Assembly (NCBI GenBank): GCA_017937135.1
Contig: JAGBEE010000042.1
Location: 11,885 to 75,884, forward strand
DNA length: 64,000 nucleotides
Source of the DNA: Clostridia bacterium
GTDB lineage: Bacteria > Bacillota > Clostridia > Oscillospirales > CAG-272
Reading direction: 5' to 3'
In this document: positions 1 through 64,000 of the stretch, in pieces
Layout: every line of letters begins with the position of its first letter
Numbering within the stretch: position 1 is the first letter of the stretch
Notes under the pieces: model-generated
Databases searched by the model: none
What the model was told of the DNA's origin: nothing
Seen by the model: the letters and a program-made list of their open reading frames with translations, nothing else
Program-made: the position numbers and the translations under genes

Positions 1-927
1 ATGGAGCCTGACCATTCAGCAAGCATTGTTCCATTTATCAATGCCTATCCAAATGCTAAAATTGTGGCTACCCAAAAGACCTTTCAAATGATGAAGGGCT
101 TTTTCAAGATGGATTTTTCAGAAAAGCAAATTATTGTAAACGATAAGGATTCTTTAAGCCTTGGAAAGCACGCGCTTACATTTTTTACAGCTCCTATGGT
201 GCATTGGCCGGAGGTGATGGTTAGCTATGATTCCTACGATAAGGTTCTATTCTCTGCTGATGCCTTTGGTAAATTTGGTGCGCTTGATGTAGATGAGGAG
301 TGGGCTTGCGAGGCGAGAAGATATTATTTTGGAATTGTTGGTAAATATGGCTTGCAGGTGCAAGCGCTTCTAAAAAAGGTTGTAGGGCTCAATATTGAAA
401 GGATTTGCCCCTTGCACGGACCTATGCTTGATAATGATTTAAGCTACTATTTTAATTTATACGACACTTGGTCAAGCTATAAATCGGAGGATGATGGTGT
501 TTTGATTGCTTACACCTCTGTTTATGGAAATACGAAGGATGCGGTTTTGCTTCTTGAAAATGAGCTTATTAAAAATGGCTGCGCCAAGGTTGCCTTGGCT
601 GACCTTGCAAGATGTGATATGGCTGAGGCTGTTGAGGATGCATTCAGATATAGCAAAATTGTTTTTGCAACTACAACATACAATATGGATATTTTTCCGT
701 TTATGCGTGAATTTATTTCACATTTGACAGAAAGAAATTTCCAAAATAAAAAGGTTGCTTTTATAGAAAACGGTAGCTGGGCACCCTGTGCAATCAAGGT
801 AATGAGGGGTATGCTTGAAAAAAGCAAAAATCTCGATTTTATCGACACTGAGGTAAGAATTTTATCTGCCTTAAGTGAAGAAAACAAAAAAGAAATCATT
901 GCTCTTGCAAAGGAGCTTTGTAAATAA
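1..927 (+). CDS. fprA: Flavodiiron protein (metallo-beta-lactamase + flavodoxin domains), 5'-truncated by the window edge
   Basis: EPDH, VHWPE, FSADAFG and PLHG diiron motifs; C-terminal flavodoxin YTSVYGNT; adjacent rubredoxin. Confidence 0.92.
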   Translation: MEPDHSASIVPFINAYPNAKIVATQKTFQMMKGFFKMDFSEKQIIVNDKDSLSLGKHALTFFTAPMVHWPEVMVSYDSYDKVLFSADAFGKFGALDVDEEWACEARRYYFGIVGKYGLQVQALLKKVVGLNIERICPLHGPMLDNDLSYYFNLYDTWSSYKSEDDGVLIAYTSVYGNTKDAVLLLENELIKNGCAKVALADLARCDMAEAVEDAFRYSKIVFATTTYNMDIFPFMREFISHLTERNFQNKKVAFIENGSWAPCAIKVMRGMLEKSKNLDFIDTEVRILSALSEENKKEIIALAKELCK

Positions 928-945
928 ATAGCTTGGAGGTATATT

Positions 946-1107
946 ATGAAAAAATACGTTTGTGATGTATGTGGCTGGGAGTACGATGAAGAGCTTGGCG
1001 CTCCAGAATATGGCATTGAACCAGGTACAAAATTTGAGGACCTTCCCGATGATTTTGAATGTCCACTTTGCGGAGTTGGCAAGGACAGCTTTAGCGAGCA
1101 AGATTAA
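946..1107 (+). CDS. Rubredoxin, 53 aa (absent from the ORF track)
   Basis: GGAGGT RBS; manual translation [53 protein letters not shown] with two CxxCG motifs. Confidence 0.96.
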
Positions 1108-1111
1108 AATT

Positions 1112-1147
1112 AAAAAGAGGGACAAAACTAACTTTGTCCCTCTTTTT
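1112..1147 (+). terminator. Rho-independent terminator after rubredoxin
   Basis: AAAAAGAGGGACAAA-loop-TTTGTCCCTCTTTTT. Confidence 0.85.
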
Positions 1148-1210
1148 AATATCAGCTAATGCGATAAAAATATTAAGTACTTTTATATAAATTTATTTGT
1201 TATTACATAC

Positions 1211-1239
1211 TTGACAATAAATAATTTGAGATGTATAAT
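1211..1239 (+). promoter_or_regulatory. sigmaA promoter for the GH4 gene
   Basis: TTGACA-17 bp-TATAAT. Confidence 0.8.
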
Positions 1240-1267
1240 TTATTATATAAATTAAAGGGAGCTTCTT

Positions 1268-2653
1268 ATGAAAATCATTAACAAAAAAGCAGAAAATGTA
1301 AAAATAGCATACATCGGTGGTGGCTCTCGTGGTTGGGCTTGGGGTCTTATGAGCGACCTTGCAAAATGCGAGGATATGAGTGGCGATGTATATCTATATG
1401 ATATTGATTATGACGCAGCGTTAGTCAATGAAGCGATTGGAAATAAATATAACGACTGTGATGGTGCCAACTCAAAGTGGTACTATCACGCTGTGAAAAC
1501 TCCTAAGGAAGCGTTGGAGGGAGCAAATTTTGTAGTTATATCGATACTCCCTGGCACTTTTGACGAAATGGAGTCGGATGTACATACACCTGAAAAATAC
1601 GGAATTTATCAGTCTGTAGGCGATACAAGTGGCCCCGGTGGAATTGTAAGAGCTATGCGTACTATTCCTATGTTTGAGGTAATTGCAAATTACATTAAAG
1701 AATACTGCCCTAATGCTTGGGTAATTAACTACACAAATCCTATGACTCTTTGTATTAAAGCTTTATACAGAGTTTTCCCCGAAATTAAGGCATTTGGCTG
1801 TTGCCACGAGGTTTTCGGTACACAAGGGCTCCTTTGCAAGGTTGTTGAGGAATATCTTGGTGAAAAGGCCACAAGAAACGACATTAAGGTTAACCCTGTG
1901 GCTGTAAATCACTTTACTTGGCTTACAAGCGCAACCTATCACGGCATTGACTTGTTCCCTTATTACAAGAAATTTTGTAATAAGCACAGTGACGGAATGG
2001 AAATGCAAACTGATAACAACTGGATGAACAATTTCTTTGTAAGCGCTGATAAGGTTAAGATGGAGCTGTTTAGAAAATTTGGCTATATTGCAGCAGCAGG
2101 CGACAGACATCTTGCTGAATTTTGCCCTGGCAAATGGTATTTGGAAAGTCCTGAAAGAGTAAATGAAATGAAATTTGCCCTCACCCCTGTTTCCTGGCGT
2201 AAGCAGGATTTGAAAAATAGGCTTGAAAGAAGCCGCAGGTTACTAAGTGGCGAGGAGGCTGTTCAAATCAAGGAAACCGGCGAAGAGGGTGTAAATCAAA
2301 TGCGTGCTCTTCTCGGTCTTTGTGATTTAATTACAAACGTAAATATTCCAAACTTGGGTCAAATTCCAAATTTACCACTTGGCGCAGTTGTTGAAACAAA
2401 CGCTATTTTCCGTTCAGACGAGCTAAAGCCTGTTTTTGCTGGAAATATTCCAAATGAAATCTATCCGTTAGTTGCAAAAATTTGCTCCGAGCAGGAGGCT
2501 GTTTCCGATGCTGTTGCAAAGCGTGATTTAGGCGCTATCTTTAATGCATTTGCATCCGACCCACTTGTAACCTGCAGCATAGAGGATGCTAAAAAGCTCT
2601 TTAATGAAATGGTTGAAAATACAAAAGACTACTTAACTGATTATAATTTATAA
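1268..2653 (+). CDS. Family 4 glycoside hydrolase, probably alpha-galacturonidase (LplD-like)
   Basis: IGGGS NAD-binding motif, NYTNP, and CHEV cysteine motif of the alpha-galacturonidase GH4 subgroup. Confidence 0.85.
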   Translation: MKIINKKAENVKIAYIGGGSRGWAWGLMSDLAKCEDMSGDVYLYDIDYDAALVNEAIGNKYNDCDGANSKWYYHAVKTPKEALEGANFVVISILPGTFDEMESDVHTPEKYGIYQSVGDTSGPGGIVRAMRTIPMFEVIANYIKEYCPNAWVINYTNPMTLCIKALYRVFPEIKAFGCCHEVFGTQGLLCKVVEEYLGEKATRNDIKVNPVAVNHFTWLTSATYHGIDLFPYYKKFCNKHSDGMEMQTDNNWMNNFFVSADKVKMELFRKFGYIAAAGDRHLAEFCPGKWYLESPERVNEMKFALTPVSWRKQDLKNRLERSRRLLSGEEAVQIKETGEEGVNQMRALLGLCDLITNVNIPNLGQIPNLPLGAVVETNAIFRSDELKPVFAGNIPNEIYPLVAKICSEQEAVSDAVAKRDLGAIFNAFASDPLVTCSIEDAKKLFNEMVENTKDYLTDYNL

Positions 2654-2673
2654 TCAATTCACTTTTAAATACC

Positions 2674-2708
2674 AAAAGGGGATGTTGCATTAAGCGACAC
2701 CCCCTTTT
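2674..2708. terminator. Bidirectional terminator between the convergent GH genes
   Basis: AAAAGGGGATGTTGC-loop-GCGACACCCCCTTTT. Confidence 0.75.
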
Positions 2709-2713
2709 ATTCA

Positions 2714-4984
2714 TTAAAATATCCAACAAATTTTGTCAAATCCAAATGGCTGTTGCTTGGGTGAGGCTGTTCCTCGCCAGCCACACTCCTCAACGTTTTT
2801 ATCCCAATATGCAACATTGCCAAATATTGGAGCTATGCTTGAATACTGCGTTATTTTTAGGCTGATTCTTTTATTCCATAAGCTTTTATCTATATTAAAA
2901 ATATATGGAGACACAATTTTTTCGCCTAAGATTTTTTCGTTTGCATATATTTGTGTAAACAGCTTAGTTCCATATAGCTCTATTGCTTTAGCGCCATATG
3001 GGACAATGGTGTCGGTTGTAAATTCAACTATGCCATAGTCGCTAATTTCTTCCCCATTTGAATAGGTATCTACTCTTTTACTTAATTTTAGGGTGCAAAT
3101 TTCTGAGCTTTGTGTTTCGCATTTGAAATCACCAATAACTAATACGCTTGGCAAATATTTAAAATCGTTTTTGGAGCTTATAATATTTGCTCCCTTTTTA
3201 AGTAATGTTTTTTCAGAAATTTTATACAATTTCTTCATTCCACTTGGTAGAGTGGATGCTTTTTCTTGGCAAATGATTTTTTTGCCACTTAAAAATGCTT
3301 CTGTATCTTTTCTTATTGCAAATATTACCTCGGTGTCATTTTCGCAATATATTTCTGCGTTAATTTGCGAGTTTACATACATTGTGCGTATTATGTTATC
3401 ATTTTTATAGCCTACATCAAATTTTGACAAAAGCTCTTCTGTTTTGCTTGTGTCGTTCTCAGTTGATGAAAAATGAACTGCGTGTTTATGTAAAAGTACC
3501 CTTTTTCCATCTATAAAATATTCGCCCTCTTCGGCAAATAAATTCAGAACAACAAAGCTTCCATCGTTGAATTTCCTTACAAAAATCCCCTTGGGCGCTT
3601 CCCCCTTTTTATCTGTTACAAGGGGGGACGTGGAAATTGATGATATATCAAATTTTTTGCCATCAAGTACTAATTCCAAATCGTCGTTTAATTCGATTAT
3701 GGGCGCATCTGGACGCTCATCATCAATGAATTTCCATTGTATTTGCTTATAGGTAAGCTCATTTATCAAATTAAACAAAACCGTTAAATCTAAATTTTCA
3801 GTTATATGCTTAGCAGAAACGGAAAACGGATATCGAATATATACATCGGGAGTGTAGTCCTTTTTTGCAAGCAAGGCTGCATTTTGTGCATCCAACGCTA
3901 ACTCCTTCATTCCTGCAAAATCCGGCTGATCTGTGCTGAAATTGCTGAAATAGTCCTTAACGAGCATATTTCCACGCATATCCATATGGGATATTGCAAG
4001 AAAATAATGGTCGATTTTATGGCATGCCGATAAATAAAGCGTTACGCGCCTTTTAGCATAAGACATATCGCATGGACCTAAGGCAAAAAGCTCTGCCATT
4101 GCACCATTTTCACCGCTAGCATATTCGATAACGCCTAAAAGCGCCATTTCTGTTCGGTCATCGAGCTTTGTCTCTATCTCGTCAATGCCGGGCAATAAAA
4201 AGTGTGAGAGGTTTTTTAAAAGCTTGCCATTATGCTTTGTTGTCCAAAATGGCTCGTTATCGCACATTAGGTGACCTGTCATTAAAATTCCATGCTCCTT
4301 GCACCAAGAGCATATCTTATCTATATAACAGGCTCTAAACCTGTTTGAAATTATGGTGATAGCATTCAAGTAAAAGCCTTCATTAAATGAACGCATATCC
4401 TCATTAAAATCGCGTCCACAAAAAGTAAAATAGTCCTCTTCTATACCATCATAATAGGGGATATATTCGTCCTGACAGCAGTATCCTATTGATGGCTCGT
4501 CAGTAAAAATTCCCTTTATTACAGTTCCAAAAGCCTTTTTAAATCTTTTGTAATATTCCTCGTGGGTGCATTTTATAAAGCAGTCAACTGCATCATAGGA
4601 AAGCAAATCGGGGAAAAATTTTTCGCCAAAAAGTCCTGAATTATGGAGTGATTTATAGCTTATTTGCCCAATGCTCTCCCCTTTTGTTGAAATGGCTCTT
4701 AGCCTGTACTCGGGAATAGCTGTAACTCTGCCCCCTGCATCTCCAGATGGCCAATTAAAATCATCATATAGCCAAATGTACATATCAAGCATTCTTGCCG
4801 ATTCTATAAAATTGCCAATTGTGTCAAACCATTCCTCGCTTAAATATTCTATTTCGCAACCAGAGCGTGGATATAGCATAGCTTCATTTATTCCGTTTGC
4901 CTTAAGCGAGCTTAAATATTCATAAATGTCGCTTTTTGTAGGCTTACCTGTAATAGCAGACATCGTAATAAGAGGGCCTCTCAT
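2714..4984 (-). CDS. Glycoside hydrolase, GH106 (alpha-L-rhamnosidase)-like
   Basis: YPRSG, WLYDDFNWPSGDAGG, FTDEP and PGIDEI motifs; start moved to ATG 4984 behind an AAAGGAG RBS. Confidence 0.65.
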   Translation of the reverse strand: MRGPLITMSAITGKPTKSDIYEYLSSLKANGINEAMLYPRSGCEIEYLSEEWFDTIGNFIESARMLDMYIWLYDDFNWPSGDAGGRVTAIPEYRLRAISTKGESIGQISYKSLHNSGLFGEKFFPDLLSYDAVDCFIKCTHEEYYKRFKKAFGTVIKGIFTDEPSIGYCCQDEYIPYYDGIEEDYFTFCGRDFNEDMRSFNEGFYLNAITIISNRFRACYIDKICSWCKEHGILMTGHLMCDNEPFWTTKHNGKLLKNLSHFLLPGIDEIETKLDDRTEMALLGVIEYASGENGAMAELFALGPCDMSYAKRRVTLYLSACHKIDHYFLAISHMDMRGNMLVKDYFSNFSTDQPDFAGMKELALDAQNAALLAKKDYTPDVYIRYPFSVSAKHITENLDLTVLFNLINELTYKQIQWKFIDDERPDAPIIELNDDLELVLDGKKFDISSISTSPLVTDKKGEAPKGIFVRKFNDGSFVVLNLFAEEGEYFIDGKRVLLHKHAVHFSSTENDTSKTEELLSKFDVGYKNDNIIRTMYVNSQINAEIYCENDTEVIFAIRKDTEAFLSGKKIICQEKASTLPSGMKKLYKISEKTLLKKGANIISSKNDFKYLPSVLVIGDFKCETQSSEICTLKLSKRVDTYSNGEEISDYGIVEFTTDTIVPYGAKAIELYGTKLFTQIYANEKILGEKIVSPYIFNIDKSLWNKRISLKITQYSSIAPIFGNVAYWDKNVEECGWRGTASPKQQPFGFDKICWIF

Positions 4985-5141
4985 ATAATCTCCTTTATGA
5001 GCATATAAATTTATACTTATTTTATCATATAAATAATTTTGTGTCAATAAAGGGAGAGGAGTAAAAATGGAAAAATGAAGCTTTATCAAAAGCGAACAGC
5101 AGGGATATAAATAAAAAATTACAAAAAAATGAAAAAAACAC

Positions 5142-5170
5142 TTGACAAGGTAAAATGCTTATGATATAAT
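5142..5170 (+). promoter_or_regulatory. Strong sigmaA promoter for the tRNA pair
   Basis: TTGACA-17 bp-TATAAT with extended -10 TG and upstream A-tracts. Confidence 0.88.
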
Positions 5171-5199
5171 AAGCAAGCATTGAGCGGCAACAAAGAAAT

Positions 5200-5275
5200 G
5201 GCGGAATAGCTCAGTGGCTAGAGCATCCGGTTCATACCCGGCAGGTCATAGGTTCAAATCCCATTTCCGCCACCA
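5200..5275 (+). tRNA. tRNA-Met (CAT), elongator type
   Basis: GGCGGAA/TTCCGCC acceptor stem, CCGG-TTCATAC-CCGG anticodon arm, GGTTCAAATC T-arm, encoded CCA. Confidence 0.93.
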
Positions 5276-5279
5276 TAAT

Positions 5280-5354
5280 GGCCCGTTGGTCAAGCGGTTA
5301 AGACACGGCCCTTTCACGGCTGTAACATGGGTTCGATTCCCGTACGGGTCACCA
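5280..5354 (+). tRNA. tRNA-Glu (TTC)
   Basis: GGCCCGT/ACGGGTC acceptor stem, CTTTCAC anticodon loop, GGTTCGATTCC T-arm, CCA end. Confidence 0.96.
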
Positions 5355-5355
5355 A

Positions 5356-5401
5356 CACAAACAAAAATCGAACACTTTCGGGTGTTCGATTTTTGTTTGT
5401 G
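5356..5401 (+). terminator. Terminator hairpin after the tRNAs
   Basis: 20-bp inverted repeat CACAAACAAAAATCGAACAC/GTGTTCGATTTTTGTTTGTG. Confidence 0.75.
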
Positions 5402-5402
5402 A

Positions 5403-5565
5403 ATGAAGCACACCTGCAGTGCATTAAGACACTTTGTTAATGAAGTCGGCTTCGCCTAATGAAGTCGCTTCGCTAATTATTTTGTGTGCTTCGCTTCATA
5501 CGAACGGAGTGAGTGCTTCATTGTTGCGTAGCAACTGCTTCATATTGACAAAGTCAATGCTTCAT
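5403..5565. repeat. Mirror array A: 4x ATGAAG-type then 4x GCTTCAT with hairpin spacers
   Basis: ATGAAG/ATTAAG at 5403, 5423, 5440, 5459; GCTTCAT at 5493, 5515, 5537, 5559 (22-bp period). Confidence 0.85.
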
Positions 5566-5580
5566 TAAAAGGAGTAATTT

Positions 5581-5928
5581 ATGAAAGACGATAAATTATC
5601 AATACAGTCTATGGATTTTGCTGTATCAATTATTGAGCTTGTAAAAAGCTTAAAGGAAAAGCGAGAGTCTATAATTTCAAATCAAATCGGCAGAAGCGGT
5701 ACAAGCATTGGTGCAAACATTCGTGAAGCTCAATATGCACACGGAAAAGCAGATTTTATCGCAAAGCTTCAAATTGCTCTTAAAGAAGCAAATGAAACAG
5801 GCTATTGGCTTGAATTACTTTTTAGAACAAATTATATTGATGAAAGTACATATAAGTCACTAAACAATGCTTGCACAAGCATTCGTGTAATGCTAATTTC
5901 CTCTATAAATACATCAAAGCAAGGCTGA
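5581..5928 (+). CDS. Four helix bundle protein (23S rRNA IVS protein / bAvd-like family)
   Basis: QIGRSGTSIGANIREA...DFIAKLQIALKEANETGYWLELL family signature; AAAGGAG RBS. Confidence 0.92.
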   Translation: MKDDKLSIQSMDFAVSIIELVKSLKEKRESIISNQIGRSGTSIGANIREAQYAHGKADFIAKLQIALKEANETGYWLELLFRTNYIDESTYKSLNNACTSIRVMLISSINTSKQG

Positions 5929-5946
5929 ATTTTCAACCTTGCTTTT
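5916..5946 (+). terminator. Terminator overlapping the four-helix-bundle stop codon
   Basis: AAAGCAAGGCTGAA-TT-TTCAACCTTGCTTTT. Confidence 0.65.
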
Positions 5947-6265
5947 CTAATATTTCTTTCGCTATTTTGGGGCTGGGTTCGCATTTTTGACCAAGACTGT
6001 TCTCTGCGTCAAGGGGTCCTCAAAACGAAGTATGAGTTTTGGGGTTCACGGGTTGCAAGGATGAGGTCGGGCAAAAATATTCTCTTTAAGAGGCTTTTTG
6101 AATAACACGTGACAAGCAATCTTTTTAAGGAAAGCAATCATTTAAAGACAACTCCTCGTTTATCTTTCTTCATCTAAACTTTTTAGCACGCAAATTTACG
6201 TGCTTTTTGTCAGATTTTCTGCACCAAAAGTATTATCAAAAATATAATAGTAACGGAGGTACATC

Positions 6266-7069
6266 ATGGATAATTTTGTTATAATGGCTTTAATAGCAAC
6301 ATTAGGAACATGGCTTGTTACCGCTTTAGGCGCAGCGTTGGTTGTATTTTTTAAGGCTCCTAATCCTAAAGGTCTAAATGTCATGCTTGGATTTGCCTCT
6401 GGTGTTATGATAGCTGCAAGCTTTTGGTCGCTTTTACAGCCTGCTATTGAGCGCGCAAGGGTGTCTTCAAATATACCTGCATATCTCGTAGCAACAATTG
6501 GCTTTTTGCTTGGCGCTTTATTCATTTGGATATCTGACAAGGCTGTTAATTTGGCAAGAAAAAAAGCAGATATTTCACAAGGGAAGGTCAATGAGCGATT
6601 GCACCGAATTGCAATGCTTGTTCTTTCAATCACACTCCACAATATACCAGAAGGATTAGCTGTAGGCGTTGCATTTGGTGCATTACAGGGTTCCGGATAT
6701 ACGCCAGAGAGCTTAATGGGAGCAATTTCAGTAGCTGTTGGTATCGGCTTGCAGAACTTTCCTGAGGGCGCGGCAGTTTCGGTGCCTCTTAGACGAGAAG
6801 GCTGTTCCAGAAAAAGAAGCTTTTTGCTTGGTCAAGCATCTGGCATGGTAGAGCCGATTGCAGGTGTTGTAGGTGCATTACTCGTTGTCTATGTTGAAGC
6901 AATTTTACCATTTGCCCTATCATTTGCTGCAGGAGCAATGATTTTAGTTGCTGTTCATGAGTTAATTCCAGAGTGCCAAAAAAACCAGAACGAGCAGCCT
7001 TATTTGGCTACTATGGGTATCATACTTGGTTTCGCCGTTATGATGCTATTGGATGTTATGTTAGGTTGA
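6266..7069 (+). CDS. ZIP family metal transporter (ZupT/GufA-like)
   Basis: HNIPEG and QNFPEG motifs, multiple transmembrane helices, GGAGGT RBS. Confidence 0.93.
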   Translation: MDNFVIMALIATLGTWLVTALGAALVVFFKAPNPKGLNVMLGFASGVMIAASFWSLLQPAIERARVSSNIPAYLVATIGFLLGALFIWISDKAVNLARKKADISQGKVNERLHRIAMLVLSITLHNIPEGLAVGVAFGALQGSGYTPESLMGAISVAVGIGLQNFPEGAAVSVPLRREGCSRKRSFLLGQASGMVEPIAGVVGALLVVYVEAILPFALSFAAGAMILVAVHELIPECQKNQNEQPYLATMGIILGFAVMMLLDVMLG

Positions 7070-7153
7070 GCTATTAAAGGGTTAACAGCATAGCATTTTA
7101 AAGTAAGGTCTTGTGCTTTATTTTTACGTAGGTTTTTTGGTTATAATATATAG

Positions 7154-7190
7154 AAAAGGGGCTGTCGCATTGAAGCGACGCCCCTTTTTT
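7154..7190. terminator. Bidirectional terminator / palindromic repeat
   Basis: AAAAGGGGCTGTCGC-loop-GCGACGCCCCTTTTTT. Confidence 0.7.
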
Positions 7191-7406
7191 GGAGGATAGT
7201 GAAATGTGCGCCCAAGGCGAGATTCGTACACGTAGGCGTACTTCGTACGGTAGAGTGCGAGGTCGCGCCTAAAAAATGAAGAGAGCTTGCAACAAAACCG
7301 CAAGCTCTCAACCTTTAAATTTCACTAAAATAATTGTTTATACTTAATTTCAAGAGGAAATGTGTCATTATTTGGTCTAAACTTATTGCAACATCCCCTT
7401 GCTATT

Positions 7407-8105
7407 TTATTTGTTTGCTTTTGCCGTGTCCTCGTTTTCGTCCTCGTCTTCGGTGCGATTTATTATCATATTAAAAAAATTTTTTATCATTGTTCTCTTT
7501 TTTACCTTTGGTGGACTTTCTTTTTTATAATTCTTTAATTGCTCATCTAAAAATTCCTTGCTTTCCTCGGACATATATTCGAGCTGCTCCTCGTCCTCGC
7601 CTTTTATCCTTTTGTAGAAATTATAAACCTTTAATGCACCCTGTGTGTCTGCTTTGATTCCATCTATTAGTAGTGACACGCGTTTTTTTACAAAAATATA
7701 CGCAAGCTCCAAGGCTACCTGTAAAATCCAGCCTATTATCATAAGTGCAACTATGATTAAGGAAATCAAATCGGCTTCCCTTGTGGAAATAAAAAGTGCG
7801 TAAATTGCTATGCCGAGCGAAACCGTTTTTGCTGAGAATTTTATAATTCTATATATTACTTTTACTTTCTTTTTAGTATCCTTGTCCTTCTTACTATCCT
7901 TGTTGTGTGTGACTATGTAAAAACCCAAATATGCTACTGATACTACTAATAAAACTATATTTACTATAAGATTGCCTGTTTTTGCAATTATCGAGTATAA
8001 CGGAAATATTATTGCTAATGCCTGTACTATTATTACAGCGATAAAGGCAACTCTTTTTATGTCGTCAACCATTTTGTTAAAGGCTGCTTTGGTATAATCA
8101 AACAT
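7407..8105 (-). CDS. Hypothetical membrane protein (about 4 TM helices)
   Basis: Hydrophobic segments and charged C-terminal tail; start moved to MFDYTK (8105) behind a purine-rich RBS. Confidence 0.7.
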   Translation of the reverse strand: MFDYTKAAFNKMVDDIKRVAFIAVIIVQALAIIFPLYSIIAKTGNLIVNIVLLVVSVAYLGFYIVTHNKDSKKDKDTKKKVKVIYRIIKFSAKTVSLGIAIYALFISTREADLISLIIVALMIIGWILQVALELAYIFVKKRVSLLIDGIKADTQGALKVYNFYKRIKGEDEEQLEYMSEESKEFLDEQLKNYKKESPPKVKKRTMIKNFFNMIINRTEDEDENEDTAKANK

Positions 8106-8181
8106 TTTAGGTATCCTTTCCTTTATATGTCGTATTTTGTCGTCTATTATTATTTTAGCATATAACAAGCTCAAAAGCAAC

Positions 8182-8210
8182 AAAAAAAGCCACAGGGTGT
8201 GGCTTTTTTT
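8182..8210 (-). terminator. Terminator after the thioesterase gene
   Basis: A7-GCCAC-loop-GTGGC-T7. Confidence 0.75.
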
Positions 8211-8211
8211 A

Positions 8212-8601
8212 CTATTTGTTCAATTTTGAATAGGTTTTTTGCGTGAATTTTTCTGCAAAAATTATAAATCTTTCGTGAGTGCCCTCTCCAATGAGTCCAG
8301 AGTCATCATATGCCTTTACACTAAATACAATGCGTCTGCCATCAACCTCTGTAACCTCAGCCTCAGCCCAAGCCCTCATACCAACAGGTGTTGCGCTTAG
8401 GTGCTTTACGTTCATTAAGGTTCCAACGGTGCTTTGTCCCTCATCAAGCTCGCTTGCAATACACTTGTAGGCGCATTCCTCCATTAAAGCTACCATTCGT
8501 GGTGTAGCCAAAACCTCAAGCTCGCCACTGCCAAAAACCCTTGCTGTATCATTTTTTGTAACAGTTATTTCAATTATATTTTTATTCCCCGTCGTTATCA
8601 T
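8212..8601 (-). CDS. Hot-dog fold thioesterase (FlK-like)
   Basis: GSG...VLATP..VALME, TVG....HL.ATPVG and G.G.HER motifs. Confidence 0.88.
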   Translation of the reverse strand: MITTGNKNIIEITVTKNDTARVFGSGELEVLATPRMVALMEECAYKCIASELDEGQSTVGTLMNVKHLSATPVGMRAWAEAEVTEVDGRRIVFSVKAYDDSGLIGEGTHERFIIFAEKFTQKTYSKLNK

Positions 8602-9202
8602 TTGTAATCTCCTGTTTCTTATATCTGTGCTTTACCATCATCTGTGATAAAAATGCAATTGCCTGAAGTGGAACACCTAAAATAAATATTTGCCAAAAGT
8701 TCTCTTGCGGTACGATAAAGAAAAGCATATGTAAATATACAGCCAATATAGTTGTCCACATTGTAAAGGAAACTAAAATAAATTTTACTATCCAATTAAA
8801 CAAGGATCTACCAGATATGCACACAACCGCGGATGTTAATGGCAATGCCCACATAAATACAATCCAAAAATCAGGTCTGTATAAAAATAAAATAACAGCA
8901 AAAAGCATAATTACCGCGCCAGAAAGCGCGCACATCCATATTCTATATAGCTTAGCGTACTTTGCGCTCTCGTCAATCTTTTCTGCCTCGCACTCCTCAC
9001 CAACAAGGTCATTCATAGTGATACCATAAAATTGGCAAATATCATAAAGCACGTTAAGGTCGGGCAAGGTATCTCCCTTTTCCCAACGAGAAATTGCTTT
9101 GTCGGAGTAATTTAATTTTTCAGCAAGCTCAGCCTGTGTAAGCCCTCGCTGCTTTCGTAATGCGCCGAGATTTTTCGACACAATTGACTTAACATCCTTC
9201 AT
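8582..9202 (-). CDS. XRE-family HTH regulator with C-terminal membrane domain
   Basis: LTQAELAEKLNYSDKAISRWEKG HTH followed by about 4 TM segments. Confidence 0.88.
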   Translation of the reverse strand: MKDVKSIVSKNLGALRKQRGLTQAELAEKLNYSDKAISRWEKGDTLPDLNVLYDICQFYGITMNDLVGEECEAEKIDESAKYAKLYRIWMCALSGAVIMLFAVILFLYRPDFWIVFMWALPLTSAVVCISGRSLFNWIVKFILVSFTMWTTILAVYLHMLFFIVPQENFWQIFILGVPLQAIAFLSQMMVKHRYKKQEITNDNDGE

Positions 9203-9513
9203 AAAGCCTCCTAATCAAAAATATGCGACTAAGTGTCGATAATTTTATTTTCAGTTATCTTTTATGTTTTATTGTTTTATATATTATACTATATTCATAA
9301 GCGAAAATCAAGGGTTTTTTCGCCAATTCTACAATTTGTAGAGTGAAATTCTACTATTTTAAGAATTAAGATTTTTATTTTTAGAATTAAATTTTAAATA
9401 TGTCCTGTACTTTTTAATGCTTTTTTGATATTATTCAATTAAAGATGACGTATTTTGTTGTCTGTATTTCAGCCTTTTTGGCTGCATTTAATGCTTTTGG
9501 AGGTGAATCCTTT

Positions 9514-10323
9514 TTGGCGAAGAAAAAAGAGCCGATATATTATAAGGACGAGTATTCAGACGTTGTCCCTGCTCTTTCCAAGGAGCCTATCGTCATTGAC
9601 GAGAATTATAAATATTATCACACCTCGTTTATAAAAAAGCTAACACACTTTTTTTGGCTGAGAATTGTTTTCACACCGATTGCGTTTTTGTATTCAAAAA
9701 TTGCACATCACCACAAAATCGTGAACAAGAAGCTACTAAAAAATTTCAAGCACACAGGCTACTTTATGTATGCTAACCATACTCAAGAAATCGGCGATGC
9801 ATTTATGCCACATTTTTTGAACTTTCCAAAAGAGGACTTTTTTATAATTCACCCTGACAATTTAGCTCTTCCCTTTCTTGGAAGGCTACTTCCTACGCTT
9901 GGCGGTATTCCATTGCCAAGTAACGCTAAGGCGTTTAAAAATTTCAATGATGTTATTGAAAAGCGCATAAGGGAAAGAAAATGCGTTATTGTATATCCCG
10001 AGGCGCACGTTTGGCCATATTACACGGGGATAAGACCCTTTAATGACACATCGTTTGCTTATCCACTTAAATATGATGTACCAACCTTCTGCTTTACTAA
10101 CACTTATCAAAAAAGAAGATTTTCTAAAAAACCGAAAATCGTCACCTATATCGATGGTCCATTCTATGCTAACCCGGATTTAAGTCCTAAGGAGCAAAGA
10201 AGACATCTTCAAGAGCAGGTTTATGAATGTATGTGTGAGCGTAGCAAAAATAGCAGCGTCACCTTCATTGAATATATAAAATCAAATGGCGAAAACGCAC
10301 AAAAGGAGGAAAACGAGCAATAG
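9514..10323 (+). CDS. PlsC-like lysophospholipid acyltransferase
   Basis: NHxxxxxD (NHTQEIGD) and YPEAH motifs; probable TTG start at 9514 after GGAGGTG. Confidence 0.8.
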   Translation: MAKKKEPIYYKDEYSDVVPALSKEPIVIDENYKYYHTSFIKKLTHFFWLRIVFTPIAFLYSKIAHHHKIVNKKLLKNFKHTGYFMYANHTQEIGDAFMPHFLNFPKEDFFIIHPDNLALPFLGRLLPTLGGIPLPSNAKAFKNFNDVIEKRIRERKCVIVYPEAHVWPYYTGIRPFNDTSFAYPLKYDVPTFCFTNTYQKRRFSKKPKIVTYIDGPFYANPDLSPKEQRRHLQEQVYECMCERSKNSSVTFIEYIKSNGENAQKEENEQ

Positions 10324-10477
10324 AACATTTAAAACGCAATAGAATATTATAGCACGACTTAGTGCTTTATGTGGTTTTCCACTTTACATACATAATGGCT
10401 TTTACGGGCACATTATGTCCAGTAGATATATGACATACAACACTTGGTGTTGATATTTTTTGAAAGAGAGATTTATA

Positions 10478-11416
10478 ATGAACCGAAATATTATTCCCGT
10501 ATTTTTTTCATGTGATGATAACTATATGCCCTTCTTATCCGTTGCTATCCGTTCACTTATAGACAACGCATCAAAGGACTATAGATATGAAATTTCAATT
10601 CTTAATTCAGGTCTTAAGGAAGAAAACAAGCAAAGGATTTTGTCAATGCAGGACGAAAATCTTACTATAAAATTTATAGATGTAACAAGCAAGCTTTCAA
10701 GATTTGGCAAGCTTTTACACACAAGAGATTATTATACTATCGCAATTTATTTCCGCCTTTTCATTCCTGCTATGTTTCCAAAGTATAAAAAGGCTATTTA
10801 TCTCGACTCGGATATAGTTGTTCTTGATGATATTTCAAAGCTCTACTTTACCGAGCTTGATAATAATTTATTGGCAGGCGTTAGTGACGATGTTATTGCT
10901 TCTCGTCCTGACTTTATTGATTATGCTGAAAAGGGCGTTGGCATTAAGCACGAGAAGTATTTTAATTCCGGTATGCTTTTGATGAATCTTGACCTTATGA
11001 GAGAAATTGATATTGAGGAAAGATTTGCCGAGCTTTTAAACACATACCACTTCCCTACAGTTTGTCCAGACCAAGACTATCTTAATGTTATTTGTAAGGA
11101 TAGAGTGCTCTATCTTGACAAGGGCTGGAACAAGATGGCAATTAACAATAACTACGAAGGCAAGCCTATGGTTATCCACTTTAACAACTTTGCTAAGCCT
11201 TGGCAGCACGACGACGTTCATTATGGCGAATATTTTTGGGAATACGCCAACAAAACAGAATTTAAGGATATAATAAGAGAAATCAGAGAAAATTTCTCTG
11301 ATGAGGATATGCAAAAGCAAATTGAGGGTGCAGAAAATCTTGTAAAGAGTGTTGATGAAATAATTCACGATGAAAAGAACTTCTGCAATACCCTATTTGA
11401 TGGAGTTGTAGGATAA
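10478..11416 (+). CDS. Glycosyltransferase family 8
   Basis: DDNY, YLDSD, YFNSG, DQD and HF...KPW motifs. Confidence 0.92.
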   Translation: MNRNIIPVFFSCDDNYMPFLSVAIRSLIDNASKDYRYEISILNSGLKEENKQRILSMQDENLTIKFIDVTSKLSRFGKLLHTRDYYTIAIYFRLFIPAMFPKYKKAIYLDSDIVVLDDISKLYFTELDNNLLAGVSDDVIASRPDFIDYAEKGVGIKHEKYFNSGMLLMNLDLMREIDIEERFAELLNTYHFPTVCPDQDYLNVICKDRVLYLDKGWNKMAINNNYEGKPMVIHFNNFAKPWQHDDVHYGEYFWEYANKTEFKDIIREIRENFSDEDMQKQIEGAENLVKSVDEIIHDEKNFCNTLFDGVVG

Positions 11417-11417
11417 T

Positions 11418-12290
11418 ATGGATAACAAAAGCACCACTCTGTCCAAGGACAGATTAGATGTTATAAACAAAATTAAGGAATGCGAAAGGCTTGGACTTTT
11501 TAACGAGGACGTTGAACCAGACCCCCCGTCAAGAATGATAATGCCCAATGAAATTGACTACTTAAGAAAAAGGCCTCTTAGCAAAATTAAATCCTATTTT
11601 GCTTATAGAGGAGCAAAAAAATTTTTAAACAAGCTTGTAAAAAGCAAAAGCTTAATAGTCAAGGAATACAAGGGAGTTGAGCATTTTTCAGGCTTAGATT
11701 GTGGCGCTATTATTACGTGCAACCATTTTAACATTTGTGACTGCTTTGCTATGCATCTTTTGTACGAGCAAACAGGCTTTAAAATGAGAAAGCGTAAAAT
11801 ATATCGTGTAATAAGGGAAGGTAATTACACCTTGTTTGATGGACTTTTCGGACTTCTTATGCGGCACTTTTACACTCTTCCGCTTTCTTCTAATCTTCAA
11901 ACAATGAAGAAATTTAAGGAAAGCATAAAAATACTTTTAGAGCGTAAAAATTTCATTCTTGTTTACCCTGAGCAGTCAATGTGGTTTAACTATCGCAAGC
12001 CAAGACCATTAAAAATTGGCGCATTTATGTTTGCGGCACAAAATAATGCTCCTGTTTTACCCTGCTTTATAACAATGAGGGACACAGAAAACATCGGCGT
12101 TGACGGCGCATACATTCAAGAATATACCATTCACGTAAGAGAGCCAATTTATCCGGACCCAGAAAAAAATGCAAGAGAAAACGCACAATATATGATGGAT
12201 GAAAACTATCGTGTATGGAAGGAAATTTATGAGGAGGAATATGGTATTCCTCTTGTATATGATACCGAAAGCAAGCTCGACCCTCAGTAA
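11418..12290 (+). CDS. PlsC-like lysophospholipid acyltransferase
   Basis: NHFNICD and YPEQSMW motifs. Confidence 0.82.
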   Translation: MDNKSTTLSKDRLDVINKIKECERLGLFNEDVEPDPPSRMIMPNEIDYLRKRPLSKIKSYFAYRGAKKFLNKLVKSKSLIVKEYKGVEHFSGLDCGAIITCNHFNICDCFAMHLLYEQTGFKMRKRKIYRVIREGNYTLFDGLFGLLMRHFYTLPLSSNLQTMKKFKESIKILLERKNFILVYPEQSMWFNYRKPRPLKIGAFMFAAQNNAPVLPCFITMRDTENIGVDGAYIQEYTIHVREPIYPDPEKNARENAQYMMDENYRVWKEIYEEEYGIPLVYDTESKLDPQ

Positions 12291-12312
12291 GGTGCTGAGG
12301 TGTTACCTACGT

Positions 12313-12350
12313 AAAAAGGCTGTTGCAAAATGCAACAGCCTTATTTTTTT
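12313..12350. terminator. Bidirectional terminator
   Basis: AAGGCTGTTGCA-AAA-TGCAACAGCCTT flanked by A/T tracts, between convergent genes. Confidence 0.75.
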
Positions 12351-13143
12351 ATAATATTTCTTTTAATGACCTTATATAAGGATAGGATTTATTCTCAAGC
12401 ATTTTGTAAACAGCCACAAGTCCACAATCAATGCTATCAACATTATGAGTGTCGGAATTTACTACAAATGGCTTTCTTGATTTTGCAATTCTATCAATTA
12501 TATAGTTTTCGGGATATGCCTCTGTGCGATAGCCACGTGAAATAGCACCTGTGTTAATTTCAAAAATGGCAGGAGTTAATAAAAGCTCGCTAAGTGCATC
12601 GCTTACTGCTTTTTTGTATCTATCACAGCTTGTATCAATCATCGGAAGCACTTCATTAAACTTGGTTACAACGTCAAAATGGCCTATTATTTGACATTTT
12701 GTCTTGTTGTAGATATCCTTTACCAGCTTGTAATAGTCCTCACAATATGAATACACGTCGCCATTATACTCATCCTCAACGAATTTCTTCATCTCCTCAG
12801 CACTTGTATCAACGGATAGATATTTTCCGTTTTTATATACATAGTGAACGGAGCCTATTACATAATCATAGCCCTTTGTTGAGGTGGTTGAAAAATAATC
12901 CTGCTCAATGCCTACATAGATTTTTATTTTGTCCTTATATTTTTCTCTTAAGTCAAAAATTGTTTTCTTGTAAAGCTCAATTTCTTCCATTTTCATCGTC
13001 CACGAGCAGTCAAAATCTAACGGAGAGTGTCCAGAAAAGCCTATTTCACTTAGTCCCTTTTCTATCGCAGAGACAACCATTTCCTCGGCTGTATTCTTGC
13101 CGTCGCAAAAGGTTGTATGTGTATGATAATTAGTTATAATCAT
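12349..13143 (-). CDS. hisJ: Histidinol-phosphatase, PHP family
   Basis: HTHT.FCDG, GSVH, GHFD and SDTH PHP motifs; last gene of the his operon. Confidence 0.88.
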
Positions 13144-13790
13144 TTTGTCATTTTTTCCTGCTTAACCTTGTGGTCTATTACGTGGCGAGAAGCAAGCTCC
13201 TTTTGAATATCCTCAACGCTAATGCCCATTTCTACCATCAAAACCATTACGTGATATGCAAGGTCAGCTATTTCGTAAATTGTTTCCTTTTTGTCGTTTG
13301 CCTTGCCTGCGATAATAACCTCAGTGGATTCCTCGCCTACCTTTTTAAGAATTTTGTCAATTCCCTTTTCAAAAAGGTACGTTGTATATGAGCCCTCTGG
13401 CTTATCCTTCTTTCTGCCAACTAAGAGGTCATATAGCCCTTCTATATTAAATTCGTGTCTTTCGTCACTTTTCCATACATCGTTTGTAAAGCAGGTATCT
13501 GTACCTGTATGACAGGCAGGACCGTCTTTTTCTACAACTACGGTCAATGCGTCCATATCACAGTCGGCAGTTATTGAAACAATATGCTGATAGTTGCCAC
13601 TTGTTTCACCCTTTAACCATAGCTCTTTTCTTGAACGGCTATAGAAGCACGTAAGTCCCTTTTCCATTGAAATTTCAAGGCTCTGCTTGTTCATATAAGC
13701 AACGGTTAAAACCTTTTTTGAGAAGGCATCAACTACTACTGCAGGAATTAGTCCATTTTCATCAAATTTAAGCTTTTCTATATCTATCAT
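13140..13790 (-). CDS. hisIE: Bifunctional PR-AMP cyclohydrolase / PR-ATP pyrophosphatase
   Basis: [18 protein letters not shown]; KKVGEE and EIADLAYH. Confidence 0.96.
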
Positions 13791-13792
13791 AA

Positions 13793-14551
13793 TTATATCC
13801 TCACCTTTATACCATTTTGCGATAGCTCCCTTTTAAGCTCGCTGATTTTTATTTCACCAAAGTGGAAAACTGATGCCGCAAGACCTGCGTCAATATCGGG
13901 AATTTCTTTAAATAAATCAATAAAGTGGCTAACCTTGCCTGCCCCTCCTGATGCAATAACCGGAACCTTTACAACCTCGCACACAAGCTTTAAAAGCTCT
14001 ATGTCAAAGCCATTCTTTACTCCGTCTGTATCTATGGAGTTTACTACTATTTCACCAGCGCCAAGCTCAACGCCCTGCTTTATCCAAGAAATTGCTTCCT
14101 TGCCTGTGTCATATCTGCCACCAGCTGAAAATACTCTAAATTCACCATCTACTCTTTTTATATCAGCAGAAAGCACAACGCATTGTGAGCCATAGCGCTT
14201 AGCTGCCTCATACATAAGATTTGGATTTTTTATTGCGCCTGTATTTACGCTAACCTTGTCTGCGCCACATTTTAAAACTCTGTCAAAGTCCTCTAAGGTA
14301 TTTATACCTCCACCAACGGTAAGCGGAATAAACACATTTTGGGCTACCTTTGTTAAAATGTCGGTAAAGAGCTTTCTTTCCTCGCAGGAGGCTGTTATAT
14401 CATAAAAAACAAGCTCGTCTGCTCCGTTTGCCGAGTAATAGCTCGCAAGCTCGATGGGTGATGAAACATCGTTCAAGCCCTCAAAATTAACACCCTTTAC
14501 TACTCTGCCATTCTTTACATCGAGGCAGGGTATTATTCTTTTTGTTATCAT
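13793..14551 (-). CDS. hisF: Imidazole glycerol phosphate synthase cyclase subunit
   Basis: [30 protein letters not shown]. Confidence 0.97.
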
Positions 14552-15261
14552 TTTGCCACCTCGATAGCTTCCTTTAAATCAATTGCGCCTGTGTAGTACG
14601 CCTTGCCAATAATTGCACCATAGATATTCATTCCTCTTAGAGCCTTTATATCGTCAATCGTTGACACTCCACCAGAGGCAACTATATCAAGTGAGTATTT
14701 CTGACTAAGAGCCTTGTATAATTCAAGGTTAGTACCCTTCATTGCTCCGTCCTTGGAAATATCGGTGCAAATTACTGTTTTTACGCCTAACATCTGCATC
14801 TTTGATAGAAATTCCTCTAATGAATATTGGCTTTTTTCTATCCAACCCTTAATTGCAATATAGCCATCCTTTACGTCTGCGCCTACTGCAATTTTTTCGC
14901 CATACAATGAAAGCGCTTCCTTTAAAAATTCCTCGTTTGTTACTGCGCTTGTGCCAAGAATAACACGATTTGCTCCATTTTCAAGGTATTTTTTAACTGT
15001 TTGAATATCGCGTATTCCTCCACCTATTTCTAAAAACAGGCTTGTTTCCTCAGCGATTTTTTTAACTATTTCTATGTTTGGAGTTGTGCCAAGCCTTGCG
15101 CCCTCTAAATCAACCACGTGAATGTATTTTGCGCCTTGCTTTTCAAAGCTTATAGCCACCTCCCAGGGCTTTTCACTATAAACAGTCATTTGATTATAGT
15201 CACCCTTGAAAAGACGAACTGCCTTTTTGTCATACAAATCTATTGCAGGAAATATCTTCAT
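14548..15261 (-). CDS. hisA: ProFAR isomerase
   Basis: IFPAIDL, HVVDLEGA, GGGIR, TDISKDG. Confidence 0.96.
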   Translation of the reverse strand: MKIFPAIDLYDKKAVRLFKGDYNQMTVYSEKPWEVAISFEKQGAKYIHVVDLEGARLGTTPNIEIVKKIAEETSLFLEIGGGIRDIQTVKKYLENGANRVILGTSAVTNEEFLKEALSLYGEKIAVGADVKDGYIAIKGWIEKSQYSLEEFLSKMQMLGVKTVICTDISKDGAMKGTNLELYKALSQKYSLDIVASGGVSTIDDIKALRGMNIYGAIIGKAYYTGAIDLKEAIEVAK

Positions 15262-15264
15262 TTA

Positions 15265-15876
15265 TTACTCCATTTCGCAAAATGCTCTTAAGATATTAAG
15301 TCCAACCTCTCCACTCTTTTCGGGGTGGAATTGGCAACCCATTACATTGTCCTTGCCTACAATTGCAGGAAGCTCCTTGTCATATTCACAGCTTGCAATA
15401 AGTGACTCCTCACAGTTGCTTGCAAAATATGAGTGAACAAAATAAACAAAGTCACCATTTTTTATATATTTTAAAAGTGGACTTTCCTTTTTGAAAATCA
15501 AAGCATTGTAGCCTATGTGTGGAATTTTAAGCTCACTATTTATTACGCCATTCATTCCTACAACCTCGCCCTTTAAAAGGCCAAGACCTGTGTGCTCTCC
15601 AAACTCATAGCTCTTTTCAAAAAGCATTTGCATTCCAAGACAAATACCCATTATTTTTTTGCCTTTTTTTGCCTCGTCTATTATTACTCTATCAAGTCCT
15701 GTAGCCCTTAACTTTGCTATTGCATCCTCAAAAGCGCCAACACCCGGAAGGATAATTTTGTCGCATTTTCTAATAGTATCCTCATCAGAGGTTACTATTG
15801 CATCTACGCCTATATATTTAAGTGATGATACTACGGAAAAAAGATTTCCTACACCGTAGTCAACTATTGCTATCAT
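15265..15876 (-). CDS. hisH: Imidazole glycerol phosphate synthase glutaminase subunit
   Basis: PGVGAF, GICLGMQ, FVHSY, QFHPEKS. Confidence 0.97.
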   Translation of the reverse strand: MIAIVDYGVGNLFSVVSSLKYIGVDAIVTSDEDTIRKCDKIILPGVGAFEDAIAKLRATGLDRVIIDEAKKGKKIMGICLGMQMLFEKSYEFGEHTGLGLLKGEVVGMNGVINSELKIPHIGYNALIFKKESPLLKYIKNGDFVYFVHSYFASNCEESLIASCEYDKELPAIVGKDNVMGCQFHPEKSGEVGLNILRAFCEME

Positions 15877-16463
15877 TAGATTACTCCTTTTGTTGAAGGA
15901 ACTTCGTCTTTATATTTTTCATCTATTTCGCACGCTTCCTTAAGACATCTTGCAAGTGCCTTGAAGATACCCTCTATTATGTGGTGCGAATTTACTCCTG
16001 CAAGCTCTCTTATGTGCGTTGTAATTCCACTTTCTCTTGCAAAGGCGCACAAAAACTCCTCGCAAAGCTCGGTGTCAAAATCACCAACCTTAGATGCAGG
16101 AATATCAAGCTTAGTATATAAACCACCTCTGCCAGAGATGTCAACTGCACACATAATAAGCGCCTCATCCATTGGCAAAATTACGTCGGCATATCTCTTA
16201 ATGCCCTTCTTTTCTCCAAGCGCATCCTTTATTGCCTTGCCAAGACAAATAGCAATATCCTCTGCTGTGTGGTGGTAATCTACATTTGTATCTCCCTTGC
16301 AAAATACATCAAGGTCAAAGCGAGAATGCTTTGCAAAAAGAGTTAGCATATGGTCAAGGAAGCCACAGCCTGTGTCTATATTTCCCTTGCCTGTACCGTC
16401 AAGGCTCACCAAAAGCTTAATGTCAGTTTCATTCGTTTTTCTTATAATTTCAGCGTTTCTCAT
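15876..16463 (-). CDS. hisB: Imidazoleglycerol-phosphate dehydratase
   Basis: FLDHML, HHTAED, PMDE, NSHHIIE. Confidence 0.97.
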   Translation of the reverse strand: MRNAEIIRKTNETDIKLLVSLDGTGKGNIDTGCGFLDHMLTLFAKHSRFDLDVFCKGDTNVDYHHTAEDIAICLGKAIKDALGEKKGIKRYADVILPMDEALIMCAVDISGRGGLYTKLDIPASKVGDFDTELCEEFLCAFARESGITTHIRELAGVNSHHIIEGIFKALARCLKEACEIDEKYKDEVPSTKGVI

Positions 16464-17524
16464 TTTATTTCCTCCAAAATGGAAATTACTTTTTTAATTA
16501 AGATATCCATTTGCTCCCTTGTGCCAATGGTTATACGGTTGTAGTCCTTTATTTTGTCCTTGGTAAAGTGACGCACCAAAACGCCATTTTCCTTGAGCCT
16601 TTTATAAAGATGCTCCCCTTGTATTTTATCGTGCTTTGCAAAGATAAAATTCGCCTTGGATTCAAGAATATCAAAGCCTATTTTTTTAAGCTCGGCTACT
16701 GTATATTCTCTTGTTTTTATTATTTCCTTACAGTTGTCCATATAGTATTTATTGTCATCTATTGCCACAGCTCCTGCTATTTGGCTAAGACGATTTACGT
16801 TATATGGATTTGTTGAATATTTTATAGTGTTTAAGTCATTTATAAGAGCCTTGTTGCCTATGCCGAAGCCTATTCTGCCTCCTGCCATAGAGCGTGATTT
16901 TGAAAATGTCATCGTAACTAAAAGGTTATCATATTTTTTAGTTAAGCCCACTGCGCTTTGCCCACCGAAATCTATATATGCCTCATCAATTATTACGACA
17001 TTTTCGGGGTTCGATTTTGCGATTTTTTCAATTTCTTCAAGGCTAAGATATATTCCTGTTGGTGCGTTGGGGTTGGCTATTACTATATTTTCATTTATGC
17101 CTATGTAATCGTTTACATCAATTGTGAAATCGTCCTTTAGCGGAATTTCCCTATATTTGACGTTGTTTATTTTAGCAAAAACAGAATAAAAGCCATATGT
17201 TATATCGGGAAAAGCAATCCCTCTATCGCTATCGCAAAATGCCATAAAGGCAAAGTTCAAAACCTCATCCGAGCCATTTGTAACCAATACCTCGCTTTTA
17301 TCTACACCATATAAATCAGCTATTTTCTTGGTTAAAACGGAGCACTCGGGGTCTGAGTATAAATGGAGCCTTTCAGCCTCGCTTTTTACTGCATCGAAAA
17401 CACCCTTGCTTGGCAAATATGGCGATTCGTTAGTATTTAATTTTATATACTTCATATCCTTAGGCTGCTCGCCAGGCGTATATGGAACCAAGGTTGAATA
17501 TTTTTGGCTGAAAAATCTGCTCAT
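16460..17524 (-). CDS. hisC: Histidinol-phosphate aminotransferase
   Basis: KLNTNE, NGSDE, NPNAPTG, DEAY, TFSK. Confidence 0.96.
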   Translation of the reverse strand: MSRFFSQKYSTLVPYTPGEQPKDMKYIKLNTNESPYLPSKGVFDAVKSEAERLHLYSDPECSVLTKKIADLYGVDKSEVLVTNGSDEVLNFAFMAFCDSDRGIAFPDITYGFYSVFAKINNVKYREIPLKDDFTIDVNDYIGINENIVIANPNAPTGIYLSLEEIEKIAKSNPENVVIIDEAYIDFGGQSAVGLTKKYDNLLVTMTFSKSRSMAGGRIGFGIGNKALINDLNTIKYSTNPYNVNRLSQIAGAVAIDDNKYYMDNCKEIIKTREYTVAELKKIGFDILESKANFIFAKHDKIQGEHLYKRLKENGVLVRHFTKDKIKDYNRITIGTREQMDILIKKVISILEEIK

Positions 17525-17539
17525 TTTTACTCCTTGTTT

Positions 17540-18817
17540 TTATTCTTCAAATCTTATTGTTGCGCTCTTTGCGTGTGCGTGTAGGCCTTCCTTATCAGCA
17601 AATTTCGCAATCTTATCATATACCTTATTAAGTGCGTCCTTGGTGTAATAGGTAAACTGTGATTTCTTTACAAAATCGTCAACTGAAAGAGGTGATGAAA
17701 ACCTTGCGCTACCACTTGTCGGAAGGGTGTGGTTTGGTCCTGCAAAGTAGTCTCCAAGCGCCTCGGGACAATACTTACCCATAAATATTGAGCCTGCGTG
17801 CTTGATTTTGTCAAGATAATCAAATGGATTATCTACGCAAATTTCAAGGTGCTCTGGCGCTATTTCGTTTGCTATATCAATAGCTAAAAGCAAATTGTTT
17901 TCTGCTACTATGATTTTACCATTTTTATCTATTGAATATCTTGCAATTTCCTCTCTTGGAAGGAGTGGAATTTGTCTTTCAAGCTCGTCACTTACCTTTT
18001 TTGCAAATTCCATTGTGTCAGTTACTAAAACTGCGCTTGCCATTTTATCGTGCTCAGCCTGTGAAAGAAGGTCTGCTGCAACATATCTTTCATCACAGGT
18101 AGAGTCTGCTACTACTAAAATTTCGCTTGGACCTGCTATCATATCTATTGATACTCTGCCAAACACCTGCTTTTTAGCTTCGGCAACGTATGCGTTACCC
18201 GGTCCTACAATTTTATCGACCATAGGAATTGTTTGGGTTCCATATGCGAGTGCGCCTACTGCCTGTGCTCCACCAACCTTGAATATTCTATCAACGCCTG
18301 CGATTTTAGCGCTTGCCAAAATAGCAGGGTTAACCTTACCGTCCTTTGATGGTGGTGTTACCATTACAATTTCGTTACAGCCAGCAATTTTAGCAGGAAT
18401 ACTATCCATTAAAACAGTTGATGGGTATGCTGCTGTACCACCCGGAACGTAAAGTCCAACCCTTTCAATAGGTGTTACCTTTTGTCCTGTAACTACTCCG
18501 TCCTTTTCGCTTATTATAAAGCTGTTTCTTACCTGCTTTTTGTGGAAGGCTTCAATATTTTCCTTTGCTTCCTTAACTATTTCGATAAATTCCTTATCTA
18601 CAAGCTCGAAAGCCTCATCAATTTCTGCCTTGGTAACCTCTAAGCTGTCAAGCCTTACCTTATCGAATTTTTCTGCATACTCGTAAAGTGCCTTGTCGCC
18701 GTTTTTCTTTACGTTTTCAATAATGCCAGAAACGACCTCTTCAACGCCTGAGGCGATATTGTCACGTGCGAAAATCTCGCTATTTGAAACCTCGCCATAT
18801 TTATAAATCTTAATCAT
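17540..18817 (-). CDS. hisD: Histidinol dehydrogenase
   Basis: YVPGG, GPGN, AGPSE, QAEH, APEHL, GPNHTLPT. Confidence 0.97.
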   Translation of the reverse strand: MIKIYKYGEVSNSEIFARDNIASGVEEVVSGIIENVKKNGDKALYEYAEKFDKVRLDSLEVTKAEIDEAFELVDKEFIEIVKEAKENIEAFHKKQVRNSFIISEKDGVVTGQKVTPIERVGLYVPGGTAAYPSTVLMDSIPAKIAGCNEIVMVTPPSKDGKVNPAILASAKIAGVDRIFKVGGAQAVGALAYGTQTIPMVDKIVGPGNAYVAEAKKQVFGRVSIDMIAGPSEILVVADSTCDERYVAADLLSQAEHDKMASAVLVTDTMEFAKKVSDELERQIPLLPREEIARYSIDKNGKIIVAENNLLLAIDIANEIAPEHLEICVDNPFDYLDKIKHAGSIFMGKYCPEALGDYFAGPNHTLPTSGSARFSSPLSVDDFVKKSQFTYYTKDALNKVYDKIAKFADKEGLHAHAKSATIRFEE

Positions 18818-18818
18818 T

Positions 18819-19439
18819 TTATTTTACCTGTTCTTTTAAAAACGCTGTGATTTTTTCAATTTGCTCTGTTTTAAATTTGAAGCTTGCCTTATTGACAATC
18901 AGTCTTGCTGAAATAGGCACTATTTCTTCCTTTACCTCTAAGTCGTTTTCCTTTAAGGTTGTTCCTGTTTCAACAATATCGACAATTACGTCTGACAAAT
19001 CAAGAATGGGGGCAAGCTCTATTGAGCCATTTAATTTAATTATATCAATGTCACGACATTTGCCTGAATAGTATTTCTTTGCTATATTTGCAAATTTTGT
19101 GGCTACTCTTAGTGTTTTTGTGTTGTCGTCATAAAAGTCCTTCTTTGCGGCAACTGCCATTCTGCATTTACCTATATTCAAGTCAAGAAGCTCATAAACA
19201 TCTGGCATATATTCAAGCAAAATATCCTTGCCACATACGCCAATATCGGCAGCTCCTCTTTCTACGTATATTGATACGTCGGAGGGCTTTACCCAGAAAT
19301 AGCGAACTCCCTTTTCCTCGTTTTCAAAAATGAGCTTTCTGTTATTCTCTAAAATGGAAGGGCATTCATAGCCACAGTCTTGAAACATTTTATATACCTT
19401 TTCGCCAAGGCGACCCTTGGGTAGTGCTACGTTTATCAT
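18819..19439 (-). CDS. hisG: ATP phosphoribosyltransferase, short form
   Basis: ALPKGRL, ATKF, GSIELAP, DIVETGTTL. Confidence 0.96.
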   Translation of the reverse strand: MINVALPKGRLGEKVYKMFQDCGYECPSILENNRKLIFENEEKGVRYFWVKPSDVSIYVERGAADIGVCGKDILLEYMPDVYELLDLNIGKCRMAVAAKKDFYDDNTKTLRVATKFANIAKKYYSGKCRDIDIIKLNGSIELAPILDLSDVIVDIVETGTTLKENDLEVKEEIVPISARLIVNKASFKFKTEQIEKITAFLKEQVK

Positions 19440-20530
19440 TTTGCCTCCATATTTATTAGTTCTTTATATCTTAATTTTTTGGGAATTGATTTTTGCGCGC
19501 TAACGCTCTTTCCCTCGCTTATAAATGTATCAACCGCTTTTTGAACCTTGTTTAAATCGCTTTTGTCTGAATACAAAATAAGCATATCTACATCGTATTC
19601 CTTTTTGTCAAAGCATATTTTTTCTAAGAGATTTGTGTAAATAGCAAAGCCTACTCCGCTTGATGTCTTGCCCATTTTTTCAAGAAGCTTGTCGTATCTG
19701 CCACCAAAAAGCACGCTCTCAAATATGCCCTTTATAAATCCGTTGAATACTATTCCGTTATAGTAATTCATATCGTTTACTATTGAAAAGTCGATACGAA
19801 TATTGTCAAGGTCCTCTGTGCCCTCAAGCATTTTTATAAGCGACTTTAATTCATTTACTGCCAATTCAAGCTCATTATTAGCCTTGAAGCTATCAAGTCT
19901 TTCAAATACTGATTTTGGGCTACCATAAATGCCGACAAAGCTTGAAAGCATTTGCGCCTTTTCATCATCAACGCCATATTTTTGGCATATTGCGCTTATT
20001 TCGTGTGCGCTCTTCTTTTTTATACATTCAGCAATTTCACTCTTAAAATTATCATTTGCGCTTATGCTATTTAAAAGCGCAGACAATATTCCCATATGCG
20101 AAATCTCTAAAACATAGTCGCTTGAAACTGTATTTAAGGTCTTCATTGCAAGACAAAGCGTCTCGTACATATCGTATAGGTCAATATCACCTATACATTC
20201 AAGACCCATTTGCATAATTTCCTCAAATTCTCTTGTGTTTCCGGAAATTCTATATACATTTTCATTATAATATACCTTGTTTTTTATGCCCCTTGCATCG
20301 GATGCATTTTTAATAATTGACAAGGTTACGTCCGGCTTTAATGCAAGAAGCTTGCCATTTGTATCAGTGAAGGTTATTATACCGTCGCCAACTAAAAAAT
20401 CCTTGTTTTTTGCATATAGGTCATATTCCTCAAATTTATTCATCTTGTATGGAAGATAACCATACTTTGAATATAGTGAGCGTAATGCCACTATAATTTT
20501 TTCCTCACTCTTTAGGTATTTCTCTATCAT
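19436..20530 (-). CDS. hisZ: ATP phosphoribosyltransferase regulatory subunit
   Basis: HisRS-like: LKPDVT, YYNGIVF, GGRYD; adjacent to short hisG. Confidence 0.9.
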   Translation of the reverse strand: MIEKYLKSEEKIIVALRSLYSKYGYLPYKMNKFEEYDLYAKNKDFLVGDGIITFTDTNGKLLALKPDVTLSIIKNASDARGIKNKVYYNENVYRISGNTREFEEIMQMGLECIGDIDLYDMYETLCLAMKTLNTVSSDYVLEISHMGILSALLNSISANDNFKSEIAECIKKKSAHEISAICQKYGVDDEKAQMLSSFVGIYGSPKSVFERLDSFKANNELELAVNELKSLIKMLEGTEDLDNIRIDFSIVNDMNYYNGIVFNGFIKGIFESVLFGGRYDKLLEKMGKTSSGVGFAIYTNLLEKICFDKKEYDVDMLILYSDKSDLNKVQKAVDTFISEGKSVSAQKSIPKKLRYKELINMEAK

Positions 20531-20817
20531 TTCTTGCCCTCTAATCTATCAAGTATCATTGAATATCCACCGTTTCCATATTCAAGGCATCTATTAACTC
20601 GGCTAATTGTTGCTGTGCTCATGCCTGTTTCCTTTGTTATATCGGCATAGTTTGCGCCACTTCTTAGCATACTTGCTGCTTTAAGTCTTTGAGCTATTTC
20701 TAAAACCTCTTTTACTGTGCAGGCATCCTCGAAGAATTTATAGCACTCTTCTACTGAATTTAATGATAATATTGCTTCAAACAGCTTATCTACTGCTTCA
20801 TTATGCAATTTGTTCAT
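20527..20817 (-). CDS. yerC: YerC/YecD TrpR-like regulator (probable his operon repressor)
   Basis: ECYKFFEDACT..E...IAQR and STATISRV.RCL.YG motifs; first gene of the his operon. Confidence 0.88.
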   Translation of the reverse strand: MNKLHNEAVDKLFEAILSLNSVEECYKFFEDACTVKEVLEIAQRLKAASMLRSGANYADITKETGMSTATISRVNRCLEYGNGGYSMILDRLEGKK

Positions 20818-20860
20818 TTTATGCTCCTTTTTATCATTGGTAAAAAAATTTATGTTTTAA

Positions 20861-20908
20861 CGCTTTAGTGTACTAAAATATTATAATACTTTTATTTTAT
20901 ATTGTCAA
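20861..20908 (-). promoter_or_regulatory. his operon sigmaA promoter with adjacent palindromic operator
   Basis: Minus strand TTGACA (20908-20903)-17 bp-TATAAT (20885-20880), directly followed by TTTAGT-GT-ACTAAA. Confidence 0.8.
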
Positions 20909-20950
20909 TAGTTTATATTATATTTATGTAAGAAAAAACAGATGCACAAA

Positions 20951-21428
20951 TGCGTGTTATCCTTAACGGAGAACACGCAATGAATTGCAACCTTGCGGTT
21001 GCATGAATTGAAAGCTGTGCTTTCGTGAATTGCCTGCGGCATGAATTGTGCTTTACGGCACATTGGTTGCAATTCAATTCATGTGAGCGACGAATTGCAC
21101 AGCAATTCCGCGAGCAAATCATGGCGGAGCCAATTCATGATGCGTATGCATCAATTCATTCATAAAAACGAACAGAGCAAGAATAGAAGGAGGTTTATCC
21201 TTTCACTCTTGCTCTGTTAGTATAAAGTGATATTCTTTGCTGACGCAAAGAGTGATATTGTCGCACAGCGACAGTGATATTGAAGCCTTGTGGCTTCAGT
21301 GATATTCTATTCGCCCTAAACTTGCGTAGCAAATATAACTCGGCATAAGCCGAATATCACTGCGTAGCAATAGAACTCGCCAAAGGCGAATAGAGTTAGC
21401 GTGATACTCCGTTAAGAGTATCACGCTA
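20951..21428. repeat. Composite non-coding palindromic element: two mirror arrays, a central hairpin and related terminal hairpins in inverted orientation
   Basis: ATGAATTG-type x4 then CAATTCAT-type x4 (20980-21159); AGTGATATT x4 then AATATCACT-type x4 (21226-21397); end hairpins share CTTAACGGAG on opposite strands. Confidence 0.85.
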
Positions 21429-21446
21429 TTGTGCATCTGTTTTTAA

Positions 21447-21824
21447 TTATTTTATTACTGCAATAAGCTCAACCTCTACAAGCGCGCCCTTTGGTAAATC
21501 CTTTACTGCAACACAGCTTCTTGCTGGCTTTTGAGTAAAGTATTTTGCATAAACACCATTGAAGCTTGCAAAGTCGTTTATATCGTATAGGAAGCACGTA
21601 GTTTTTACTACATTTTCAAAGCTTGTGCCTGCTTCCTCTAAAACTGCGCCGAGGTTTTTCATAACCTGCTCAGTTTGCGCTTCAATATCGGTTGCTTCTA
21701 TATTTCCACTCTCTGGATTTATCGGAATTTGTCCTGAGGTATAAAGCATATTTCCACAAATTATCGCCTGTGAATATGGTCCTATTGCTCCAGGTGCTTT
21801 ATTTGTTGCTACTTTTTTTAACAT
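21447..21824 (-). CDS. ridA: RidA-family enamine/imine deaminase
   Basis: [26 protein letters not shown]. Confidence 0.93.
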
Positions 21825-21834
21825 ATTTCTCTCC

Positions 21835-23028
21835 TTATATAAGCTTAAAGCCAAATTCGGTAAGTGCCCTTTTTATTTGCTCTATATGGTCGTAATTTCT
21901 TGTTTCAAGCACTATTCTCAAATAGCATCCATTTACGTCTGAGCCCTCGTTTGCTCTTTCGTGGTGAACGGAAATTACATTACCACCAAGGTCAGCAATT
22001 ATACGTGAAACATTCTTTAATTGTCCCGGCTTGTCAGCAAGCTCTATCATAAACTGACATGTTCTTCCAGACATTAGAAGTCCTCTTTTTATTACTCTTG
22101 ACAAAATTGTAACATCTATGTTACCGCCTGAGAGCAAGCACACTACCTTTTTGCCCTTTATATCAAGCTTGCCAAACATTGCAGCGGCAACTGCTATTGC
22201 TCCAGCGCCCTCAGTAACAAGCTTTTGCTGCTCCATAAGTGCTAAGATAGCTGCTGAGATTTCATCATCAGTTACGCTAACTATATCGTCAACATATTTT
22301 TTGCAAATTTCGTATGTAAGATTACCAGGCTTTTTAACAGCGATACCATCAGCAATTGTTGAAACGCTTGAAAGCTCCTCGATTTGAGAATGCTTTACAG
22401 AGTTAAGCATAGATGGCGCTCCACTTGCCTGTACACCATAAACCTTAACCTTGGGGTTGAGCATTTTTATTGTGTAGGCAACGCCTGAGATAAGTCCTCC
22501 ACCACCTATTGGCACTATTACTGCGTCAAGGTCGGGAAGCTGGTCAATAAGCTCTAAGGCTATTGTGCCCTGTCCCGCTATAACGTCCTCATCATCAAAT
22601 GGATGAATAAAGGTATAGCCCTTCTCGTCACGGAGCTGAAGTGCTTTTTTGTATGCGTCATCATAAACACCCTCTACTAAGCATACCTCTGCGCCATAGC
22701 TTTTTGTTGCTTCAATTTTAGAAATTGGCGCTCCGTCGGGCAAGCAAATTACTGCCTTTATTCCGTTCTTTTGAGCTGAAAGAGCGACACCCTGTGCGTG
22801 ATTTCCTGCTGAGCAGGCTATAACGCCTCTTTCCTTTTCCTCTTGGCTAAGGCAAGACATTTTGTAGTAAGAGCCTCTTACCTTGAATGAGCCTGTTACC
22901 TGTAGGTTTTCTGTTTTAAGATAGATTTGCGCATCCTTTACGAGCTTTGGTGCGTAAATTACGTCTGTTTTACGAATTACGCCCTTTAATGCGTAGCTTG
23001 CGCGATATACGTTATCAAGTGTTAACAT
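21835..23028 (-). CDS. ilvA: Threonine ammonia-lyase with C-terminal ACT domain
   Basis: [40 protein letters not shown]. Confidence 0.95.
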
Positions 23029-23050
23029 ATTTCCTCTTTCCTTTATTAAA

Positions 23051-24226
23051 TTACATAAGACTGTCTATAAATTGCTCAGCACAGCGTGCAGAGCGATAGC
23101 CTCTATTTAGTGCAAATGCCTCTGCTTTGATTTCAAGCTCCTTTACGTCCATAGTAATGTTTTTTCTCTTTGCAAGCTCTCTTACTATTTCAAGATAAAG
23201 TGCCTTAGGTGGCTTAGCAAATAAAATGGTTAAGCCAAAGCGCTCAGATAGTGACAGGGTTTCTTGCACTGAATCATTTCTGTGCACGTCATCTCCCTCA
23301 CGCTCACCAAATGTTTCCTTTACTATATGACGGCGATTGCTTGTTGCATAAATTACTGCATTTTTAGCCTTGGCAGATGCAGAGCCCTCAAGGGTTGCCT
23401 TTAGCATACTGAAGTTGTCGTCGTTTTGATTAAAGGACAAATCATCAATAAATATTATAAACTTTAGCGGGTTTTTACCAATTTGAGCCATAATTTTAGG
23501 TAAGAGCAAAAGCTGATTTTTTCTTATCTCAATAAGTCTTATGCCCTTGTCAAACAAGTGGTTTGCTACCGCCTTAACGGTTGAGGACTTACCTGTGCCC
23601 GCATCTCCATAAAGAAGAATGTTGGCAGCCGGGCGATTTTGCAAAAACGCTTCGGTATTATCAAGCACCCTTCTTCTTTCCTCTAAGTAGCCGACAAAGT
23701 CCTCAATTTTAGACTCGTCTGCACTGACAACGGGAATTATCTGTCCGTTTTCATCAGAGGCAAGCATACAGTTAGAGGCATATATACCATAACCATATTT
23801 TTCAATGTTCTCAACACGCCTTTTATATTCCTTTTTTAAATCAATTTTGTCCGTGTCATAGTCGGGCAAGTGAAAATTAACGCCCATATCGTATGCAAAG
23901 CGCTCACTTGTAAGAGCACAAAAGTCATTTAAAATATCAAGCTCAAAATCAGTTGATTTTTCAATGCTCTTGCTTATTTGTTGCTTATTCGCTATCGCCT
24001 TTACGTAAACATTTTCGTCCTCAAAAAGCATTTTAGCGACACTTGTTGAGAGATTTCCACCCTTTTTGTAAATTTCAGAAACGAAGGAGGCATACTTTTT
24101 TATCTTCTCCTTTTTGTCGTTTTCCTCACAATATTCAATAAATGAATTTATAAGCTTGTTCTTTAAAAGTCCTCTAAATACTGTGAAAAGGCAAAATCCC
24201 GAATATACTTCATTTATTTTAGACAT
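23051..24226 (-). CDS. DUF815-family AAA+ ATPase
   Basis: GDAGTGKSS, FIDDLSF, YATSNRRH, SLSERFG. Confidence 0.85.
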   Translation of the reverse strand: MSKINEVYSGFCLFTVFRGLLKNKLINSFIEYCEENDKKEKIKKYASFVSEIYKKGGNLSTSVAKMLFEDENVYVKAIANKQQISKSIEKSTDFELDILNDFCALTSERFAYDMGVNFHLPDYDTDKIDLKKEYKRRVENIEKYGYGIYASNCMLASDENGQIIPVVSADESKIEDFVGYLEERRRVLDNTEAFLQNRPAANILLYGDAGTGKSSTVKAVANHLFDKGIRLIEIRKNQLLLLPKIMAQIGKNPLKFIIFIDDLSFNQNDDNFSMLKATLEGSASAKAKNAVIYATSNRRHIVKETFGEREGDDVHRNDSVQETLSLSERFGLTILFAKPPKALYLEIVRELAKRKNITMDVKELEIKAEAFALNRGYRSARCAEQFIDSLM

Positions 24227-24234
24227 TTTTTGCC

Positions 24235-25302
24235 TCAAAGATTTTCTATAATTTTATCTGTAATTTCCGTTGTTGAAAGTGAAGGTGCACCGTGTGCTAA
24301 ATCTGCTGTACGATAGCCAGCTAAAAGCACCTTGTCAACTGCATTTATAATTGCATCGCTTTCCTCTTTTAATGAGAAGGAATAAAGTAGCATCATAGCA
24401 GCTGAAAGAATTGTTGCTATTGGGTTTGCTATATTCTTGCCTGCTATGTCAGGTGCTGAGCCATGTATTGGCTCATAAAGTCCTCTTGTATTATCAGACA
24501 AGGATGCTGATGGGAGCATTCCAATTGAGCCTGTAATTTGTGAAGCCTCATCGGAAAGAATATCTCCAAACATATTAGATGTTACAATAACATCAAATTG
24601 TGCAGGGTTGCGTACAAGCTGCATAGCTGCATTGTCAACAAGCATATCAGCGCACTCTACATCGGGATATTTTTCGCTATATTCGTGAACTATTTTTCTC
24701 CAAAGACGTGAGCTTTCAAGCACGTTTGCCTTGTCAATGCTTATAAGCTTCTTTCTTCTCTTTCTTGCTGTTTCAAACGCAACCTTTGCAATTCTTTCAA
24801 TCTCCATACGGCTGTATGCTTCTGTATCGTACGCTTCCTCACCATATTTGCCCTGGCGCATGCCACGCTCACCAAAATAAATACCACCTGTAAGCTCACG
24901 TACTATCATAATGTCAAAGCCGTTTGCAACAATATCCTCTCTTAATGGACAATCACCCTTTAATGCAGGATAAAGCTTTGCTGGGCGAAGGTTTGTGAAA
25001 AGTCCCATTGCACTTCTAATGCCTAAAAGAGCCTTTTCAGGACGCATATTGCCTGGTAATGTGTCCCACTTAGGTCCACCAACTGCTCCAAGAAGCACGC
25101 TGTCAGATGCCAAGCATCCCTCAACTGTTTCCCTTGGTAGTGGTTCACCACACGCATCAATTGCACAGCCACCTATTAAATATGGTGTAAAATTAAACAC
25201 GTGTCCGTACCTTTTGCCAATTTCTTCAAGAACTCTAACTGCGCTATCTACTATTTCAGGGCCTATTCCATCACCCTTTAATAATGCTATATTGTAATTC
25301 AT
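24235..25302 (-). CDS. leuB: 3-isopropylmalate dehydrogenase
   Basis: [38 protein letters not shown]. Confidence 0.97.
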
Positions 25303-25326
25303 TTTTCCAACCTCAACCTATTTTGA

Positions 25327-25821
25327 TTATTTAAGCTCACCCTTTTTGATGGTCTCTATAAGTCCACCATTGGTTATTATCTTTTGAATAAACTCCGGGA
25401 AGGGCTGTGTTTTAAAGCTCTTGCCTGTTGTTCTATTGTAAATAATACCGTTATCAAGGTCAGCCTCAACCTTATCTCCATCGTTTATATTGTCAACTGC
25501 CTCATCACATTCCAAAATGGCAAGCCCTATGTTTATTGAGTTACGATAGAAAATTCTTGCAAAGCTCTTTGCTATTACAAGGCTAATTCCACTTGCCTTT
25601 ATTGCTATTGGCGCATGCTCTCTTGATGAGCCACAGCCGAAGTTGAAGCCTGCCACCATAATATCGCCCTCTTCAACCTTTTTTGTAAAGTCCTTATCAA
25701 TATCCTCCATACAGTGAGAAGCAAGCTCCTTATGGTCACTTGTATTAAGATATCTTGCAGGGATTATTACGTCTGTATCTACATTATCACCGTATTTTAA
25801 TACTTTTCCTGTGAAATTCAT
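25327..25821 (-). CDS. leuD: 3-isopropylmalate dehydratase small subunit
   Basis: [24 protein letters not shown]. Confidence 0.96.
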
Positions 25822-25839
25822 ATTCGTTTGCTCCTTTCC

Positions 25840-27099
25840 TTATATGTTATTTGGGTCTGCTATTTTACCAGCTATTGCGCTTGCTGCTGCTACTGCCGGG
25901 CTTGCAAGATAAACCTCACTTGTAACGTCGCCCATTCTACCAACGAAGTTACGGTTTGTTGTTGCCACTGCTCTCTCGCCTGCTGCCAAAATACCCATAT
26001 AGCCACCAAGGCATGGTCCACAGGTTGGTGTTGAAACTACACAGCCTGCCTCAATAAAGATTTTTATTAGACCATTTTCAGCTGCCTTCAAATAAATGTC
26101 CTGTGTTGCAGGAATTATAATAGCTCTTACGTTTTTAGCAACCTTTTTGCCCTTGATAATCATAGCTGCCTCTTCAATGTCCTTGTACTGTCCATTTGTG
26201 CAGGAGCCAATAACTACCTGGTCGATTTTTACGTCGCCAACCTCGTCAATTGTTCTTGTGTTTTCGGGAAGGTGTGGGAATGCAACCGTTGATTTAATTT
26301 CGGATAGGTCTATTTCATAAACCTCATCGTATTTTGCATCGGGGTCTGCCTTGTAGGATTTAATCTCTCTGTCTGAGCGCTCCTTAATGTAGCTTATTGT
26401 TTCCTCGTCAACCTCAAAAATACCATTCTTAGCACCTGCCTCAATTGCCATATTACAAATTGTAAGACGGTCATAAATTGTGAGTGAGGAAACGCCCTCC
26501 CCTACAAATTCCATTGATCTATAAAGCGCGCCATCAACGCCTATTTTACCAATAATATGTAAAATTACGTCCTTACCAGAAACGTATTTATTAAGCTTAC
26601 CCTTTAATACAAATTTAATTGCGCTTGGAACCTTGAACCAAGCCTTGCCTGTTGCCATTCCGCAAGCCATATCGGTTGAGCCAACGCCTGTTGAGAATGC
26701 GCCAAGTGCGCCATATGTACAGGTGTGTGAGTCAGCGCCAATTACAACGTCGCCAGAAACTACAAGTCCCTTTTCGGGAAGAAGCGCGTGCTCAATGCCC
26801 ATTCTACCAACGTCGTAAAAGTGTGTAATATCCTTGTCGTTACAGAAGTCACGGCACATTTTGCATTGTACTGCTGCCTTTATATCCTTATTTGGTGCAA
26901 AGTGGTCCATAACCATAGTTACCTTTTCCTTGTCATAAACGCTATCTACACCTATTTTGTTAAATTCCTTAATTGCAACGGGAGATGTAATATCATTTCC
27001 TAAAACTCTGTCAAGATTTACAAGAATTAATTGTCCTGCCTCAACCTTGTCAAGCCCTGCGTGCGCTGCAAGTATCTTTTGCGTCATCGTCATTGACAT
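25840..27099 (-). CDS. leuC: 3-isopropylmalate dehydratase large subunit
   Basis: DSHTCT, IGSCTN, CGPCLG, TNRNF; start set at MSMTMTQK. Confidence 0.96.
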
Positions 27100-27211
27100 A
27101 ATACTAATTCCTTTCTTTATATAGAAATATTTATTATCAATCCAAAATGTCCTAAATACCTTAGGGCACTTTGGATTGCCCACCATCTAAATGGTGATGG
27201 GTAATATAAGA

Positions 27212-28873
27212 TTATCTATTGATAATTGCGCCCTTGTCAGCTGAGGAAACCATTTGTGAATAGCGCTTTAAGTAGCCACTTATGTTTTCCTTTCTCTTAA
27301 TAGGCATTTCTTCCTTACGCTTGCTTAATTCCTCGTCTGAAACCTTAAGCTCTATCTTGTATTCGGGGATATTTATGGAAATAATATCTCCGTCCTTAAC
27401 GTAAGCTATTGTGCCACCAGATACTGCCTCGGGGGATACGTGACCTATTGATGCACCTCTTGTAGCTCCTGAGAAGCGTCCGTCAGTTATCAAGGCAACG
27501 TCCTTGTCAAGTCCCATACCTGCTATTGCAGATGTTGGTGAGAGCATTTCTCTCATACCTGGGCCTCCACTTGGTCCCTCATAGCGAATTACGACAACAT
27601 CGCCCTTTACTATCTTTCCTGCGTATATTGCGCTAATCGCCTCCTCCTCGCTCTCGAAAACCCTTGCAGGTCCCTCGTGAACGAGCATTTCGGGAGCAAC
27701 AGCACTTCTCTTAACTACGCATCCGTCAGGTGCAAGGTTGCCTCTTAATACAGCTATACCACCTGTTTTTGTGAATGGATTATCAACTGTACGAATTACG
27801 CTTGTATCGCGATTTACGCTATTTTCGATATTTTCACCAAGAGTTTTACCTGTTACTGTCATTACGCTTGTGTCTATAAGACCGAGCTTGTCGATTTCCT
27901 TGAGCACTGCGTAAACTCCTCCTGCCTCGTAAAGATCCTCCATATATGTAGGTCCAGCAGGTGCTAAATGGCAGAGGTTTGGTGTCTTTTCGCTGATTTC
28001 GTTTACCATATCAAGGTCAAATTCAACACCACACTCGTTTGCTATTGCAGGTAAGTGAAGCATACTGTTTGTTGAACAGCCAAGAGCCATATCAGCTGTA
28101 ATTGCATTTCTTATAGCAGACTTAGTCATAATATCACGTGGTCTTATATTCTTCTTAACAAGCTCCATAACCTGCATTCCTGCATGCTTTGCAAGCTCTA
28201 TTCTTGCAGAATATACCGCGGGAATTGTTCCATTTCCGCTAAGTCCCATACCGAGAACCTCTGTTAAGCAGTTCATTGAGTTGGCTGTGTACATACCCGA
28301 GCAAGAGCCACAGGTTGGGCAAGCCTTGTTTTCAAATTCGCAAAGTCCACATTCGTCAAGCTTGTCTGCTTTATATGCTCCAACAGCCTCGAACATGCTT
28401 GAAAGGCTTGTTTTCTTTCCGTCAACACGGCCAGCAAGCATAGGTCCACCACTTACAAATACGGTTGGAATATTAAGTCTTGCTGCTGCCATTAAAAGTC
28501 CCGGTACGTTTTTGTCGCAGTTTGGTATCATAACAAGACCATCAAAGCCGTGAGCCATTACCATAGCCTCGGTTGAGTCTGCAATTAAGTCACGTGTTAC
28601 TAAGGAATATTTCATTCCTACGTGTCCCATAGCAATACCGTCGCATACTGCAATTGCAGGGAACATTATTGGTGTTCCCCCTGCCATTGCAACTCCTAAT
28701 TTAACTGCTTGTGTAATTTTATCAAGGTTCATATGACCCGGCACTATTTCGTTATAGGAGCTTACTATACCTATTAAGGGTCTGTCAAGCTCCTCCCTTG
28801 TAAGACCTAATGCCTTGTACAAGGAACGGTGAGGTGCATTATGAGCGCCCTGTACTATTTTTTCCTTTATCAT
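27212..28873 (-). CDS. ilvD: Dihydroxy-acid dehydratase
   Basis: [44 protein letters not shown]. Confidence 0.97.
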
Positions 28874-28915
28874 TGTTTACTCCTTCGGCAACTATTGCCT
28901 TTTAAGTAGAGGGTA

Positions 28916-29938
<1,023 letters not shown>

Positions 29939-29961
29939 TTATCTCCTTATAATTAATTTTT

Positions 29962-30498
29962 TTAGTTTTCTTTTGTTTTGTAAACGCCTGTTTTGTCAAC
30001 CTTGGAAAGAAGTGTTCCACTTCCTCTTTCAAGTGCGACGATACCTGTACGACACATTTCAATTATGCCATATGGTAGCATATATTCGATAAATGCGTTG
30101 ATTTTAGAGGGGTCACCTGTAATTTCAATGCACATCTCGCTTGATGTAAAATCAATTACCTTTGCTCTATATACCTCGACAGCTGATAAAATGTCTGCTC
30201 TTTTTTCAGATTCGTTCTTAACCTTGATAAGAGCAAGCTCACGCTTAATTGAGCCTCTTTCCTCAATTTCCTCTACCTTTTTTACATTGTAGAGCTTGCG
30301 AAGCTGATTTATAAGCTGATCCTTTGCGTAGCCATCACCACTTAAGCAAATTGTAATTCTTGAATACTCGGGGCTTTCAGTTTCTCCAACCGTTAAGGCA
30401 TCAATATTGAAGCCACGACGTGTAAACATGCTTGTAACTCTTGTAAGTACACCGAATTTGTTATCAACGTATACTGCTATTACAAATTTATTACTCAT
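29962..30498 (-). CDS. ilvN: Acetolactate synthase small subunit
   Basis: N..GVLTRV...F.RRGFNI ACT domain, RELALIKV, RTG. Confidence 0.95.
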   Translation of the reverse strand: MSNKFVIAVYVDNKFGVLTRVTSMFTRRGFNIDALTVGETESPEYSRITICLSGDGYAKDQLINQLRKLYNVKKVEEIEERGSIKRELALIKVKNESEKRADILSAVEVYRAKVIDFTSSEMCIEITGDPSKINAFIEYMLPYGIIEMCRTGIVALERGSGTLLSKVDKTGVYKTKEN

Positions 30499-32182
30499 TG
30501 TCTTCACCTACCTTAACGATAATGTCGTCTATTGAGCCACCTGGTGGAAGCATAGGAAGAACAAATTCATCCTTGTCAATAAATGTATCAATTATAACCG
30601 GACCACCAGCCTTAACTGCTTCCTTGAATGCGTTTTCAAATTCAGCAATTGTAGTTGCTCTGTAGCCCTTTGCTCCAAACGCCTCTGCAAGCTTTACAAA
30701 ATCAGTTTTTCTTTCAAGAACTGTATTTGAAAATCTCTTGCCGAAGAATAGGTTTTGCCACTGTCTTACCATACCTAAAACACCATTGTTCATAAGAACT
30801 ATAATTACTGGAAGGTTATATGTAACTGCAGTTGCAAGCTCATTAAGGTTCATACCAAAGCTACCGTCACCTGTTATTAGCACGGTTGGGTCCTTTGTTG
30901 CTACGTATGCACCCATTGCTGCGCCTAAGCCGAAGCCCATTGTGCCAAGACCACCACTTGAAACAAAGCGTCTTGTTGTATCAAATTTAGAATACTGTGC
31001 TGCCCACATCTGATGCTGACCAACATCAGTTGTAATTATTGTTCTCGGAAGCTTGTTTTCGTTAATTACATCGAAAACCATTTTAGGAGTCATTCTGCCT
31101 CCTGCCATTTTAGCTGCCTTTAAAGCAATTTCCTCTTCTCTTGCCTTTAGACTCTCAACTTCCTTTTCCCATTCAGGATTTTTCTTAGCCATAGCTGCCT
31201 TGGCGATTCTTAGGAAGGAATCCTTAACATCGGCAATAATACCGAGGTCAACGTTAACGTTTTTGTTAATTTCGGCAAAGTCAGGGTCTAATTGAATTAT
31301 CTTTGTTCCCTTTGCAAATTTTGCAACGTTTCCTGTTGCTCTGTCGCTAAAACGAACGCCGACACCTATAATTAAGTCAGCCTCCTTTTGCGCCATTGAG
31401 GATGCAAAATGCCCGTGCATGCCCTGCATACCAAGAAATCTTTCATAGTCATCTGGTACAGCCGAAAGTCCCATAAAGGTACAGCCGATGCAAGCATCTA
31501 TTTTTTCTGCAAATTCGATAATTTCCTTGCCCATTCCAAGTCCTGCTGCTCCACCACCTATATATATATATGGGCGTTTTGATTCGTTTACTAAGGCAAC
31601 AGCCTTTTCTATTGCCTCCTCATCTGCCTTGGGAAGTGGAATCTTTTCAACTATTGGCATAGGCTCATAATCATATGTAGCTACCTGTACGTCCTTTGGT
31701 ACGTCAACAAGGACAGGGCCAGGTCTGCCTGATTTTGCGATTTGGAATGCCTCTCTTATAGCAGGAGCCAAATCTTCAATTTTATTTACAAAGTAGTTAT
31801 GCTTTGTAATTGGCAATGTAACACCTGTTATATCAATTTCCTGGAAGCTATCCTTACCTATAAGTGAGCAAGGAACGTTTCCTGTAATTGCTACCATAGG
31901 AATGGAGTCAAGCATTGCTGTTGCAATACCTGTTACAAGGTTTGTTGCACCAGGACCAGAGGTTGCAATACATACGCCAACCTTTCCTGTTGCTCTTGAA
32001 TAACCGTCTGCTGCGTGAGCTGCTCCCTGCTCGTGCGCAGTTAGTATGTGATTTATTCTATCACTATTTTTATATAAAGCATCATAAATGTTGATTACCT
32101 GTCCGCCCGGATAACCGAAAACATCAGTTGTGCCCTGCTCAATCAAGGTGTTTATGATGATTTCTGCACCTGTCATTTTCAT
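30491..32182 (-). CDS. ilvB: Acetolactate synthase large subunit
   Basis: FGYPGG, HEQGAAHAADGY, DVGQHQMW, GDGSFGMN. Confidence 0.97.
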   Translation of the reverse strand: MKMTGAEIIINTLIEQGTTDVFGYPGGQVINIYDALYKNSDRINHILTAHEQGAAHAADGYSRATGKVGVCIATSGPGATNLVTGIATAMLDSIPMVAITGNVPCSLIGKDSFQEIDITGVTLPITKHNYFVNKIEDLAPAIREAFQIAKSGRPGPVLVDVPKDVQVATYDYEPMPIVEKIPLPKADEEAIEKAVALVNESKRPYIYIGGGAAGLGMGKEIIEFAEKIDACIGCTFMGLSAVPDDYERFLGMQGMHGHFASSMAQKEADLIIGVGVRFSDRATGNVAKFAKGTKIIQLDPDFAEINKNVNVDLGIIADVKDSFLRIAKAAMAKKNPEWEKEVESLKAREEEIALKAAKMAGGRMTPKMVFDVINENKLPRTIITTDVGQHQMWAAQYSKFDTTRRFVSSGGLGTMGFGLGAAMGAYVATKDPTVLITGDGSFGMNLNELATAVTYNLPVIIVLMNNGVLGMVRQWQNLFFGKRFSNTVLERKTDFVKLAEAFGAKGYRATTIAEFENAFKEAVKAGGPVIIDTFIDKDEFVLPMLPPGGSIDDIIVKVGEDNE

Positions 32183-32195
32183 AAAAGTGCTCCTT

Positions 32196-33860
32196 TCAAT
32201 TGGTTTTTGTAAGCATTATATTTACTGCACTTACAAGTGCCTTTATTGAAGAATCCATAATGTCACTATCAATGCCCGTTCCGAACTCGCTCTTGCCATC
32301 ATGGCTAATGCTTACGTATGATGCAGCCTCAGAGGTTGATTTGCCCTCGAGCGCGTGCTCTGTATAGCTATCAAGAGTATATTCGATGCCGATAACGTCC
32401 TTTATCGCGTTGCTTACAGCATCTAAGCGTCCGTTTCCATTTGAGACTCGAACATATGATACGCCATTATATTTTATTGTACATTCTGCCTCTATTACCT
32501 CGCCCTTATCAACATAATTCGCCTTTTCGACCTCTACGGGTGTGGATATGTTTACGAAGTCACGAATGAATATATCGTAAACCTCCTTTGGTAAAAGCTC
32601 CCTGTGCTCGTGGTCGGAAATGCTCTTTACGTGGTAGCCAAATGCCTCACGCATTTTGGGTGGCAAGGCAAGATTGAATTGTGTTTCAAGTATGTAGCCA
32701 ATTCCACCCTTTCCCGACTGAGAGTTAATACGGATAACATCTGCCTCATAAACTCTGCCTACATCAGTTGGGTCTATTGGAAGATATGGAACATTCCATA
32801 CCATATTCCTTTCGCTTCTAAACCTCATACCCTTTGCAATTGCGTCCTGGTGTGAGCCGCTAAAGGCTGCGAATACAAGCTGACCACTATATGGCTGTCT
32901 TTCGTAAACGTGCATTCTTGTAACCTTTTCGTAAACCGCAGTAATTTCAGGAAGGTTTGAAAAGTCAAGCCCTGGGTCCACGCCCTGTGAGAACATATTA
33001 AGAGCTAAGGTAATTATATCAACGTTACCTGTTCTTTCTCCGTTGCCGAAGAGTGTTCCCTCTATTCTGTCACCACCTGCTAAAAGTCCCATTTCGCTAT
33101 CTGCTACTGCACAGCCCCTGTCATTATGTGGGTGAAGTGAAATAATAACATTTTCTCTATTCTTAAGATTCTTGGACATATATTCAACCTGATTTGCGTA
33201 AACATGTGGCATTGAGTGCGACACCGTTACAGGAAGGTTGATTATAACCTTGTTTTCAGGAGTTGGCTCCCAAATTGAGATTACCTCGTTGCATATTTCT
33301 TTTGCAAATTCGGGCTCTGTGCCTGTAAAGCTCTCGGGTGAATATTCAAATGTGATTTTGCCCTTTGCCTTTTCTCTGTATTTTTTACAAAGATTTGCAC
33401 CGAACTTAGCAATTTCAATAATTTCCTCCTTGCTCTTTTTGAACACCTGCTCTCTTTGAGCAACTGAGGTTGAATTGTAGAGGTGAACTACTGCGTGCTT
33501 TGCACCGTCAATAGCCTCGAAGGTTTTTGCAATTATATGCTCTCTTGACTGAGTTAAAACCTGTATTGTTACATCGTCGGGTATTAAGCCCTGTTCGATT
33601 ATTGTTCTGCAAAATTCGTACTCTGTTTCCGAAGCGGCAGGAAAACCTATCTCTATTTCCTTGAAGCCTACCTTGCATAGTAGCTTGAAAAACTCCAATT
33701 TTTCTTCAAGACTCATTGGAATTATGAGCGCTTGGTTTCCATCACGAAGGTCAACGCTACACCATATTGGCGCTTTGTCGATGGAGTCCTTTTTAATCCA
33801 GTCCATCGTGACACCGTTTGGAACAAAATATTGCTTTGAGTATTTTTTACAGTTTTTCAT
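32196..33860 (-). CDS. leuA: 2-isopropylmalate synthase (yeast/actinobacterial type)
   Basis: WCSVDLRDGNQAL, HPHNDRG, GNGERTGN, AFSGSHQDA, IRINSQSGKGG. Confidence 0.96.
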   Translation of the reverse strand: MKNCKKYSKQYFVPNGVTMDWIKKDSIDKAPIWCSVDLRDGNQALIIPMSLEEKLEFFKLLCKVGFKEIEIGFPAASETEYEFCRTIIEQGLIPDDVTIQVLTQSREHIIAKTFEAIDGAKHAVVHLYNSTSVAQREQVFKKSKEEIIEIAKFGANLCKKYREKAKGKITFEYSPESFTGTEPEFAKEICNEVISIWEPTPENKVIINLPVTVSHSMPHVYANQVEYMSKNLKNRENVIISLHPHNDRGCAVADSEMGLLAGGDRIEGTLFGNGERTGNVDIITLALNMFSQGVDPGLDFSNLPEITAVYEKVTRMHVYERQPYSGQLVFAAFSGSHQDAIAKGMRFRSERNMVWNVPYLPIDPTDVGRVYEADVIRINSQSGKGGIGYILETQFNLALPPKMREAFGYHVKSISDHEHRELLPKEVYDIFIRDFVNISTPVEVEKANYVDKGEVIEAECTIKYNGVSYVRVSNGNGRLDAVSNAIKDVIGIEYTLDSYTEHALEGKSTSEAASYVSISHDGKSEFGTGIDSDIMDSSIKALVSAVNIMLTKTN

Positions 33861-33907
33861 GTCGTTTCCTTTCTGTTTGTATTTTTGGTTGCGACTTATA
33901 TCAAGCG

Positions 33908-34178
33908 TAAAATAAAATAGCCTCTTGATACAACACGCACCTATCGTATTGTAAAAAGAGACGAAGTATTCTCCGCGGTACCACTCTTAATTGGTGCTTT
34001 GCACCCACTCTGCGCCTTGTCTATCAACAAAGCCTCTCTGTAACGGGAGAGCCCGACCAAGCCTACTATTTTTCGGTTGGTAGCTCCGGGATGAGAATGT
34101 CTTTATAATCATACTGTCTTGCACCAACCGCCAGCTCTCTGAAATGATATTTGGGGACATATTTCCCTTCATCGCTTA
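33908..34178 (-). promoter_or_regulatory. T-box riboswitch, probably Leu (CUC specifier), leader of the leu-ilv operon
   Basis: Minus strand: AGAGAGC AG-box, GGTGCAA loop motif, CTC at 34095-34093, T-box AATTAAGAGTGGTACCGCG, then a hairpin with U-tract. Confidence 0.9.
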
Positions 34179-34190
34179 TATATATTATAT

Positions 34191-34219
34191 ATTTTATATT
34201 ATGTATAATCGTTTGTCAA
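34191..34219 (-). promoter_or_regulatory. sigmaA promoter upstream of the T-box
   Basis: Minus strand TTGACA-17 bp-TAAAAT. Confidence 0.65.
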
Positions 34220-34340
34220 TAGTTTTTTGAAATTTTTTTCAAATTATTTTATCGCGTTAAAGTACTAAAATCAAAATGCACAAATTTCATCACTATAACA
34301 CAGAAAAAACGGGCATTTTGCCCGTTTTTGTCTATTGTTG

Positions 34341-35864
34341 TTATTCATTTGATGACTCAGATACAGAGGTGTAGGTCTTTTCTATTATATTAATATTGGT
34401 GTTTTCGCACCAATCCTTCTCCACCATACTATATAGGACATTATCATAAATATAATCTTCGCCAAGCTCATTTACAAAATCAGTTGCAGACTTGGTTGCG
34501 TCCTCCTCATTCATTCCTTCAAAGGACATATAGTGATTTTTATAATACGCTACAAGTCTCTCTTTTTCTAATGCAAGCATTTCTTCTGTTGGCACTATTT
34601 CTTTTTGCTGAGCATATGCATAGTAAATCATTTCATTTTTCATATTTGATTTAATATACTCATCACGTGTCATGTTATAGTTTTGCATTAAATACTCATC
34701 TAAAGTCATGCCATAGGCTTCTTCAAGATTAGCTTTAAGTTCTTCAAGCTTAGAATTTATAGCGTTAAGCTCCTTGGTTGGATATTCTTTAACGACACTA
34801 TTTTCACTAATATAGTCATAAACCTTTTCTGAAATGCAATTATTTATAATGGCATCCTCAAGCTCCTTTGTGGTAGTGTAATCGTTGAAGTATGCTTGAA
34901 CAAATTCGTCATTATATTTAGGTGCATCATATATAGAGTTTAGTGTTACCTTGAAAAGAACCTTTTTTCCTTTTAAATCAAGTGCTTCATTGCCTGTTTC
35001 ATGGTCACTTGGGAAGGTTGCATAAAATTCAACCTCTTGACCCTTTTGTGCTCCTATTATTCCGTTTTCAAAATCATCAATTGCAATATGTGAGCCAAGA
35101 TAAAATTTAGCGTTTTCACTCTCATTAAATGGCTCACTTAAGGGGTTATCGCTTTCATCTAAAAGATAGCCCTTGTATGATACATCTACCACATCGCCAA
35201 GCTCGGCTTCGGTCTTTTCATCGTTTTTGGTTGCATACTGCATAAGATATGAATCTATACAGCTTTGAAGCATATCAAGCTCAAAATCAACTGTGAGGTC
35301 ATCAAGGCTTGGTAGGGTTATATAATCCGACATTGTGTAGTCGTATTTTAGCGCCTCTCCCTCTGACCACTTTGCGTATAGAGTTATATTTGATGCGTTT
35401 GCTGAAATGTTATCAGCCAGCACGGTAAGCTCCTTATCAAGATACCAGCCCTCAAAGGTGTAGCCCTCTCTTGCTGGGTCCTCAAGCTCTATTTTATCCT
35501 TTATTGTATATGTTGTAGGGTTGTTTCCATTTACTGCATTTTCACCTAATTCATATTTGATTTCATAGGTTATAAGCTCCCATTTAGCAGTAAGAGTCAT
35601 ATCCTCTGTGGCGATATAGCCGATAAATGACCATCTTTCATCTCCAACATACCAGCCAAGAAACTCATAGCCTATTTTCTTTGGGTCCTTTGGCTCGGTG
35701 ATTTTGCTGCTTTTTTCAATTTTTTGCTCATTTACTAAGCTTCCACCTGCTGAATCGAACTTTATTGTTATATCAGGTGATACTATGTCACCGACAGCAT
35801 CACAGCTAACAAGAACGAGCGCAAGCAGCATACAACATATAAATATTGTAATTACCCTTTTCAT
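34341..35864 (-). CDS. Lipoprotein with two InlB B-repeat (Listeria-Bacteroides repeat)-like domains and a trigger-factor/FKBP-like domain
   Basis: Lipobox LVSC; P.K.GY.F.GWY...L.AKW repeats; GD.VDVSYKG...IDDFENGIIG...TFP...LKGK.V.FKV. Confidence 0.75.
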   Translation of the reverse strand: MKRVITIFICCMLLALVLVSCDAVGDIVSPDITIKFDSAGGSLVNEQKIEKSSKITEPKDPKKIGYEFLGWYVGDERWSFIGYIATEDMTLTAKWELITYEIKYELGENAVNGNNPTTYTIKDKIELEDPAREGYTFEGWYLDKELTVLADNISANASNITLYAKWSEGEALKYDYTMSDYITLPSLDDLTVDFELDMLQSCIDSYLMQYATKNDEKTEAELGDVVDVSYKGYLLDESDNPLSEPFNESENAKFYLGSHIAIDDFENGIIGAQKGQEVEFYATFPSDHETGNEALDLKGKKVLFKVTLNSIYDAPKYNDEFVQAYFNDYTTTKELEDAIINNCISEKVYDYISENSVVKEYPTKELNAINSKLEELKANLEEAYGMTLDEYLMQNYNMTRDEYIKSNMKNEMIYYAYAQQKEIVPTEEMLALEKERLVAYYKNHYMSFEGMNEEDATKSATDFVNELGEDYIYDNVLYSMVEKDWCENTNINIIEKTYTSVSESSNE

Positions 35865-35974
35865 AACTATCTCCATGTTTTTGCTTTTTTGTTAATTATA
35901 TCACTATTTTAAAAAAAATTCAATATATTTAGTAAAATAAAAAGGCTCTTGCAAAAGCAAAAGCCTTAGTTTTG

Positions 35975-37042
35975 TTAGTCGCAGATTTTATAAATCCAAC
36001 CGTATGTATCCTCTACCTCGCCCCATTGAATACCTGTTAGGGTGTCGTAAAGCTTCTTTGTAACCTCGCCGATTTGTCCACCGTTTACATCGTACTCTAC
36101 ATCGTTATAGAAAAGCTTGCCTATAGGAGAAACTACTGCTGCTGTACCACAGCCCCACGCCTCCTCGAGCTTTCCACTCTTGAGCGCATCTACAAGCTCG
36201 TCAACACTAAGAAGTCTTTCGCTAACATTATATCCCATTGATTTCAAAACCTCAATGCAGGACTTTCTTGTAATGCCAGGTAAAATTGAGCCTGTGAGCA
36301 TTGGTGTTACTATCTCGCCATCAATTTTGAACATTACGTTCATAGCTCCAACCTCTTCAATGTACTTACGATGTACACCGTCAAGCCAAAGAACCTGCGA
36401 ATAGCCCTTTTTGCTTGCCTTTTCGCCTGCTCTGTTTGATGCTGCATAGTTACCACCACATTTAACCGCGCCAGTTCCACCCTTTACTGCACGAACATCC
36501 TCGCTCTCTATCATTATTTTAACGGGGTTGATTCCCTCTGCATAGTAGCTTCCACTTGGTGAGGCGATTATCATAAATGTTGCTCTTTTTACTGTGTGAA
36601 CTCCAAGTGTTTCATCGTTACCGAACATATATGGACGAAGGTATAAGGATGTTCCGAAGGAATGTGGAACAAAGTCCTTTTCAAGCTCAACAAATGTCTT
36701 AAGCGCCTGTAAAAAGTCCTCTTCATTTATTTTAGGTAAGCACATACGCTCAGCTGAAGCATTCATTCTTCTTATATTTTCCATAGGTCTAAATAAGCGA
36801 ATTTCTCCACTTTTGGTGCGATATGCCTTTAGTCCCTCAAATATTTCAGAGCCATAATGTAGAACAGTTGATGCAGGGTGTAAGGAAATATTTCCAAATG
36901 GCACTATTCTTGCATTGTGCCAGCCCTTTGTGTATTCATAATCCATAATGAACATATGATCTGAAAAGAATTTTCCAAAGCCAAGCTTATCTTCCTCAAT
37001 TAAGGTCTTGGGAGTGGTTGTTTTTGTAATACTGATTTGCAT
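35975..37042 (-). CDS. ilvE: Branched-chain amino acid aminotransferase
   Basis: LHYGSEIFEGLKAY, KCGGNYA, ILPGITR, GTAAVVSP. Confidence 0.96.
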   Translation of the reverse strand: MQISITKTTTPKTLIEEDKLGFGKFFSDHMFIMDYEYTKGWHNARIVPFGNISLHPASTVLHYGSEIFEGLKAYRTKSGEIRLFRPMENIRRMNASAERMCLPKINEEDFLQALKTFVELEKDFVPHSFGTSLYLRPYMFGNDETLGVHTVKRATFMIIASPSGSYYAEGINPVKIMIESEDVRAVKGGTGAVKCGGNYAASNRAGEKASKKGYSQVLWLDGVHRKYIEEVGAMNVMFKIDGEIVTPMLTGSILPGITRKSCIEVLKSMGYNVSERLLSVDELVDALKSGKLEEAWGCGTAAVVSPIGKLFYNDVEYDVNGGQIGEVTKKLYDTLTGIQWGEVEDTYGWIYKICD

Positions 37043-37208
37043 TTTAATTTACCCCTCGTTTAAAATACTATTTATACAAATCATAATATCACAACTATTT
37101 ATTCAAGTCAATATTTAGAAAACATTTTTTTGATTTTTTCTATGAAAACAAAAAACGAGCATACAGATTTCTGTTTGCTCGCTCCCTGTGATATAGCTAA
37201 TTCAACAT

Positions 37209-37853
37209 CTATAATATACTTTTGATTTCCTCGGCGCACTTAACAATATGTGTTGCACCTGCGCCCTTAAGCTCCTCATAAGAGCCATAGCCAAATGTGA
37301 CTCCTATCGAATCCATACCAAAGGTATTTGCGCCATTGATATCAAAATGACGGTCACCAACCATTATTGCATCCTTAGCGCTTGTGTTAGAAACGCTTAG
37401 CGTGTATTCAATAACGGCTTCCTTGGTTGCGCGTGTTTTTTCGTCCATTGTAGCGCCAATTTTATAATCAAAATATTTAGAAATCCCTAAAAAATCAAGC
37501 ACCCTGTGTGCATAATCCTCGGGCTTTGAGGTTGCTAATGCAATAGTATATCCCTTTTCCTTAAGATACTTTAAAAGGTCTTCTATTCCATTATAAAGAT
37601 GACATTCATAAATTCCCTTTTCCTTGTAGTATTCGCGATACGTTTTTACGGCTATTTCAGCCCTTTCGCCGTCAAAGCCGTAAAACTCCTTAAAGGACTG
37701 ATAAAGTGGTGGCCCAATAAATCGGTAAAGATTTTCCTTTTTTTCTTGTATTCCGAATTTTTCCAAGGCGTACATACAAGAGTTTGTTACTCCCTCACCT
37801 GAATCGACTAAGGTTCCGTCAAGGTCAAAAAAGACGGTGGTATATTTCTTCAT
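37209..37853 (-). CDS. HAD-superfamily hydrolase (subfamily IA)
   Basis: FDLDGTLVDS, ATSK, MVGDRHFD. Confidence 0.9.
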   Translation of the reverse strand: MKKYTTVFFDLDGTLVDSGEGVTNSCMYALEKFGIQEKKENLYRFIGPPLYQSFKEFYGFDGERAEIAVKTYREYYKEKGIYECHLYNGIEDLLKYLKEKGYTIALATSKPEDYAHRVLDFLGISKYFDYKIGATMDEKTRATKEAVIEYTLSVSNTSAKDAIMVGDRHFDINGANTFGMDSIGVTFGYGSYEELKGAGATHIVKCAEEIKSIL

Positions 37854-37870
37854 AAATAGCTTCCTTTTTG

Positions 37871-38563
37871 TTATTTTTCATCCACTTGATCAGCTTTTTT
37901 CTCTTCTTCTGTAGACTTTTCCTCGTTTGCGGTAGATTGCTTTGCTGCTATACCAGTTTGCTTTTCAAGCACCAATGTAATTCTATTTAATGCTGGTGAA
38001 AATACAACATTTATAAGAAGCTCAAAAAAGAAGTTGATGCCTATCAGTGTAAGAAATAAAAGCGCTATAAAGTTACCTGATGTATCAAGTCCAAGCTCGT
38101 TGCAAACGCTTACAACATCATTTTTGATTATCATGCTACCAATTGCAAATATGCCTGTGTTTACAACCGGTGCACTAACTCCTGCCACTACTGCCGCTAC
38201 AATACCTGCTCCCTTAAATTCACGCTTTTTTATAAGCTTGTAAAAAAGTGCTGGGACAAGTCCTGCCAAGCTTCCCTTTACAATACAGATAAGAACAGTT
38301 ACAACAGGATTAAACTGAAGCAACAAATATGTGAACATATCTCTGCCCATAAGCCCCCAGAATATTGCAACTAAGCCAAATGCGAAGCCGAGTGCTGCGC
38401 CATATTTGGGTCCTAACACCATAGCTCCGAGTGTGATTGGCACTAAGCAAAGGCATATATTTACTACGCCCATTCCAGAAAGCGATTGAAGAACTATAAC
38501 AAGAGCTAAAAGTATTCCAAGCTCTGCCATTTTGTAGGTTGATTGCTTTTTACTTACTGACAT
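37871..38563 (-). CDS. ECF transporter S component (PanT-like)
   Basis: VP...GA..LGP..GA.LG..FG and NT motifs; about 6 TM helices. Confidence 0.78.
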   Translation of the reverse strand: MSVSKKQSTYKMAELGILLALVIVLQSLSGMGVVNICLCLVPITLGAMVLGPKYGAALGFAFGLVAIFWGLMGRDMFTYLLLQFNPVVTVLICIVKGSLAGLVPALFYKLIKKREFKGAGIVAAVVAGVSAPVVNTGIFAIGSMIIKNDVVSVCNELGLDTSGNFIALLFLTLIGINFFFELLINVVFSPALNRITLVLEKQTGIAAKQSTANEEKSTEEEKKADQVDEK

Positions 38564-38717
38564 ACAAATCTCCTTTTTAAGAATAATATGTTTGACTAAT
38601 TTTAGCATATTAATAAATTTATGTCAAGAAAATATTAATGAAGAAAAGATTTTTTCTTTTATTAAAGTGATAAAACTATTTAAATTTTAGCAAAACAGCC
38701 ACAGGCGTGGCTGTTTT

Positions 38718-40421
38718 TTAGCTTTTAAATTCTACTCTTACAGTTGTTCCAACATTGATTTCGCTCTGTATTGAAAGCTCGGCATTGTAAAGCGCGCATA
38801 TATGCTTAACTATTGCAAGCCCAAGTCCTGTTCCACCTGTCTTCTTGGAGCGTGACTTATCTACGCGATAAAACCTTTCACAAAGGCGTGGTATATGCTC
38901 CTTCTCTATTCCTATTCCTGTATCACGAACAGCTAATGTAGTAGAATCATCATTTGAATGGATGCTGATTTCTATTTCTCCATTTTCTCTGTTATAATTT
39001 ATTGCGTTGGTGCAAAGATTAGTTACAAGCTCAAAGATTTTCCTTGGGTCGGCTGTAATTTCACCCTCGCCCAAAAGTGTAACCCTAATATTTTTTTCTG
39101 AAATTTGATTAGCAAGCTCATTTATTGCCTCGTCGCATATATTACGTAGGTCAACGTTGACTAAAACCGGCTCGTCCTCACTTCTTTCGAGCTTACTAAG
39201 CTTGAGCATATCGGAAATTAGACTTGCCATTCTTATGCTTTCATTATGAATTCTTAAAATATGCTTTTTGGTTGCTTCATCTATTGTTTCCTTGGATAAA
39301 AGTATTTCGGTTAGTCCCTGCATTACCGTTATTGGTGTTTTTAATTCATGTGAGGCATTCGCGAAAAAGTCGCTTTTTTGCTTTACCATTAATTTTTCTG
39401 TTGTTACGTCGGTTAAAATAGCGATTCTTGATATGATTCCCTCAAGCTCGGTATCCTCTATTCTTTTCACAAGAACATATATGTCTTTATTATCAAGCTT
39501 ATATTCAAATTCAATATTTTTGTCTAACTCCTGAGTTATTTTTTCAACCAAGCGAGCATCAGACAATAGCTTATTCAAATGCCTACCTACGCAGTTATCC
39601 CTTGCGCTCAGCATCAATAAAACACTATTATTTGCAAAAACAACCTCATTATTTGGATTAAGGGCTATTATTCCCTGTGAAACATTATCAAGTACCTCTC
39701 CAAGCTTCTTGCTCTCTCGAATTTGACTTGCCATGGTTTCGTGAACGTTGGCATTTATTTCGTTGATTTCCTTAAGCACTGAATGTAGCTCTGTATCGCT
39801 TGAGTCCGTCCTTATTGGTATGTATTCGCCCTCATTAAGGCTCTTGAGGCTTTGACCGATTTGTGTCATTTTTTCAGACACGTCCTTGGAGATTTTCTTT
39901 GAAAACCACAAGGAAAAGCCAATTGCAATAACAAGCGCACCTATCAAAAACGGAATTGAAACTATTACATATTCAGTTATTTCACTGCTTCTTACAGCAA
40001 GGCGCAAAACAACATCTGTTCCGTCCTGTAGAGTGGTCTTTTTTGCATAATAGGTCATTTTACAATCAAAGGTTTCGGAATACCTTTCAACCGTTTTACT
40101 CTCTCCCTTAAGAGCGTATATTATTTCCTCTCTGTCGGCGTGATTTTCAAATTCTATCGTATTTGATTCACTATCGTGCAACACCTCTCCGTTTGTGTCG
40201 GTTACGGTTATTCTGAAGGCGTCCTTAGTGTAGTAATTCTCTAAATTTATGATATCTTCCTTATCCTTTAATATGCTCAGAACCAAGTCACATTCATCTA
40301 CAAGCCTTTCATCAAGCATATTTCTGCTGATTTTGTGCATTGACACAATTCCTGCTACGAAAACGAGCAAAACAAGACACAGGGCTAAAGAAAATATTTT
40401 TATAAACGCATTTTTTCTCAT
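38718..40421 (-). CDS. Sensor histidine kinase (PhoR-like, PAS domain)
   Basis: FANASHELKTP H-box, ERFYRVDKSRS, GGTGLGLAIVKH; NHADREE extracellular motif. Confidence 0.9.
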   Translation of the reverse strand: MRKNAFIKIFSLALCLVLLVFVAGIVSMHKISRNMLDERLVDECDLVLSILKDKEDIINLENYYTKDAFRITVTDTNGEVLHDSESNTIEFENHADREEIIYALKGESKTVERYSETFDCKMTYYAKKTTLQDGTDVVLRLAVRSSEITEYVIVSIPFLIGALVIAIGFSLWFSKKISKDVSEKMTQIGQSLKSLNEGEYIPIRTDSSDTELHSVLKEINEINANVHETMASQIRESKKLGEVLDNVSQGIIALNPNNEVVFANNSVLLMLSARDNCVGRHLNKLLSDARLVEKITQELDKNIEFEYKLDNKDIYVLVKRIEDTELEGIISRIAILTDVTTEKLMVKQKSDFFANASHELKTPITVMQGLTEILLSKETIDEATKKHILRIHNESIRMASLISDMLKLSKLERSEDEPVLVNVDLRNICDEAINELANQISEKNIRVTLLGEGEITADPRKIFELVTNLCTNAINYNRENGEIEISIHSNDDSTTLAVRDTGIGIEKEHIPRLCERFYRVDKSRSKKTGGTGLGLAIVKHICALYNAELSIQSEINVGTTVRVEFKS

Positions 40422-41092
40422 TTTCCCTCAAAGCGATAGCCTATTCCACGAACGGTTACTATTGGATCATTTTCACTTACTGCTTTTATTTTATCACGCA
40501 GGGTTGCTATATGCATATCAAGCGTTCTTGTTTCCCCTATAAAGCTCTCGCCCCATACCTCTCTAAAAAGCTCTTCTCTTTTAACCGTGACTCCACCCTT
40601 GGAGATTAAGAGCTTCAAAAGGCAAAACTCCTTTAAGGTAAGTCCAAGGTCAGTGCCCTCATATAATGCCTTATATGTATTATTATCTATCGAAAAGCCG
40701 TTTGAATTTGTAACATAAAGATTTGCTCGGCGCAGGTTGGTTCTTACTCTTGCCATAAGCTCTAAAATCGAAAATGGCTTTGCCATATAGTCATCAGCTC
40801 CCTTGTTAAGTCCCTTTACAAAGCTTATTTCATCACTTTTAGCACTGACTATAATAACAGGCACCTTCTCGTCCGACTCTCTTATTTTGGTTAAAATTGC
40901 ATATCCGTCAAGGTCTGGAAGCATTATGTCAAGAATTATCAAATCAGGACGCTTTATTGCAAAGGCATTTAAAAATTCAGTTCCGTTTTCAAAGATTACA
41001 ACCTGATAATCATTTTCAAACGCGCCCTCATATACCTCGCCAATTCCCTCATCATCCTCTACAATATAAATAAGTGGCAAATTCTCCTTCAT
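40418..41092 (-). CDS. OmpR/PhoP-family response regulator
   Basis: LDIMLP, GADDY..KPF, LTLKEF, TRTLDMHI..LR, VRGIGY. Confidence 0.93.
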   Translation of the reverse strand: MKENLPLIYIVEDDEGIGEVYEGAFENDYQVVIFENGTEFLNAFAIKRPDLIILDIMLPDLDGYAILTKIRESDEKVPVIIVSAKSDEISFVKGLNKGADDYMAKPFSILELMARVRTNLRRANLYVTNSNGFSIDNNTYKALYEGTDLGLTLKEFCLLKLLISKGGVTVKREELFREVWGESFIGETRTLDMHIATLRDKIKAVSENDPIVTVRGIGYRFEGK

Positions 41093-41172
41093 ATTCTTCT
41101 CCTTATACTCAATTTTACTATATTATACAACTAATTTTTATTAAAATCAACACTGTATTACAATTCAAAAAT

Positions 41173-41201
41173 TTGACAAATCAATAATTTTATGGTATAA
41201 T
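41173..41201 (+). promoter_or_regulatory. sigmaA promoter
   Basis: TTGACA-17 bp-TATAAT with extended -10 TG. Confidence 0.75.
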
Positions 41202-41249
41202 TTGGTAGCATTTCATAATTCTTTAAGGATTTTTAAATAAAATATATTT

Positions 41250-41513
41250 ATGGAAAATAAGAAAAAGAAAAAATCAAAATGGATGAAATTCAGGCACAAG
41301 GTTGTAATTAGACTCTTGAAGCTTATATTAACTCCAATAGTAAAATTCAAATACGGAATGACTATCGAAAAATGCGACTATATAAAGAAAAATCAGGTGC
41401 TGGTTATTTCAAATCACCAAACGTCCTTTGACCAATTTTTTATGAGCCTTGTTGCTTATCCAAGGCATCTTTATTGTTTTAAATATAATTCTGTTCCGTT
41501 CATTTATATTTAA
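41250..41513 (+). pseudogene. Truncated PlsC-like acyltransferase (N-terminus only)
   Basis: NHQTSFD catalytic motif is present but the ORF ends soon after; no PEG-type motif. Confidence 0.7.
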
Positions 41514-41582
41514 AAGACGAAAAAAACAAAAATAAAGTAAATAGAGGCACTAAAACGACAGCTCGTTTAGTGCCTCCTTATT

Positions 41583-42965
41583 TTATTTAAGAAAAAAGCG
41601 TAATAGTCTTCTAAAAAAGCTACTTGTGTAAGGCTGATAACGCATTGGAAGGTCTATCCAGTTCTTTTTATTTACTATTGATTTTTGGTGTGAAAAGGCA
41701 TCAAAGCCTGCTTTTCCGTGGTATGCTCCCATACCACTTTCGCCAACTCCGCCAAAGCCCATCTCGCTTGTTGCTAAGTGAATAATAACATCGTTTATAC
41801 AACCACCACCATATGAGATTTGCTCGGTAACTCTTTTGATATTTTTCTTGTTACTTGAAAACACATAAAGCGCAAGTGGCTTTTGTCTTTCTTGTATGAA
41901 CGTTATTACATCATCAAAATTGTCGTAGGTTAAAATTGGCATAAGAGGTCCAAAAATTTCCTCCTGCATAATTGCGTCATTCTCTGTTATGTTATCCATT
42001 ACCGTTGGCTCTATTTTTAGTGCTTCTTTATTTGACTTCCCACCAAAAACAACCTTATCAGTGTCGATTAAGCCACATAAACGGTCAAAATGCTTCTCGT
42101 TTACTATTCTGCCATAATCCTTGTTTTCAAGTGCATTTTCTCCATATTGCTCCTTGATTTGAGAAATAACCTCTTTTATAAATTCAGCCTTAACTGAGCT
42201 ATGGCATAAAATATAGTCGGGAGCCACACAGGTCTGTCCACAATTTAAGTATTTACCAAAAACTATTCTTTTGGCAGCTAATTTTATTTTTGCAGAGCTA
42301 TCTACTATACAAGGGCTCTTACCACCAAGCTCTAAAACTACAGGGGTTAAGGTTTCTGCTGTGTGTCGCAAAACCTCCTTGCCCACATTTTGGCTTCCTG
42401 TGAAGAATACCATGTCAAATTTCTTTTCAAGAAGAGCAGAATTTTCCTTTCGTCCACCCTTAATTACAGACACGTGCTCGGGTAAAAACGATTCATTTAT
42501 TATTTTTTCTACAATATCGCTCGTGGCTGGCGAATACGCGCTTGGCTTTACTATTACGGTATTACCTGCGCTAACTGCATCTATTATTGGGTCTATTGAG
42601 AGAAGAAAAGGGTAATTCCAAGGGCTCATAACAAGCACATTTCCATACGGACAAGGCTTTACATAGCTTTTTGAGGAAAATTGCGCAAGAGGGGTGTGCA
42701 CCTTCTTTTTCTTTGAAAACCTTTTCGTGTGCTTTACCATGTAGGTAATTTCAGAAAGTGCCATTCCTATTTCGCACATATAGCTTTCATATTCGCTTTT
42801 CCCAAGGTCATTATAGAGTGCTTCTGCTATTTCCTTTTCGTATTTTTTTATACACTCCCTGAGACTTTTCAAGGCATTTATTCTAAATTTTACATCAAGA
42901 GTTCTTCCACCCTTGAAAAATTCTCTTTGCTTTTCTACGATATTATCTATGTTCTTCTCTTCCAT
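41583..42965 (-). CDS. Aldehyde dehydrogenase (ALDH3-like)
   Basis: PWNYP, FTGS, LELGGKSP, GQTCVAPDY, EEIFGP, FGGVGESG. Confidence 0.95.
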   Translation of the reverse strand: MEEKNIDNIVEKQREFFKGGRTLDVKFRINALKSLRECIKKYEKEIAEALYNDLGKSEYESYMCEIGMALSEITYMVKHTKRFSKKKKVHTPLAQFSSKSYVKPCPYGNVLVMSPWNYPFLLSIDPIIDAVSAGNTVIVKPSAYSPATSDIVEKIINESFLPEHVSVIKGGRKENSALLEKKFDMVFFTGSQNVGKEVLRHTAETLTPVVLELGGKSPCIVDSSAKIKLAAKRIVFGKYLNCGQTCVAPDYILCHSSVKAEFIKEVISQIKEQYGENALENKDYGRIVNEKHFDRLCGLIDTDKVVFGGKSNKEALKIEPTVMDNITENDAIMQEEIFGPLMPILTYDNFDDVITFIQERQKPLALYVFSSNKKNIKRVTEQISYGGGCINDVIIHLATSEMGFGGVGESGMGAYHGKAGFDAFSHQKSIVNKKNWIDLPMRYQPYTSSFFRRLLRFFLK

Positions 42966-43054
42966 TCTCAGTCCCCTTTAAGCTTGTTATTCATATTCTA
43001 TCACAGATTTTTAAATATATCAATTAATTCATTTTAATTTTTATAAAAAAACTA

Positions 43055-43083
43055 TTGACAAATCAGTTTTGCTTTGCTATAAT
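43055..43083 (+). promoter_or_regulatory. sigmaA promoter for the tRNA-Pro locus
   Basis: TTGACA-17 bp-TATAAT with extended -10 TG. Confidence 0.82.
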
Positions 43084-43127
43084 AGTATGGCAATCGAGAA
43101 AATCACGCTTGCAAATTCAATTAAAAT

Positions 43128-43243
43128 CGAGATGTAGCGCAGTTGTAATGAGTTTCCAAGAACACAAGCCTTTAGCGAAGTGCGATTGGCTAAAACGAAT
43201 TATGGGGGGGAGCGATAGCGAGTCCCAGTAGCGCATACGCTTT
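43128..43243 (+). pseudogene. Degenerate tRNA-Pro 5' half interrupted in the D-loop
   Basis: AAAATCGAGATGTAGCGCAGTTG is identical to the start of the intact tRNA and its 5' flank; GTAGCGC resumes after an insert of about 82 nt; no T-arm. Confidence 0.6.
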
Positions 43244-43267
43244 ATTGAGAGAGCTGATTTTAAAAAT

Positions 43268-43343
43268 CGAGATGTAGCGCAGTTGGTAGCGCGCATGCTT
43301 TGGGAGCATGATGCCGTGAGTTCGAGTCTCGCCATCTCGACCA
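43268..43343 (+). tRNA. tRNA-Pro (TGG)
   Basis: CGAGATG/CATCTCG acceptor stem, CATGC-TTTGGGA-GCATG anticodon arm, GTTCGAG T-loop, CCA. Confidence 0.96.
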
Positions 43344-43480
43344 AGCGTCTCTAATTCGAACCATAGGGATTAGGACGCCAAATGAATATTAAAGGACTAC
43401 TTTTTGAGTAGTCCTTTTTGCTATTATACCACAAATGGTACAACACATGTTGTATAATGTCAATGAAAGGAAGTGAACAA

Positions 43481-44122
43481 ATGAAAAATAATGACCCCAT
43501 TTATCCATATAAAAATCTTTTTATTACTGCTCGTCCTGGCGCAGGAGCTACCACTCTTGCCACAAACATAATAAGCAAATATTTAGATAACGGCAAAAGA
43601 TGCTTAGTATTTGAAAATCCAAACTGTTTTTTCATAGATTATATTGAAAGGACAAAAGCTATCAGAGAAAACATAGAAATAAAAACCGATTTTCCATATG
43701 TAAAAAAGCATGGTAATCTAGTAGTTACACATCGTTATTTTTTTGAGTTGGAATTTGTTCTAACAGCAGTTGAAGAGTTTAGCGCCGATGTAATAGTGTT
43801 TGAAGAAGCACGAACAATGAAAGAAGATATAAAATCGCTTATTCAGTTGGCAAGGGAACTAAAAAAGCGAGGAAAGCTTTTCATTTTTGTAACGCATATA
43901 AGTAAAAATATATCTCGCTTTTGGCACAAAGATCCAAATATACCGCTTTACTCTCGATATCGCAAAGCTATACCATATTTTGACGCCACTGTCATTATTG
44001 ACCGAGATGTATTCAATGATAACGATACAGAAAAAATTCGGTTGTTTGAAAAGGGAGAAAGAAAGTATCGGAGCATCCCTATTAACTTTGATTTTCCAAA
44101 ACAAAAAGTAACTTACAAATAG
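43481..44122 (+). CDS. DnaB/RecA-like P-loop protein with degenerate Walker A
   Basis: ITARPGAGATTLA (DnaB-type ARPG.GKT with K replaced by A), VIVFEE Walker B-like. Confidence 0.6.
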   Translation: MKNNDPIYPYKNLFITARPGAGATTLATNIISKYLDNGKRCLVFENPNCFFIDYIERTKAIRENIEIKTDFPYVKKHGNLVVTHRYFFELEFVLTAVEEFSADVIVFEEARTMKEDIKSLIQLARELKKRGKLFIFVTHISKNISRFWHKDPNIPLYSRYRKAIPYFDATVIIDRDVFNDNDTEKIRLFEKGERKYRSIPINFDFPKQKVTYK

Positions 44123-44180
44123 TCTTGCAAGGTTGCGACAAATATGGTACAATAGTATTATCAAGGATGGTGGTAATATT

Positions 44181-45164
44181 ATGGCTAACGAAACAAAAAA
44201 GCTTGCTCTTTTAAGAATACTTGAAATTTTACAAGACAGGACTGACTCTGAGCATTTGCTCACCCATACAGAAATTGCAGATATTTTGCTTTCTAAATAC
44301 GGAATTGAAATTGAACGCAAGGCTGTAGGCAGAAATATTTCACTGCTTCTTGAAGCTGATTACGACATTATAACAACAAAACGCGGTGTTTATCTTAATG
44401 AACGAAAATATGAGCCATCTGAAATAAGATTACTTATTGACGGAGTTTTATCAAGTCAGCATGTTGGAGTGATACATTCTAAAGATTTAATTGAAAAATT
44501 AGCAAGTGAGGAAAATATTTATTTCAAGAAAAATATTAAACATATTCACTCTGTTTGCGACTTCAACAAAACAGAAAACCCAACTATTTTTTATAGCATA
44601 GACACAATACACGAAGCGATAGATTTGGGCAAGATGGTTGAATATGATTATAATAAATATGGAGCTGATAAAAAGCTACATAAAACCTCTTTTCAAAGAA
44701 TTTCGCCATATCAGTTAATCTTGCACAATCAACGCTACTACCTTATGGGTTATAGCTCCTACTGGGGACATATGGTTTACCATAGACTTGACAGAATCAC
44801 AAATATGGTTGTGTCAGATAGGCCCCTTGTGCCGATAAAAGAGATTAAGGGCTTTGAAAACGGAATCAATTACAAAAATCTAACCACAGCTATGCCCTAT
44901 ATGTTCTCTGATACGCCAGAAACAATTGAAATATTGGCAAAGGAGTTTATAATCGACCAAGTGATAGATTGGTTTGGAAAAGATATAAAAATAATTAAAA
45001 CCGAAAATGAAGAAATATACAAAATCATTCTTAAATCAAGTCCAACTGCTATGCTTTTTTGGGCTATGCAATACACCGATGAGTGTGAGGTTATAAAGCC
45101 GATAACGCTAAGAGAAAAAATAAAAGAAACAATAAATAAGGCAAAGGAAAAATACGAAAAATGA
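44181..45164 (+). CDS. WYL-domain transcriptional regulator (wHTH-WYL-WCX)
   Basis: N-terminal wHTH (IERKAVGRNI), SPYQL....RYYL, HRLDRI, C-terminal WAMQY...EVIKP..LRE. Confidence 0.9.
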   Translation: MANETKKLALLRILEILQDRTDSEHLLTHTEIADILLSKYGIEIERKAVGRNISLLLEADYDIITTKRGVYLNERKYEPSEIRLLIDGVLSSQHVGVIHSKDLIEKLASEENIYFKKNIKHIHSVCDFNKTENPTIFYSIDTIHEAIDLGKMVEYDYNKYGADKKLHKTSFQRISPYQLILHNQRYYLMGYSSYWGHMVYHRLDRITNMVVSDRPLVPIKEIKGFENGINYKNLTTAMPYMFSDTPETIEILAKEFIIDQVIDWFGKDIKIIKTENEEIYKIILKSSPTAMLFWAMQYTDECEVIKPITLREKIKETINKAKEKYEK

Positions 45165-45826
45165 ATGCAGCAATTGATATTATAATAACTTTCTTGAAAA
45201 ACTGGAATAGTTACAAAGAAGATGGCAAAACTTATGAATATTTAGGCAGGGCCAGCGATAAATACAATGCCGAATGTATAAATTTGTGGTCACCTAGATA
45301 TTTGCTCGGTCAAATTCTCCGCCAAATTCCTGTTTCAAAAAAGTACGTTTCAGACAAAGCGCAAGAATTGTGGCATCAGTTAACTGATGAAGATATATGG
45401 AAATACAATTATCAAGACAAAGTGCTTGTAACGAAAAACAAGGATTTTATTGCAAAAAAATATAAAGGTGCTTCTAAAACAGCGGAAGACAAAGAAGGAA
45501 AAGCAGTAGGAAATAGCTTTATATTTAGAGAAGTGTTTCACGATGAGCATATAATTCCTATAGCAGTTATTATTGAAGAATTGTTAAATTTAAAAGACAG
45601 TGAAATTGAAATTACATCCGAAAGAGTTGCAAAAATAATAAATAAAATATGCATTTGCCGCATAACAAAGGAAGAAGATCGCAAAATAAATCCTCGATAT
45701 AAACGATCTTCTGATTTGTCAGAAGCTTATGAAACAGCTTACAAGCTGAATAAAGTCAAAATAACTTCATTAGAAGAAGAACTGAGAAATCAAAAGGAGA
45801 AAAATAATGAAGACTTGGGAAATTAG
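45161..45826 (+). CDS. Hypothetical protein with HNH/His-Me-finger-like motif
   Basis: FHDEHIIP...CICRITKEED; ATGA overlap with the WYL gene. Confidence 0.6.
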   Translation: MNAAIDIIITFLKNWNSYKEDGKTYEYLGRASDKYNAECINLWSPRYLLGQILRQIPVSKKYVSDKAQELWHQLTDEDIWKYNYQDKVLVTKNKDFIAKKYKGASKTAEDKEGKAVGNSFIFREVFHDEHIIPIAVIIEELLNLKDSEIEITSERVAKIINKICICRITKEEDRKINPRYKRSSDLSEAYETAYKLNKVKITSLEEELRNQKEKNNEDLGN

Positions 45827-45971
45827 ATATTATATAACAGAAAGCTCTTTGAGATGCGATATACCTGCTTTTAAAGAAACAATACGAGGAGACAGAAACT
45901 ATGTCGCTAATTGGGCGGAACAAAAAATCAGAAATTCTCAATTCAAATTTTACAGAATGATTGAAAAATAG
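45807..45971 (+). CDS. Small hypothetical protein, 54 aa (absent from the ORF track)
   Basis: AAAGGAG RBS; MKTWEIRYYITESSLRCDIPAFKETIRGDRNYVANWAEQKIRNSQFKFYRMIEK. Confidence 0.65.
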   Translation: MKTWEIRYYITESSLRCDIPAFKETIRGDRNYVANWAEQKIRNSQFKFYRMIEK

Positions 45972-46315
45972 TTTTTAGTGCAAAATTTTTATATTTTTGC
46001 TCAAAGCACCCTCTCGCCAGCATTGGTAAAGCCTATGCTACAAGGCTTTATCACACTTTTTCAATTGGGTTCGAGTCAGGTGTCGCCACTTCGACCACCT
46101 ATGACTAAGTTGAACACACGGGTTTGTGATGTCGACTTAGTCATTTTTGTTTTCGCATACAAAGGAGCCACTTGTTTGAGTGGCTCCTTTTGCACTTATT
46201 TTATCTTTTGCCCTTTGTTGGCAGCATCACAATATCACAGAAAAATACAAAAGTCCAGAAAAGAATAAAGCGAGTGCCGAAGCACTCGCTTTTAGGAAGT
46301 ATTAACTCAACGATT

Positions 46316-47644
46316 CTATAATTTTTTTATGTATATTATATTGGCTATTGGTTCTATAAGAATCATTTGTTTACCATTTATATTTACGTCTAGTTTTATT
46401 GTTTGTTCATCAATCTCTTTAACTTCACCATTAGAAACCACCGTGTTAATTTGAAATTTCGCATCAACAAAATCGCCAATTTTAAGAATTGATAAAACTT
46501 CTTTTGTTTTCTTTTCATACTTGGATTTTTCATAATCAAAATATTCTTCTCTGTGTTCGTACACCTCATTCAAACCAGCATTAAATGCTACACAAATATC
46601 GCTAGGATGATATGGGGGTCTAATATATCTTCTTATTTTTAGATATAATTCCATACCTTCGGATGTAGCATTTCCCTTCTTTTTTTCATATGGTGATATA
46701 TCAAATTTTTCAATATTTTTTGACATACAGTATGAGCTTACTAATTCTTTTACTTTTTTAAAAGACTCGTCTGTTAAAACAAGTAGAAATGGTAAACCTT
46801 CAATATCTCCCAAAATATCTTGTTGTTCTAATATTTCCTTATGAGGAGAATTTTGACGTGCTTGTTCCATAGTTTTTTTATACTCAATGTAATCACTATC
46901 GATTATAAATGGTGGCAACGTATAGTTGCACATTCCACATGTAAACAATTCAGATCCAAAATCCAATTCATACTTTTCGGATTTATAATCCCAATCAAAA
47001 TATCTAGATGGTAAACATGTATTATATATCGCTAACAAATAGAATGCTGCTAAAACCATAATTGCATTTTTTACTGTCCCATGTTTAGGTATGCTCTGAA
47101 TATAATTATGCTTTATATCTTGATAACTTTTACACCAATCAACATTCTCTAACTTATTTGAAGGGGGTGACCATATTCCTTCATTCGTATGATGCTCCCA
47201 CTTTCCACCTTCACATTTTTCTACCGAAATGTTTGAAAACGGAAGCAGCATTCTTCCGTATTTACTAAAGTGAAATCGTTCAATTTTTAGTTGTACCATT
47301 TTCTTTCCCAAAGAAAATTTTTTGTCGATTTCTACCAAACAATTATAATCATACTTCCACTTTTCTCTTATCCATTTTTCATTAAATTTTGAAGGAGATC
47401 CTTTAAATGAGATTGGGGTTATATCTAAATCGATTTGAAATGGGAAAATATGATTTTCATAGATGTCTTTTGCTAGTGACTCAATTTTTATACAAGCAGA
47501 ATTTATGATATCTGCTAGTTCTGAAGAGTATACATCTATTTGCTCATCATCAAAATAAATTGAATGAGAAATTCTAATAAGCTGTTTTTCTAATAATCTA
47601 TAACTATTCCAATACGCTTCGCTGGTGTTTCTATTAACTAACAT
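46316..47644 (-). CDS. Hypothetical protein, 442 aa, AT-rich
   Basis: Long ORF with AGGAGG RBS; no family confidently recognised. Confidence 0.75.
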   Translation of the reverse strand: MLVNRNTSEAYWNSYRLLEKQLIRISHSIYFDDEQIDVYSSELADIINSACIKIESLAKDIYENHIFPFQIDLDITPISFKGSPSKFNEKWIREKWKYDYNCLVEIDKKFSLGKKMVQLKIERFHFSKYGRMLLPFSNISVEKCEGGKWEHHTNEGIWSPPSNKLENVDWCKSYQDIKHNYIQSIPKHGTVKNAIMVLAAFYLLAIYNTCLPSRYFDWDYKSEKYELDFGSELFTCGMCNYTLPPFIIDSDYIEYKKTMEQARQNSPHKEILEQQDILGDIEGLPFLLVLTDESFKKVKELVSSYCMSKNIEKFDISPYEKKKGNATSEGMELYLKIRRYIRPPYHPSDICVAFNAGLNEVYEHREEYFDYEKSKYEKKTKEVLSILKIGDFVDAKFQINTVVSNGEVKEIDEQTIKLDVNINGKQMILIEPIANIIYIKKL

Positions 47645-47661
47645 TTTTCCTCCTATATATT

Positions 47662-48552
47662 TTAATATTCCACTCTGAAGTAGTCAAGCCAAGCTTTGAA
47701 TTTATCTTGGGCGGTGAGGCATGTATCGATAAGATAACCTTTTTCTCGCTTCCATTCGGTAAGCCCACGGTAGTAGAACATTTTTAAGTTTTCATCAATT
47801 ACAAATGGCACAATATTATGCTTTAAGCATTCCTTGAACAGCAGTAATCTACCAACTCTTCCATTTCCGTCTTGGAATGGGTGAATGCACTCAAACTGAT
47901 AATGGAAATCTATTATTTCTTCAAGTGTTTTATTTTCACTCTTGTTATACTCTTCAAGGAGCTTTTTCATTTCTGTAGCTACCTTTTCCGGTGGTGTTGT
48001 ATCCTTGCCGCCTACCTCGTTTGGAACTTTCTTGTAATCGCCAACAGCAAACCAAGATATTCTGCTATCTGATGTTCCGTTTTTGAGTATTCGGTGTAGC
48101 TCTTTTATAAGTGATTCAGTTATATTTGAATTGGCTTTATCAATAATCAAATCAATACATCTAAAGTGATTTGCTGTTTCTACTACATCATCAACATTAA
48201 CAGATGTATCGCTAACGCCTATTGTATTAGTTTCATAGATATATCTTGTTTGGTCATGTGTCAAACGGCTTCCCTCAATATGGTTAGAGTTATAGGTTAG
48301 CTCGATTTGCACCTTGTGATATATTCCGCCTGTCATTTTAGCTTGCTTTTCAGCTTTAAGAACATTAAGCAGTGTTCTTTTTGTTTCTACTTGCTTGTTT
48401 TTTCTTTCAGGCTTTTTTGCATCCTCTGGTATTGTCCATGTCTTGCCAACAAGGATTGCTCCTTCTACTCTTCCTTCGGCACAGTAGTTTCTAACACTAC
48501 GCTCTGACATATTCCATTTTTTTGCCATTTCAGCAACAGATATATAACTCAT
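47662..48552 (-). CDS. Fic-domain protein with N-terminal HTH
   Basis: HPFQDGNGRVGR Fic motif; TYNSNHIEG; N-terminal SVAEMAKKW...RSVRNYC; GAGGTG RBS before 48552. Confidence 0.92.
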   Translation of the reverse strand: MSYISVAEMAKKWNMSERSVRNYCAEGRVEGAILVGKTWTIPEDAKKPERKNKQVETKRTLLNVLKAEKQAKMTGGIYHKVQIELTYNSNHIEGSRLTHDQTRYIYETNTIGVSDTSVNVDDVVETANHFRCIDLIIDKANSNITESLIKELHRILKNGTSDSRISWFAVGDYKKVPNEVGGKDTTPPEKVATEMKKLLEEYNKSENKTLEEIIDFHYQFECIHPFQDGNGRVGRLLLFKECLKHNIVPFVIDENLKMFYYRGLTEWKREKGYLIDTCLTAQDKFKAWLDYFRVEY

Positions 48553-48766
48553 ATTTACACCTCTAAATTTTATCTTGTATATAGTATAACACTTTATCGG
48601 CAAAATATCAATACGTTTTCGATATTTCGGTTCTATTTTTGCCGATAATGGAATTTTCCAATTACAAAAAGCCACTCAACCGAGTGGCTTCCTTTAATTT
48701 TTAATTAGTAAAATATGAGTTAAATCATTTTGAATATTTGAGAATATGTACTAAATTTGAGTATTT

Positions 48767-49262
48767 TCAATTATTGCGTTTCTCGTGTTTTTTCACAAGT
48801 AGGATAAGTCCGATAATCATAATGGTTGGGAACAAGATGGCAAAAAGCAAGCCTATTTTTAAATCGCCTCCTACGTGATCAGCGATTGCACCGACCATAG
48901 CAGGGCTTACTGTTGCGCCTAAATCTCCTGCTAATGCTAAAAAAGCAAACATCGCCGTTCCTCCCTTTGGGCATTTTTGCGAGGAAATGCTGATTGTTCC
49001 TGGCCACATAATGCCAACCGACAAGCCACAAAGTGCGCAACCGACAAGACCTATAATTGAGATTGATGATAGGGATGCCAACAGGTAGCATATAACACAC
49101 ATAACGCCACATCCAAGCATAACCTTGGTTAAGTCAAGCTTTTCGTTGAGCTTGCCATAAAATACACGTGCAAGTCCCATAAAAACAGCAAACATACATG
49201 GACCTAATAAATCACCTATGGCTTTAGAAACACCGAGTGCTGATTCTGTAAAGGCTGAGCAC
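48767..49262 (-). pseudogene. MFS transporter, C-terminal part only
   Basis: SAFTESALG, GPCMFAVFMG..R, GIMWPGT, LALAGDLG; no plausible N-terminal half or start. Confidence 0.75.
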
Positions 49263-49398
49263 GACGCATTCCGCGAGTGCTTGACTGGTAACATTGTTGC
49301 TCGCGTAACAGACGGCACAGTTACTCCATAAATTTATAAATAAATCAACGGCAAGGATTTTACCTTGCCGTTAACTCATAAGAAAAGGTAAAAATGAT

Positions 49399-50571
49399 AT
49401 GACAAGTTATCAGCTCTATGTTTTTTTGATGTGTCTAATCGTTTTTGTTCTGCTTGCCTCACTCTCTATTTTCTGTATTTACACAATTATGCGCTTAACA
49501 ATACGCTTAATTAGGCATGGAGCTGAGGATGAACGAATATTAGATGAGCACAAAAAAAGTTCTGCTAAAAAGCGAAAAGGTAAATTATCAAAGCTTTTAG
49601 GCTATGCATTTTCAGGCATAGTCTGCTTTGTGTTGCTCGCTGTTCTTGTCTGCTCATTAATCATCAAGGGCACAAATGGCTCTGTTGTTGGTGATATTCC
49701 CGTTTACCGTGTTGTTAACACAGGCTCTATGGCAAAGAAAAACGAGAGAAACCAATACCTTTATGAAAACAAATTAGATAATCAAATTCAAACCTTTGAC
49801 CTTATTCGCACTGAAAAGCTCCCCGATGAAATGGAGCTTAAATTATACGATATTGTAGTTTATGAGACGGACGGAATGCTAATTGTTCACAGAATTGTGG
49901 AAATTGAGGAGCCGAATCAGTATCATCCTAATTGCCGCCACTTTAGGCTTCAAGGAGATAGTGTTGAATCCCCTGACCGTTTCCCTGTTTTATACTCGCA
50001 AATGCGTGCTATTTATAATGGAGAGCGCATCCCATTTATAGGAAGCTTCATTATGTTTATGCAGTCTCCTGCAGGTTGGCTTTGCTCACTTTTTGTTCTT
50101 CTTTCGGTATGTGCTATACCATTTCTTGAGTCTAAGCTTGAAAAAGAAAAGGAAAAGCGCTTGCTTCTTTATATGGGAAGCAATAGTGAAACCGTGGTTA
50201 AGAAGAAGATTCCTGAAGCTCCAAGCGTAACAATTACAAAATTCTCACCTATAACACTTCACACAATGAAGGGTGGAATCTCAGCTGTAACACTCGATCA
50301 GCTTAACAGTAGCTACAACGCTGGAGAAACCGTCGATATAGGTTCTCTTAAAAGCAAGGAGCTTGTTCATCCCGCTTGTAGGTTAATAAAGATTATTGCA
50401 TATGGTAAGCTTGAAAAGGCGTTAACTGTCAAGGCGGATTTCTTCTCGCCTAAGGCACGCGAGGCTATTATTCTTGCTGGTGGAATAGCTATTACATTAC
50501 CAGAGGCTTGTAAAAGCTCAAGCGCCACACCAAATTCTAAAGAATACGGTGGAGGTGACACCAATGTTTAA
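49399..50571 (+). CDS. SipW-like (S26) signal peptidase with C-terminal uL15-like domain
   Basis: V.TGSM (Ser), IVHRIV (His), LQGD; C-terminal VTLDQL...GETVD...L...IKIIAYGKLEKALTVKA..FS..A.EAI..AGG. Confidence 0.75.
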   Translation: MTSYQLYVFLMCLIVFVLLASLSIFCIYTIMRLTIRLIRHGAEDERILDEHKKSSAKKRKGKLSKLLGYAFSGIVCFVLLAVLVCSLIIKGTNGSVVGDIPVYRVVNTGSMAKKNERNQYLYENKLDNQIQTFDLIRTEKLPDEMELKLYDIVVYETDGMLIVHRIVEIEEPNQYHPNCRHFRLQGDSVESPDRFPVLYSQMRAIYNGERIPFIGSFIMFMQSPAGWLCSLFVLLSVCAIPFLESKLEKEKEKRLLLYMGSNSETVVKKKIPEAPSVTITKFSPITLHTMKGGISAVTLDQLNSSYNAGETVDIGSLKSKELVHPACRLIKIIAYGKLEKALTVKADFFSPKAREAIILAGGIAITLPEACKSSSATPNSKEYGGGDTNV

Positions 50572-51208
50572 GCGTTATGTATTTATATTCTTAACCTTGA
50601 TAGTTGCAATTTCCTCGGTTGGCGGCGTTTACGCCACTTGGCTTTATGCAGAATCTCCCCCTATTTCAGTAAATCAAGGCGTCGGTGTTTCTATTTCGGA
50701 ATTTAATTATCCTCCCGAGGAAATTCTACCAGGTGGAGGTGAAGGCACAGGCGGAGTTGAGATAGGTCAGGACCACTATCATACAATTCAGTTAATTGTT
50801 GATGAGGCGGGCAAGGGATACAGTCTTAATAGCTCTGGCTCTATACTCCATTCACTTCTACGAAACAATGAGGTGATATATTCTAATCAAAAGGTGTCTG
50901 GTGGTAACCTTAAATTTATACTTGACCCAAGCAACAATACTCACAAGCTTTACTATGCTTTAGAAAGAGTGAGCGACACGCTATACTATGCTTATACATT
51001 CTCAATAGATGAGCTTTCTACTGCCGGTGGCACGGACATAGAAATTGTAGCTTACAGAACAAGTATTGAATATACGGACAAATGGTATGCAACAGAAAGC
51101 CATATGGGATATGCCAAAACAGCAACTCTTCGCGAGCTTGGCGCAAGCGCTGACCCCAAGGCAGTTCCATACTCTATTGTCGTAAGTGATTGGCATTTGC
51201 ACGCTTGA
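50564..51208 (+). CDS. Secreted protein with SipW-type signal peptide
   Basis: Hydrophobic N-terminus ending GGVYATW; GGAGGTG RBS; overlaps the peptidase stop. Confidence 0.65.
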   Translation: MFKRYVFIFLTLIVAISSVGGVYATWLYAESPPISVNQGVGVSISEFNYPPEEILPGGGEGTGGVEIGQDHYHTIQLIVDEAGKGYSLNSSGSILHSLLRNNEVIYSNQKVSGGNLKFILDPSNNTHKLYYALERVSDTLYYAYTFSIDELSTAGGTDIEIVAYRTSIEYTDKWYATESHMGYAKTATLRELGASADPKAVPYSIVVSDWHLHA

Positions 51209-51383
51209 AATAAAATTTAGGGCTTTCTTAATGAGAAAGCCCTTTTTATTGCTTATTATCAAGTCATTGCTCATCAGCGTTTTTTGCTGTCAAATTAGTT
51301 ATTTAAATATGGCTACTACCCCCTTGTTTGCAGCCCTGATTAAAAGCAAAGCGCCTTAGTCTTTAGCTAAGGCGCTTTTTGAA

Positions 51384-53135
51384 TTATTTTTGTGTTTTAG
51401 TAAATCTTACTCTTTGGCAATTTTTTACTAATAGCTTATGCACTCCTGCTTGTAGGATTCCACTTTCACATTTTTCGCCATAAATATCAAATATTTCATA
51501 AACCTTGTCCTCTAAAAGCTCAATATATACATTATCCTTGCCCGAGGAGTTAAAGAGATTTGTTTCCACCTCGTTTTCTACTACATACGCTTCATTTTGA
51601 TACAAAACAGCGACACTGTGTCCGTCTTTTGTGCTTTTTGCCATTGTAAATGAGGCATCTATTCCCTTTAATTCAAGCTCGCCATCTAATAAAATTTCGC
51701 TATGCTCTCTCCAAAATGAGAGGAACGCTTTTAAAAGCCTTTTATGCTCGCTTGTAATGTTATCAAAGCGCACTGAAATTTGAGGAACGGCAAACATTAT
51801 ACCTAAGAGCTGATACATTACGCCCTCGGGGGTGTCGTTTTTATTCCACATTAGCATATCGCTATGTACTGCTGTATTTCCTGAGGTTAATCTAAGTCCT
51901 AAGGAATAGGCTCTATTTAAAATTGCATCTGATGGGCAGTCAAGAACTCTAAACATATTGCAATATTGGCTCACGACAGGTCCGACATAGGACTGACGGT
52001 ATTCTATCATAAACTCGGGGTTTATCTTGGTAAGTCTTTGATGCGCCTCGCAAAGAAGCCTTTCAACTCCCTCCTCAACGGATATCGTATCCATTTTATC
52101 GTAATCCTTGGAGCTTTCCTCGCTTAGTGTAAAGGAGTCGATAAAATCAAGCTTCAAGCCATCCCAACCATATTCCCTTACATATTTTTCGTAGGTATCA
52201 ATCAAAAACTCTCTTACCTCTTTAAAGCGTGGGTCTAACACCATAGCGTTCATATGCTTACGTGTGCTAAGATACATTCCCTTAAATCTTTCGTAATTCT
52301 CGCTCTCGAAGCCTACGTATGGCACAGAAAACCATATCATAAATTTCATACCGAGGGCGTGTATTCTATCAACAAAATCCTTCATATCGGGAATTTTGCC
52401 CTTACTTACCCTCCAGTCACCACAAAAGGCGTAGCCTCTTGAATTATCATCTGTTTGCCATCCGTCATCGACTATGACAGTATCCATACCATATTCCTTG
52501 GCTATTTTACATTCCTTTATAATTTCATCTGGAATTGTGTGCTGATGGAAGCCATACCAAGTAGAATAAAGTGGCTTTTTTGTGCTTTTGGGCACGTATG
52601 CTCTTTTATAACCTATTTCCTCCCACCATTTTGCTACTGCTTCAACTGATTTAGTAAAGGGGATTTTTCTTTTATCAACTCTTACAATGACCTCGTATTC
52701 CTTCATTTTTGATGTTGGCATATCAAAAAGAACTACCTCAAATTTAATTCTGCCAGTTTCCTCTACCACGCCAGCCCTTAGGGCACTTGGATTCTTAGGG
52801 TCGGATAGCGCAACGGTAATTTTATTTTCGTCAGCTTTATTGTAAATTGCTATTATTGGCGCACCACTTGCTGTCTTGCTCTTTTCTGTGCGCATATTCC
52901 ACTCGGGTGTTAAATTATTAGCAAAATAGGCGCGAGGCGACCAAAAGCCAAGCATATCTATTTGCTCCTCCTCCCATACGAGAGAAAATGGCTTTGGCTC
53001 AATTTCGCTTTTGAAGGTTATTTTTAAAAGATAGGTAGATATTTCTCCACCCTGTATAAGCTCTATTTTTTCTTCACTTATGGAATTTTCAGTTTTAGTT
53101 GTAAATTTGATATTTTGTAGGTTGTGAATTTTCAT
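51384..53135 (-). CDS. Alpha-galactosidase, GH36
   Basis: YSTWY, IVDDGWQ, GDW, KLDFID motifs. Confidence 0.88.
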   Translation of the reverse strand: MKIHNLQNIKFTTKTENSISEEKIELIQGGEISTYLLKITFKSEIEPKPFSLVWEEEQIDMLGFWSPRAYFANNLTPEWNMRTEKSKTASGAPIIAIYNKADENKITVALSDPKNPSALRAGVVEETGRIKFEVVLFDMPTSKMKEYEVIVRVDKRKIPFTKSVEAVAKWWEEIGYKRAYVPKSTKKPLYSTWYGFHQHTIPDEIIKECKIAKEYGMDTVIVDDGWQTDDNSRGYAFCGDWRVSKGKIPDMKDFVDRIHALGMKFMIWFSVPYVGFESENYERFKGMYLSTRKHMNAMVLDPRFKEVREFLIDTYEKYVREYGWDGLKLDFIDSFTLSEESSKDYDKMDTISVEEGVERLLCEAHQRLTKINPEFMIEYRQSYVGPVVSQYCNMFRVLDCPSDAILNRAYSLGLRLTSGNTAVHSDMLMWNKNDTPEGVMYQLLGIMFAVPQISVRFDNITSEHKRLLKAFLSFWREHSEILLDGELELKGIDASFTMAKSTKDGHSVAVLYQNEAYVVENEVETNLFNSSGKDNVYIELLEDKVYEIFDIYGEKCESGILQAGVHKLLVKNCQRVRFTKTQK

Positions 53136-53863
53136 TATTTGTCCTCCAATTCCTTTATTACTTCGGCAAAATCCCTGTAATCATCTATTGTTATGTAATT
53201 AAAATCCGATTTATAAACACTCTCATCATTTCCACCCTGTCCATAATCGTCGCCAATATAAACAACATTTTCGTGCAAGAGGTTATTTTCCTTGCAATAC
53301 AAATCAAGCGCGTAATATTTATTATATGGCTTGGGTGACATATCAAAGGATGATGAGCCACCTACAAAAACGTTGTATTCTGGAAAGGCTATTACGACCT
53401 TATCGTAAATTGCTCTCCTCTTTTTTCTGTCTGGGTCGAATGATAGCTTATCCTCTTGTATTGCCTTAGTGCCAAGAATTGGGAAGGTTATACAGCCAGA
53501 TAAGTGATATTCTACACTATCTCCCCTGTAATTTGTAAAGCCATATTTTTCTCTAAAATAGCTTACTCTTTTTTCTATTTCTTCCCTGTTAATTTCAAAA
53601 ACAAGGTCGCGCACGGTATCTATATCGTTTGTTATCTCATTATACCTTGCATATTGCAAGCCATAGTTGCCTATTATGTCTATGGGGTATTTGTTCATTT
53701 GATTAAATATTCTTTTTGTTTGTCCTGCCCCTACCATTAAAAGCTTGTAGCGTTGTTTTAAAAAATCAAGTGCTTGCTTGTTTTCTTGGCAAAGTAGCTC
53801 CTTGTGCTGAGTTAGCGTGCCATCTAAGTCCATTGCGACAACCTTAATTTTAGTCTTATCCAT
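53135..53863 (-). CDS. HAD-IIB hydrolase (eukaryotic-type phosphomannomutase-like)
   Basis: DLDGTLT, GGSSSFD, GD....GGND. Confidence 0.8.
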   Translation of the reverse strand: MDKTKIKVVAMDLDGTLTQHKELLCQENKQALDFLKQRYKLLMVGAGQTKRIFNQMNKYPIDIIGNYGLQYARYNEITNDIDTVRDLVFEINREEIEKRVSYFREKYGFTNYRGDSVEYHLSGCITFPILGTKAIQEDKLSFDPDRKKRRAIYDKVVIAFPEYNVFVGGSSSFDMSPKPYNKYYALDLYCKENNLLHENVVYIGDDYGQGGNDESVYKSDFNYITIDDYRDFAEVIKELEDK

Positions 53864-55122
53864 TATTTATCTCCAAACAGGTCGTAGTTCATCCAAAGCA
53901 CAGTATATCTGTCCTTTAAATCCTTTGCATAACGCACTGCATTTTTTATTTTTTCCTCGCCATAGGTATTATAAAGCTCATTTATATCAAGCTCTAAGTC
54001 TGATAGCATTTTTTCTATCTCTTCGCCTCTTGGCATTTTGGAAAAAAGCTCTCTTATTTTTTGTTCTTTATCCTTGTAAATAGATATTCTGTTTATTTTG
54101 TAATTTCCTACCCTTTGTTGAAGGCTTATACACTCAGGTGCAATTTTTCCATAAATCTCACCAATTTTAGCCACGTATGCGCCATTTTCCATAGAAAACT
54201 GCTCATTTGGCCAAGGTGTATTTAATATTTTTTCTCTAATTTTTGCAGTTATTACTGTTGAATATGCAACGTCTATTCCGTGGGCAAGATATTTTTCGGA
54301 GTTTAATATTCCTGTTATCTCAAAAAAGTGTGAAAGATGATGCTCACTTCCCGAGGCGGGACGTGAGGTTGTTGCAAAGCTCATCATTATTCCAACTACT
54401 ATTAAAGCCTCTGTTAGTGCCTTTATGCTCTCTTCGTTTCTTTTTAGAAGTCCGTCCTTAGTTAAGAGAGTTTTTTCTACCATAGAATAGGTTGTTTTAT
54501 ATATGTAATCACAAAAATATTCGTTATTTACCTCGCGTGAAAGCTCCCAGTCGCAAAGGGCTGAATATTTTCCTATTATATCGCCATAACCTGCCTTTAT
54601 CATTTCCATAGGCGCATTTTTTAAAACGTCAACGTCGGCAATTATTGCCCTTGGTAGCCTTGCAGAAACGGTTTCTTTCATTCCCTTTAAAATCATTGCT
54701 GCACCACTTGAGGCATAGCCATCCATAGATGGTGCCGTTGCAACTATCATATATGGTAGGCTTGCAAAATGTGCTACATATTTACATAGGTCCTGAACTA
54801 CTCCTGAGCCAATTCCTATTATTAAATCTATTCCGTCAAGCTCCCCTTTCACCCTGTTAATGGCTTCCTCATTTGGAATAAGCACGGTTTTTCCGTCAAA
54901 AACAACTTTTCTTGTTTTTTTGCCCAAAAGAGCCTTTTCTGTCTTATCTATTGCTGCAAAAAAAGTATTTTCATCACCTACGAGCAAAATGCTCTTATAA
55001 TTTTTGCAAAGCTCGCTTAAACGTGCAATTGCTCCACATTCAATATAGATATTTTCTATATCACAGCTATGCTCCCTGCCACAGGCGCATTTTCTTATTT
55101 TAAGTAGTGAATTTATATCCAT
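53863..55122 (-). CDS. egsA: sn-glycerol-1-phosphate dehydrogenase (AraM/EgsA family)
   Basis: GSGVVQDLCK, TAPSMDGYAS, GYGD, RPASGSEHHLSH, HGIDV. Confidence 0.85.
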   Translation of the reverse strand: MDINSLLKIRKCACGREHSCDIENIYIECGAIARLSELCKNYKSILLVGDENTFFAAIDKTEKALLGKKTRKVVFDGKTVLIPNEEAINRVKGELDGIDLIIGIGSGVVQDLCKYVAHFASLPYMIVATAPSMDGYASSGAAMILKGMKETVSARLPRAIIADVDVLKNAPMEMIKAGYGDIIGKYSALCDWELSREVNNEYFCDYIYKTTYSMVEKTLLTKDGLLKRNEESIKALTEALIVVGIMMSFATTSRPASGSEHHLSHFFEITGILNSEKYLAHGIDVAYSTVITAKIREKILNTPWPNEQFSMENGAYVAKIGEIYGKIAPECISLQQRVGNYKINRISIYKDKEQKIRELFSKMPRGEEIEKMLSDLELDINELYNTYGEEKIKNAVRYAKDLKDRYTVLWMNYDLFGDK

Positions 55123-55267
55123 TTTTGTCTCCTATTTTGTACTCACAGTTATATTATAATATTAGTTTTTTTATTTGTCAATAAAGTTACTATATCAAAA
55201 ATATATTATTTTCATATTATGTTTAGTGGAGCTTATGCTCTAATAATCGAAAGGAACAATTTTAGAA

Positions 55268-56119
55268 TTGGCTCAATTTACAAATCAGGCTCAGTTAACC
55301 TATAAGAACACTACAACTAACTCAAATGTTGCAGTTGGTGAGATTTTAGAGGTTATTTCCGTTACAAAAACAGCGGTAACTGCAACCTACGGTCAAAACG
55401 ACACAATAACTTATATTATCAGTATTATTAACTCGGGAGTTAGCGCTCTTAATAATCTTACTCTTACTGATAATTTAGGAGCTTATAATTTTGGTCAGGG
55501 CACACTTACTCCTCTTGAATATACAGAAAATAGCATACAGTATTATGTAAACGGAGTTTTACAGTCTGCCCCCACTGTTAATAGCGAGGATGCTCTAATT
55601 ATTACAGGCGTTAACGTCCCTGCAGGTGGAAATGCTATAATAGTTTACGAGGTATCAGTTAATAGCTTTGCTCCAATAGAACAGAGTGGTCAGATTACAA
55701 ATGTCGCTACTGTTTCTGGCGCAAATATATCTCCTGTTTCTGCACAGGAAACAGTCACGGCACAAAACGCACCGAATTTAACTATTACAAAATCAATTAG
55801 CCCCGTACCTGTGGCTGAAAATGGCACTGTAACCTACACCTTTTTAATCCAAAACACAGGAAATACACCTGTTGTCGCAACAGACAATGCTTTTATTACG
55901 GACCTGTTTAATCCTATTCTTTCTTCTATTACTGCAACCTTTAACGGTCAGGTATGGACTGAAGGGGTTGAATACAACTACAATCAAACAACCGGTCTTT
56001 TTGAAAGCGTGCAAAGCGAAATTACAGTCCCTGCTGCTACCTTTACAAGGGACCCTGTAAGCGGCGCTTGGTCTATTACTCCCGGCACATCTACACTTGT
56101 AGTTACGGGAACAATTTAA
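55268..56119 (+). CDS. DUF11 / conserved-repeat-domain protein
   Basis: Two TK....TY.I.I.N.G....N....D repeats; Thr/Asn-rich; TTG start. Confidence 0.75.
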   Translation: MAQFTNQAQLTYKNTTTNSNVAVGEILEVISVTKTAVTATYGQNDTITYIISIINSGVSALNNLTLTDNLGAYNFGQGTLTPLEYTENSIQYYVNGVLQSAPTVNSEDALIITGVNVPAGGNAIIVYEVSVNSFAPIEQSGQITNVATVSGANISPVSAQETVTAQNAPNLTITKSISPVPVAENGTVTYTFLIQNTGNTPVVATDNAFITDLFNPILSSITATFNGQVWTEGVEYNYNQTTGLFESVQSEITVPAATFTRDPVSGAWSITPGTSTLVVTGTI

Positions 56120-56203
56120 TAAAATAGCGACACGTGTCGCTATTTTATAAGTAAAGCAGGACTTTCTGAGCTTTAGCTCATTTTGCCCTGCTTTTTAAAA
56201 TAT

Positions 56204-57034
56204 TTATTTGAGATTTACTGATTGTCTTGCTGGTATTTTTATTGTTTCACCATAACGGCACATCCAAACGTCTATGCCACTTGGATTGAAAACAATTTTT
56301 CCATTTGCTGAATATTCAAGTCCACGATATGCCTCTACATAGTCGTAAATTTCAATATTGGTTGCATACCAAACATCGTCCTTGCCTGCAAGATAGCTAC
56401 AAAGCCTTTCCATTCTTGCCCAGTCCTCTTCTGTTCTGTATTCATAGGAGTGTCCCCAGATATAAAACAGCCAGCCCTCAATGCTCATCCAGCTTTTAAA
56501 TGGGTCGTAATCTACAAATTCCTTTGCTAAATCAAATACCTTCTCATCTGCTTGGTGACAGGTTGTATCCATTTCAAGCCATTTGTCAGATATTGTAAAC
56601 TTGTGATGTGCGCCAACACCTCTTGAATACTTAATTCCTGCATCCTTGATTATTCTTATAACATCGTTATTATAAGTGCCAAATGGGTATGCCATTCCGC
56701 GAACTACATAGCCTGTATATTTTTCCAAAAGCTCCTTGTCATCCATAATTTCCTTAACTACAAGTGTAGTAGGAAGTCTTTCAAGGAAGGGGTGAGTTAG
56801 AGAATGAACTGCAACCTCGTGTCCCTTATATACTGTTGGAATTTGCTCAAGGGCAAGCTTTTTGGACTTTTCATCAGCTTTTTCCGGCATAAGTCCACTA
56901 TTCAAGTTAAATGTACCCTTCATATTGTACTTGTTAAAAAGCTCTATTAAGCGTATATCCTGTTTTTCTCCATCGTCAAAGCTGAAGGTGAGCGCCTTTG
57001 GCTTACCACCCCAAAAAAGCATTCTGTTATTCAT
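56204..57034 (-). CDS. Polysaccharide deacetylase (CE4/NodB-like)
   Basis: TFSFDDG, HEVAVHSLTH, AYPFG, WGHSYE. Confidence 0.88.
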   Translation of the reverse strand: MNNRMLFWGGKPKALTFSFDDGEKQDIRLIELFNKYNMKGTFNLNSGLMPEKADEKSKKLALEQIPTVYKGHEVAVHSLTHPFLERLPTTLVVKEIMDDKELLEKYTGYVVRGMAYPFGTYNNDVIRIIKDAGIKYSRGVGAHHKFTISDKWLEMDTTCHQADEKVFDLAKEFVDYDPFKSWMSIEGWLFYIWGHSYEYRTEEDWARMERLCSYLAGKDDVWYATNIEIYDYVEAYRGLEYSANGKIVFNPSGIDVWMCRYGETIKIPARQSVNLK

Positions 57035-57046
57035 AAATTTATCTCC

Positions 57047-58183
57047 TTAATCTGAATTTCTTTCCCCTAAAATGTTTCTATATTTTTGGTAAAAGCTCTC
57101 AAAATATTCGCCATCAAGCGCTTCCCTTATCTTTTCCATAAGCTCGTTATAGAAATATAGGTTGTGAAGCACGCAAAGGCGCATTCCAAGTGCCTCCTTT
57201 GCCTTTACGAGGTGCCTTATATATGCGCGTGAGTAGTCACGACAGGCAGGACAATTACAGCCCTCATCAATTGGACGGGAATCCGCCCTGTATTTTTCAT
57301 TCATTATATTCATTTTTCCGTGCCAAGTAAAGAGGTTACCGTGCCTTGCGTTTCTGCTTGGCATTACGCAGTCGAAAAAGTCAATTCCTCTGTGAACTGC
57401 CTCTAAAATATTGCAGGGAGTGCCAACGCCCATTAAATATCTTGGCTTGTCCTTTGGCATATGTGGCTCGACTATGTCTATGATTTGATACATTTCCTCG
57501 GTTTCCTCACCTACTGCTAAGCCACCTATTGCATATCCGTCAAGGTCAAGCTCGGCAATTTTTTTCATATGCTCTACTCTTAAATCCTCGTAGGTGCTAC
57601 CTTGGTTTATTCCGAAAAGAAGCTGATTTTTATTTATGGTTTCGGGCAAGGAATTTAGCCTTGCCATTTCCTTTTTACAGCGCTCAAGCCATCTTACTGT
57701 ACGGTCACAGGACTTTTTGGTGTAATCATATGGAGCTGGGTTTTCTATACATTCATCAAATGCCATAGCAATTGTAGATGCTAAGTTTGACTGAATTTGC
57801 ATACTTTCCTCAGGTCCCATAAAGATGCGCTTGCCATCTATGTGCGATGCAAAGCGAACACCCTCCTCGGTGATTTTTCTAAGGCTTGCAAGTGAGAAAA
57901 CCTGAAATCCACCACTATCAGTTAAAACAGGCTTGTCCCAATTAAAAAACTTATGAATTCCACCAAGGTCGTGTATTAGCTTATCGCCTGGGCGTATGTG
58001 CAAATGGTAGGTGTTTGAAAGCTCCACCTGACATTTAATTTCCTTTAAATCTGTAGTAGATACTCCACCCTTTATTGCGGCGCACGTACCTACGTTCATA
58101 AACACAGGGGTCTGTATTTCGCCGTGAACTGTGTTCAATGTGCAGCGTCTGGCTCTACCCTCTTGCTTTAAGACTTTAAACAT
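57047..58183 (-). CDS. tgt: tRNA-guanine transglycosylase
   Basis: TPVFM, NTYHL, DSGGFQVFSL, GGLAVGE, C.C..C zinc site. Confidence 0.97.
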   Translation of the reverse strand: MFKVLKQEGRARRCTLNTVHGEIQTPVFMNVGTCAAIKGGVSTTDLKEIKCQVELSNTYHLHIRPGDKLIHDLGGIHKFFNWDKPVLTDSGGFQVFSLASLRKITEEGVRFASHIDGKRIFMGPEESMQIQSNLASTIAMAFDECIENPAPYDYTKKSCDRTVRWLERCKKEMARLNSLPETINKNQLLFGINQGSTYEDLRVEHMKKIAELDLDGYAIGGLAVGEETEEMYQIIDIVEPHMPKDKPRYLMGVGTPCNILEAVHRGIDFFDCVMPSRNARHGNLFTWHGKMNIMNEKYRADSRPIDEGCNCPACRDYSRAYIRHLVKAKEALGMRLCVLHNLYFYNELMEKIREALDGEYFESFYQKYRNILGERNSD

Positions 58184-58193
58184 TGTTTTTTCC

Positions 58194-60200
58194 TTATTTT
58201 ATCCTTTCAAATTGCTTTTCGAGAAAATGCTTTGTTATCTCGAAGGCTATTGGTCTGCCATGTGGGCAATATTTAATATTATCAAGAGTCAAGACTCTGT
58301 CACATATCCATTTTATATGGTCCTTGTCGTAAGCTCTGCCTGCCTTTATTGCTGCCTTGCACGATGCTTGATAAAGTGCCCTTTCAAAGCGCTCATAGCG
58401 TGATTTTTCGCCCTGTGCCTCTCCTCCAACAAGCCTTTCGCAAAGGGTTAGAAAGGTATCCTGTGCTGAGCTTAATTCAATTTCTGATGGAATTTCATAA
58501 ATTGATACGGTTTTATTTGACAAATCATAGCCAAAGCCTGTTTTCTTTATTTCCTCGCCCCAGTCGCTAAGTGCCATAAGCTCGCTTGCGTCAAGGTCTA
58601 TTTCTATTGGCATCATCAAAATTTGCGAGGACGGTGTTGAGAGTGAAAGCTTTTTCTTCAAATCCTCGAAAATTATTCTTTCGTGCGCTGCGTGCTTGTC
58701 TATTAAATACATAATATCGCCAAGCTCAACTATTACGTAGGAATTAAACGCCTCACCAATTATTTTATAATCGGGTATAACTCGAATTTGAGCCACGTCC
58801 TCGGTGATTTTTGTATTTTCCAAGGCTTTTTGCTCGTCCTTATTTTCCTCGACTGCCTTTTTGGTTGATTTTTCATCATAAGCTATTATTGGCTCTGTTT
58901 TAATTGGCATATCATAGGTTGGAACACTATTTACTTCAATTGTCTTAATATTTTTATTAAATTTTATTGTAAAGGCATCGTCCTCTTTTATTGGCTCTGA
59001 TGCCTTCTTATTCTCATCCTTTTTATCAAGCGAGGAGTAATCAAGAGTATTATTCTGACAAAGAGTGCCAAAATTAGTATTTGAATCAAAAACTATTCTT
59101 TGTGGTCGTTGCTCCTTGCTTTCCCTGTCTTTTACAGGGAAAAGAGTGTTTATTAGCTCCTTTGCTTCCTTTGAGCGCTTTTCATCGTCATTATAAAGCG
59201 TTGGAGTTGTAATTCTATTTGATAACGCTGTGCGTACAGCATAATATACCGCATCGAAAATCAGCTTCTCATTTGAGAACTTCACCTCTAATTTTGCAGG
59301 ATGAACATTAACATCCACGCTTGATGGGTCAATTACTATATTCAAAACGCAAAATGGAAATTTGTCGCTTGGAATATATGACGTATATGCTTGCTCAAGG
59401 GCTGCAGATGCAGTTTTGCTCTTTACAAAGCGAGAGTTTATATAAAAGTTTTCAAGATTACGATTAGCCCTTACAAGCTCGGGAGTTGAAATAAAGCCCT
59501 CGACCTTAATTCCACCGTCTTCTCTTTCTACCTGTATAGTCTTTTTAGACACGTCCCTGCCCAAAATCGCATAAATTACGTTTTGCAGGCTACCATCTCC
59601 TGCTGTTACGTATTTTACTTGATTATCAATTAAATATCTAAATGATATGTCAGGACGGGAAAGGGCAACCTTTTCTACGATTGAGGTTATTGCCATAGCC
59701 TCAGTTGCATCCTTTTTTAAGAATTTCTTTCTTGCAGGAACATTATAAAATAAATCCTCAACTATTACAGTTGTGCCATTTGCGCACCCTATGCTGGTAT
59801 GGTTAACAACATTTCCACCATGTGCTTCAAGCATTGCACCAAATTCACTGTCCTCTTGCTTTGACATTATTCTTATTTTACTTACAGAGGAAATGGCAGC
59901 AAGCGCCTCACCTCTGAAGCCAAGGGTAAATATTGATTCAAGGTCGGTTGCATCCTTGATTTTGCTTGTTGCGTGTCTTAAAATCGCAACGGGCAAATCA
60001 TCGTATTGTATGCCGCAGCCATTATCTGTAATTCTTATAAAGGTAATTCCACCGTTTTTGATTTCAACGGTTATTTTATTCGCTCCTGAGTCAATTGCGT
60101 TTTCAAGAAGCTCCTTTACTACCGATGACGGACGGTCAACTACCTCGCCTGCGGCTATTAAATTTGCAACGTCAAAGCCAAGAACATTTATTTTTCCCAC
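58194..60200 (-). CDS. mutL: DNA mismatch repair endonuclease MutL
   Basis: IAAGEVV, ENAIDSGA, GFRGEAL, DKHAAHER, CPHGRP; probable GTG start at 60200. Confidence 0.97.
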   Translation of the reverse strand: MGKINVLGFDVANLIAAGEVVDRPSSVVKELLENAIDSGANKITVEIKNGGITFIRITDNGCGIQYDDLPVAILRHATSKIKDATDLESIFTLGFRGEALAAISSVSKIRIMSKQEDSEFGAMLEAHGGNVVNHTSIGCANGTTVIVEDLFYNVPARKKFLKKDATEAMAITSIVEKVALSRPDISFRYLIDNQVKYVTAGDGSLQNVIYAILGRDVSKKTIQVEREDGGIKVEGFISTPELVRANRNLENFYINSRFVKSKTASAALEQAYTSYIPSDKFPFCVLNIVIDPSSVDVNVHPAKLEVKFSNEKLIFDAVYYAVRTALSNRITTPTLYNDDEKRSKEAKELINTLFPVKDRESKEQRPQRIVFDSNTNFGTLCQNNTLDYSSLDKKDENKKASEPIKEDDAFTIKFNKNIKTIEVNSVPTYDMPIKTEPIIAYDEKSTKKAVEENKDEQKALENTKITEDVAQIRVIPDYKIIGEAFNSYVIVELGDIMYLIDKHAAHERIIFEDLKKKLSLSTPSSQILMMPIEIDLDASELMALSDWGEEIKKTGFGYDLSNKTVSIYEIPSEIELSSAQDTFLTLCERLVGGEAQGEKSRYERFERALYQASCKAAIKAGRAYDKDHIKWICDRVLTLDNIKYCPHGRPIAFEITKHFLEKQFERIK

Positions 60201-60215
60201 CGTCATCACTTCCTT

Positions 60216-62795
60216 TTAGTTAAATAATTTTTTAAGCTCAAATATAAAATTCATTGCTTCAATTGGTGTAATTGTGTTTAGGTCAAGCTTCTTTATTTTA
60301 TCAGCTGCCTCGTAAATTGCCATATCCTCAAAGCTCATTATCTGATTTGGCTCATTTACCTTCTTTTGCGAGCGTGATTCAACTACTCCGTTTTCTACCA
60401 TTTCATTAAGGATTACCTTTGCTCTTTTCACTACCTCGTTTGGCACGCCTGCAAGCTTAGCAACCTCGATACCAAAGCTGTCATCTGTTGGTCCCTTTAC
60501 GATTTTGCGAAGGAAGGTTATATCATCCCCACGCTTTTTGGCAGCAATATTGTAGTTTACAATTCCGTCAAGCTCGTTTTCTAAGTCAGTAAGCTCGTGA
60601 TAATGTGTTGCAAACATTGATTTTGCGCCTATTTTCTTGCTTACTGTATATTCTGCAATTGCACGCGCAATGCTCATTCCGTCATAGGTGCTTGTGCCTC
60701 TACCTATTTCATCATATATTATAAAGCTGTTTTTTGTTGCGTTGGCTAAGATATATGCTACCTCGCTCATTTCAAGCATAAAGGTTGACTGTCCAGAGGC
60801 TAAGTCATCTGATGCGCCAATGCGTGTAAAAAGCTTATCTATAACACCTATTCTTGCGCTCTTAGCAGGAACAAATGAGCCAATTTGTGCCATCAAAGCT
60901 ATCAACGCGCTTTGACGCATATAGGTTGACTTACCTGCCATATTAGGTCCTGTAATAAGTGCCATTTTGTCCGTTGTAGTATTTAGATATGTATCGTTAG
61001 GAACAAAATAGCTGTCCTTTACAAATTGCTCTACAACCGGGTGGCGTCCGTCCCTTATATCGATTACATCGCTATAATCAACCTCGGGGCAAACATAGCT
61101 GTTTTTAACTGCAACCTCTGCAAGCGAAACGTAAACGTCGAGCTTAGCCAAGAGGTTTGCACTTGTTTGTACTCTTGTAAGATTTTTAGCAATCTCGTTT
61201 CTTAGCTGAACAAAAAGCTCGTATTCTAATACGCAAAGCTTGTCCTTTGCGCCAAGCACCGAGGATTCCATCATCTTCAATTCCTCAGTAATATATCTTT
61301 CACAGTTAGAAAGGGTTTGCTTTCTTATGTATCTTTCGGGGACTTGTCCTACTAAGGATTTTGTAACCTCTATATAGTAGCCAAAAACACGGTTATAGCC
61401 TATTCTAAGGGTCTTTATTCCCGTTTTTTCTCTTTCGTCCTCTTCTATTTTGTTTATCCAGCCCTTGCCATCATTCATTATGTTGCGCAGCTGGTCTATT
61501 TCCTCATTTACGCCATCTTGAATGAAGCCTCCCTCTCTTATTGAAAAGGGTGGGTTTTCAACTATCATATTATTGATAATTTCTGTTATATCCTCGAGGG
61601 AATCAAGACCCTCTCTTATTTTCAAAAGCTCATTTGCATTTACGGAGCAAAGAAGGCTTTTTATCTCAGGGATAACACTAAGGGTTGATGAAATCGCCCT
61701 CATATCCTTGCCATTTGCAGTACCGTAAACTATTTTTGTCATAAGTCTTTCAAGGTCTAATACATTCTTTAAAAGTGCCGTTATTTCGCCTCTTAAAACT
61801 ATATCATCACATAGATTAGACACAGCGCCCTGTCTTTCGTTAATTGCCTTAACGTCAAGGAGTGGGTGCTCGACGTAATTTCTTAACATTCTTGCGCCCA
61901 TTGAGGTGCTTGTCTTGTCAAGAACCCAGTAAAGAGTTCCTCTTTTTTCCTTAGAGCGCATTGTTTCGCAAAGCTCTAAGTTGCGACGGGTGTTCAAATC
62001 CATTTCAAGATATTGTCCCTCGCCATAAATGTTTATTCTATTGATATATGAAATATCTGTTTTTTGAGTCTTTAATATGTACTCTAATATCGCGCCTGTT
62101 GCGTATATAACAGACAAGTCGTTTTGATATTTATTAAAAAATTCGTTGCCAAAATGGCGCTTTGTTGCTTCAAGACAGCACTCATAATCGTAAAGCGCAT
62201 AGCAATCAAATTCTACAAGCGCACTTAATTTTGTTCTTGCAAAATCATAAAGCTGTGCGCCCTTTTCCTTAGGAATGTTTGTAATAATTTCCTTAGGAGC
62301 ATATGTACCAAGCTCGTTTAGTACTCTATTTATGTCGTTTTCAAGCGCTGTTGCACAAATTTCACCTGTGGAAATATCTGCAAAGCACATTCCTATTCTA
62401 TTACTGTCAAAATAAATTGAGCAAAGATAGTTATTTTTTGTTTCTGTAAGGAGTGAGCTTTCTACAACTGTGCCAGGTGTAATCTCGCGCACTACCTCTC
62501 TTTTTACAATACCCTTTGCTTGTGAGGGGTCCTCCATTTGCTCGCAAATTGCGACCTTATACCCCTTAGATATCAGCTTGCCAATAAATGGCTCAACGCT
62601 GTGGTAAGGAACGCCACACATTGGTGCGCGCTCCTTTTCGCCACAGTCTCTTCCTGTTAATGTAAGCTCTAATTCTCTTGATGCAATTTTTGCATCATCG
62701 AAGAACATTTCATAAAAATCTCCGAGACGATAAAACAGTATAAAATCTTTATATTGTTCTTTTATCTCAAGATATTGAAGCATCATTGAAGTCAT
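60216..62795 (-). CDS. mutS: DNA mismatch repair protein MutS
   Basis: GDFYEMF, TGPNMAGKSTYMRQ, DEIGRGTST, ATHYHEL; start at MTSMMLQY. Confidence 0.97.
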   Translation of the reverse strand: MTSMMLQYLEIKEQYKDFILFYRLGDFYEMFFDDAKIASRELELTLTGRDCGEKERAPMCGVPYHSVEPFIGKLISKGYKVAICEQMEDPSQAKGIVKREVVREITPGTVVESSLLTETKNNYLCSIYFDSNRIGMCFADISTGEICATALENDINRVLNELGTYAPKEIITNIPKEKGAQLYDFARTKLSALVEFDCYALYDYECCLEATKRHFGNEFFNKYQNDLSVIYATGAILEYILKTQKTDISYINRINIYGEGQYLEMDLNTRRNLELCETMRSKEKRGTLYWVLDKTSTSMGARMLRNYVEHPLLDVKAINERQGAVSNLCDDIVLRGEITALLKNVLDLERLMTKIVYGTANGKDMRAISSTLSVIPEIKSLLCSVNANELLKIREGLDSLEDITEIINNMIVENPPFSIREGGFIQDGVNEEIDQLRNIMNDGKGWINKIEEDEREKTGIKTLRIGYNRVFGYYIEVTKSLVGQVPERYIRKQTLSNCERYITEELKMMESSVLGAKDKLCVLEYELFVQLRNEIAKNLTRVQTSANLLAKLDVYVSLAEVAVKNSYVCPEVDYSDVIDIRDGRHPVVEQFVKDSYFVPNDTYLNTTTDKMALITGPNMAGKSTYMRQSALIALMAQIGSFVPAKSARIGVIDKLFTRIGASDDLASGQSTFMLEMSEVAYILANATKNSFIIYDEIGRGTSTYDGMSIARAIAEYTVSKKIGAKSMFATHYHELTDLENELDGIVNYNIAAKKRGDDITFLRKIVKGPTDDSFGIEVAKLAGVPNEVVKRAKVILNEMVENGVVESRSQKKVNEPNQIMSFEDMAIYEAADKIKKLDLNTITPIEAMNFIFELKKLFN

Positions 62796-62826
62796 ACTGC
62801 TTTCCTCTCTTTCTTTTTTAATTATA

Positions 62827-63222
62827 TTAGTGGTGGTGATGTCCGCAGTCTGAGCCACAGCTTGAGCAGTCGTGTGCACAGGGGCGTTGACCTGTAATTT
62901 GGAATTCGATTTCAGCATTAACCTCGTTCATAAGCGCATTTACTGCCTCTTGAGCCTCGCTAATCTTTATAAAGGCTTCATTAGCTGTAACCTCTGCTAC
63001 TATTGCGTCAAGACGGTTGCCGATAGCCTCGACAACCTTTTCGTCAACAGGGGACTTTTTGTATTCCTCTGCAAGTGCGATTTGTTGAGTGTTGTACTCA
63101 AGCATAAGAGCTTGAATCTTCTCATTCTTCTCATATGCTTCCTTTGCTTCGTTCATTTTAGCAACGCGCTCGTCTGCCTTGATAGCTTGTCCGAGCTGTG
63201 CTGCAAGCTCCATAATTTCCAT
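62827..63222 (-). CDS. YlbF/YmcA (RicAF-like) family protein
   Basis: Helical 131-aa protein with Cys/His tail, located between miaB and mutS as in Bacillus. Confidence 0.8.
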   Translation of the reverse strand: MEIMELAAQLGQAIKADERVAKMNEAKEAYEKNEKIQALMLEYNTQQIALAEEYKKSPVDEKVVEAIGNRLDAIVAEVTANEAFIKISEAQEAVNALMNEVNAEIEFQITGQRPCAHDCSSCGSDCGHHHH

Positions 63223-63237
63223 GGTTTTCTCCTATTA

Positions 63238-64000
63238 TTATATTATTTCACCGTACAGTGCAAATGTGTCTGTACGTGTGATTTTTACATTGATAAATTT
63301 TCCTGTATAGTCCTTGTCGCACTCGAAGTGAACTATTTTATTACCCTCGGTGCGCGAGGTATATACATTTTCATTATTTTTGCTTTTTCCGTCAACTAAG
63401 ACTCTTATTGTCCTTCCAATATAGCCCTCGTTTATTTCCTTGGAAATTTCGTTTTGCACCTCGCACAGCCTTTCGTATCTTTGGTGCTTTATCTCCTCTG
63501 GAATTTGGTCCTCCATTTGATAAGCAGGTGTACCCTTGCGCGGTGAGAATATGAAGGTAAAAATCGAATCATATCTTACCTTTTTTATAATATCAAGGGT
63601 CTTTTCAAAGTCCTTTTCGCTCTCGCCCGGGAAGCCTACTATTATATCTGTGGTTAAGGTTATATCATCACTATTTTCTCTTAGTCCATTAATGATTTCA
63701 AGATATCTTTCGGTTGTGTATCGTCTGTTCATTCGGTTGAGTACCTCATCCGAGCCACTTTGTAGTGGGAGGTGGAAGTGATTTGCACAGTGGGGGTTTT
63801 CCTTTAATGCCCTTATCATTTGCTTTGATGCATCCTTAGGATGTGAGGTCATTAAATGTATCATAAAATCGCCATCTATTTTGGCAATTTCGTCAAGTAA
63901 ATCTGCTATTGTCGGAGTGCCCTTTAAGTCCTTGCCGTATGAGTTTACGTTTTGTCCAAGCAGGGTAATGTCCTTATAGCCACGACCTGCAAGGTCTTTA
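63238..64000 (-). CDS. miaB: tRNA methylthiotransferase MiaB, 5' part outside the window
   Basis: MTSHPKD, HLPLQSGS, DIIVGFPGE, FSPRKGT and C-terminal TRAM domain. Confidence 0.93.
   Translation of the reverse strand, partial: KDLAGRGYKDITLLGQNVNSYGKDLKGTPTIADLLDEIAKIDGDFMIHLMTSHPKDASKQMIRALKENPHCANHFHLPLQSGSDEVLNRMNRRYTTERYLEIINGLRENSDDITLTTDIIVGFPGESEKDFEKTLDIIKKVRYDSIFTFIFSPRKGTPAYQMEDQIPEEIKHQRYERLCEVQNEISKEINEGYIGRTIRVLVDGKSKNNENVYTSRTEGNKIVHFECDKDYTGKFINVKITRTDTFALYGEII

Follow-up and report, generated by a model that had tools for sequence, protein, structure and literature searches.

A hairpin array between a tRNA operon terminator and a PF05635 gene is one copy of a multicopy array family of gut Oscillospirales

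Introduction

What is an intergenic array of short repeated words and mini-hairpins that stands between a tRNA-Glu gene and the gene for a four-helix-bundle protein, and does it belong to that gene? The array lies in a stretch of 64,000 nucleotides of contig JAGBEE010000042.1 from a Clostridia bacterium; this stretch is called the window, and positions refer to it. An initial annotation, made from the sequence alone, had taken the array for the leader of the gene and both together for a compact module in which the protein recognises a branched nucleic-acid structure. The protein belongs to the family PF05635, and we know of no function for most of its members. Titles and abstract openings of the literature yielded no mention of such arrays or of PF05635 genes beside tRNAs.

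Results

The array follows a tRNA operon terminator and precedes a PF05635 gene

The array occupies positions 5402-5566, between the terminator of a tRNA-Met/tRNA-Glu operon and the PF05635 gene. The features of the locus are as follows.

5142-5170, + strand: promoter of the tRNA operon, TTGACA-17-TATAAT with TG, 12 of 12 consensus positions
5200-5275, + strand: tRNA-Met (ARAGORN; Rfam tRNA)
5280-5354, + strand: tRNA-Glu-UUC (ARAGORN; Rfam tRNA)
5356-5401, + strand: intrinsic terminator hairpin, perfect 20-bp stem (100% complementary), 6-nt loop
5402-5483, + strand: left half of the array, words ATGAAG at 5403, 5440 and 5459, degenerate word ATTAAG at 5423
5409-5422, 5448-5456 and 5466-5472, + strand: short hairpins between the words of the left half
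5484-5492, + strand: centre segment GTGTGCTTC, complementary to 5405-5413 (GAAGCACAC)
5493-5566, + strand: right half of the array, GCTTCAT at 5493, 5515, 5537 and 5559, three hairpin spacers
5567-5928, + strand: RBS (AAAAGGAG) and PF05635 gene, 115 aa, ATG at 5581
5916-5945, no strand assigned: hairpin over the stop codon of the gene, terminator-like on the - strand

The tRNA-Glu neighbourhood described before was confirmed by ARAGORN, and the two tRNAs scored 66 and 60 bits with the Rfam model. The terminator looks bidirectional, because it has an A-tract on its 5' side and a T-tract on its 3' side. Further downstream, from 6266, lies a ZIP gene. Rfam covariance models matched nothing inside 5407-5566 at E values up to 1; the only matches other than tRNAs at this level were microRNA models on the terminator hairpin, and no rRNA was matched within 5000-6400.

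The ORF 5581-5928 matched PF05635 (23S rRNA IVS protein/Avd-like) with 100.6 bits (E 7e-29, cut-off 33.8) over profile positions 8-105 of 106, and the protein matched PDB 2RLD with an E value of 3.5e-34, so that its proposed identity as a four-helix-bundle protein holds. The window's genome contains no other PF05635 gene. The promoter at 5142-5170 is the sole consensus-like + strand promoter upstream of the gene, and no promoter-like site was found on the + strand in 5171-5580. As judged from this upstream region, the gene appears to have no promoter of its own, and its expression, if any, would come only from read-through, with the array as leader. One RNA run (X15) covers the tRNA genes only and is uninformative on the array in either direction; only six RNA runs contain about 5-6% of the words of positions 5150-6150.

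Comparison of the tRNA-Glu interval in relatives, which had been suggested earlier, revealed presence/absence variation. In 14 same-genus relatives tRNA-Glu and the terminator are present without array or gene at this place, and in at least 7 of these 14 a conserved element, which matched no Rfam family, follows the terminator. A remnant of this element lies 3' of the PF05635 gene in the window. A copy in another genome (G014:C60) matches positions 5277-5946 at 94%, and the similarity stops at 5946, next to the hairpin 5916-5945, which is the terminator-like end of the inserted unit. Array and gene (5402-5946) thus appear to have been gained as an insertion between the tRNA-Glu terminator and the older conserved element.

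The two halves of the array are reverse complements

All word positions given in the initial annotation (ATGAAG-type at 5403, 5423, 5440 and 5459; GCTTCAT at 5493, 5515, 5537 and 5559) were found, the GCTTCAT words have the exact period of 22 nt at all four positions, and the three palindromes named as spacers are present (GGC-TTC-GCC at 5448-5456, GTTGC-GTA-GCAAC at 5523-5535, ATTGAC-AAA-GTCAAT at 5544-5558). The first spacer of the right half, 5500-5514, is a conserved hairpin with tandem G.A/A.G. The last GCTTCAT ends at 5565, one base ahead of the A-run and GGAG of the RBS, as had been observed. The description as mirror-symmetric was wrong: the symmetry is that of reverse complements, and the array is polar. 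The segment GAAGCACAC at 5405-5413 consists of the first word and the 5' arm of hairpin 1, and its pairing with the centre at 5484-5492 and the local hairpin 1 are mutually exclusive.

The word GCTTCAT has 16 occurrences on both strands of the window compared to 13 expected, 5 of the 16 inside 5403-5565. The pattern GCTTCAT-N15-GCTTCAT occurs three times in the whole 1.85-Mb genome, each time in this array, and its reversed control does not occur (0). The array is not a chance arrangement.

Hairpins covary, and the halves prefer different strands

The local hairpins are 93.9% paired across 13 close arrays, compared to at most 47% in slid controls. Compensatory changes on both sides were found in 9 of 27 pairs, a value reached by 0 of 500 shuffles, and thus the covariation that had been proposed as a check on the spacers is present. 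It covers the left-half helices 1-4 and the right-half helices 5-7, the latter including + strand G.U pairs. Pairing of the 5' end with the centre also recurs in other arrays: in 54 of 95 distinct ones the two are perfectly complementary over 9 nt or more (shuffled pairing had a mean of 6.5), with 35 different paired words. A long-range pairing of 5431-5441 with 5544-5554 in the MFE structure was rejected, because it is lost in close relatives and the local hairpin is kept.

Folded as RNA and compared with shuffles, the window array reached a z-score of -4.26 on the + strand and of -1.39 on the - strand, which does not stand out. The hairpins carry tetraloop-like and tandem G.A features. The mismatches, of which the counts are small and which come from related sequences, were 11 A.C versus 1 G.T in the left-half stems, and 17 G.T versus 4 A.C as well as 70 G.A versus 0 C.T in the right half. 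As left-half mismatches are mostly A.C, the - strand is the better reading of the left halves, and the + strand suits the right half. This pattern is consistent with a bidirectional element and, equally well, with processes at the level of single-stranded DNA.

Arrays are frequent neighbours of PF05635 genes

The region upstream of close PF05635 homologues, the inspection of which had been proposed, was analyzed for the 66 homologues of which 300 nt or more of upstream sequence were available. The same architecture was found in 64 of them, usually after a tRNA, and a terminator immediately precedes at least 69 of 83 gene-linked arrays. Across 101 arrays the period of the right half has its mode at 22 nt, and that of the left half is 18-20 nt. 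In 79 of 96 gene-linked arrays a gap of 39-96 nt, the size of a promoter, separates array and start codon; 64 of these 79 gaps contain a sigma-70-like promoter, and its -35 box starts directly after the last word. The array is therefore usually upstream of a promoter and not in a leader. In the lineage of the window there is no gap and the array adjoins the RBS without a promoter-like site in between, so that the assignment as a leader stands for this lineage and fails as a general description.

Downstream of the PF05635 gene very diverse ORFs were found, often in translational coupling with it; they include members of the GNAT, NUDIX and MazG families as well as immunity-like and unknown ones. 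The start codon of the next ORF overlaps the PF05635 stop codon by 4 nt in 29 of 72 cases, and the next ORF lies within -20 to +10 nt in 40 of 72. These ORFs are followed by a terminator and another array in at least 10 of the 33 loci examined. Near tRNAs, tandem units of the type array - small ORF - array were also seen. In the 420 nt that follow the PF05635 gene, a second word cluster was present in only 6 of 79 loci.

The linkage to the gene raises the question whether an oligomer of the four-helix-bundle protein binds the words or hairpins of the adjacent array. As DNA, the array would be bound just upstream of the gene's own -35 box, which would be autoregulation; in promoter-less copies, the window's among them, binding of the leader RNA would control the expression of the gene and of the downstream genes coupled to it. 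In addition to the conservation of the array and the position of the promoter, the fixed polarity of the array toward the gene argues for this explanation, as does the distance of about two helical turns (22 nt) between identical words, which is also found in operator/iteron arrays. At the genome level, at least two pattern matches were found in 61 of 110 gene-bearing genomes versus 15 of 91 genomes without the gene, a co-occurrence that is not an independent test because the genomes are related. A precedent is the Avd pentamer of the Bordetella phage DGR, which is reported to bind a stem-loop RNA (10.1101/2023.10.23.563531).

Arrays also occur without the gene

The window array is one copy of a multicopy hairpin-array family of gut Oscillospirales, the hosts of which are MAGs labelled Acutalibacteraceae, Oscillospiraceae or Eubacteriales. 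An array starts with 3-4 copies of (A/G)TGA(A/T)G or a variant with mini-hairpins between them, and a centre that matches the 5' end of the same array as its complement is followed by 3-5 reverse-complement words with longer mini-hairpins between them. A unit is thus a word of 5-8 nt plus a hairpin of 13-17 nt. At least 8 word types exist, each with its reverse complement in the right half. A search of 201 genomes of the family with three-word patterns was positive in 61 genomes for the CTTCAY type and in 75 for the CATCAY type, with reversed controls near zero. Of 731 periodic 5-mer clusters in the window's genome, 28 were accompanied by a reverse-complement cluster within 120 nt, and reversed/complemented controls gave 0. 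A mixed-word pattern applied at the level of the class yielded mostly coding repeats among the matches listed, and clear hairpin arrays beyond the family were seen among these in G323 and G565 only. Many arrays are located at contig ends.

The window's genome contains at least 7 more arrays away from its single PF05635 gene, and they use words other than those of the window array. In G134, 10 array loci were retrieved versus one PF05635 gene, four genomes of 91-94% completeness (G063, G141, G149, G227) have arrays but no PF05635 match, and one tRNA-terminator-array site (L152) is without the gene. The proposal that array and gene form one module therefore stands with respect to their linkage, but not as an obligatory unit, as arrays occur without the gene. 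The same findings speak against protein binding as the reason for the arrays. Furthermore, ATGAAG as well as GTGAAG arrays stand beside PF05635 proteins that are 81-87% identical, and the spacer hairpins covary, which double-stranded DNA operators do not require. Binding of the array by the protein is therefore unlikely as the general explanation; it is not needed for the array family, but it may occur at the gene-linked copies. The PF05635 gene is a frequent neighbour of the array family and not its dedicated partner.

Gene-less arrays sit in the loops of host terminators

The gene-less arrays are located inside MITE-like elements that are inserted in the loops of intrinsic terminators of host genes. 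One of them lies in the window.

20950-21430, strand not given: gene-less array element, MITE-like, in a terminator loop

Together with the host stem (20932-21446) this element folds with the stem closed, with z-scores of -14.4 and -15.3 on the two strands. Eleven copies of 270-505 bp were examined in the window's genome. Inverted repeats of 7-10 nt flank 10 of the 11, and in the flanks examined a T-run follows the 3' arm in at least 7 of these 10. The elements end in terminal hairpins with imperfect inverted ends of about 20 bp, and the arrays are internal; the focal unit (5402-5946) does not have these terminal hairpins. Gene-less copies in this genome carry their own terminator, and six of them, at unrelated loci, are 84-97% identical. 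At the locus C33, an element of 415 nt is present in the window's genome, and three relatives have a gap of 88-97 nt with a plain terminator; empty element sites were found in G009, G005 and G017. Like MITEs, the gene-less elements are small, multicopy and without transposase, and they have terminal inverted repeats as well as filled and empty sites. A terminator-inner hairpin of the form TTTGTC...GACAAA had two unrelated matches in the window's genome, none of them in terminators.

No mobilising enzyme was identified in the window's genome among Y1/HUH transposases and reverse transcriptases. The Y1/HUH profile PF01797 had no match, while the same search was positive in 6 of 14 control genomes. 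The reverse transcriptase profile PF00078 had no match in the whole, 93.7%-complete genome, and the earlier statement that no reverse transcriptase is nearby is thus true genome-wide. Six tyrosine recombinase genes are present, all on contigs other than that of the window. A partial, N-terminal match of the IS110 type lies inside an ORF of 1477 aa on another contig. Partial tRNA-Glu 3' ends, which precede ectopic copies at L008, L009, L055 and L058, were rejected as proof of unit mobility, because their appearance is closer to that of att-type remnants left by other insertions.

The units could also be cis-acting sites that, folded as single-stranded DNA, are the target of a trans-acting recombinase or transposase, comparable to REP with RAYT, the ends of IS200/IS605 or the attC sites of integrons. 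This would explain the spread of the arrays and the exchange of small gene cassettes at tRNA loci. The near-identical copies at unrelated loci and the filled versus empty sites are consistent with it, and so are the short conserved words around variable hairpins, the strand preference that flips at the centre, and whole hairpins that differ between arrays otherwise 94% identical. The array - small ORF - array tandems near tRNAs, the diverse ORFs after the PF05635 gene and the terminator plus array that follow them point in the same direction. However, a 94%-complete genome without Y1/HUH transposase or reverse transcriptase, and with no tyrosine recombinase gene on the window's contig, offers little for such a mechanism. 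The MITE-like copies end in separate terminal hairpins with the arrays internal, and the scarcity of a further word cluster downstream also argues against it. Recognition as recombination sites is thus judged improbable. A stand-alone small RNA, e.g., a sponge that offers single-stranded words for binding by a protein or by complementary RNAs, would agree with the intrinsic terminators that follow gene-less arrays on the array + strand (in the window's genome and in L006), with the folding of the + strand and with the hairpin features, but it is very improbable, since the words of the two halves are complementary and would pair instead of remaining single-stranded, no promoter was recognised in front of the arrays, arrays directly follow stop codons or terminators, and no Rfam family was matched.

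Discussion

The array is best read as a mobile, self-folding, terminator-associated structural module of the REP/BIME/BOX type, and we assign a probability of about 50% to this reading. The anatomy of the arrays, the covariation of their hairpins, their copy number and genomic setting, the insertion in terminator loops and the gene-less occurrence are direct observations; that RNA is the folded form, and that the role is to support terminators or insulators, is what we infer from them. On this reading an array always stands next to an intrinsic terminator, and two settings are distinguished. In the first, the array directly follows the terminator of a tRNA operon, and the next feature is usually a PF05635 gene, which may or may not have its own promoter. 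In the second, the array is part of a MITE-like element placed in the loop of the terminator of a host gene. In both settings the halves of the array would zip together and the hairpins would fold locally, so that an insertion at or in a terminator would stay a closed, compact domain. Such a domain might keep transcription units insulated in both directions, as REP/BIME or BOX repeats may do.

Several points count against the structural module. It leaves the identity of the words within an array unexplained, which would permit mis-registered pairing; such identity is met more typically at protein-binding sites or after concerted duplication. The retention of the array by 64 of 66 genes of the subfamily, together with the -35 box adjoining the last word, suggests a function specific for the gene at these copies. 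In addition, little RNA may cover the arrays, as the tRNA-linked copies lie behind a strong terminator and most loci ahead of a promoter.

More speculatively, and with a low probability in our estimate, the arrays may represent an undescribed class of mobile elements directed at the RNA hairpins of highly expressed genes, either at the apical loop or at the 3' flank, i.e., at intrinsic terminators and the ends of tRNA operons. The zipper arrays would refold the insertion into a closed domain, which would let it persist there, and the PF05635 genes would be coding passengers or helpers. In a bolder form of this idea, the PF05635 oligomer would bind the hairpin array and take part in mobilisation or maintenance. 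To our knowledge, no mechanism has so far been given for the spread of the 23S rRNA IVS, which are placed at hairpin tips; were the arrays such a class, the same logic would explain the PF05635-bearing IVS at these tips.

Should the structural reading be correct, the genomes of gut Oscillospirales would contain a large, unannotated set of intergenic modules that are structured and mobile and lie in or next to terminators and tRNA operons; these modules would probably shape 3'-end formation and operon insulation in hosts without genetics. The modules also break assemblies, as is seen from the many arrays at contig ends. For PF05635 an entry point is obtained, namely one subfamily that almost always follows a tRNA terminator and an array, usually with a strong promoter, and the members of which often show translational coupling to small genes of very diverse kinds. 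The filled and empty terminator-loop sites among close relatives make insertion at RNA hairpin tips directly testable.

Comparison with known systems

The arrays differ from CRISPR, in which repeats of about 23-50 nt alternate with non-palindromic spacers, in their repeats of 5-8 nt, their self-complementary spacers of 13-17 nt and their inverted halves. Integrons consist of an IntI integrase and attI beside a cassette array bounded by attC sites. They resemble the loci described here in that small genes of diverse kinds, many of them in translational coupling, come after a promoter and a short leading ORF, and in that structured, sequence-variable sites contain conserved short words. However, no integron integrase lies beside the arrays, with the six tyrosine recombinases being on contigs other than the window's, the units are much shorter than attC, and cassette runs comprise only 1-3 units.

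Two systems share the protein. The 23S rRNA IVS can carry a PF05635 ORF and are inserted within a helix of the 23S rRNA. As with the IVS, the element stands within or beside the gene of a stable RNA, and related array elements are found at the tip of an RNA hairpin, the terminator, with the basal stem kept. In contrast to the IVS, the gene of the window follows tRNAs and is not within 23S rRNA, no rRNA is nearby, and the PF05635 gene does not lie between two array halves. The Avd protein of the Bordetella phage DGR has the same four-helix-bundle fold; as a pentamer it is reported to bind an 11-bp stem-loop RNA via flipped-out bases (10.1101/2023.10.23.563531). The arrays differ in having many short hairpins instead of one 11-bp stem, and the search of the window's genome gave no reverse transcriptase, which in a DGR is encoded next to the Avd-like gene.

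The closest likeness is to structured intergenic repeats. The BOX elements of Streptococcus pneumoniae and similar MITE-like repeats are built as modules from short subunits in varying number, have a strong predicted structure, are intergenic and multicopy, and have no transposase of their own. The arrays share the modular build, the structure and the intergenic multicopy nature, a likeness by description with no sequence relation seen; unlike BOX, the array elements carry terminal hairpins, and 10 of the 11 examined are inserted in an intrinsic terminator loop. REP/BIME/REPIN sequences of Enterobacteria and Pseudomonas are multicopy palindromic units with a conserved flanking word that occur in both orientations; they are intergenic, at the 3' ends of transcription units, and are thought to be structural, stabilising or topological. 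The arrays are like them in these features, as compared by description and not by sequence. In contrast to REP/BIME, the units are far smaller (5-8-nt word plus 13-17-nt hairpin), a block of 3-4 units is followed by an inverted block of 3-5, the centre and the 5' end pair with each other, different arrays use different words, and no RAYT/Y1 transposase was found in the window's genome. A REPIN is defined by a palindrome of 20-40 nt with a conserved 5' tetranucleotide, arranged in inverted doublets; the arrays differ from it in size and number and are similar in logic.

Architecture and conservation of the array

In the window, the array of short words and mini-hairpins upstream of the four-helix-bundle (PF05635) gene is not a chance arrangement, because five of the 16 GCTTCAT matches in the window fall inside its 165 nt and the two-word GCTTCAT pattern is unique to it across the 1.85-Mb genome (reversed control: zero). 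The locus is composed of the following features (window coordinates):

5200-5275, tRNA-Met
5280-5354, tRNA-Glu
5356-5401, hairpin with a perfect 20-bp stem, flanked by A- and T-tracts
5402, start of the array
5403, 5440 and 5459, left-half words ATGAAG
5423, degenerate left-half word ATTAAG
5493, 5515, 5537 and 5559, four right-half words GCTTCAT, spaced by exactly 22 nt
5581, start codon ATG of the PF05635 gene

The word positions, the exact 22-nt period and the palindromic nature of the named spacers had been described in the initial annotation and were all borne out, as was the end of the array 1 nt ahead of the ribosome binding site run, since AAAAGGAG begins one base past the end of the last word. 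The 115-aa ORF is a clear member of PF05635 (7e-29), and the nearest solved structure is 2RLD (3.5e-34).

Homologues of the protein were present in 110 of 201 sampled same-family genomes, with up to 10 in each. Two sets of loci were analyzed, namely the 30 best loci and, as an independent set, 80 close homologues (at least 81% identity; animal-gut MAGs labelled Acutalibacteraceae, Oscillospiraceae or Eubacteriales). Apart from a few that were degenerate or lay at contig ends, the 30 best loci had one common architecture, i.e., tRNA gene, terminator hairpin, left words, centre, inverted words and PF05635 gene, and the tRNA gene was seen in 23 of the 29 loci scanned. The left block consisted of three to four words separated by short hairpins, the right block of three to five inverted words separated by longer ones. 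In the independent set the array was found in 64 of the 66 loci with sufficient upstream sequence, and 54 loci had a co-oriented tRNA gene within 420 nt, covering 13 amino-acid types. Homologous genes thus have the same kind of array upstream. The words vary by lineage (ATGAAG, GTGAAG, ATGATG, GTGATG; elsewhere TGAAAT(C), TGATAT, ATGAATTG and GTGATATT), and in every array type the right-half word is the reverse complement of the left-half word.

A one-directional run of a 22-nt unit (word plus hairpin), with at least seven consecutive matches among those listed, was seen at G098:C1:7-364, and a further repeat run at G098:C7. At locus L139 seven units adjoin a PF05635 gene. Judged from these runs, arrays can grow by tandem duplication, and two-sidedness is not obligatory.

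Structure, covariation and polarity

Base pairs were counted in an alignment of the 13 arrays nearest to that of the window. The seven local hairpins were 93.9% paired, and nine of the 27 pairs had changed on both sides, a value attained by 0 of 500 shuffles; slid-register controls reached 47% pairing at most. Examples of compensatory change are ATTGAC/GTCAAT to ATTAAC/GTTAAT, ATTGGC/GCCAAT and AATCAC/GTGATT, so that the spacer covariation proposed earlier was indeed found. In one right-half hairpin a tandem G.A/A.G is kept beside a covarying pair.

In addition, complementarity links the centre to the first word and the 5' arm of hairpin 1 taken together (5484-5492 with 5405-5413 in the window). 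The 5' end and the centre matched perfectly over 9 nt or more in 54 of 95 distinct arrays, involving 35 different paired words, and pairing with swapped centres had a mean of 6.5. This long-range pairing and hairpin 1 are mutually exclusive.

The array is polar. The modal period is 22 nt in the right half and 18-20 nt in the left half. Stem mismatches were G.T 17 versus A.C 4 in the right half and A.C 11 versus G.T 1 in the left half (small counts from related sequences), and, therefore, each half reads best on the strand heading away from the centre. For the window array, the predicted RNA fold was strong on the + strand (z -4.26) and unremarkable on the - strand (z -1.39).

Relation of the array to promoters and downstream genes

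The array had been described as the leader of the gene. Among 96 gene-linked arrays, the distance from the last word to the start codon was 39-96 nt in 79 cases, and in 64 of these 79 the gap contains a sigma-70-like promoter (30 of them matching 11 or all 12 of the 12 consensus positions). At the six loci inspected for promoter position, the -35 box begins at or just past the last word. In the remaining 17 arrays, among them those of the window and its nearest relatives, the gap measures just 16-24 nt and lacks a promoter; upstream of the PF05635 gene of the window, the sole consensus-like promoter is that of the tRNA operon. Therefore, the term leader is apt for the lineage of the window only, and there only with read-through of the terminator.

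A downstream ORF was present at 72 of the 80 close-homologue loci. In 29 of the 72 it overlaps the PF05635 gene by a 4-nt start/stop overlap, in 40 it starts between -20 and +10 nt relative to the PF05635 stop, and its Shine-Dalgarno sequence is encoded in the tail of the PF05635 gene. The PF05635 gene is thus often translationally coupled to very diverse small genes (loci L066-L133). Among 42 downstream ORFs scanned were GNAT (3), WapI-like immunity (2), AAA_18-like (2), NUDIX, MazG, DUF4279, TetR, MaoC and metallophosphatase families, and 21 had no Pfam match. Judged by eye, the downstream ORF is followed at no fewer than 15 of 33 loci by a T/C-rich, conserved stretch some 60 nt long, and at least 10 of the 33 continue with the next terminator and array, often of another word type. 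Short runs of tRNA-proximal tandem units (array, small ORF, array) exist; an additional word cluster within 420 nt downstream was seen at only 6 of 79 loci.

The focal unit as an insertion

The proposed presence/absence comparison of the tRNA-Glu neighbourhood was performed, and in fourteen same-genus relatives a species-specific terminator comes after the tRNA-Glu gene, and array and gene are absent. In at least seven of the fourteen (L013, L014, L016-L018, L021, L022) a conserved, structured element follows the terminator (core GGGTTCGCATTTTCGACC...GGTCGGGCGAAAAT, outer frame CCGTAC...GTACGG; no Rfam family match). A remnant of it is located at about 5960-6110 in the window, past the PF05635 gene, and, therefore, unit 5402-5946 sits between the terminator and this element. 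The unit is, like the gene-less copies described below, an insertion. Copies of terminator, array and gene with 92-95% identity were found in three genomes (G014, G007, G018), two of them with internally deleted genes, and G014 has one further, gene-less array ending in a terminator.

At three loci (L058, L055, L008) decayed 3' parts of tRNA-Glu (26-35 nt) stand directly before terminator and array, at L058 about 165 nt past an intact tRNA-Glu. They were set aside as proof of array movement and read as att-like remnants of other insertions; such copies are the typical mark that small insertions leave at the 3' end of a tRNA gene.

Two further small hairpins were observed. One of about 45 nt at 6007-6053 (GGGGTCCTCAAAACGAAGTATGAGTTTTGGGG...) is a multicopy insert, occurring four times in G002 at 98% identity, with copies in other relatives and related copies within four of the six gene-less elements of the window's own genome (G000). 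At many tRNA-linked loci (e.g., L027, L042, L050, L053) the pre-array terminators have a common inner hairpin, TTTGTC-TACC-GACAAA, absent from G000, around which the outer stem varies and covaries by locus; this gives the impression of a small palindrome seated in the loops of different terminators.

Arrays without the PF05635 gene

G000 has only one PF05635 gene, yet more arrays, among them six copies of the CATCAY word type on contigs C1, C5, C13 (two), C17 and C33. Ten array loci examined in G134 included none beside a homologue, and this genome has one PF05635 gene. Four genomes of 91-94% completeness (G063, G141, G149, G227) have arrays and no PF05635 match; G063 contains a site with tRNA-Thr, terminator and array but no gene. 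Across genomes, gene and arrays do tend to be found together, as two or more pattern hits were obtained in 61 of 110 gene-bearing versus 15 of 91 other genomes, although these genomes are related to one another and coding repeats account for some of the hits in those lacking the gene. Hence, of the view that array and gene form one module, the association with close homologues stood, but arrays also occur alone.

Two near-identical copies of the focal unit, L008 (G007:C279) and L009 (G018:C90), have an internally deleted or truncated PF05635 gene, the deletion in L008 being bounded by two short direct repeats; therefore, the gene decays while the array remains intact.

In G000, the six gene-less copies can be aligned along about 420 nt, with 84-97% identity. 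Their order is terminal hairpin, array, own terminator, optional extra hairpin and a right module whose end repeats the left end in inverted, imperfect form; further elements bear the same terminal hairpins. Flanking inverted repeats of 7-10 nt were found for 10 of 11 elements, with a T-run past the 3' arm in at least seven of them, and represent the arms of a host terminator that the insertion has split in two. An empty site was found for the C33 locus, where in three same-genus genomes the gene pair is separated by only 88-97 nt containing a plain terminator hairpin. The window contains one such element:

20950-21430, composite element with two arrays

Its order is terminal hairpin, array (ATGAATTG/CAATTCAT), internal terminator, array (GTGATATT/AATATCAC) and terminal hairpin. 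It splits the 9-bp stem of the host terminator (arms AGATGCACA and TGTGCATCT, then a T-run), and on either strand its fold keeps the host stem closed (z -14.4 and -15.3). Because of the split-stem flanks, the empty site and the closed-stem fold, the gene-less copies are MITE-like elements landing in terminator loops.

No reverse transcriptase was found in G000, and its six tyrosine recombinase genes all lie off the window's contig. Outside the window, G000 C17:6918-7124, which lies within a 1477-aa open frame, weakly matches the N-terminal portion of an IS110-type DEDD/RuvC-like domain.

Interpretation and relation to known systems

Taken together, the array is a genuine multicopy module, structured and polar, beside intrinsic terminators, with and without PF05635; a terminator adjoins no fewer than 69 of the 83 gene-linked arrays and also the gene-less elements. 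As the best-supported mechanism, at about even odds (roughly 0.5), we read the array as a self-folding structural module. Folded, presumably as RNA, it would keep an insertion in or beside a terminator a closed domain and may aid the two-way insulation of neighbouring transcription units. In the RNA runs found, coverage was on tRNA genes only. The structural reading leaves unexplained both the identity of the words within each array and the placement of the -35 box right against the last word.

These two points keep alive, as a less likely but serious alternative, the view that the PF05635 protein binds the array in the gene-linked copies, and this view is helped by the binding of an RNA stem-loop by the Avd pentamer. 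A role of the array as an ssDNA recombination site is the other serious alternative, of similarly low probability. A bolder possibility, also unlikely, is that the arrays mark elements targeting hairpin tips, to which PF05635 genes, including those of rRNA intervening sequences, would belong.

The array matches no Rfam family, literature listings yielded nothing on such arrays, and it belongs to none of the DGRs, rRNA IVSs, integrons and CRISPR arrays. Since no Y1 transposase was found in G000, it does not qualify as a REP-RAYT system either. In its logic, the array is similar to REP/BIME, BOX repeats and MITEs.

Follow-up and report, generated by a model that had tools for sequence, protein, structure and literature searches.

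What are the small hairpin arrays at this Clostridia locus, and do they act as RNA or as DNA? In the window, by which we mean the whole stretch of 64,000 nucleotides analyzed here, sequence reading and a repeat search identified three of them, A1 to A3 (Table 1). All three are copies of one modular, dyad-symmetric repeat family in which each half is made of three to four units, a 7-9 nt motif (RTGAWnnn) plus a short GC-rich hairpin. In A2 and A3 the distance between motifs varies (16 to 25 nt), and a layout of one closed and one open half is kept in A1, A3 and the ATGATG family. The long-range helix of A3, which spans from the array centre to one end, covaries (54/59), as in a folded single strand, DNA or RNA alike. 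Forward and reverse motif variants within A3 do not covary in nested register.

Table 1. Features of the arrays and their surroundings, in window coordinates.
Feature	Position	Strand	Details or basis
Two tRNA genes upstream of A1	5200..5351	+	Rfam tRNA, 66.1 and 60.3 bits
Terminator-like hairpin of the tRNA genes (AAAAATCGAACAC...GTGTTCGATTTTT)	5363..5394	+	Just before A1; sequence reading
Array A1	5403-5566		Motif AATGAAG(C) / GCTTCAT(T)
A1 gene-distal half	5403..5492	+	AATGAAG at 5402, 5439, 5458; TTC-loop hairpins
A1 distal-half long-range helix (GAAGCACAC / GTGTGCTTC)	5405-5413 / 5484-5492		Closes this half; 9 nt, 100% complementary
A1 gene-proximal half	5493..5566	+	GCTTCAT at 5493, 5515, 5537, 5559; 22-nt period
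Avd-like four-helix-bundle gene, 115 aa	5581..5928	+	Directly downstream of A1
Module CCCCAAAACTCATACTTCG...	6013..6050	-	Sequence compared with copies
trpR-like/his operon promoter TTGACA-17-TATAAT	20880..20908	-	12/12 matches; host's, not element's
ridA terminator stem, left half (AAAAACAGATGCACAA)	20934..20949	.	16-nt perfect complement abutting both element ends
A2 tail palindrome (TGCGTGTTATCC-TTAAC-GGAGAACACGCA)	20950..20979	-	Inverted-repeat search; belongs to a family of such hairpins
Array A2	20980-21160	-	Motif ATGAATTG / CAATTCAT; repeat search
A2 left motif copies (ATGAATTG x4)	20980, 21003, 21025, 21041
A2 right motif copies (CAATTCAT x4)	21075, 21115, 21131, 21152
Long central hairpin common to A2 and A3, head-to-head	21168..21221	.	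24-nt arms, 83%; folding
Array A3	21226-21398		Motif AGTGATATT / AATATCACT
A3 open half	21226..21315	+	AGTGATATT at 21226, 21251, 21273, 21298; repeat search
A3 open half end (TCTATTCGCC)	21306-21315	+
A3 closed half	21318..21398	+	Hairpins with AATATAACT, AATATCACT, AATAGAACT
A3 long-range helix (GGCGAATAGA)	21385-21394		Pairs with 21306-21315; inverted-repeat search
A3 tail palindrome (AGCGTGATACTC-CGTTAA-GAGTATCACGCT)	21397..21428	+	12-6-12; inverted repeat 13 nt, 100%
ridA terminator stem, right half (TTGTGCATCTGTTTTT)	21429..21444	.	Empty sites and stem complementarity

The preliminary description of this DNA had claimed that the hairpin loops are strand-polarised, and tabulating them by half bears this out. 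Read on the + strand, the left-half loops are TTC, TTC and one degenerate 7-nt loop in A1, TTGC, TGT, TGC and TTAC in A2, and TGAC, ACA and TTGT in A3; the right-half loops are GGA, GTA and AAA in A1, ACA, GGA and GTAT in A2, and GTA, ATAA, GTA and AAA in A3. Eight of ten left-half loops begin with T and none of ten right-half loops does (Fisher's exact test, p ~7e-4 by hand arithmetic). The two left-half loops without an initial T are the degenerate one in A1 and the ACA of A3, the latter an exception named in advance. An identical split at each hairpin position was seen in A3-type copies from relatives (74 unique), and the bias persists over many copies: among 334 unique hairpins from 162 loci, counted on the strand where the motif reads AGTGATATT, 166 loops are T..C, 3 are G..A and 165 are other. 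The polarity is likewise present in 16 arrays of six motif classes upstream of Avd-like genes. Background GC-rich hairpins of the same genome (n=1314) include 114 T..C and 99 G..A loops. Given these window, relative, multi-class and background tallies, the loop polarity is real, general and far beyond chance.

Judged by sequence, the array hairpins appear to fit the rule for DNA mini-hairpins better than the rules for RNA. On the strand opposite the motif, G..A loops make up 166 of the 334, and the closing pair is C-G in 284 of the 334 array hairpins versus 517 of the 1314 background hairpins. Loops are mostly of 3 nt (155) or 4 nt (137; together 292), and stems mostly of 4-6 bp, with 2-3 bp in 42 hairpins. 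Some array units are the 7-mer GCGNAGC; GCGAAGC, CGGCGTAAGCCG and CGCCGAAGGCG are all present as units. GCGNAGC and GCGNNAGC are described as the mini-hairpin consensus (PMC13037366), with d(GCGAAGC) reported to melt at 76.5 C versus 39 C for r(GCGAAAGC), and SSB to bind two CGGCGAAAGCCG units poorly. The 85 GNNA loops divide into 47 GNRA and 38 non-GNRA. Non-Watson-Crick pairs number 51 among 1607 stem pairs (9 of them G·T and 18 A·C), and a second set of 324 pairs holds 320 Watson-Crick pairs with no G·T and no A·C. Neither a GNRA or UUCG pattern on one strand nor an enrichment of G-U pairs was found, the RNA signatures that the preliminary description had named as contrary to its proposal.

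The arrays go together with an Avd-like gene, and the single intact cassette of this genome has A1 as its array. The order of tRNA, terminator and array at A1 recurs in relatives, and the Avd-like gene begins with a Shine-Dalgarno sequence and ATG 15 nt past the last A1 motif. Its product scores 100.6 bits against PF05635 (cut-off 33.8) and 111.1 against TIGR02436 (cut-off 24), matches PDB 2RLD with E 3.5e-34, and is the single match of a PF05635 search of the genome. Modelled in four copies, this protein gave a self-association of 0.76 versus 0.33 for the best of three controls. Of proteins solved as one-chain pairs, 21 of 30 attained this mark; of those solved single-chain, 0 of 23 did. The runs showed at least 94% contact agreement and a partner pLDDT of at least 89. 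This oligomer result may reflect solved homologues already known to the predictor, since a like complex has been solved (2RLD, 5 chains).

Among the 30 highest-scoring PF05635 genes in relatives, 22 have a two-halved hairpin array directly upstream; of the remaining eight, one is cut by a contig end and seven have plain inverted heptamer arrays around the gene. Seven A3 matches in relatives also abut PF05635 genes. In most gene-bearing units the array is preceded by a terminator and followed by the promoter of the gene itself, and many of them have a last motif that overlaps a good promoter at its -35. The CCCCAAAACTCATACTTCG module adjoins gene-less arrays on other contigs as well, pointing to a mosaic element. 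In relatives, the six motif classes track the N-terminal subtype of the Avd-like protein. This match might arise from linkage alone.

A2 and A3, a head-to-head pair without a gene, are inserted into the ridA terminator at its loop. Two genomes of the same genus (G031 and G120) have an intact empty terminator where the window carries 479 nt, which makes the multi-copy, non-coding element polymorphic for presence and absence, as a MITE is. Terminator hairpins can host the array family at their tip, and abutting complementary stem halves flank 9/9 elements in the window's own genome. Identity to A3 reaches 89-90% in other genera, while the flanking genes show 70-76% identity within the genus. The left end of the element, GGGTGATRTTCTTAGCGGAG, resembles the inverted right tail palindrome, and TA is found at most element junctions, where it may belong to the element itself. 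Solo tail palindromes occur in terminator loops (C41:13041 and C32:20381), and one array of the genome is chimeric, its left motif being AATGATGT and its right motif TATGGAATC. The earlier idea of paired element ends fits the behavior of the arrays as parts of a mobile or selfish element. Gene-bearing relatives encode the Avd-like gene without a transposase. In the own genome (93.7% complete), profile searches for an element-moving enzyme found no DDE_3 or Y1_Tnp transposase, no RAYT (PF01797, 0 matches) and no reverse transcriptase (RVT_1, 0 matches). A MITE with a transposase-encoding autonomous relative, a REP or REPIN with its RAYT, and a diversity-generating retroelement (DGR) were set aside as identities on these respective grounds.

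The genome holds about 10 (at least 10) A3-type copies, at least seven ATGATG-type gene-less arrays, a second copy of A2 (C33:67719-67881) and further motif families. Its only Avd-like gene belongs to a motif class other than those of the A3-type and ATGATG-type arrays, so most gene-less copies are without a cognate protein. Within the taxonomic family, 47 of 151 genomes, from 39 of 97 genera, contain matches to A3, and the arrays are copies of a widespread gut-Clostridia repeat. The covariance model of the Rfam motif Gut-1 (RF01706) aligns to both halves of A3 over its full length (model positions 1-77), including the heptamer-separated hairpins, with 42.6 bits on the + strand (21225-21310) and 39.4 bits on the - strand (21328-21398), both below the gathering threshold of 50 bits. 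Related copies score 51-60.9 bits (10 hits among 20 loci). By these alignments, Gut-1 is one half of a two-halved array, and its matches, which fall on the + strand for the left half and on the - strand for the right one, agree with the mutually inverted modules proposed before.

How these observations fit together can be answered only tentatively. We consider the family to be possibly, at a little below an even chance, a cis-element of small selfish Avd-like cassettes that folds as single-stranded or cruciform DNA. A2 and A3 would be gene-less cassette derivatives that were joined head to head and landed in the apical loop of the ridA terminator. The hairpins would act as DNA, either on a single strand or after extrusion from a supercoiled duplex. 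Each would be capped by a C(GNA)G or C(GNNA)G loop on the strand running 5'->3' away from the array centre, and the two halves would therefore read on opposite strands. The hairpins could present the repeated motifs as single-stranded sites for a cognate ring-shaped Avd-like oligomer, and the array-protein complex could serve propagation or maintenance of the cassette. A precedent by analogy would be the DGR target hairpin, for which the Avd-dependent reaction is reported to require a GC-rich DNA hairpin or cruciform with a free stem sequence and a 5'-GRNA loop on one strand (PMC3240598). Several points count against this reading: extrusion of 4-6 bp hairpins from duplex DNA is poor, most gene-less copies have no cognate protein, the searches found no enzyme to move the element, motif variants in A3 lack nested covariation, one array is chimeric, linkage could explain the motif-protein match, and the RNA-library depth, the terminators of distant copies and the covarying helix suit an RNA.

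An RNA element, which we regard as unlikely while giving it substantial weight, would be transcribed in one of two ways: a promoter divergent to the Avd-like gene would produce the Gut-1 sRNA, or neighbouring genes would carry the array in their 3' UTR. Its fold would be rod-shaped, resembling the terminal stem found in 23S rRNA intervening sequences (IVSs) with the same ORF; RNase III may cut it, or it may serve to terminate transcripts or protect them. If convergent genes led to transcription of both strands, each RNA would have to fold in a way that keeps the host terminator working, which would account for the mirrored halves and for stems made of Watson-Crick pairs alone. The curated description of Gut-1 is that of a likely sRNA (PMC2864571), and the Coxiella IVS is described as having heptamer repeats upstream of its S23p ORF and a terminal stem of 28 bp that RNase III cuts (PMC4990558). 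Elements of the own genome lie at a gene 3' end in 11 of 12 cases and between convergent genes in 6 of 12, and neighbouring genes read into them. An A-run/hairpin/T-run terminator closes many of the distant copies, and a convergent tRNA gene shares such terminators with distant copies. Both strands of the 516-nt A2+A3 stretch fold strongly relative to shuffles (z = -13 on the + strand and -17 on the - strand), and the covariation of the long-range helix is typical of folded RNA. Arrays are strongly enriched in RNA-library contigs of 4 runs from 3 studies, with a summed depth of 80-950, whereas flanking bins mostly stay at 0-15 (one run reaches 51), but these contigs are without strand or ends and are summed over organisms and copies. 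The proposal that the halves fold on different DNA strands stands as far as the G..A loops lie on opposite strands; its addition that they do so rather than as one transcript is left in doubt by this contig depth, the gene read-through and the covarying helix. What speaks against RNA is the pairing and loop chemistry: G-U pairs are not enriched in either set, nearly half of the loops are triloops, some stems of 2-3 bp would be weak in RNA, as the low melting of r(GCGAAAGC) illustrates (PMC13037366), and the non-GNRA loops break the GNRA rule. The RNA reading also gives no reason for a promoter-proximal half bearing the exact complement (U..C) of stable loops, and the usual place of the array, between a terminator and the gene's own promoter, counts against it.

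Two further explanations dispense with hairpin folding as a function. The repeat might be purely selfish or neutral, the Avd-like gene hitch-hiking and the stems and loop bias being by-products of copying such as template switching at hairpins during replication. The missing mobility enzyme, the mosaic architecture with its solo tail palindromes and the chimeric arrays all favor this, yet we hold it improbable: many genera and six motif classes follow one very regular grammar, the division into a closed and an open half is conserved, and a polarity of 166 to 3 demands a directional cause. More doubtful still is an operator or iteron array, in which the motifs would be two inverted sets of double-stranded sites where the Avd-like protein or another regulator controls the adjacent promoter, with hairpins as incidental spacers. 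The motif overlapping the -35 box, the A1 period of 22 nt (about two helical turns) and the tracking of motif with protein subtype are in its favor. But spacing in A2 and A3 is irregular, gene-less arrays in terminators have no promoter to control, the spacer palindromes vary yet stay paired over 334 different hairpins, and strand-specific loops with C-G closing pairs are meaningless for a duplex site.

REP, BIME and REPIN sequences and MITEs such as Correia and RUP are short, multi-copy, intergenic and palindromic, often lie at gene 3' ends and occur as inverted pairs. The arrays share all of these traits, but no RAYT or IS630-type transposase was found with them, and to our knowledge neither a motif-plus-hairpin grammar nor a link to an Avd-like gene is a feature of those families. 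Mini-hairpins at single-stranded DNA initiation sites (G4 origin, ssiA, N4 promoters) have the loop and closing-pair consensus in common with the arrays; they are described as single sites on phage or plasmid single strands (PMC13037366), whereas the arrays are chromosomal and multi-copy with no known primase or polymerase partner. DGRs combine an Avd-family protein with GC-rich DNA hairpins of free stem sequence and a short G..A loop on one strand (PMC3240598, PMC10053308), but there a single hairpin with a stem of 7-10 bp takes the place of the 6-8 hairpins with 4-6 bp stems and repeated motif seen here.

The 23S rRNA IVSs of bacteria such as Coxiella and Leptospira are described as having an S23p/PF05635 ORF with short tandem repeats directly upstream, terminal inverted repeats and insertion at the tip of a pre-existing hairpin, and are regarded as selfish and horizontally spread (PMC4990558). 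A PF05635 ORF with tandem repeats just upstream is also what we find at A1 and in 22/30 relatives. The host sites here are a terminator loop and a tRNA-downstream spacer, and insertion in a 23S rRNA helix was rejected. Unlike in the IVSs, mini-hairpins alternate with the repeats, most units have both halves on the same side of the ORF, and gene-less copies are dispersed. Gut-1 shares three hairpins, GUGAAAU-like heptamers between them and an origin in gut Clostridia (Weinberg et al. 2010, PMC2864571). It is described there as a stand-alone sRNA candidate from human gut metagenomes only; here it makes up half of an inverted array, represents one motif class among several and is associated with terminator loops as well as an Avd-like gene, with loop and pair statistics that look more like DNA than RNA. 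It is conceivable, if rather unlikely, that all of this reflects a class of selfish elements that land in hairpin tips (terminators, rRNA helices) and move or persist without a classical transposase, their arrays of strand-specific DNA mini-hairpins showing a repeated motif to a ring-shaped Avd-like protein. If true, one mechanism would join the DGR target hairpin, the rRNA IVSs that carry S23p and the Gut-1 'RNA', so far an orphan.

The three arrays of the window (A1, A2 and A3) belong to a 1.85 Mb genome with 38% G+C and share a common grammar, in which a motif of 7-9 nt followed by a short GC-rich hairpin is repeated three to four times and then continued as the reverse complement. The 5' end of every forward motif is RTGAW; ACT-GCGAAGC-AAT and CGGCGTAAGCCG are examples of single units. 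A2 and A3 stand head to head, and folding of the 516 nt that contain them gave z = -13 and -17 against shuffles, one figure per strand. A long-range helix closing one half is a conserved feature of the layout. It joins GAAGCACAC with GTGTGCTTC in A1 and TCTATTCGCC with GGCGAATAGA in A3, where the two positions that vary keep Watson-Crick pairing in 54 of 59 unique copies, with four combinations observed. One chimeric array combines left AATGATGT with right TATGGAATC (the reverse of another family, TGATTCCATA), so halves of different motif classes can join. Nested pairing of forward and reverse motifs into a ladder of four-way junctions was rejected, since G/T versus C/A variants do not covary within A3; for this reason and because of the chimera, we do not claim motif-to-motif pairing of the halves. 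A hairpin of A1, AC-GA-AC-GGA-GT-GA-GT, has tandem G·A/A·G mismatches in mid-stem, also present in a relative (L234, ACGAGCGTAGCGAGT), which suggests that a sheared-GA motif may be conserved between the two. Tandem Repeats Finder recovered only a fragment of A1 from the window; the array families were found with a 6-mer periodicity scan.

Coordinates of arrays and associated features. Plain numbers are window positions (the window is contig C35:11885-75884); C-numbers are other contigs of the same genome.
Feature	Position	Strand	Sequence or remark
A1	5403-5566		motifs AATGAAG(C) / GCTTCAT(T)
Hairpin with mid-stem mismatches	5500-5514
Avd-like gene	5581-5928	+	PF05635/TIGR02436
Terminator-like hairpin and ~65-nt module	7160-7270		GGGGCTGTCGC...GCGACGCCCC-TTTTT, then GTGCG..GTACACGTAGGCGTACTTCGTACGGTAGAGTGCGAGGTCGCGCC
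Recurrence of hairpin and module	C17:330-430		beside A3-type array
hisZGDCBHAFIE-type operon	12349-20817		behind the promoter below
Sigma-70-type promoter	20880-20908	-	TTGACA-17-TATAAT
Terminal 12-6-12 palindrome	20950-20979		A2 end
A2	20980-21160		motifs ATGAATTG / CAATTCAT
Long hairpin common to A2 and A3	21168-21221
A3	21226-21398		motifs AGTGATATT / AATATCACT
Terminal 12-6-12 palindrome	21397-21428		A3 end
Weak IS110-type match	C17:6918-7124	-
Array near IS110-type match	C17:9240-9520
Chimeric array	C24:2160-2400
Solo tail palindromes	C41:13041; C32:20381		in terminator loops
TGATTCCATA arrays	C22:1-420; C3:35300-35693; C30:8000-8323; C25:1-400; C9:13780-14106

A preliminary description held that the loops are polarised by strand according to half, and tabulation by half over many copies bears this out. 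On the plus strand of the window, left-half loops read TTC, TTC, TTGC, TGT, TGC, TTAC, TGAC and TTGT, with an ACA exception and one degenerate loop, and right-half loops read GGA, GTA, AAA, ACA, GGA, GTAT, GTA, ATAA, GTA and AAA; T-initial loops account for 8/10 of the former and 0/10 of the latter. The same split was found at every hairpin position in 74 unique A3-type copies from this genome and its relatives (TTGC 17, TTAC 12 and TTC 7 at left position 3; GAA 26, GTA 19 and GCA 7 at right position 1). All AGTGATATT-motif chains in 224 loci yielded 334 unique hairpins, drawn from 162 loci, with motif-strand loops of the form T..C in 166 and G..A in 3. The background of 1314 GC-rich hairpins in the own genome is unbiased (T..C 114 versus G..A 99). 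Sixteen arrays that precede Avd-like genes, representing six motif classes, agree in polarity, and on the sense strand of the gene the G..A loops are in the gene-adjacent half.

On the strand carrying G..A, loops follow GNA or GNNA, and a minority read AAA or ATA. Among the 334 hairpins, 155 have triloops and 137 tetraloops, and the closing pair is 5'C-G3' in 284, versus 39% of the background; stems are mostly 4-6 bp, some units being a bare GCGNAGC. Judged from the sequences, this pattern of loops and closing pairs matches the consensus described for the "extraordinarily stable" DNA mini-hairpin. Passages of PMC13037366 give melting temperatures of 76.5 C for d(GCGAAGC) and 39 C for r(GCGAAAGC), and report that the DNA mini-hairpin tolerates GNNA loops such as GTTA. 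Here 47 GNNA loops fit the RNA GNRA rule and 38 break it (GTTA, GATA, GTCA and others). Stem sequence varies between copies, yet pairing is nearly all Watson-Crick, with 9 G·T, 18 A·C and 24 other mismatches among 1607 pairs, and a second hairpin set has 320 Watson-Crick pairs, 0 G·T and 0 A·C. One-strand G-U enrichment, expected for an RNA family of such size, was not seen in the stems examined. The preliminary reading of the arrays as single-stranded DNA gains from these loops and closing pairs and from the mirrored halves; that they fold as DNA is what we infer. The arrays would represent natural multi-copy examples of d(C-GNA-G) mini-hairpins in bacterial chromosomes.

A gap of 15 nt separates the end of A1 from the start codon of a gene for a 115-aa protein of the PF05635/TIGR02436 four-helix-bundle family, the sole such gene of this genome. 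Passages of PMC10053308 place the S23p ORFs found in 23S rRNA intervening sequences (IVS) within PF05635 and note a resemblance to Avd, the accessory protein of diversity-generating retroelements (DGRs). The closest solved structure is 2RLD, an entry with five chains, and a four-copy model predicted a head-to-tail assembly (0.76 versus 0.33 for the best control), which may reflect memorised solved homologues. PADLOC returned no match for the protein. PF05635 genes occur in 82 of the 151 genomes of the taxonomic family, and we inspected the flanks of the 30 best-scoring genes. Directly upstream of 22 of them is a two-halved hairpin array, usually right after a tRNA gene and terminator; seven have plain heptamer repeats in inverted sets on either side, and one is cut by a contig end. 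In many array-bearing units the last motif overlaps the -35 element of a TTGACA..TGnTATAAT promoter. Motif class tracks the N-terminal subtype of the protein in this set of 30: ATGAAGC occurs with M..DKLS.QSMDFAV, AATGATG with MKENKLVELSME, GTGATG with MAESKLRELSMEFS and GTGATATT with MS.SILR.K.K.FA. Seven A3 matches in relatives also adjoin PF05635 genes. Some gene-less copies retain promoter and post-stop sequence without the ORF, as expected of deletion derivatives. A right-hand inverted repeat downstream of gene-bearing units was not found.

The seven PF05635 genes with plain heptamers (L226-L232) lie between inverted sets of 4-8 plain tandem heptamers, such as (AATTAGC)n gene (GCTAATT)n and (GATACAA)n gene (TTGTATC)n; that of L231 is apparently inside another reading frame. 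At L254 (G017:C33), a second, shorter AATGATG array with its own promoter-like TATAAT comes after the Avd-like gene, which shows that cassettes can occur in tandem.

Two same-genus genomes have 113-146 nt between the trpR-like gene and ridA, with the terminator hairpin intact. In the window, 479 nt (20950-21428) separate the terminator stem halves AAAAACAGATGCACAA and TTGTGCATCTGTTTTT. Complementary stem halves, bordered by an A-run and a T-run and differing in sequence per site, abut all nine own elements examined. Perfect matches between these halves are 16, 12, 10, 8, 7, 5, 11, 5 and 10 nt long, versus a mean of 6.3 and a maximum of 10 nt for mismatched flanks, a weak control because A/T runs are common to all flanks. 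Eleven of 12 own elements are at the 3' end of a gene, and six are between convergent genes. Solo tail palindromes also occur in terminator loops, and elements of ~330-420 nt carry TA at their junctions and have a left end that is similar to the tail palindrome in inverted form. Synteny around the A1 unit and around a copy on contig C40 is broken in the same-genus genomes, which conceals any empty site there. The promoter before the trpR-like gene and the his operon is a perfect sigma-70-type sequence.

Searches of the own genome for RAYT, IS630-type DDE transposase and reverse transcriptase gave no match. A weak match to IS110-type DEDD (RuvC-like) enzymes (30.2 bits) is at the start of a 1477-aa open frame ~2 kb from an array, and six tyrosine recombinases were found, none linked to arrays.

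The two halves of A3 match Gut-1 (Rfam RF01706) on opposite strands, the left on the plus strand with 42.6 bits and the right on the minus strand with 39.4 bits, both under the 50-bit gathering threshold; 10 matches in 20 related loci are above it (51-60.9 bits). PMC2864571 describes Gut-1, in the passages concerned, as a likely sRNA from human gut metagenomes only and gives no function; its text passages, table row and supplement alignment lines for the motif do not mention a two-halved structure. The own genome has ~10 A3-type copies (78-96% identity, some at contig ends), a second copy of A2, at least seven arrays with AATGATGTT / AACATCATT, one TATATCATC / GATGATATA array and the TGATTCCATA family. 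The last is a one-orientation array bordered by CCTCCCTCGTCAGATGGAGGC / GCCTCCATCTGACGAGG and located at five contig ends, which indicates that this repeat breaks the assembly; with several copies at contig ends, array repeats interrupt the assembly of MAGs from gut Clostridia. Within the taxonomic family, 47 of 151 genomes and 39 of 97 genera contain A3-type sequence, with at most 89-90% identity in other genera; housekeeping genes flanking A2 and A3 have 70-76% identity even within the genus. Of 80 viral-contig loci examined, three have hairpin arrays, the remainder being chance or other repeats. The terminator-like hairpin and the conserved ~65-nt module behind it (7160-7270) recur on another contig of the genome.

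We tentatively propose, at a little under even chances, that the arrays are a DNA-level cis-element displaying motifs to an Avd-like ring. The hairpins would either form on single strands or be extruded, and a stable C(GNA)G loop would cap each of them on the strand that heads away from the centre of the array. In this way they would present the repeated motifs to the cognate ring, possibly for the propagation or maintenance of a selfish cassette of which gene-less arrays would be derivatives. A somewhat unlikely yet serious alternative is that the arrays act as an RNA element. RNA-library contigs from three studies reach summed depths of 80-950 on the arrays and 0-15 in the majority of flanking bins, with a maximum of 51 in one run, although these contigs lack strand, ends and expression rank, sum copies and organisms, and leave RNA versus DNA undecided. 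Transcription of neighbouring genes reads into the elements, many copies have a terminator at their end, and the stems of IVS function at the RNA level. A need for both strands to fold as RNA, so that a bidirectional terminator is kept in working order, would account for Watson-Crick-only stems but not for mirrored G..A loops, triloops and 2-bp stems.

Regular grammar across motif classes is unexplained if the arrays are a functionless by-product, which we consider improbable, and a duplex operator, the least probable reading, leaves both the compensatory palindromes and the loop bias unexplained. The interpretation in the preliminary description has partial support. The anatomy, the loop and pair statistics, the gene link and the empty sites are directly observed; folding as DNA, binding by the Avd-like protein and the mechanism of mobility are predicted steps, and the RNA alternative has real support.

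Gut-1 has been an orphan since 2010, and we know of no role for PF05635/S23p proteins outside DGRs. Tying both to hairpin-tip insertion provides a testable context for each and raises the question of whether an Avd-like ring binds motif-plus-mini-hairpin arrays, and whether it would do so as DNA or RNA and on which of the strands. A further caution is that some of the "RNA" motifs in Rfam may be elements that act at the DNA level. We found no published link of Gut-1-like arrays to PF05635 or to terminator-loop insertion in the searched literature, outside which many subscription papers lie. The arrays are a better-defined variant of Gut-1, S23p cassettes and mini-hairpin DNA, whose union is absent from that literature.

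Among known systems, the Coxiella IVS is a close parallel. As described in parts of PMC4990558, this selfish element of 428 nt carries an S23p ORF immediately preceded by heptamer repeats, has terminal inverted repeats and takes the place of the tetraloop of an rRNA helix; the present cassettes differ in the host hairpin and in the interleaving of mini-hairpins. The DGR target, according to passages of PMC3240598, requires a GC-rich DNA hairpin or cruciform whose stem sequence is free and whose 4-nt loop has to read 5'-GRNA on one of the strands; cleavage by T7 endonuclease I is confined to supercoiled DNA, and a contact between the loop and Brt or Avd is considered by the authors. Unlike a DGR, the genome studied here is without reverse transcriptase, yet the DGR target sets a precedent, and one that has been tested, for the reading of a strand-specific G..A DNA loop by an Avd-family system.

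Follow-up and report, generated by a model that had tools for sequence, protein, structure and literature searches.

Background

Mosaic intergenic repeats such as the BIMEs of Escherichia coli and the BOX elements of Streptococcus pneumoniae are built from few module types that recur in variable number and orientation, and stem-loop MITEs in 3′ UTRs (Correia/NEMIS, ERIC) and group IIC introns targeting terminators offer two further points of comparison. REP/REPIN sequences and their RAYT transposases (Bertels and Rainey, PMC3337134) are many-copy extragenic imperfect palindromes of Proteobacteria, arranged as an inverted pair around a variable, hairpin-forming spacer of some tens of nucleotides, with A-run/T-run flanks suggesting terminator use and a single-copy HUH Y1 gene beside the cognate hairpin. 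The Gut-1 RNA motif (Rfam RF01706) was reported by Weinberg et al. in 2010 (PMC2864571), was rated 'Y' for RNA by its authors and is listed there as 'human gut only', with no function given. Our literature search returned no paper treating Gut-1 as a repeat, nor any on the element described below; the supplements of PMC2864571 may note copies.

Here, we present a computational analysis of a ~480-bp interval (20951..21428) located between ridA and yerC in the window, i.e. the whole stretch of 64,000 nucleotides analysed from a Clostridia bacterium genome. This genome, hereafter the host genome, was compared within a set of 41 genomes that includes it. The interval consists of two tail-to-tail units (B and C) of a hairpin-rich, multi-copy mosaic repeat that share one central hairpin, and it lies in the loop of the ridA intrinsic terminator. 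Covariance-model alignment indicates that its body is a divergent version of the orphan Gut-1 motif.

Results and discussion

Genomic context and architecture

The initial annotation had placed the interval between ridA and the his promoter and had seen no credible protein in it. Both statements agree with our results: the neighbouring genes carry the corresponding Pfam domains (Table 1), a sigma-70 consensus matched at 12/12 positions (TTGACA-17-TATAAT; minus strand, 20908..20880) forms the promoter of the yerC/his operon, in a block that is kept in relatives, and none of the six ORFs inside the interval (45–69 aa) has a Pfam match.

Read on its sense strand, each unit is ordered as a REP-like hairpin, a segment X, three to four repetitions of a linker M plus a hairpin, a segment X″, three to four repetitions of a linker M′ plus a hairpin, and a T-hairpin, with X″ complementary to X and M′ reverse-complementary to M. 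The two terminal hairpins pointed out by the initial annotation, with a loop core common to both in inverted orientation, were recovered with 12-nt arms that are 92% complementary in unit B and 13-nt arms that are 100% complementary in unit C. The central 12-bp-stem hairpin that it had delimited (21171-21218) sits within a larger hairpin, whose 24-nt arms (21168-21191 and 21198-21221) are 83% complementary. Its two mirror arrays are also present, array B with (A/G)TGAATT at 20980, 21003, 21025 and 21041 followed by AATTCAT copies, and array C with four copies of AGTGATATT at 21226, 21251, 21273 and 21298 (spacing 25, 22 and 25), but each array is a forward array plus its own mirror, so that the interval holds two complete units around a shared hairpin and not two mutually mirrored arrays.

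The symmetry of the locus extends further outwards, as an imperfect inverted repeat of 43 nt (84%) that matches 20929-20971 to 21407-21449 and reaches 16–17 nt outside the terminal hairpins. These outer nucleotides are the two arms of the ridA terminator. This predicted terminator displays 16-nt arms and a T6 run on the minus strand, on which its distal arm reads TTGTGCATCTGTTTTTT and ends in a U-tract. On the same strand, the central hairpin is followed by CGUUUUUAU and is on that account the likely real end of ridA transcripts; a consensus terminator scan did not flag it. In full-length units elsewhere, homologous hairpins stand between the array and the U module.

Table 1. Coordinates of the two-unit element and its neighbouring features in the window
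Feature	Position	Strand	Description
yerC/trpR-like gene	20527..20908	-	PF01371, E 4.3e-27; heads the his operon, downstream of the element
Distal (3′) arm of the ridA intrinsic terminator	20933..20949	-	Outer part of the inverted repeat
REP-like terminal hairpin, unit B	20951..20979	+	TGCGTGTTATCC / TTAAC / GGAGAACACGCA
Unit B, first half	20980..21064	+	X (ATGAATTGCAACC), local hairpin h0, variable hairpins interspersed with four (A/G)TGAATT linkers
Unit B, second half	21065..21167	+	X″ (GGTTGCAATTCA), AATTCAT/AAATCAT linkers alternating with hairpins
Central T-hairpin, common to units B and C	21168..21221	.	Inverted repeat
Unit C, second half	21222..21316	-	Four AATATCACT linkers (AGTGATATT on the plus strand) alternating with variable hairpins; X″ at 21307-21316
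Unit C, first half	21317..21396	-	X (complement 21385-21394), h0, degenerate GTKMTATT linkers alternating with hairpins
REP-like terminal hairpin, unit C	21397..21428	-	TAGCGTGATACTC / 6-nt loop / GAGTATCACGCTA
Proximal (5′) arm of the ridA terminator	21429..21444	-	Starts 2 nt past the ridA stop codon (21447-21449)
ridA	21447..21824	-	PF01042, E 1.7e-44; upstream gene, reads into unit C

Copy number and distribution

The terminal-hairpin pattern gave 17 matches in the host genome versus 0 for a control pattern, bearing out the multi-copy hairpin that the initial annotation had proposed to look for, and the 13 hairpins of the GCGTGAT..ATCACGC type found in this genome are all intergenic where examined. 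Within it, the variant of the terminal hairpin present in unit B recurs at C33:67855 (and in relatives), the second half of unit B at C33:67719-67842 (93%), and the right half of the interval, at 78–96% identity, at seven or more other loci, on contigs C36 and C3, at C35:76961, on C22 and C40 and twice on C17, and in addition at two contig ends. Matches to the element or to its terminal hairpin occur in 28 of the 41 genomes, host included (21/24 of the genus and 6/16 in other families). The first-half module of unit B is found at 82–86% identity in at least 10 places of relative G024, and other species carry copies of 91–96% identity within non-orthologous flanks. The ends of full-length units are the REP and a REP-derived inverted end. 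In public genomes, the terminal hairpin is present in at least 119 stretches, from animal-gut Clostridia MAGs, and all 80 stretches among the matches listed belong to uncultured gut Clostridia MAGs. A phage or plasmid origin was considered and rejected: plasmids gave no element match, and the phage side gave a single 97-nt match (79%) to an unannotated faecal 'Bacteriophage sp.' contig.

Folding and covariation

Folded as RNA, the region 20930-21450 reaches a minimum free energy (MFE) of -225.4 kcal/mol on the plus strand, versus -135.8 ± 6.1 for shuffled sequences (z -14.67, 0/100 as good), and of -221.8 on the minus strand (z -13.12); in the MFE folds of both strands, the ridA terminator arms close the whole multiloop. 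Across 17 aligned C-type copies, 95.5% of the cells are paired (98% for helix 4 of the copy alignment, in the first half of unit C), 11 pairs are changed on both sides, and the covariation score amounts to 0.125 versus 0.061, a value that none of 500 shuffles reached. In this alignment the hairpin stems covary and the linkers are constant, and the loop of the terminal hairpin is flipped in 3 of the 17 copies.

Seven linker types have an M′ that is reverse-complementary to their M, the corresponding count test being passed by 38 of 51 units, and X/X″ are present in 49/61 units versus 14/61 after shuffling. In a single-stranded form, the M and M′ linkers would zip into a ladder of short helices from which the hairpins branch off, and this predicted ladder is also the MFE fold in 4 of 5 example units. 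Several linker types stand side by side in one genome, and all of them have a YGAW-like core in common.

The hairpin loops of the units are mostly triloops, T-N-C in the first half and G-N-A in the second half of the sense strand. G-N-A triloops closed by C-G are unusually stable in DNA; because the loop pattern is symmetric between strands, it favours neither RNA nor DNA. The ratio of G-T to A-C stem mismatches, 10:2 for first-half and 9:11 for second-half stems, was tried as a strand test and set aside, being confounded by the U-G pair that the linker itself supplies.

Relationship to the Gut-1 RNA motif

Array C aligns to the full Gut-1 model (positions 1-77) on both strands, with three variable-stem hairpins joined by a constant linker over its whole length. 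The RF01706 covariance model scored 42.6 bits at 21225-21310 on the plus strand and 39.4 bits at 21328-21398 on the minus strand, under its gathering score of 50. The host genome holds 19 Gut-1 matches, the best at 46.6 bits and none above the 50-bit gathering score, and an Rfam scan of 12 of its loci returned only Gut-1 and a tRNA at E-values up to 0.01. The initial annotation had regarded a match to a known Rfam family as incompatible with its reading. Array C does match one, below the gathering score, but since Gut-1 is uncharacterised and behaves as part of the same repeat, the match refines the REP-like reading and does not refute it.

Bona fide Gut-1 loci of the same bacterial order display the same mirror pair, are multi-copy and lie behind tRNA/tmRNA terminators, with a terminator-like hairpin directly before the array and a linker spacing of 20–25 bp. 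The window, like 8 of 9 canonical loci, has a second Gut-1 match on the opposite strand; the top loci all run in the tRNA/tmRNA direction (9/9), and canonical copies are almost identical across families. The element and Gut-1 have in common three to four short hairpins, A-U/U-G closing pairs, a constant purine-rich linker and an origin in gut Clostridia, and differ in the linker itself, GUGAUAUU or AUGAAUU in the window and GUGAAAU in Gut-1. The Rfam model represents only half of the larger symmetric module, as it is devoid of the mirror array, the X/X″ helix, the REP-like terminal hairpin and the terminator nesting. An orphan Rfam family that since 2010 had been known only as 'human gut only', with no function, gains in this way a genomic identity.

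Nesting in terminators and occupancy of the ridA-yerC site

Locus-specific inverted repeats flank the window copy and nine other copies of the host genome. In public MAGs, an outer-flank partner (≥9/10 nt) exists for 26 of 50 hairpins versus 5 of 50 in the control, with distances clustering at 301–450 nt (14 cases) and six cases being solo hairpins. A re-run yielded 24 flank pairs, with an A-rich stretch before the proximal arm in 21 of them and a T-rich stretch after the distal arm in 20. Elements also tend to follow genes: a same-strand ORF (≥80 aa) ends at most 90 nt before the hairpin in 52/75 public cases versus 121/790 random positions, and 10 of 15 elements of the host genome lie 14–37 nt past an ORF end. 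Others are located behind tRNA genes and between convergent genes.

Among the 16 relatives with ridA and yerC in the locus, none carries the element between the two genes, and in 7 of them the spacer is only 113–178 nt long, with a plain terminator in the same place. The ridA-yerC interval is thus not invariant, and the element is not ancestral there; an empty site with the same terminator was not found. All full-length units inspected have a TA at each of their outer ends; as TA also occurs on the inner side of the terminal hairpin, it may belong to the palindrome and not to a target duplication, which is not callable here, and no transposition intermediate or event was seen.

Possible nature of the element

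The initial annotation had hesitated between a non-autonomous REP/REPIN-like element mobilised in trans and a structured ncRNA, and most of the tests it named turned out in favour of this proposal. On balance, we lean towards a non-autonomous mosaic repeat of the REPIN/BIME kind, in which two Gut-1-type units are joined tail to tail. In a single-stranded form every module would fold on itself, turning the insert into a compact multiloop closed by the two ridA terminator arms, and the element may have spread by transposition of such a folded single strand. Unit C would be passively transcribed as the ridA 3′ UTR and end at the central hairpin. The arrays would then serve self-folding, which may allow the terminator to survive the insertion and may also stabilise the 3′ end of the mRNA, as REPs do. 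However, the near-identity of canonical Gut-1 copies from different families may just as well reflect a strong functional constraint.

More speculatively, Gut-1 may be no independent small RNA but half of a two-fold pseudo-symmetric 'zip-coded ladder' module that makes up the body of an undescribed family of mobile elements in gut Clostridia, which would home in folded, single-stranded form into the apical loops of terminators or directly behind tRNA terminators. Such elements would do no harm, since all their parts, type-specific M/M′ linkers included, find their pairing partners inside the element and leave the host terminator arms still able to meet; the linker 'zip code' would prevent cross-pairing between coexisting families.

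It is unlikely that the element is instead a structured RNA useful to its host, acting in the 3′ UTR of the upstream gene, for example by assisting termination, blocking 3′ exonucleases or sequestering a protein with affinity for the single-stranded linkers, with a copy number due to selection and not to ongoing transposition. Such a role would suit the orientation of the units, whose sense strand is the mRNA strand of the upstream gene in the 52/75 public cases and in most copies of the host genome, as well as the uniform direction and conservation of canonical Gut-1, the covarying stems with constant linkers and the 'Y' rating of Gut-1 (PMC2864571). Family sequences also appear in contigs of two metatranscriptome studies, at summed depths up to 559 with flanking genes at 0 to ~3, although contigs of RNA libraries cannot prove transcription, strand or ends. 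A one-strand RNA has no need, however, for the two-fold pseudo-symmetry and the opposite-strand Gut-1 matches, and no gene lies upstream of unit B of the window on the sense strand of that unit. Triloops predominate where RNA usually has tetraloops, canonical loci already possess a terminator-like hairpin directly before the array, and coexisting linker types in one genome would be awkward for a single binding protein.

Candidate mobilising enzymes

For the REPIN/BIME-like mobile repeat, the enzyme may tentatively be sought in the single RAYT-like HUH tyrosine transposase of the genome, which would recognise the terminal hairpins. It is encoded by one intact gene (167 aa, C16:6439-6939) with HUH and Y motifs, and scores below both cut-offs, with 63.3 bits for NF047646 (cut-off 80) and 19.9 for PF01797 (cut-off 23). 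Its sole PDB match is 4ER8, TnpA-REP (E 0.0033), and none of the five members of its protein cluster is named. Right after its stop, and on the 3′ side only, lies a same-stem hairpin without the loop core, one of only 2 non-canonical hairpins among the 13 of this stem in the host genome; the chance of 1 of 13 hairpins falling directly behind the only RAYT gene among ~1800 genes is estimated at about 0.7%. Across the loci compared, family sequences adjoin 3 of 23 RAYT loci, ordinary terminators follow the closest RAYT orthologues, and REPs of a different, classic type flank other paralogues. Among the 40 relatives, the RAYT family occurs in 16/25 hairpin-positive genomes (≥2 matches) versus 4/15 hairpin-poor ones, and within the genus in 15/20 versus 2/4, a difference that is not significant; G013, G022, G026 and G031 (96–99% complete, 5–10 hairpin matches) have no RAYT match. 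No RAYT homologue was found in the 80 public hairpin loci (558 kb), which is uninformative for action in trans. An HUH gene, as sought by the initial annotation, exists in the form of this one RAYT-like gene with a same-stem hairpin behind it; co-occurrence of the RAYT family with the terminal hairpin across the 40 relatives is weak.

Movement by other means, be it a DDE transposase that targets TA, an enzyme that the MAG has lost, or hairpin-templated replication and recombination, seems quite unlikely. It would turn the hairpin beside the RAYT gene into one more insertion, against which the chance estimate above argues. The TA at the outer ends, the several hairpin-rich genomes without RAYT and the flipped loops, which suggest palindrome-mediated inversion, fit such movement, and MAG assemblies tend to lose insertion sequences. 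IS630-type DDE_3 was nevertheless rejected as the source of the TA ends, being absent from the host genome and from the genus and present in 1 of the 41 genomes, one with no hairpin matches. In the host genome, no terminal-hairpin pair encloses an ORF, and an autonomous parent with the same ends was not found, although one may have dropped out of the MAGs.

That the linker arrays are protein sites in duplex DNA (iterons, centromere, nucleoid-protein or BIME-like gyrase sites) is very improbable: 7–8 bp repeats that are direct then inverted at 16–25-bp spacing, the common YGAW-like core and the location between convergent genes or downstream of highly transcribed tRNA genes would agree with it, but the spacing is unphased (16, 22, 23 and 25 bp in the window, 20–25 bp in canonical copies), the spacers are always hairpins with compensatory changes and X/X″ covary across linker types, neither of which duplex DNA requires, no associated gene was found, and plasmids and phages gave no match and one weak match, respectively.

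Comparison with described repeats and implications

Set side by side from their descriptions, the element resembles BIMEs and BOX as a modular, strongly folded mosaic at gene 3′ ends, and differs from them in that their palindromes are constant and their linkers vary, whereas the present element combines variable hairpins with constant linkers, each linker having a type-specific complementary partner. With 3′ UTR MITEs and group IIC introns it has in common terminal inverted repeats, TA at the ends, a predicted joint transcript with the gene upstream, and terminator hairpins as preferred landing places. It has, however, no parent insertion sequence found, no certain target duplication, and neither intron features nor a reverse transcriptase, and it sits inside the hairpin loop where they sit behind the terminator, as canonical Gut-1 does. 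The likeness to REP/REPIN concerns the many-copy extragenic imperfect palindromes, their inverted pairing around a hairpin-forming spacer, the A-run/T-run flanks and a candidate single-copy HUH Y1 gene beside a putative cognate hairpin; in contrast to the REPINs of that account (PMC3337134), the spacer comprises 330–430 nt of organised arrays and the hosts are Clostridia. It differs further by its nesting in a host hairpin, by a RAYT link confined to part of the genomes and by RAYT paralogues that are mostly flanked by the different, classic REP type.

These comparisons extend the REP/REPIN idea to uncultured Clostridia, and the element provides a clean natural example of an architecture with freely varying hairpins and with linkers that covary with their mirror copies. 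It could also model how mobile DNA avoids damaging its host and, should insertion into terminator loops prove genuine, would help to mark terminators.

In two public DNA runs, contigs end at 20977/20979 and 21400/21402, i.e. at the terminal hairpins, and none joins across the element, although contigs cannot prove the absence of an empty site from the population. The one contig joint (20979 to 21092) matches another copy type, and assembly breaks in these gut Clostridia MAGs are known to arise from the element.

Architecture of the ridA–yerC element

Between the ridA stop codon and the yerC/his promoter, we recovered all the features that the initial annotation had claimed for this ~480-bp insert, i.e. 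inverted terminal hairpins enclosing two mirror arrays and a central hairpin. The left side carries four (A/G)TGAATT repeats and the right side four AGTGATATT repeats, each followed by a different small hairpin, and past each repeat set lie reverse-complement copies of that repeat, likewise alternating with hairpins. On both strands, the region folds far better than its dinucleotide shuffles (z -14.67 and -13.12, one per strand), and none of the six internal ORFs (45–69 aa) had a Pfam match.

The symmetry runs 16–17 nt past the hairpins, producing 43-nt arms (20929–20971 and 21407–21449) whose outer part, in the ridA sense, forms a stem with T6 closing the distal arm. This outer stem is the predicted intrinsic terminator of ridA, with the entire element lodged within its loop. 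The block around the sigma-70 promoter, which precedes yerC and the his operon, is kept in the ridA–yerC spacers of relatives.

Table. Features of the ridA–yerC locus, linker types of the repeat family and the RAYT-like gene
Feature	Position	Strand	Description
ridA stop	21447–21449	minus	
Left hairpin	20951–20979		
Right hairpin	21397–21428		
Central hairpin	21168–21221		24-nt arms
yerC/his promoter	20908..20880	minus	perfect sigma-70 consensus TTGACA-17 nt-TATAAT, 12/12
RidA, flanking gene			PF01042
TrpR/YerC-like protein, flanking gene			PF01371
RAYT-like gene, sole one in own genome (G000)	C16:6439–6939		167 aa; HUH motif and YxxNP tyrosine
Linker (M) types in the window			GTGATATT and ATGAATT
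Other linker types			GTGATGTT; GTTATGA; GTGAAGTT; TCGATAT
Linker type in canonical Gut-1			GTGAAAT

A repeat family in the own genome and its relatives

The ridA–yerC element is a member of a repeat family rather than a single locus. In the own genome (G000, 1.85 Mb in 42 contigs), its right half (array C and hairpin) recurs at seven further places with 78–96% identity and also terminates two contigs. The terminal hairpin is multi-copy, as expected of the REP-like element initially proposed, with 17 pattern matches in this genome versus none for a control pattern. A shared 69-nt contig-end piece of array C (99% identity) occupies C35:1-69 and C4:1-69, and the repeat family is one cause of the assembly breaks in this MAG. 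Unit B, the left unit, is scarce in the own genome (one partial copy, C33:67719-67881) and multi-copy in relatives, e.g. genome G024.

As read from the printed G000 copies, a full-length unit spans ~370 nt and proceeds from a REP-like hairpin (TAGCGTGAT...ATCACGCTA, with a loop core of CTTAACGGA type) through an array and its mirror, a terminator-like T-hairpin and a U module to an inverted, REP-derived end. The U module (~100 nt) is conserved among G000 copies (e.g. C17:38461-38600 and C40:26350-26490), includes an extra inserted sub-module in some of them, and matched no Rfam family at E up to 0.01. The window copy consists of two units of unlike array type (B on the plus strand, C on the minus strand) whose tails meet at a single T-hairpin, and thus exposes REP hairpins at both outer ends.

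Linkers, covariation and folding

Comparison of 61 public units with those of the own genome, oriented inward from the REP hairpin, revealed a common order: REP, X, a local hairpin (h0), three to four alternations of a linker (M) with hairpins, X'', three to four alternations of the mirror linker (M') with hairpins, and the T-hairpin. M is type-specific, and M' is its exact reverse complement in all seven M/M' pairs; among units with a recognisable centre, 38 of 51 harbor at least two copies of this reverse complement in their second half, outnumbering M there. The X/X'' helix (median 11 nt) varies in sequence by type with its complementarity kept, and was detected in 49/61 units versus 14/61 with the interior shuffled.

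Across 17 C-type copies from 11 genomes, 95.5% of cells were paired (32–50% in slid controls), 11 pairs had changed on both sides (reached by 1/500 shuffles) and the covariation score was 0.125 versus 0.061 (reached by 0/500 shuffles), all figures of a kind that relatedness inflates. Five example units were folded unconstrained, with RNA and with DNA parameters. Four of them yielded a ladder whose rungs join every M to an M', the hairpins forming side branches; under RNA parameters, unit C of the window preferred an X/X''-closed form. Architecture, covariation and folding together point to the fold of a single strand, with which RNA and DNA are alike compatible.

Nesting within terminators

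Each full-length G000 copy that could be bounded has its own distinct inverted repeat at its flanks, and two solo REP hairpins of this genome stand at the tip of such inverted-repeat stems. In public MAGs, an outer-flank partner (at least 9/10 nt, within 900 nt) was found for 26 of 50 hairpins versus 5 of 50 for the control flank, 14 of these partners lying at 301–450 nt and six being adjacent, i.e. solo hairpins. A re-run recovered 24 such flank pairs: an A-rich stretch preceded the proximal arm in 21, and a T-rich stretch followed the distal arm in 20. An ORF (at least 80 aa, strand set by the hairpin loop) ended no more than 90 nt before the hairpin in 52/75 cases versus 121/790 random positions, and in 10 of 15 G000 elements a stop codon lies 14–37 nt from the REP end, reading into the REP. 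Flank pairs, A/T-rich runs and ORF ends thus place the elements within putative bidirectional terminators directly behind genes, in a preferred orientation. A second, unrelated intergenic repeat of ~90 nt, observed at ~300–440 of G000 contig C17 and in the ridA–yerC spacer of another species (locus L059, genome G055), begins directly after a GGGGC...GCCCC terminator hairpin.

At the ridA locus, transcription would enter the proximal terminator arm (21444–21429), followed by the REP hairpin and unit C in sense orientation, before reaching the central hairpin, which is trailed on the minus strand by CGUUUUUAU. This central hairpin went unflagged in a simple terminator scan, and its terminator-like character is our own reading of the sequence. 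Past it come unit B and the distal arm, which carries the U-tract; the -35 box of the yerC/his promoter follows ~20 nt downstream. In minimum-free-energy folds of both strands, the 16-bp host stem stays closed around a multiloop because each module closes on itself, and such self-closing modules could leave the terminator usable despite a 480-nt insert. Contigs of two metatranscriptome studies carry family sequences and almost none of the neighbouring genes; such contigs are no proof of transcription and carry no weight here.

Relation to the Gut-1 motif

The element is related to the Rfam RNA motif Gut-1 (RF01706), yet remains below its gathering score of 50, with array C reaching 42.6 bits on the plus strand and 39.4 bits on the minus strand; this is the sole Rfam signal in the element, and other family copies behave alike. 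Among 151 genomes sampled from this order, 50 had Gut-1 above the cut-off, and scored hits numbered as many as 28 in a single genome. The best nine loci (85–91 bits), nearly identical across several families, lie ~35–45 nt past a tRNA, tmRNA or tRNA-like 3' end, from which a bidirectional terminator separates them, and in eight of these nine a weaker opposite-strand match (42–48 bits) follows just downstream. These paired matches make the published motif half of a larger module with two-fold pseudo-symmetry, of which the window carries diverged versions. The available part of the 2010 Gut-1 paper (PMC2864571) reports 'human gut only', an RNA rating of 'Y' and no function, and our literature search returned no account that treats Gut-1 as a repeat or sets out the element's architecture. 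At three loci (L112, L114 and L116), the 300–0 nt upstream of canonical Gut-1 contain sequences with a tRNA- or tmRNA-like 3' end (...CCA), preceded by ~100 nt of conserved, repeated sequence and given no tRNA call by ARAGORN; they may represent partial tRNA-end duplications or another RNA element.

Possible mobility and candidate mobiliser

The evidence that the element is mobile is indirect but consistent. It was found between ridA and yerC in none of the 16 relatives with both genes in one locus, and in seven of these a 113–178-nt spacer holds a plain terminator alongside the conserved promoter block. In other species, copies 91–96% identical lie between unrelated genes, with flanks that cannot be aligned. 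Public DNA-run contigs break exactly at the terminal hairpins. In 3/17 aligned copies (G003, G001 and G015; columns 248–280 of the C-type alignment A1) and at G000:C17:9459, the loop of the hairpin is flipped relative to the arrays with the stem unchanged, as would be expected from palindrome inversion or independent solo-hairpin insertion. Against mobility, none of the public contigs spans the element, and no empty counterpart of the occupied terminator was found. TA adjoins both outer ends but is also present inward of the hairpin, and a target duplication can therefore not be claimed.

The RAYT-like protein, of the HUH tyrosine transposase type linked with REPs, scored below cut-off against NCBIfam REP_Tyr_transpos (63.3 bits, cut-off 80) and Pfam Y1_Tnp (19.9 bits, cut-off 23), and its sole match among solved structures was E. 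coli TnpA-REP (4ER8, E 0.0033). A perfect palindrome with the outer stem of the element's hairpin lies 15 nt past its stop codon; of the 13 hairpins of this kind in G000, only this one and one other are non-canonical. In relatives, family sequences abut 3 of 23 RAYT loci. The suggested co-occurrence with HUH genes amounted to a weak association, the RAYT family being present in 16/25 hairpin-positive versus 4/15 hairpin-poor relatives (15/20 versus 2/4 within the genus), and several nearly complete genomes carry the element with no RAYT match. Other RAYT paralogues of relatives (L093, L095, L096, L101 and L106) are flanked by classic GC-rich REP arrays of the GTAGGGGCGG...CCGCCCC type, unlike the element's hairpin, indicating that two different REP systems coexist in this order. 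IS630-type transposases would account for the TA ends; of 41 genomes, one contained them, and it lies outside the genus. Given the weak association, the RAYT-less carriers, the other REP type and the rarity of IS630, we regard the RAYT-like enzyme as the likeliest agent of mobilisation only tentatively, at well below even confidence.

Comparison with known repeats

BIMEs and BOX elements are mosaic repeats, and the element, itself a mosaic, is close to them. In logic it is closest to REPINs, sharing inverted REPs around a hairpin-forming spacer. The available part of the REPIN description (PMC3337134) reports two inverted REPs enclosing a sequence-variable, always hairpin-forming spacer, flanking A/T runs that hint at use as terminators, and RAYT as a single-copy gene. 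The element is set apart from all three by its size, by organised arrays in which hairpins vary while linkers and mirror copies covary, by its nesting within a host hairpin, and by its hosts, uncultured animal-gut Clostridia known from public MAGs (one labelled Candidatus Scatosoma, Clostridia incertae sedis). The mirror half of array C also matched positions 5071–5168 of MT835815.1 over 97 nt (79%); this 17-kb contig, labelled 'Bacteriophage sp.' and unannotated, derives from human faeces.
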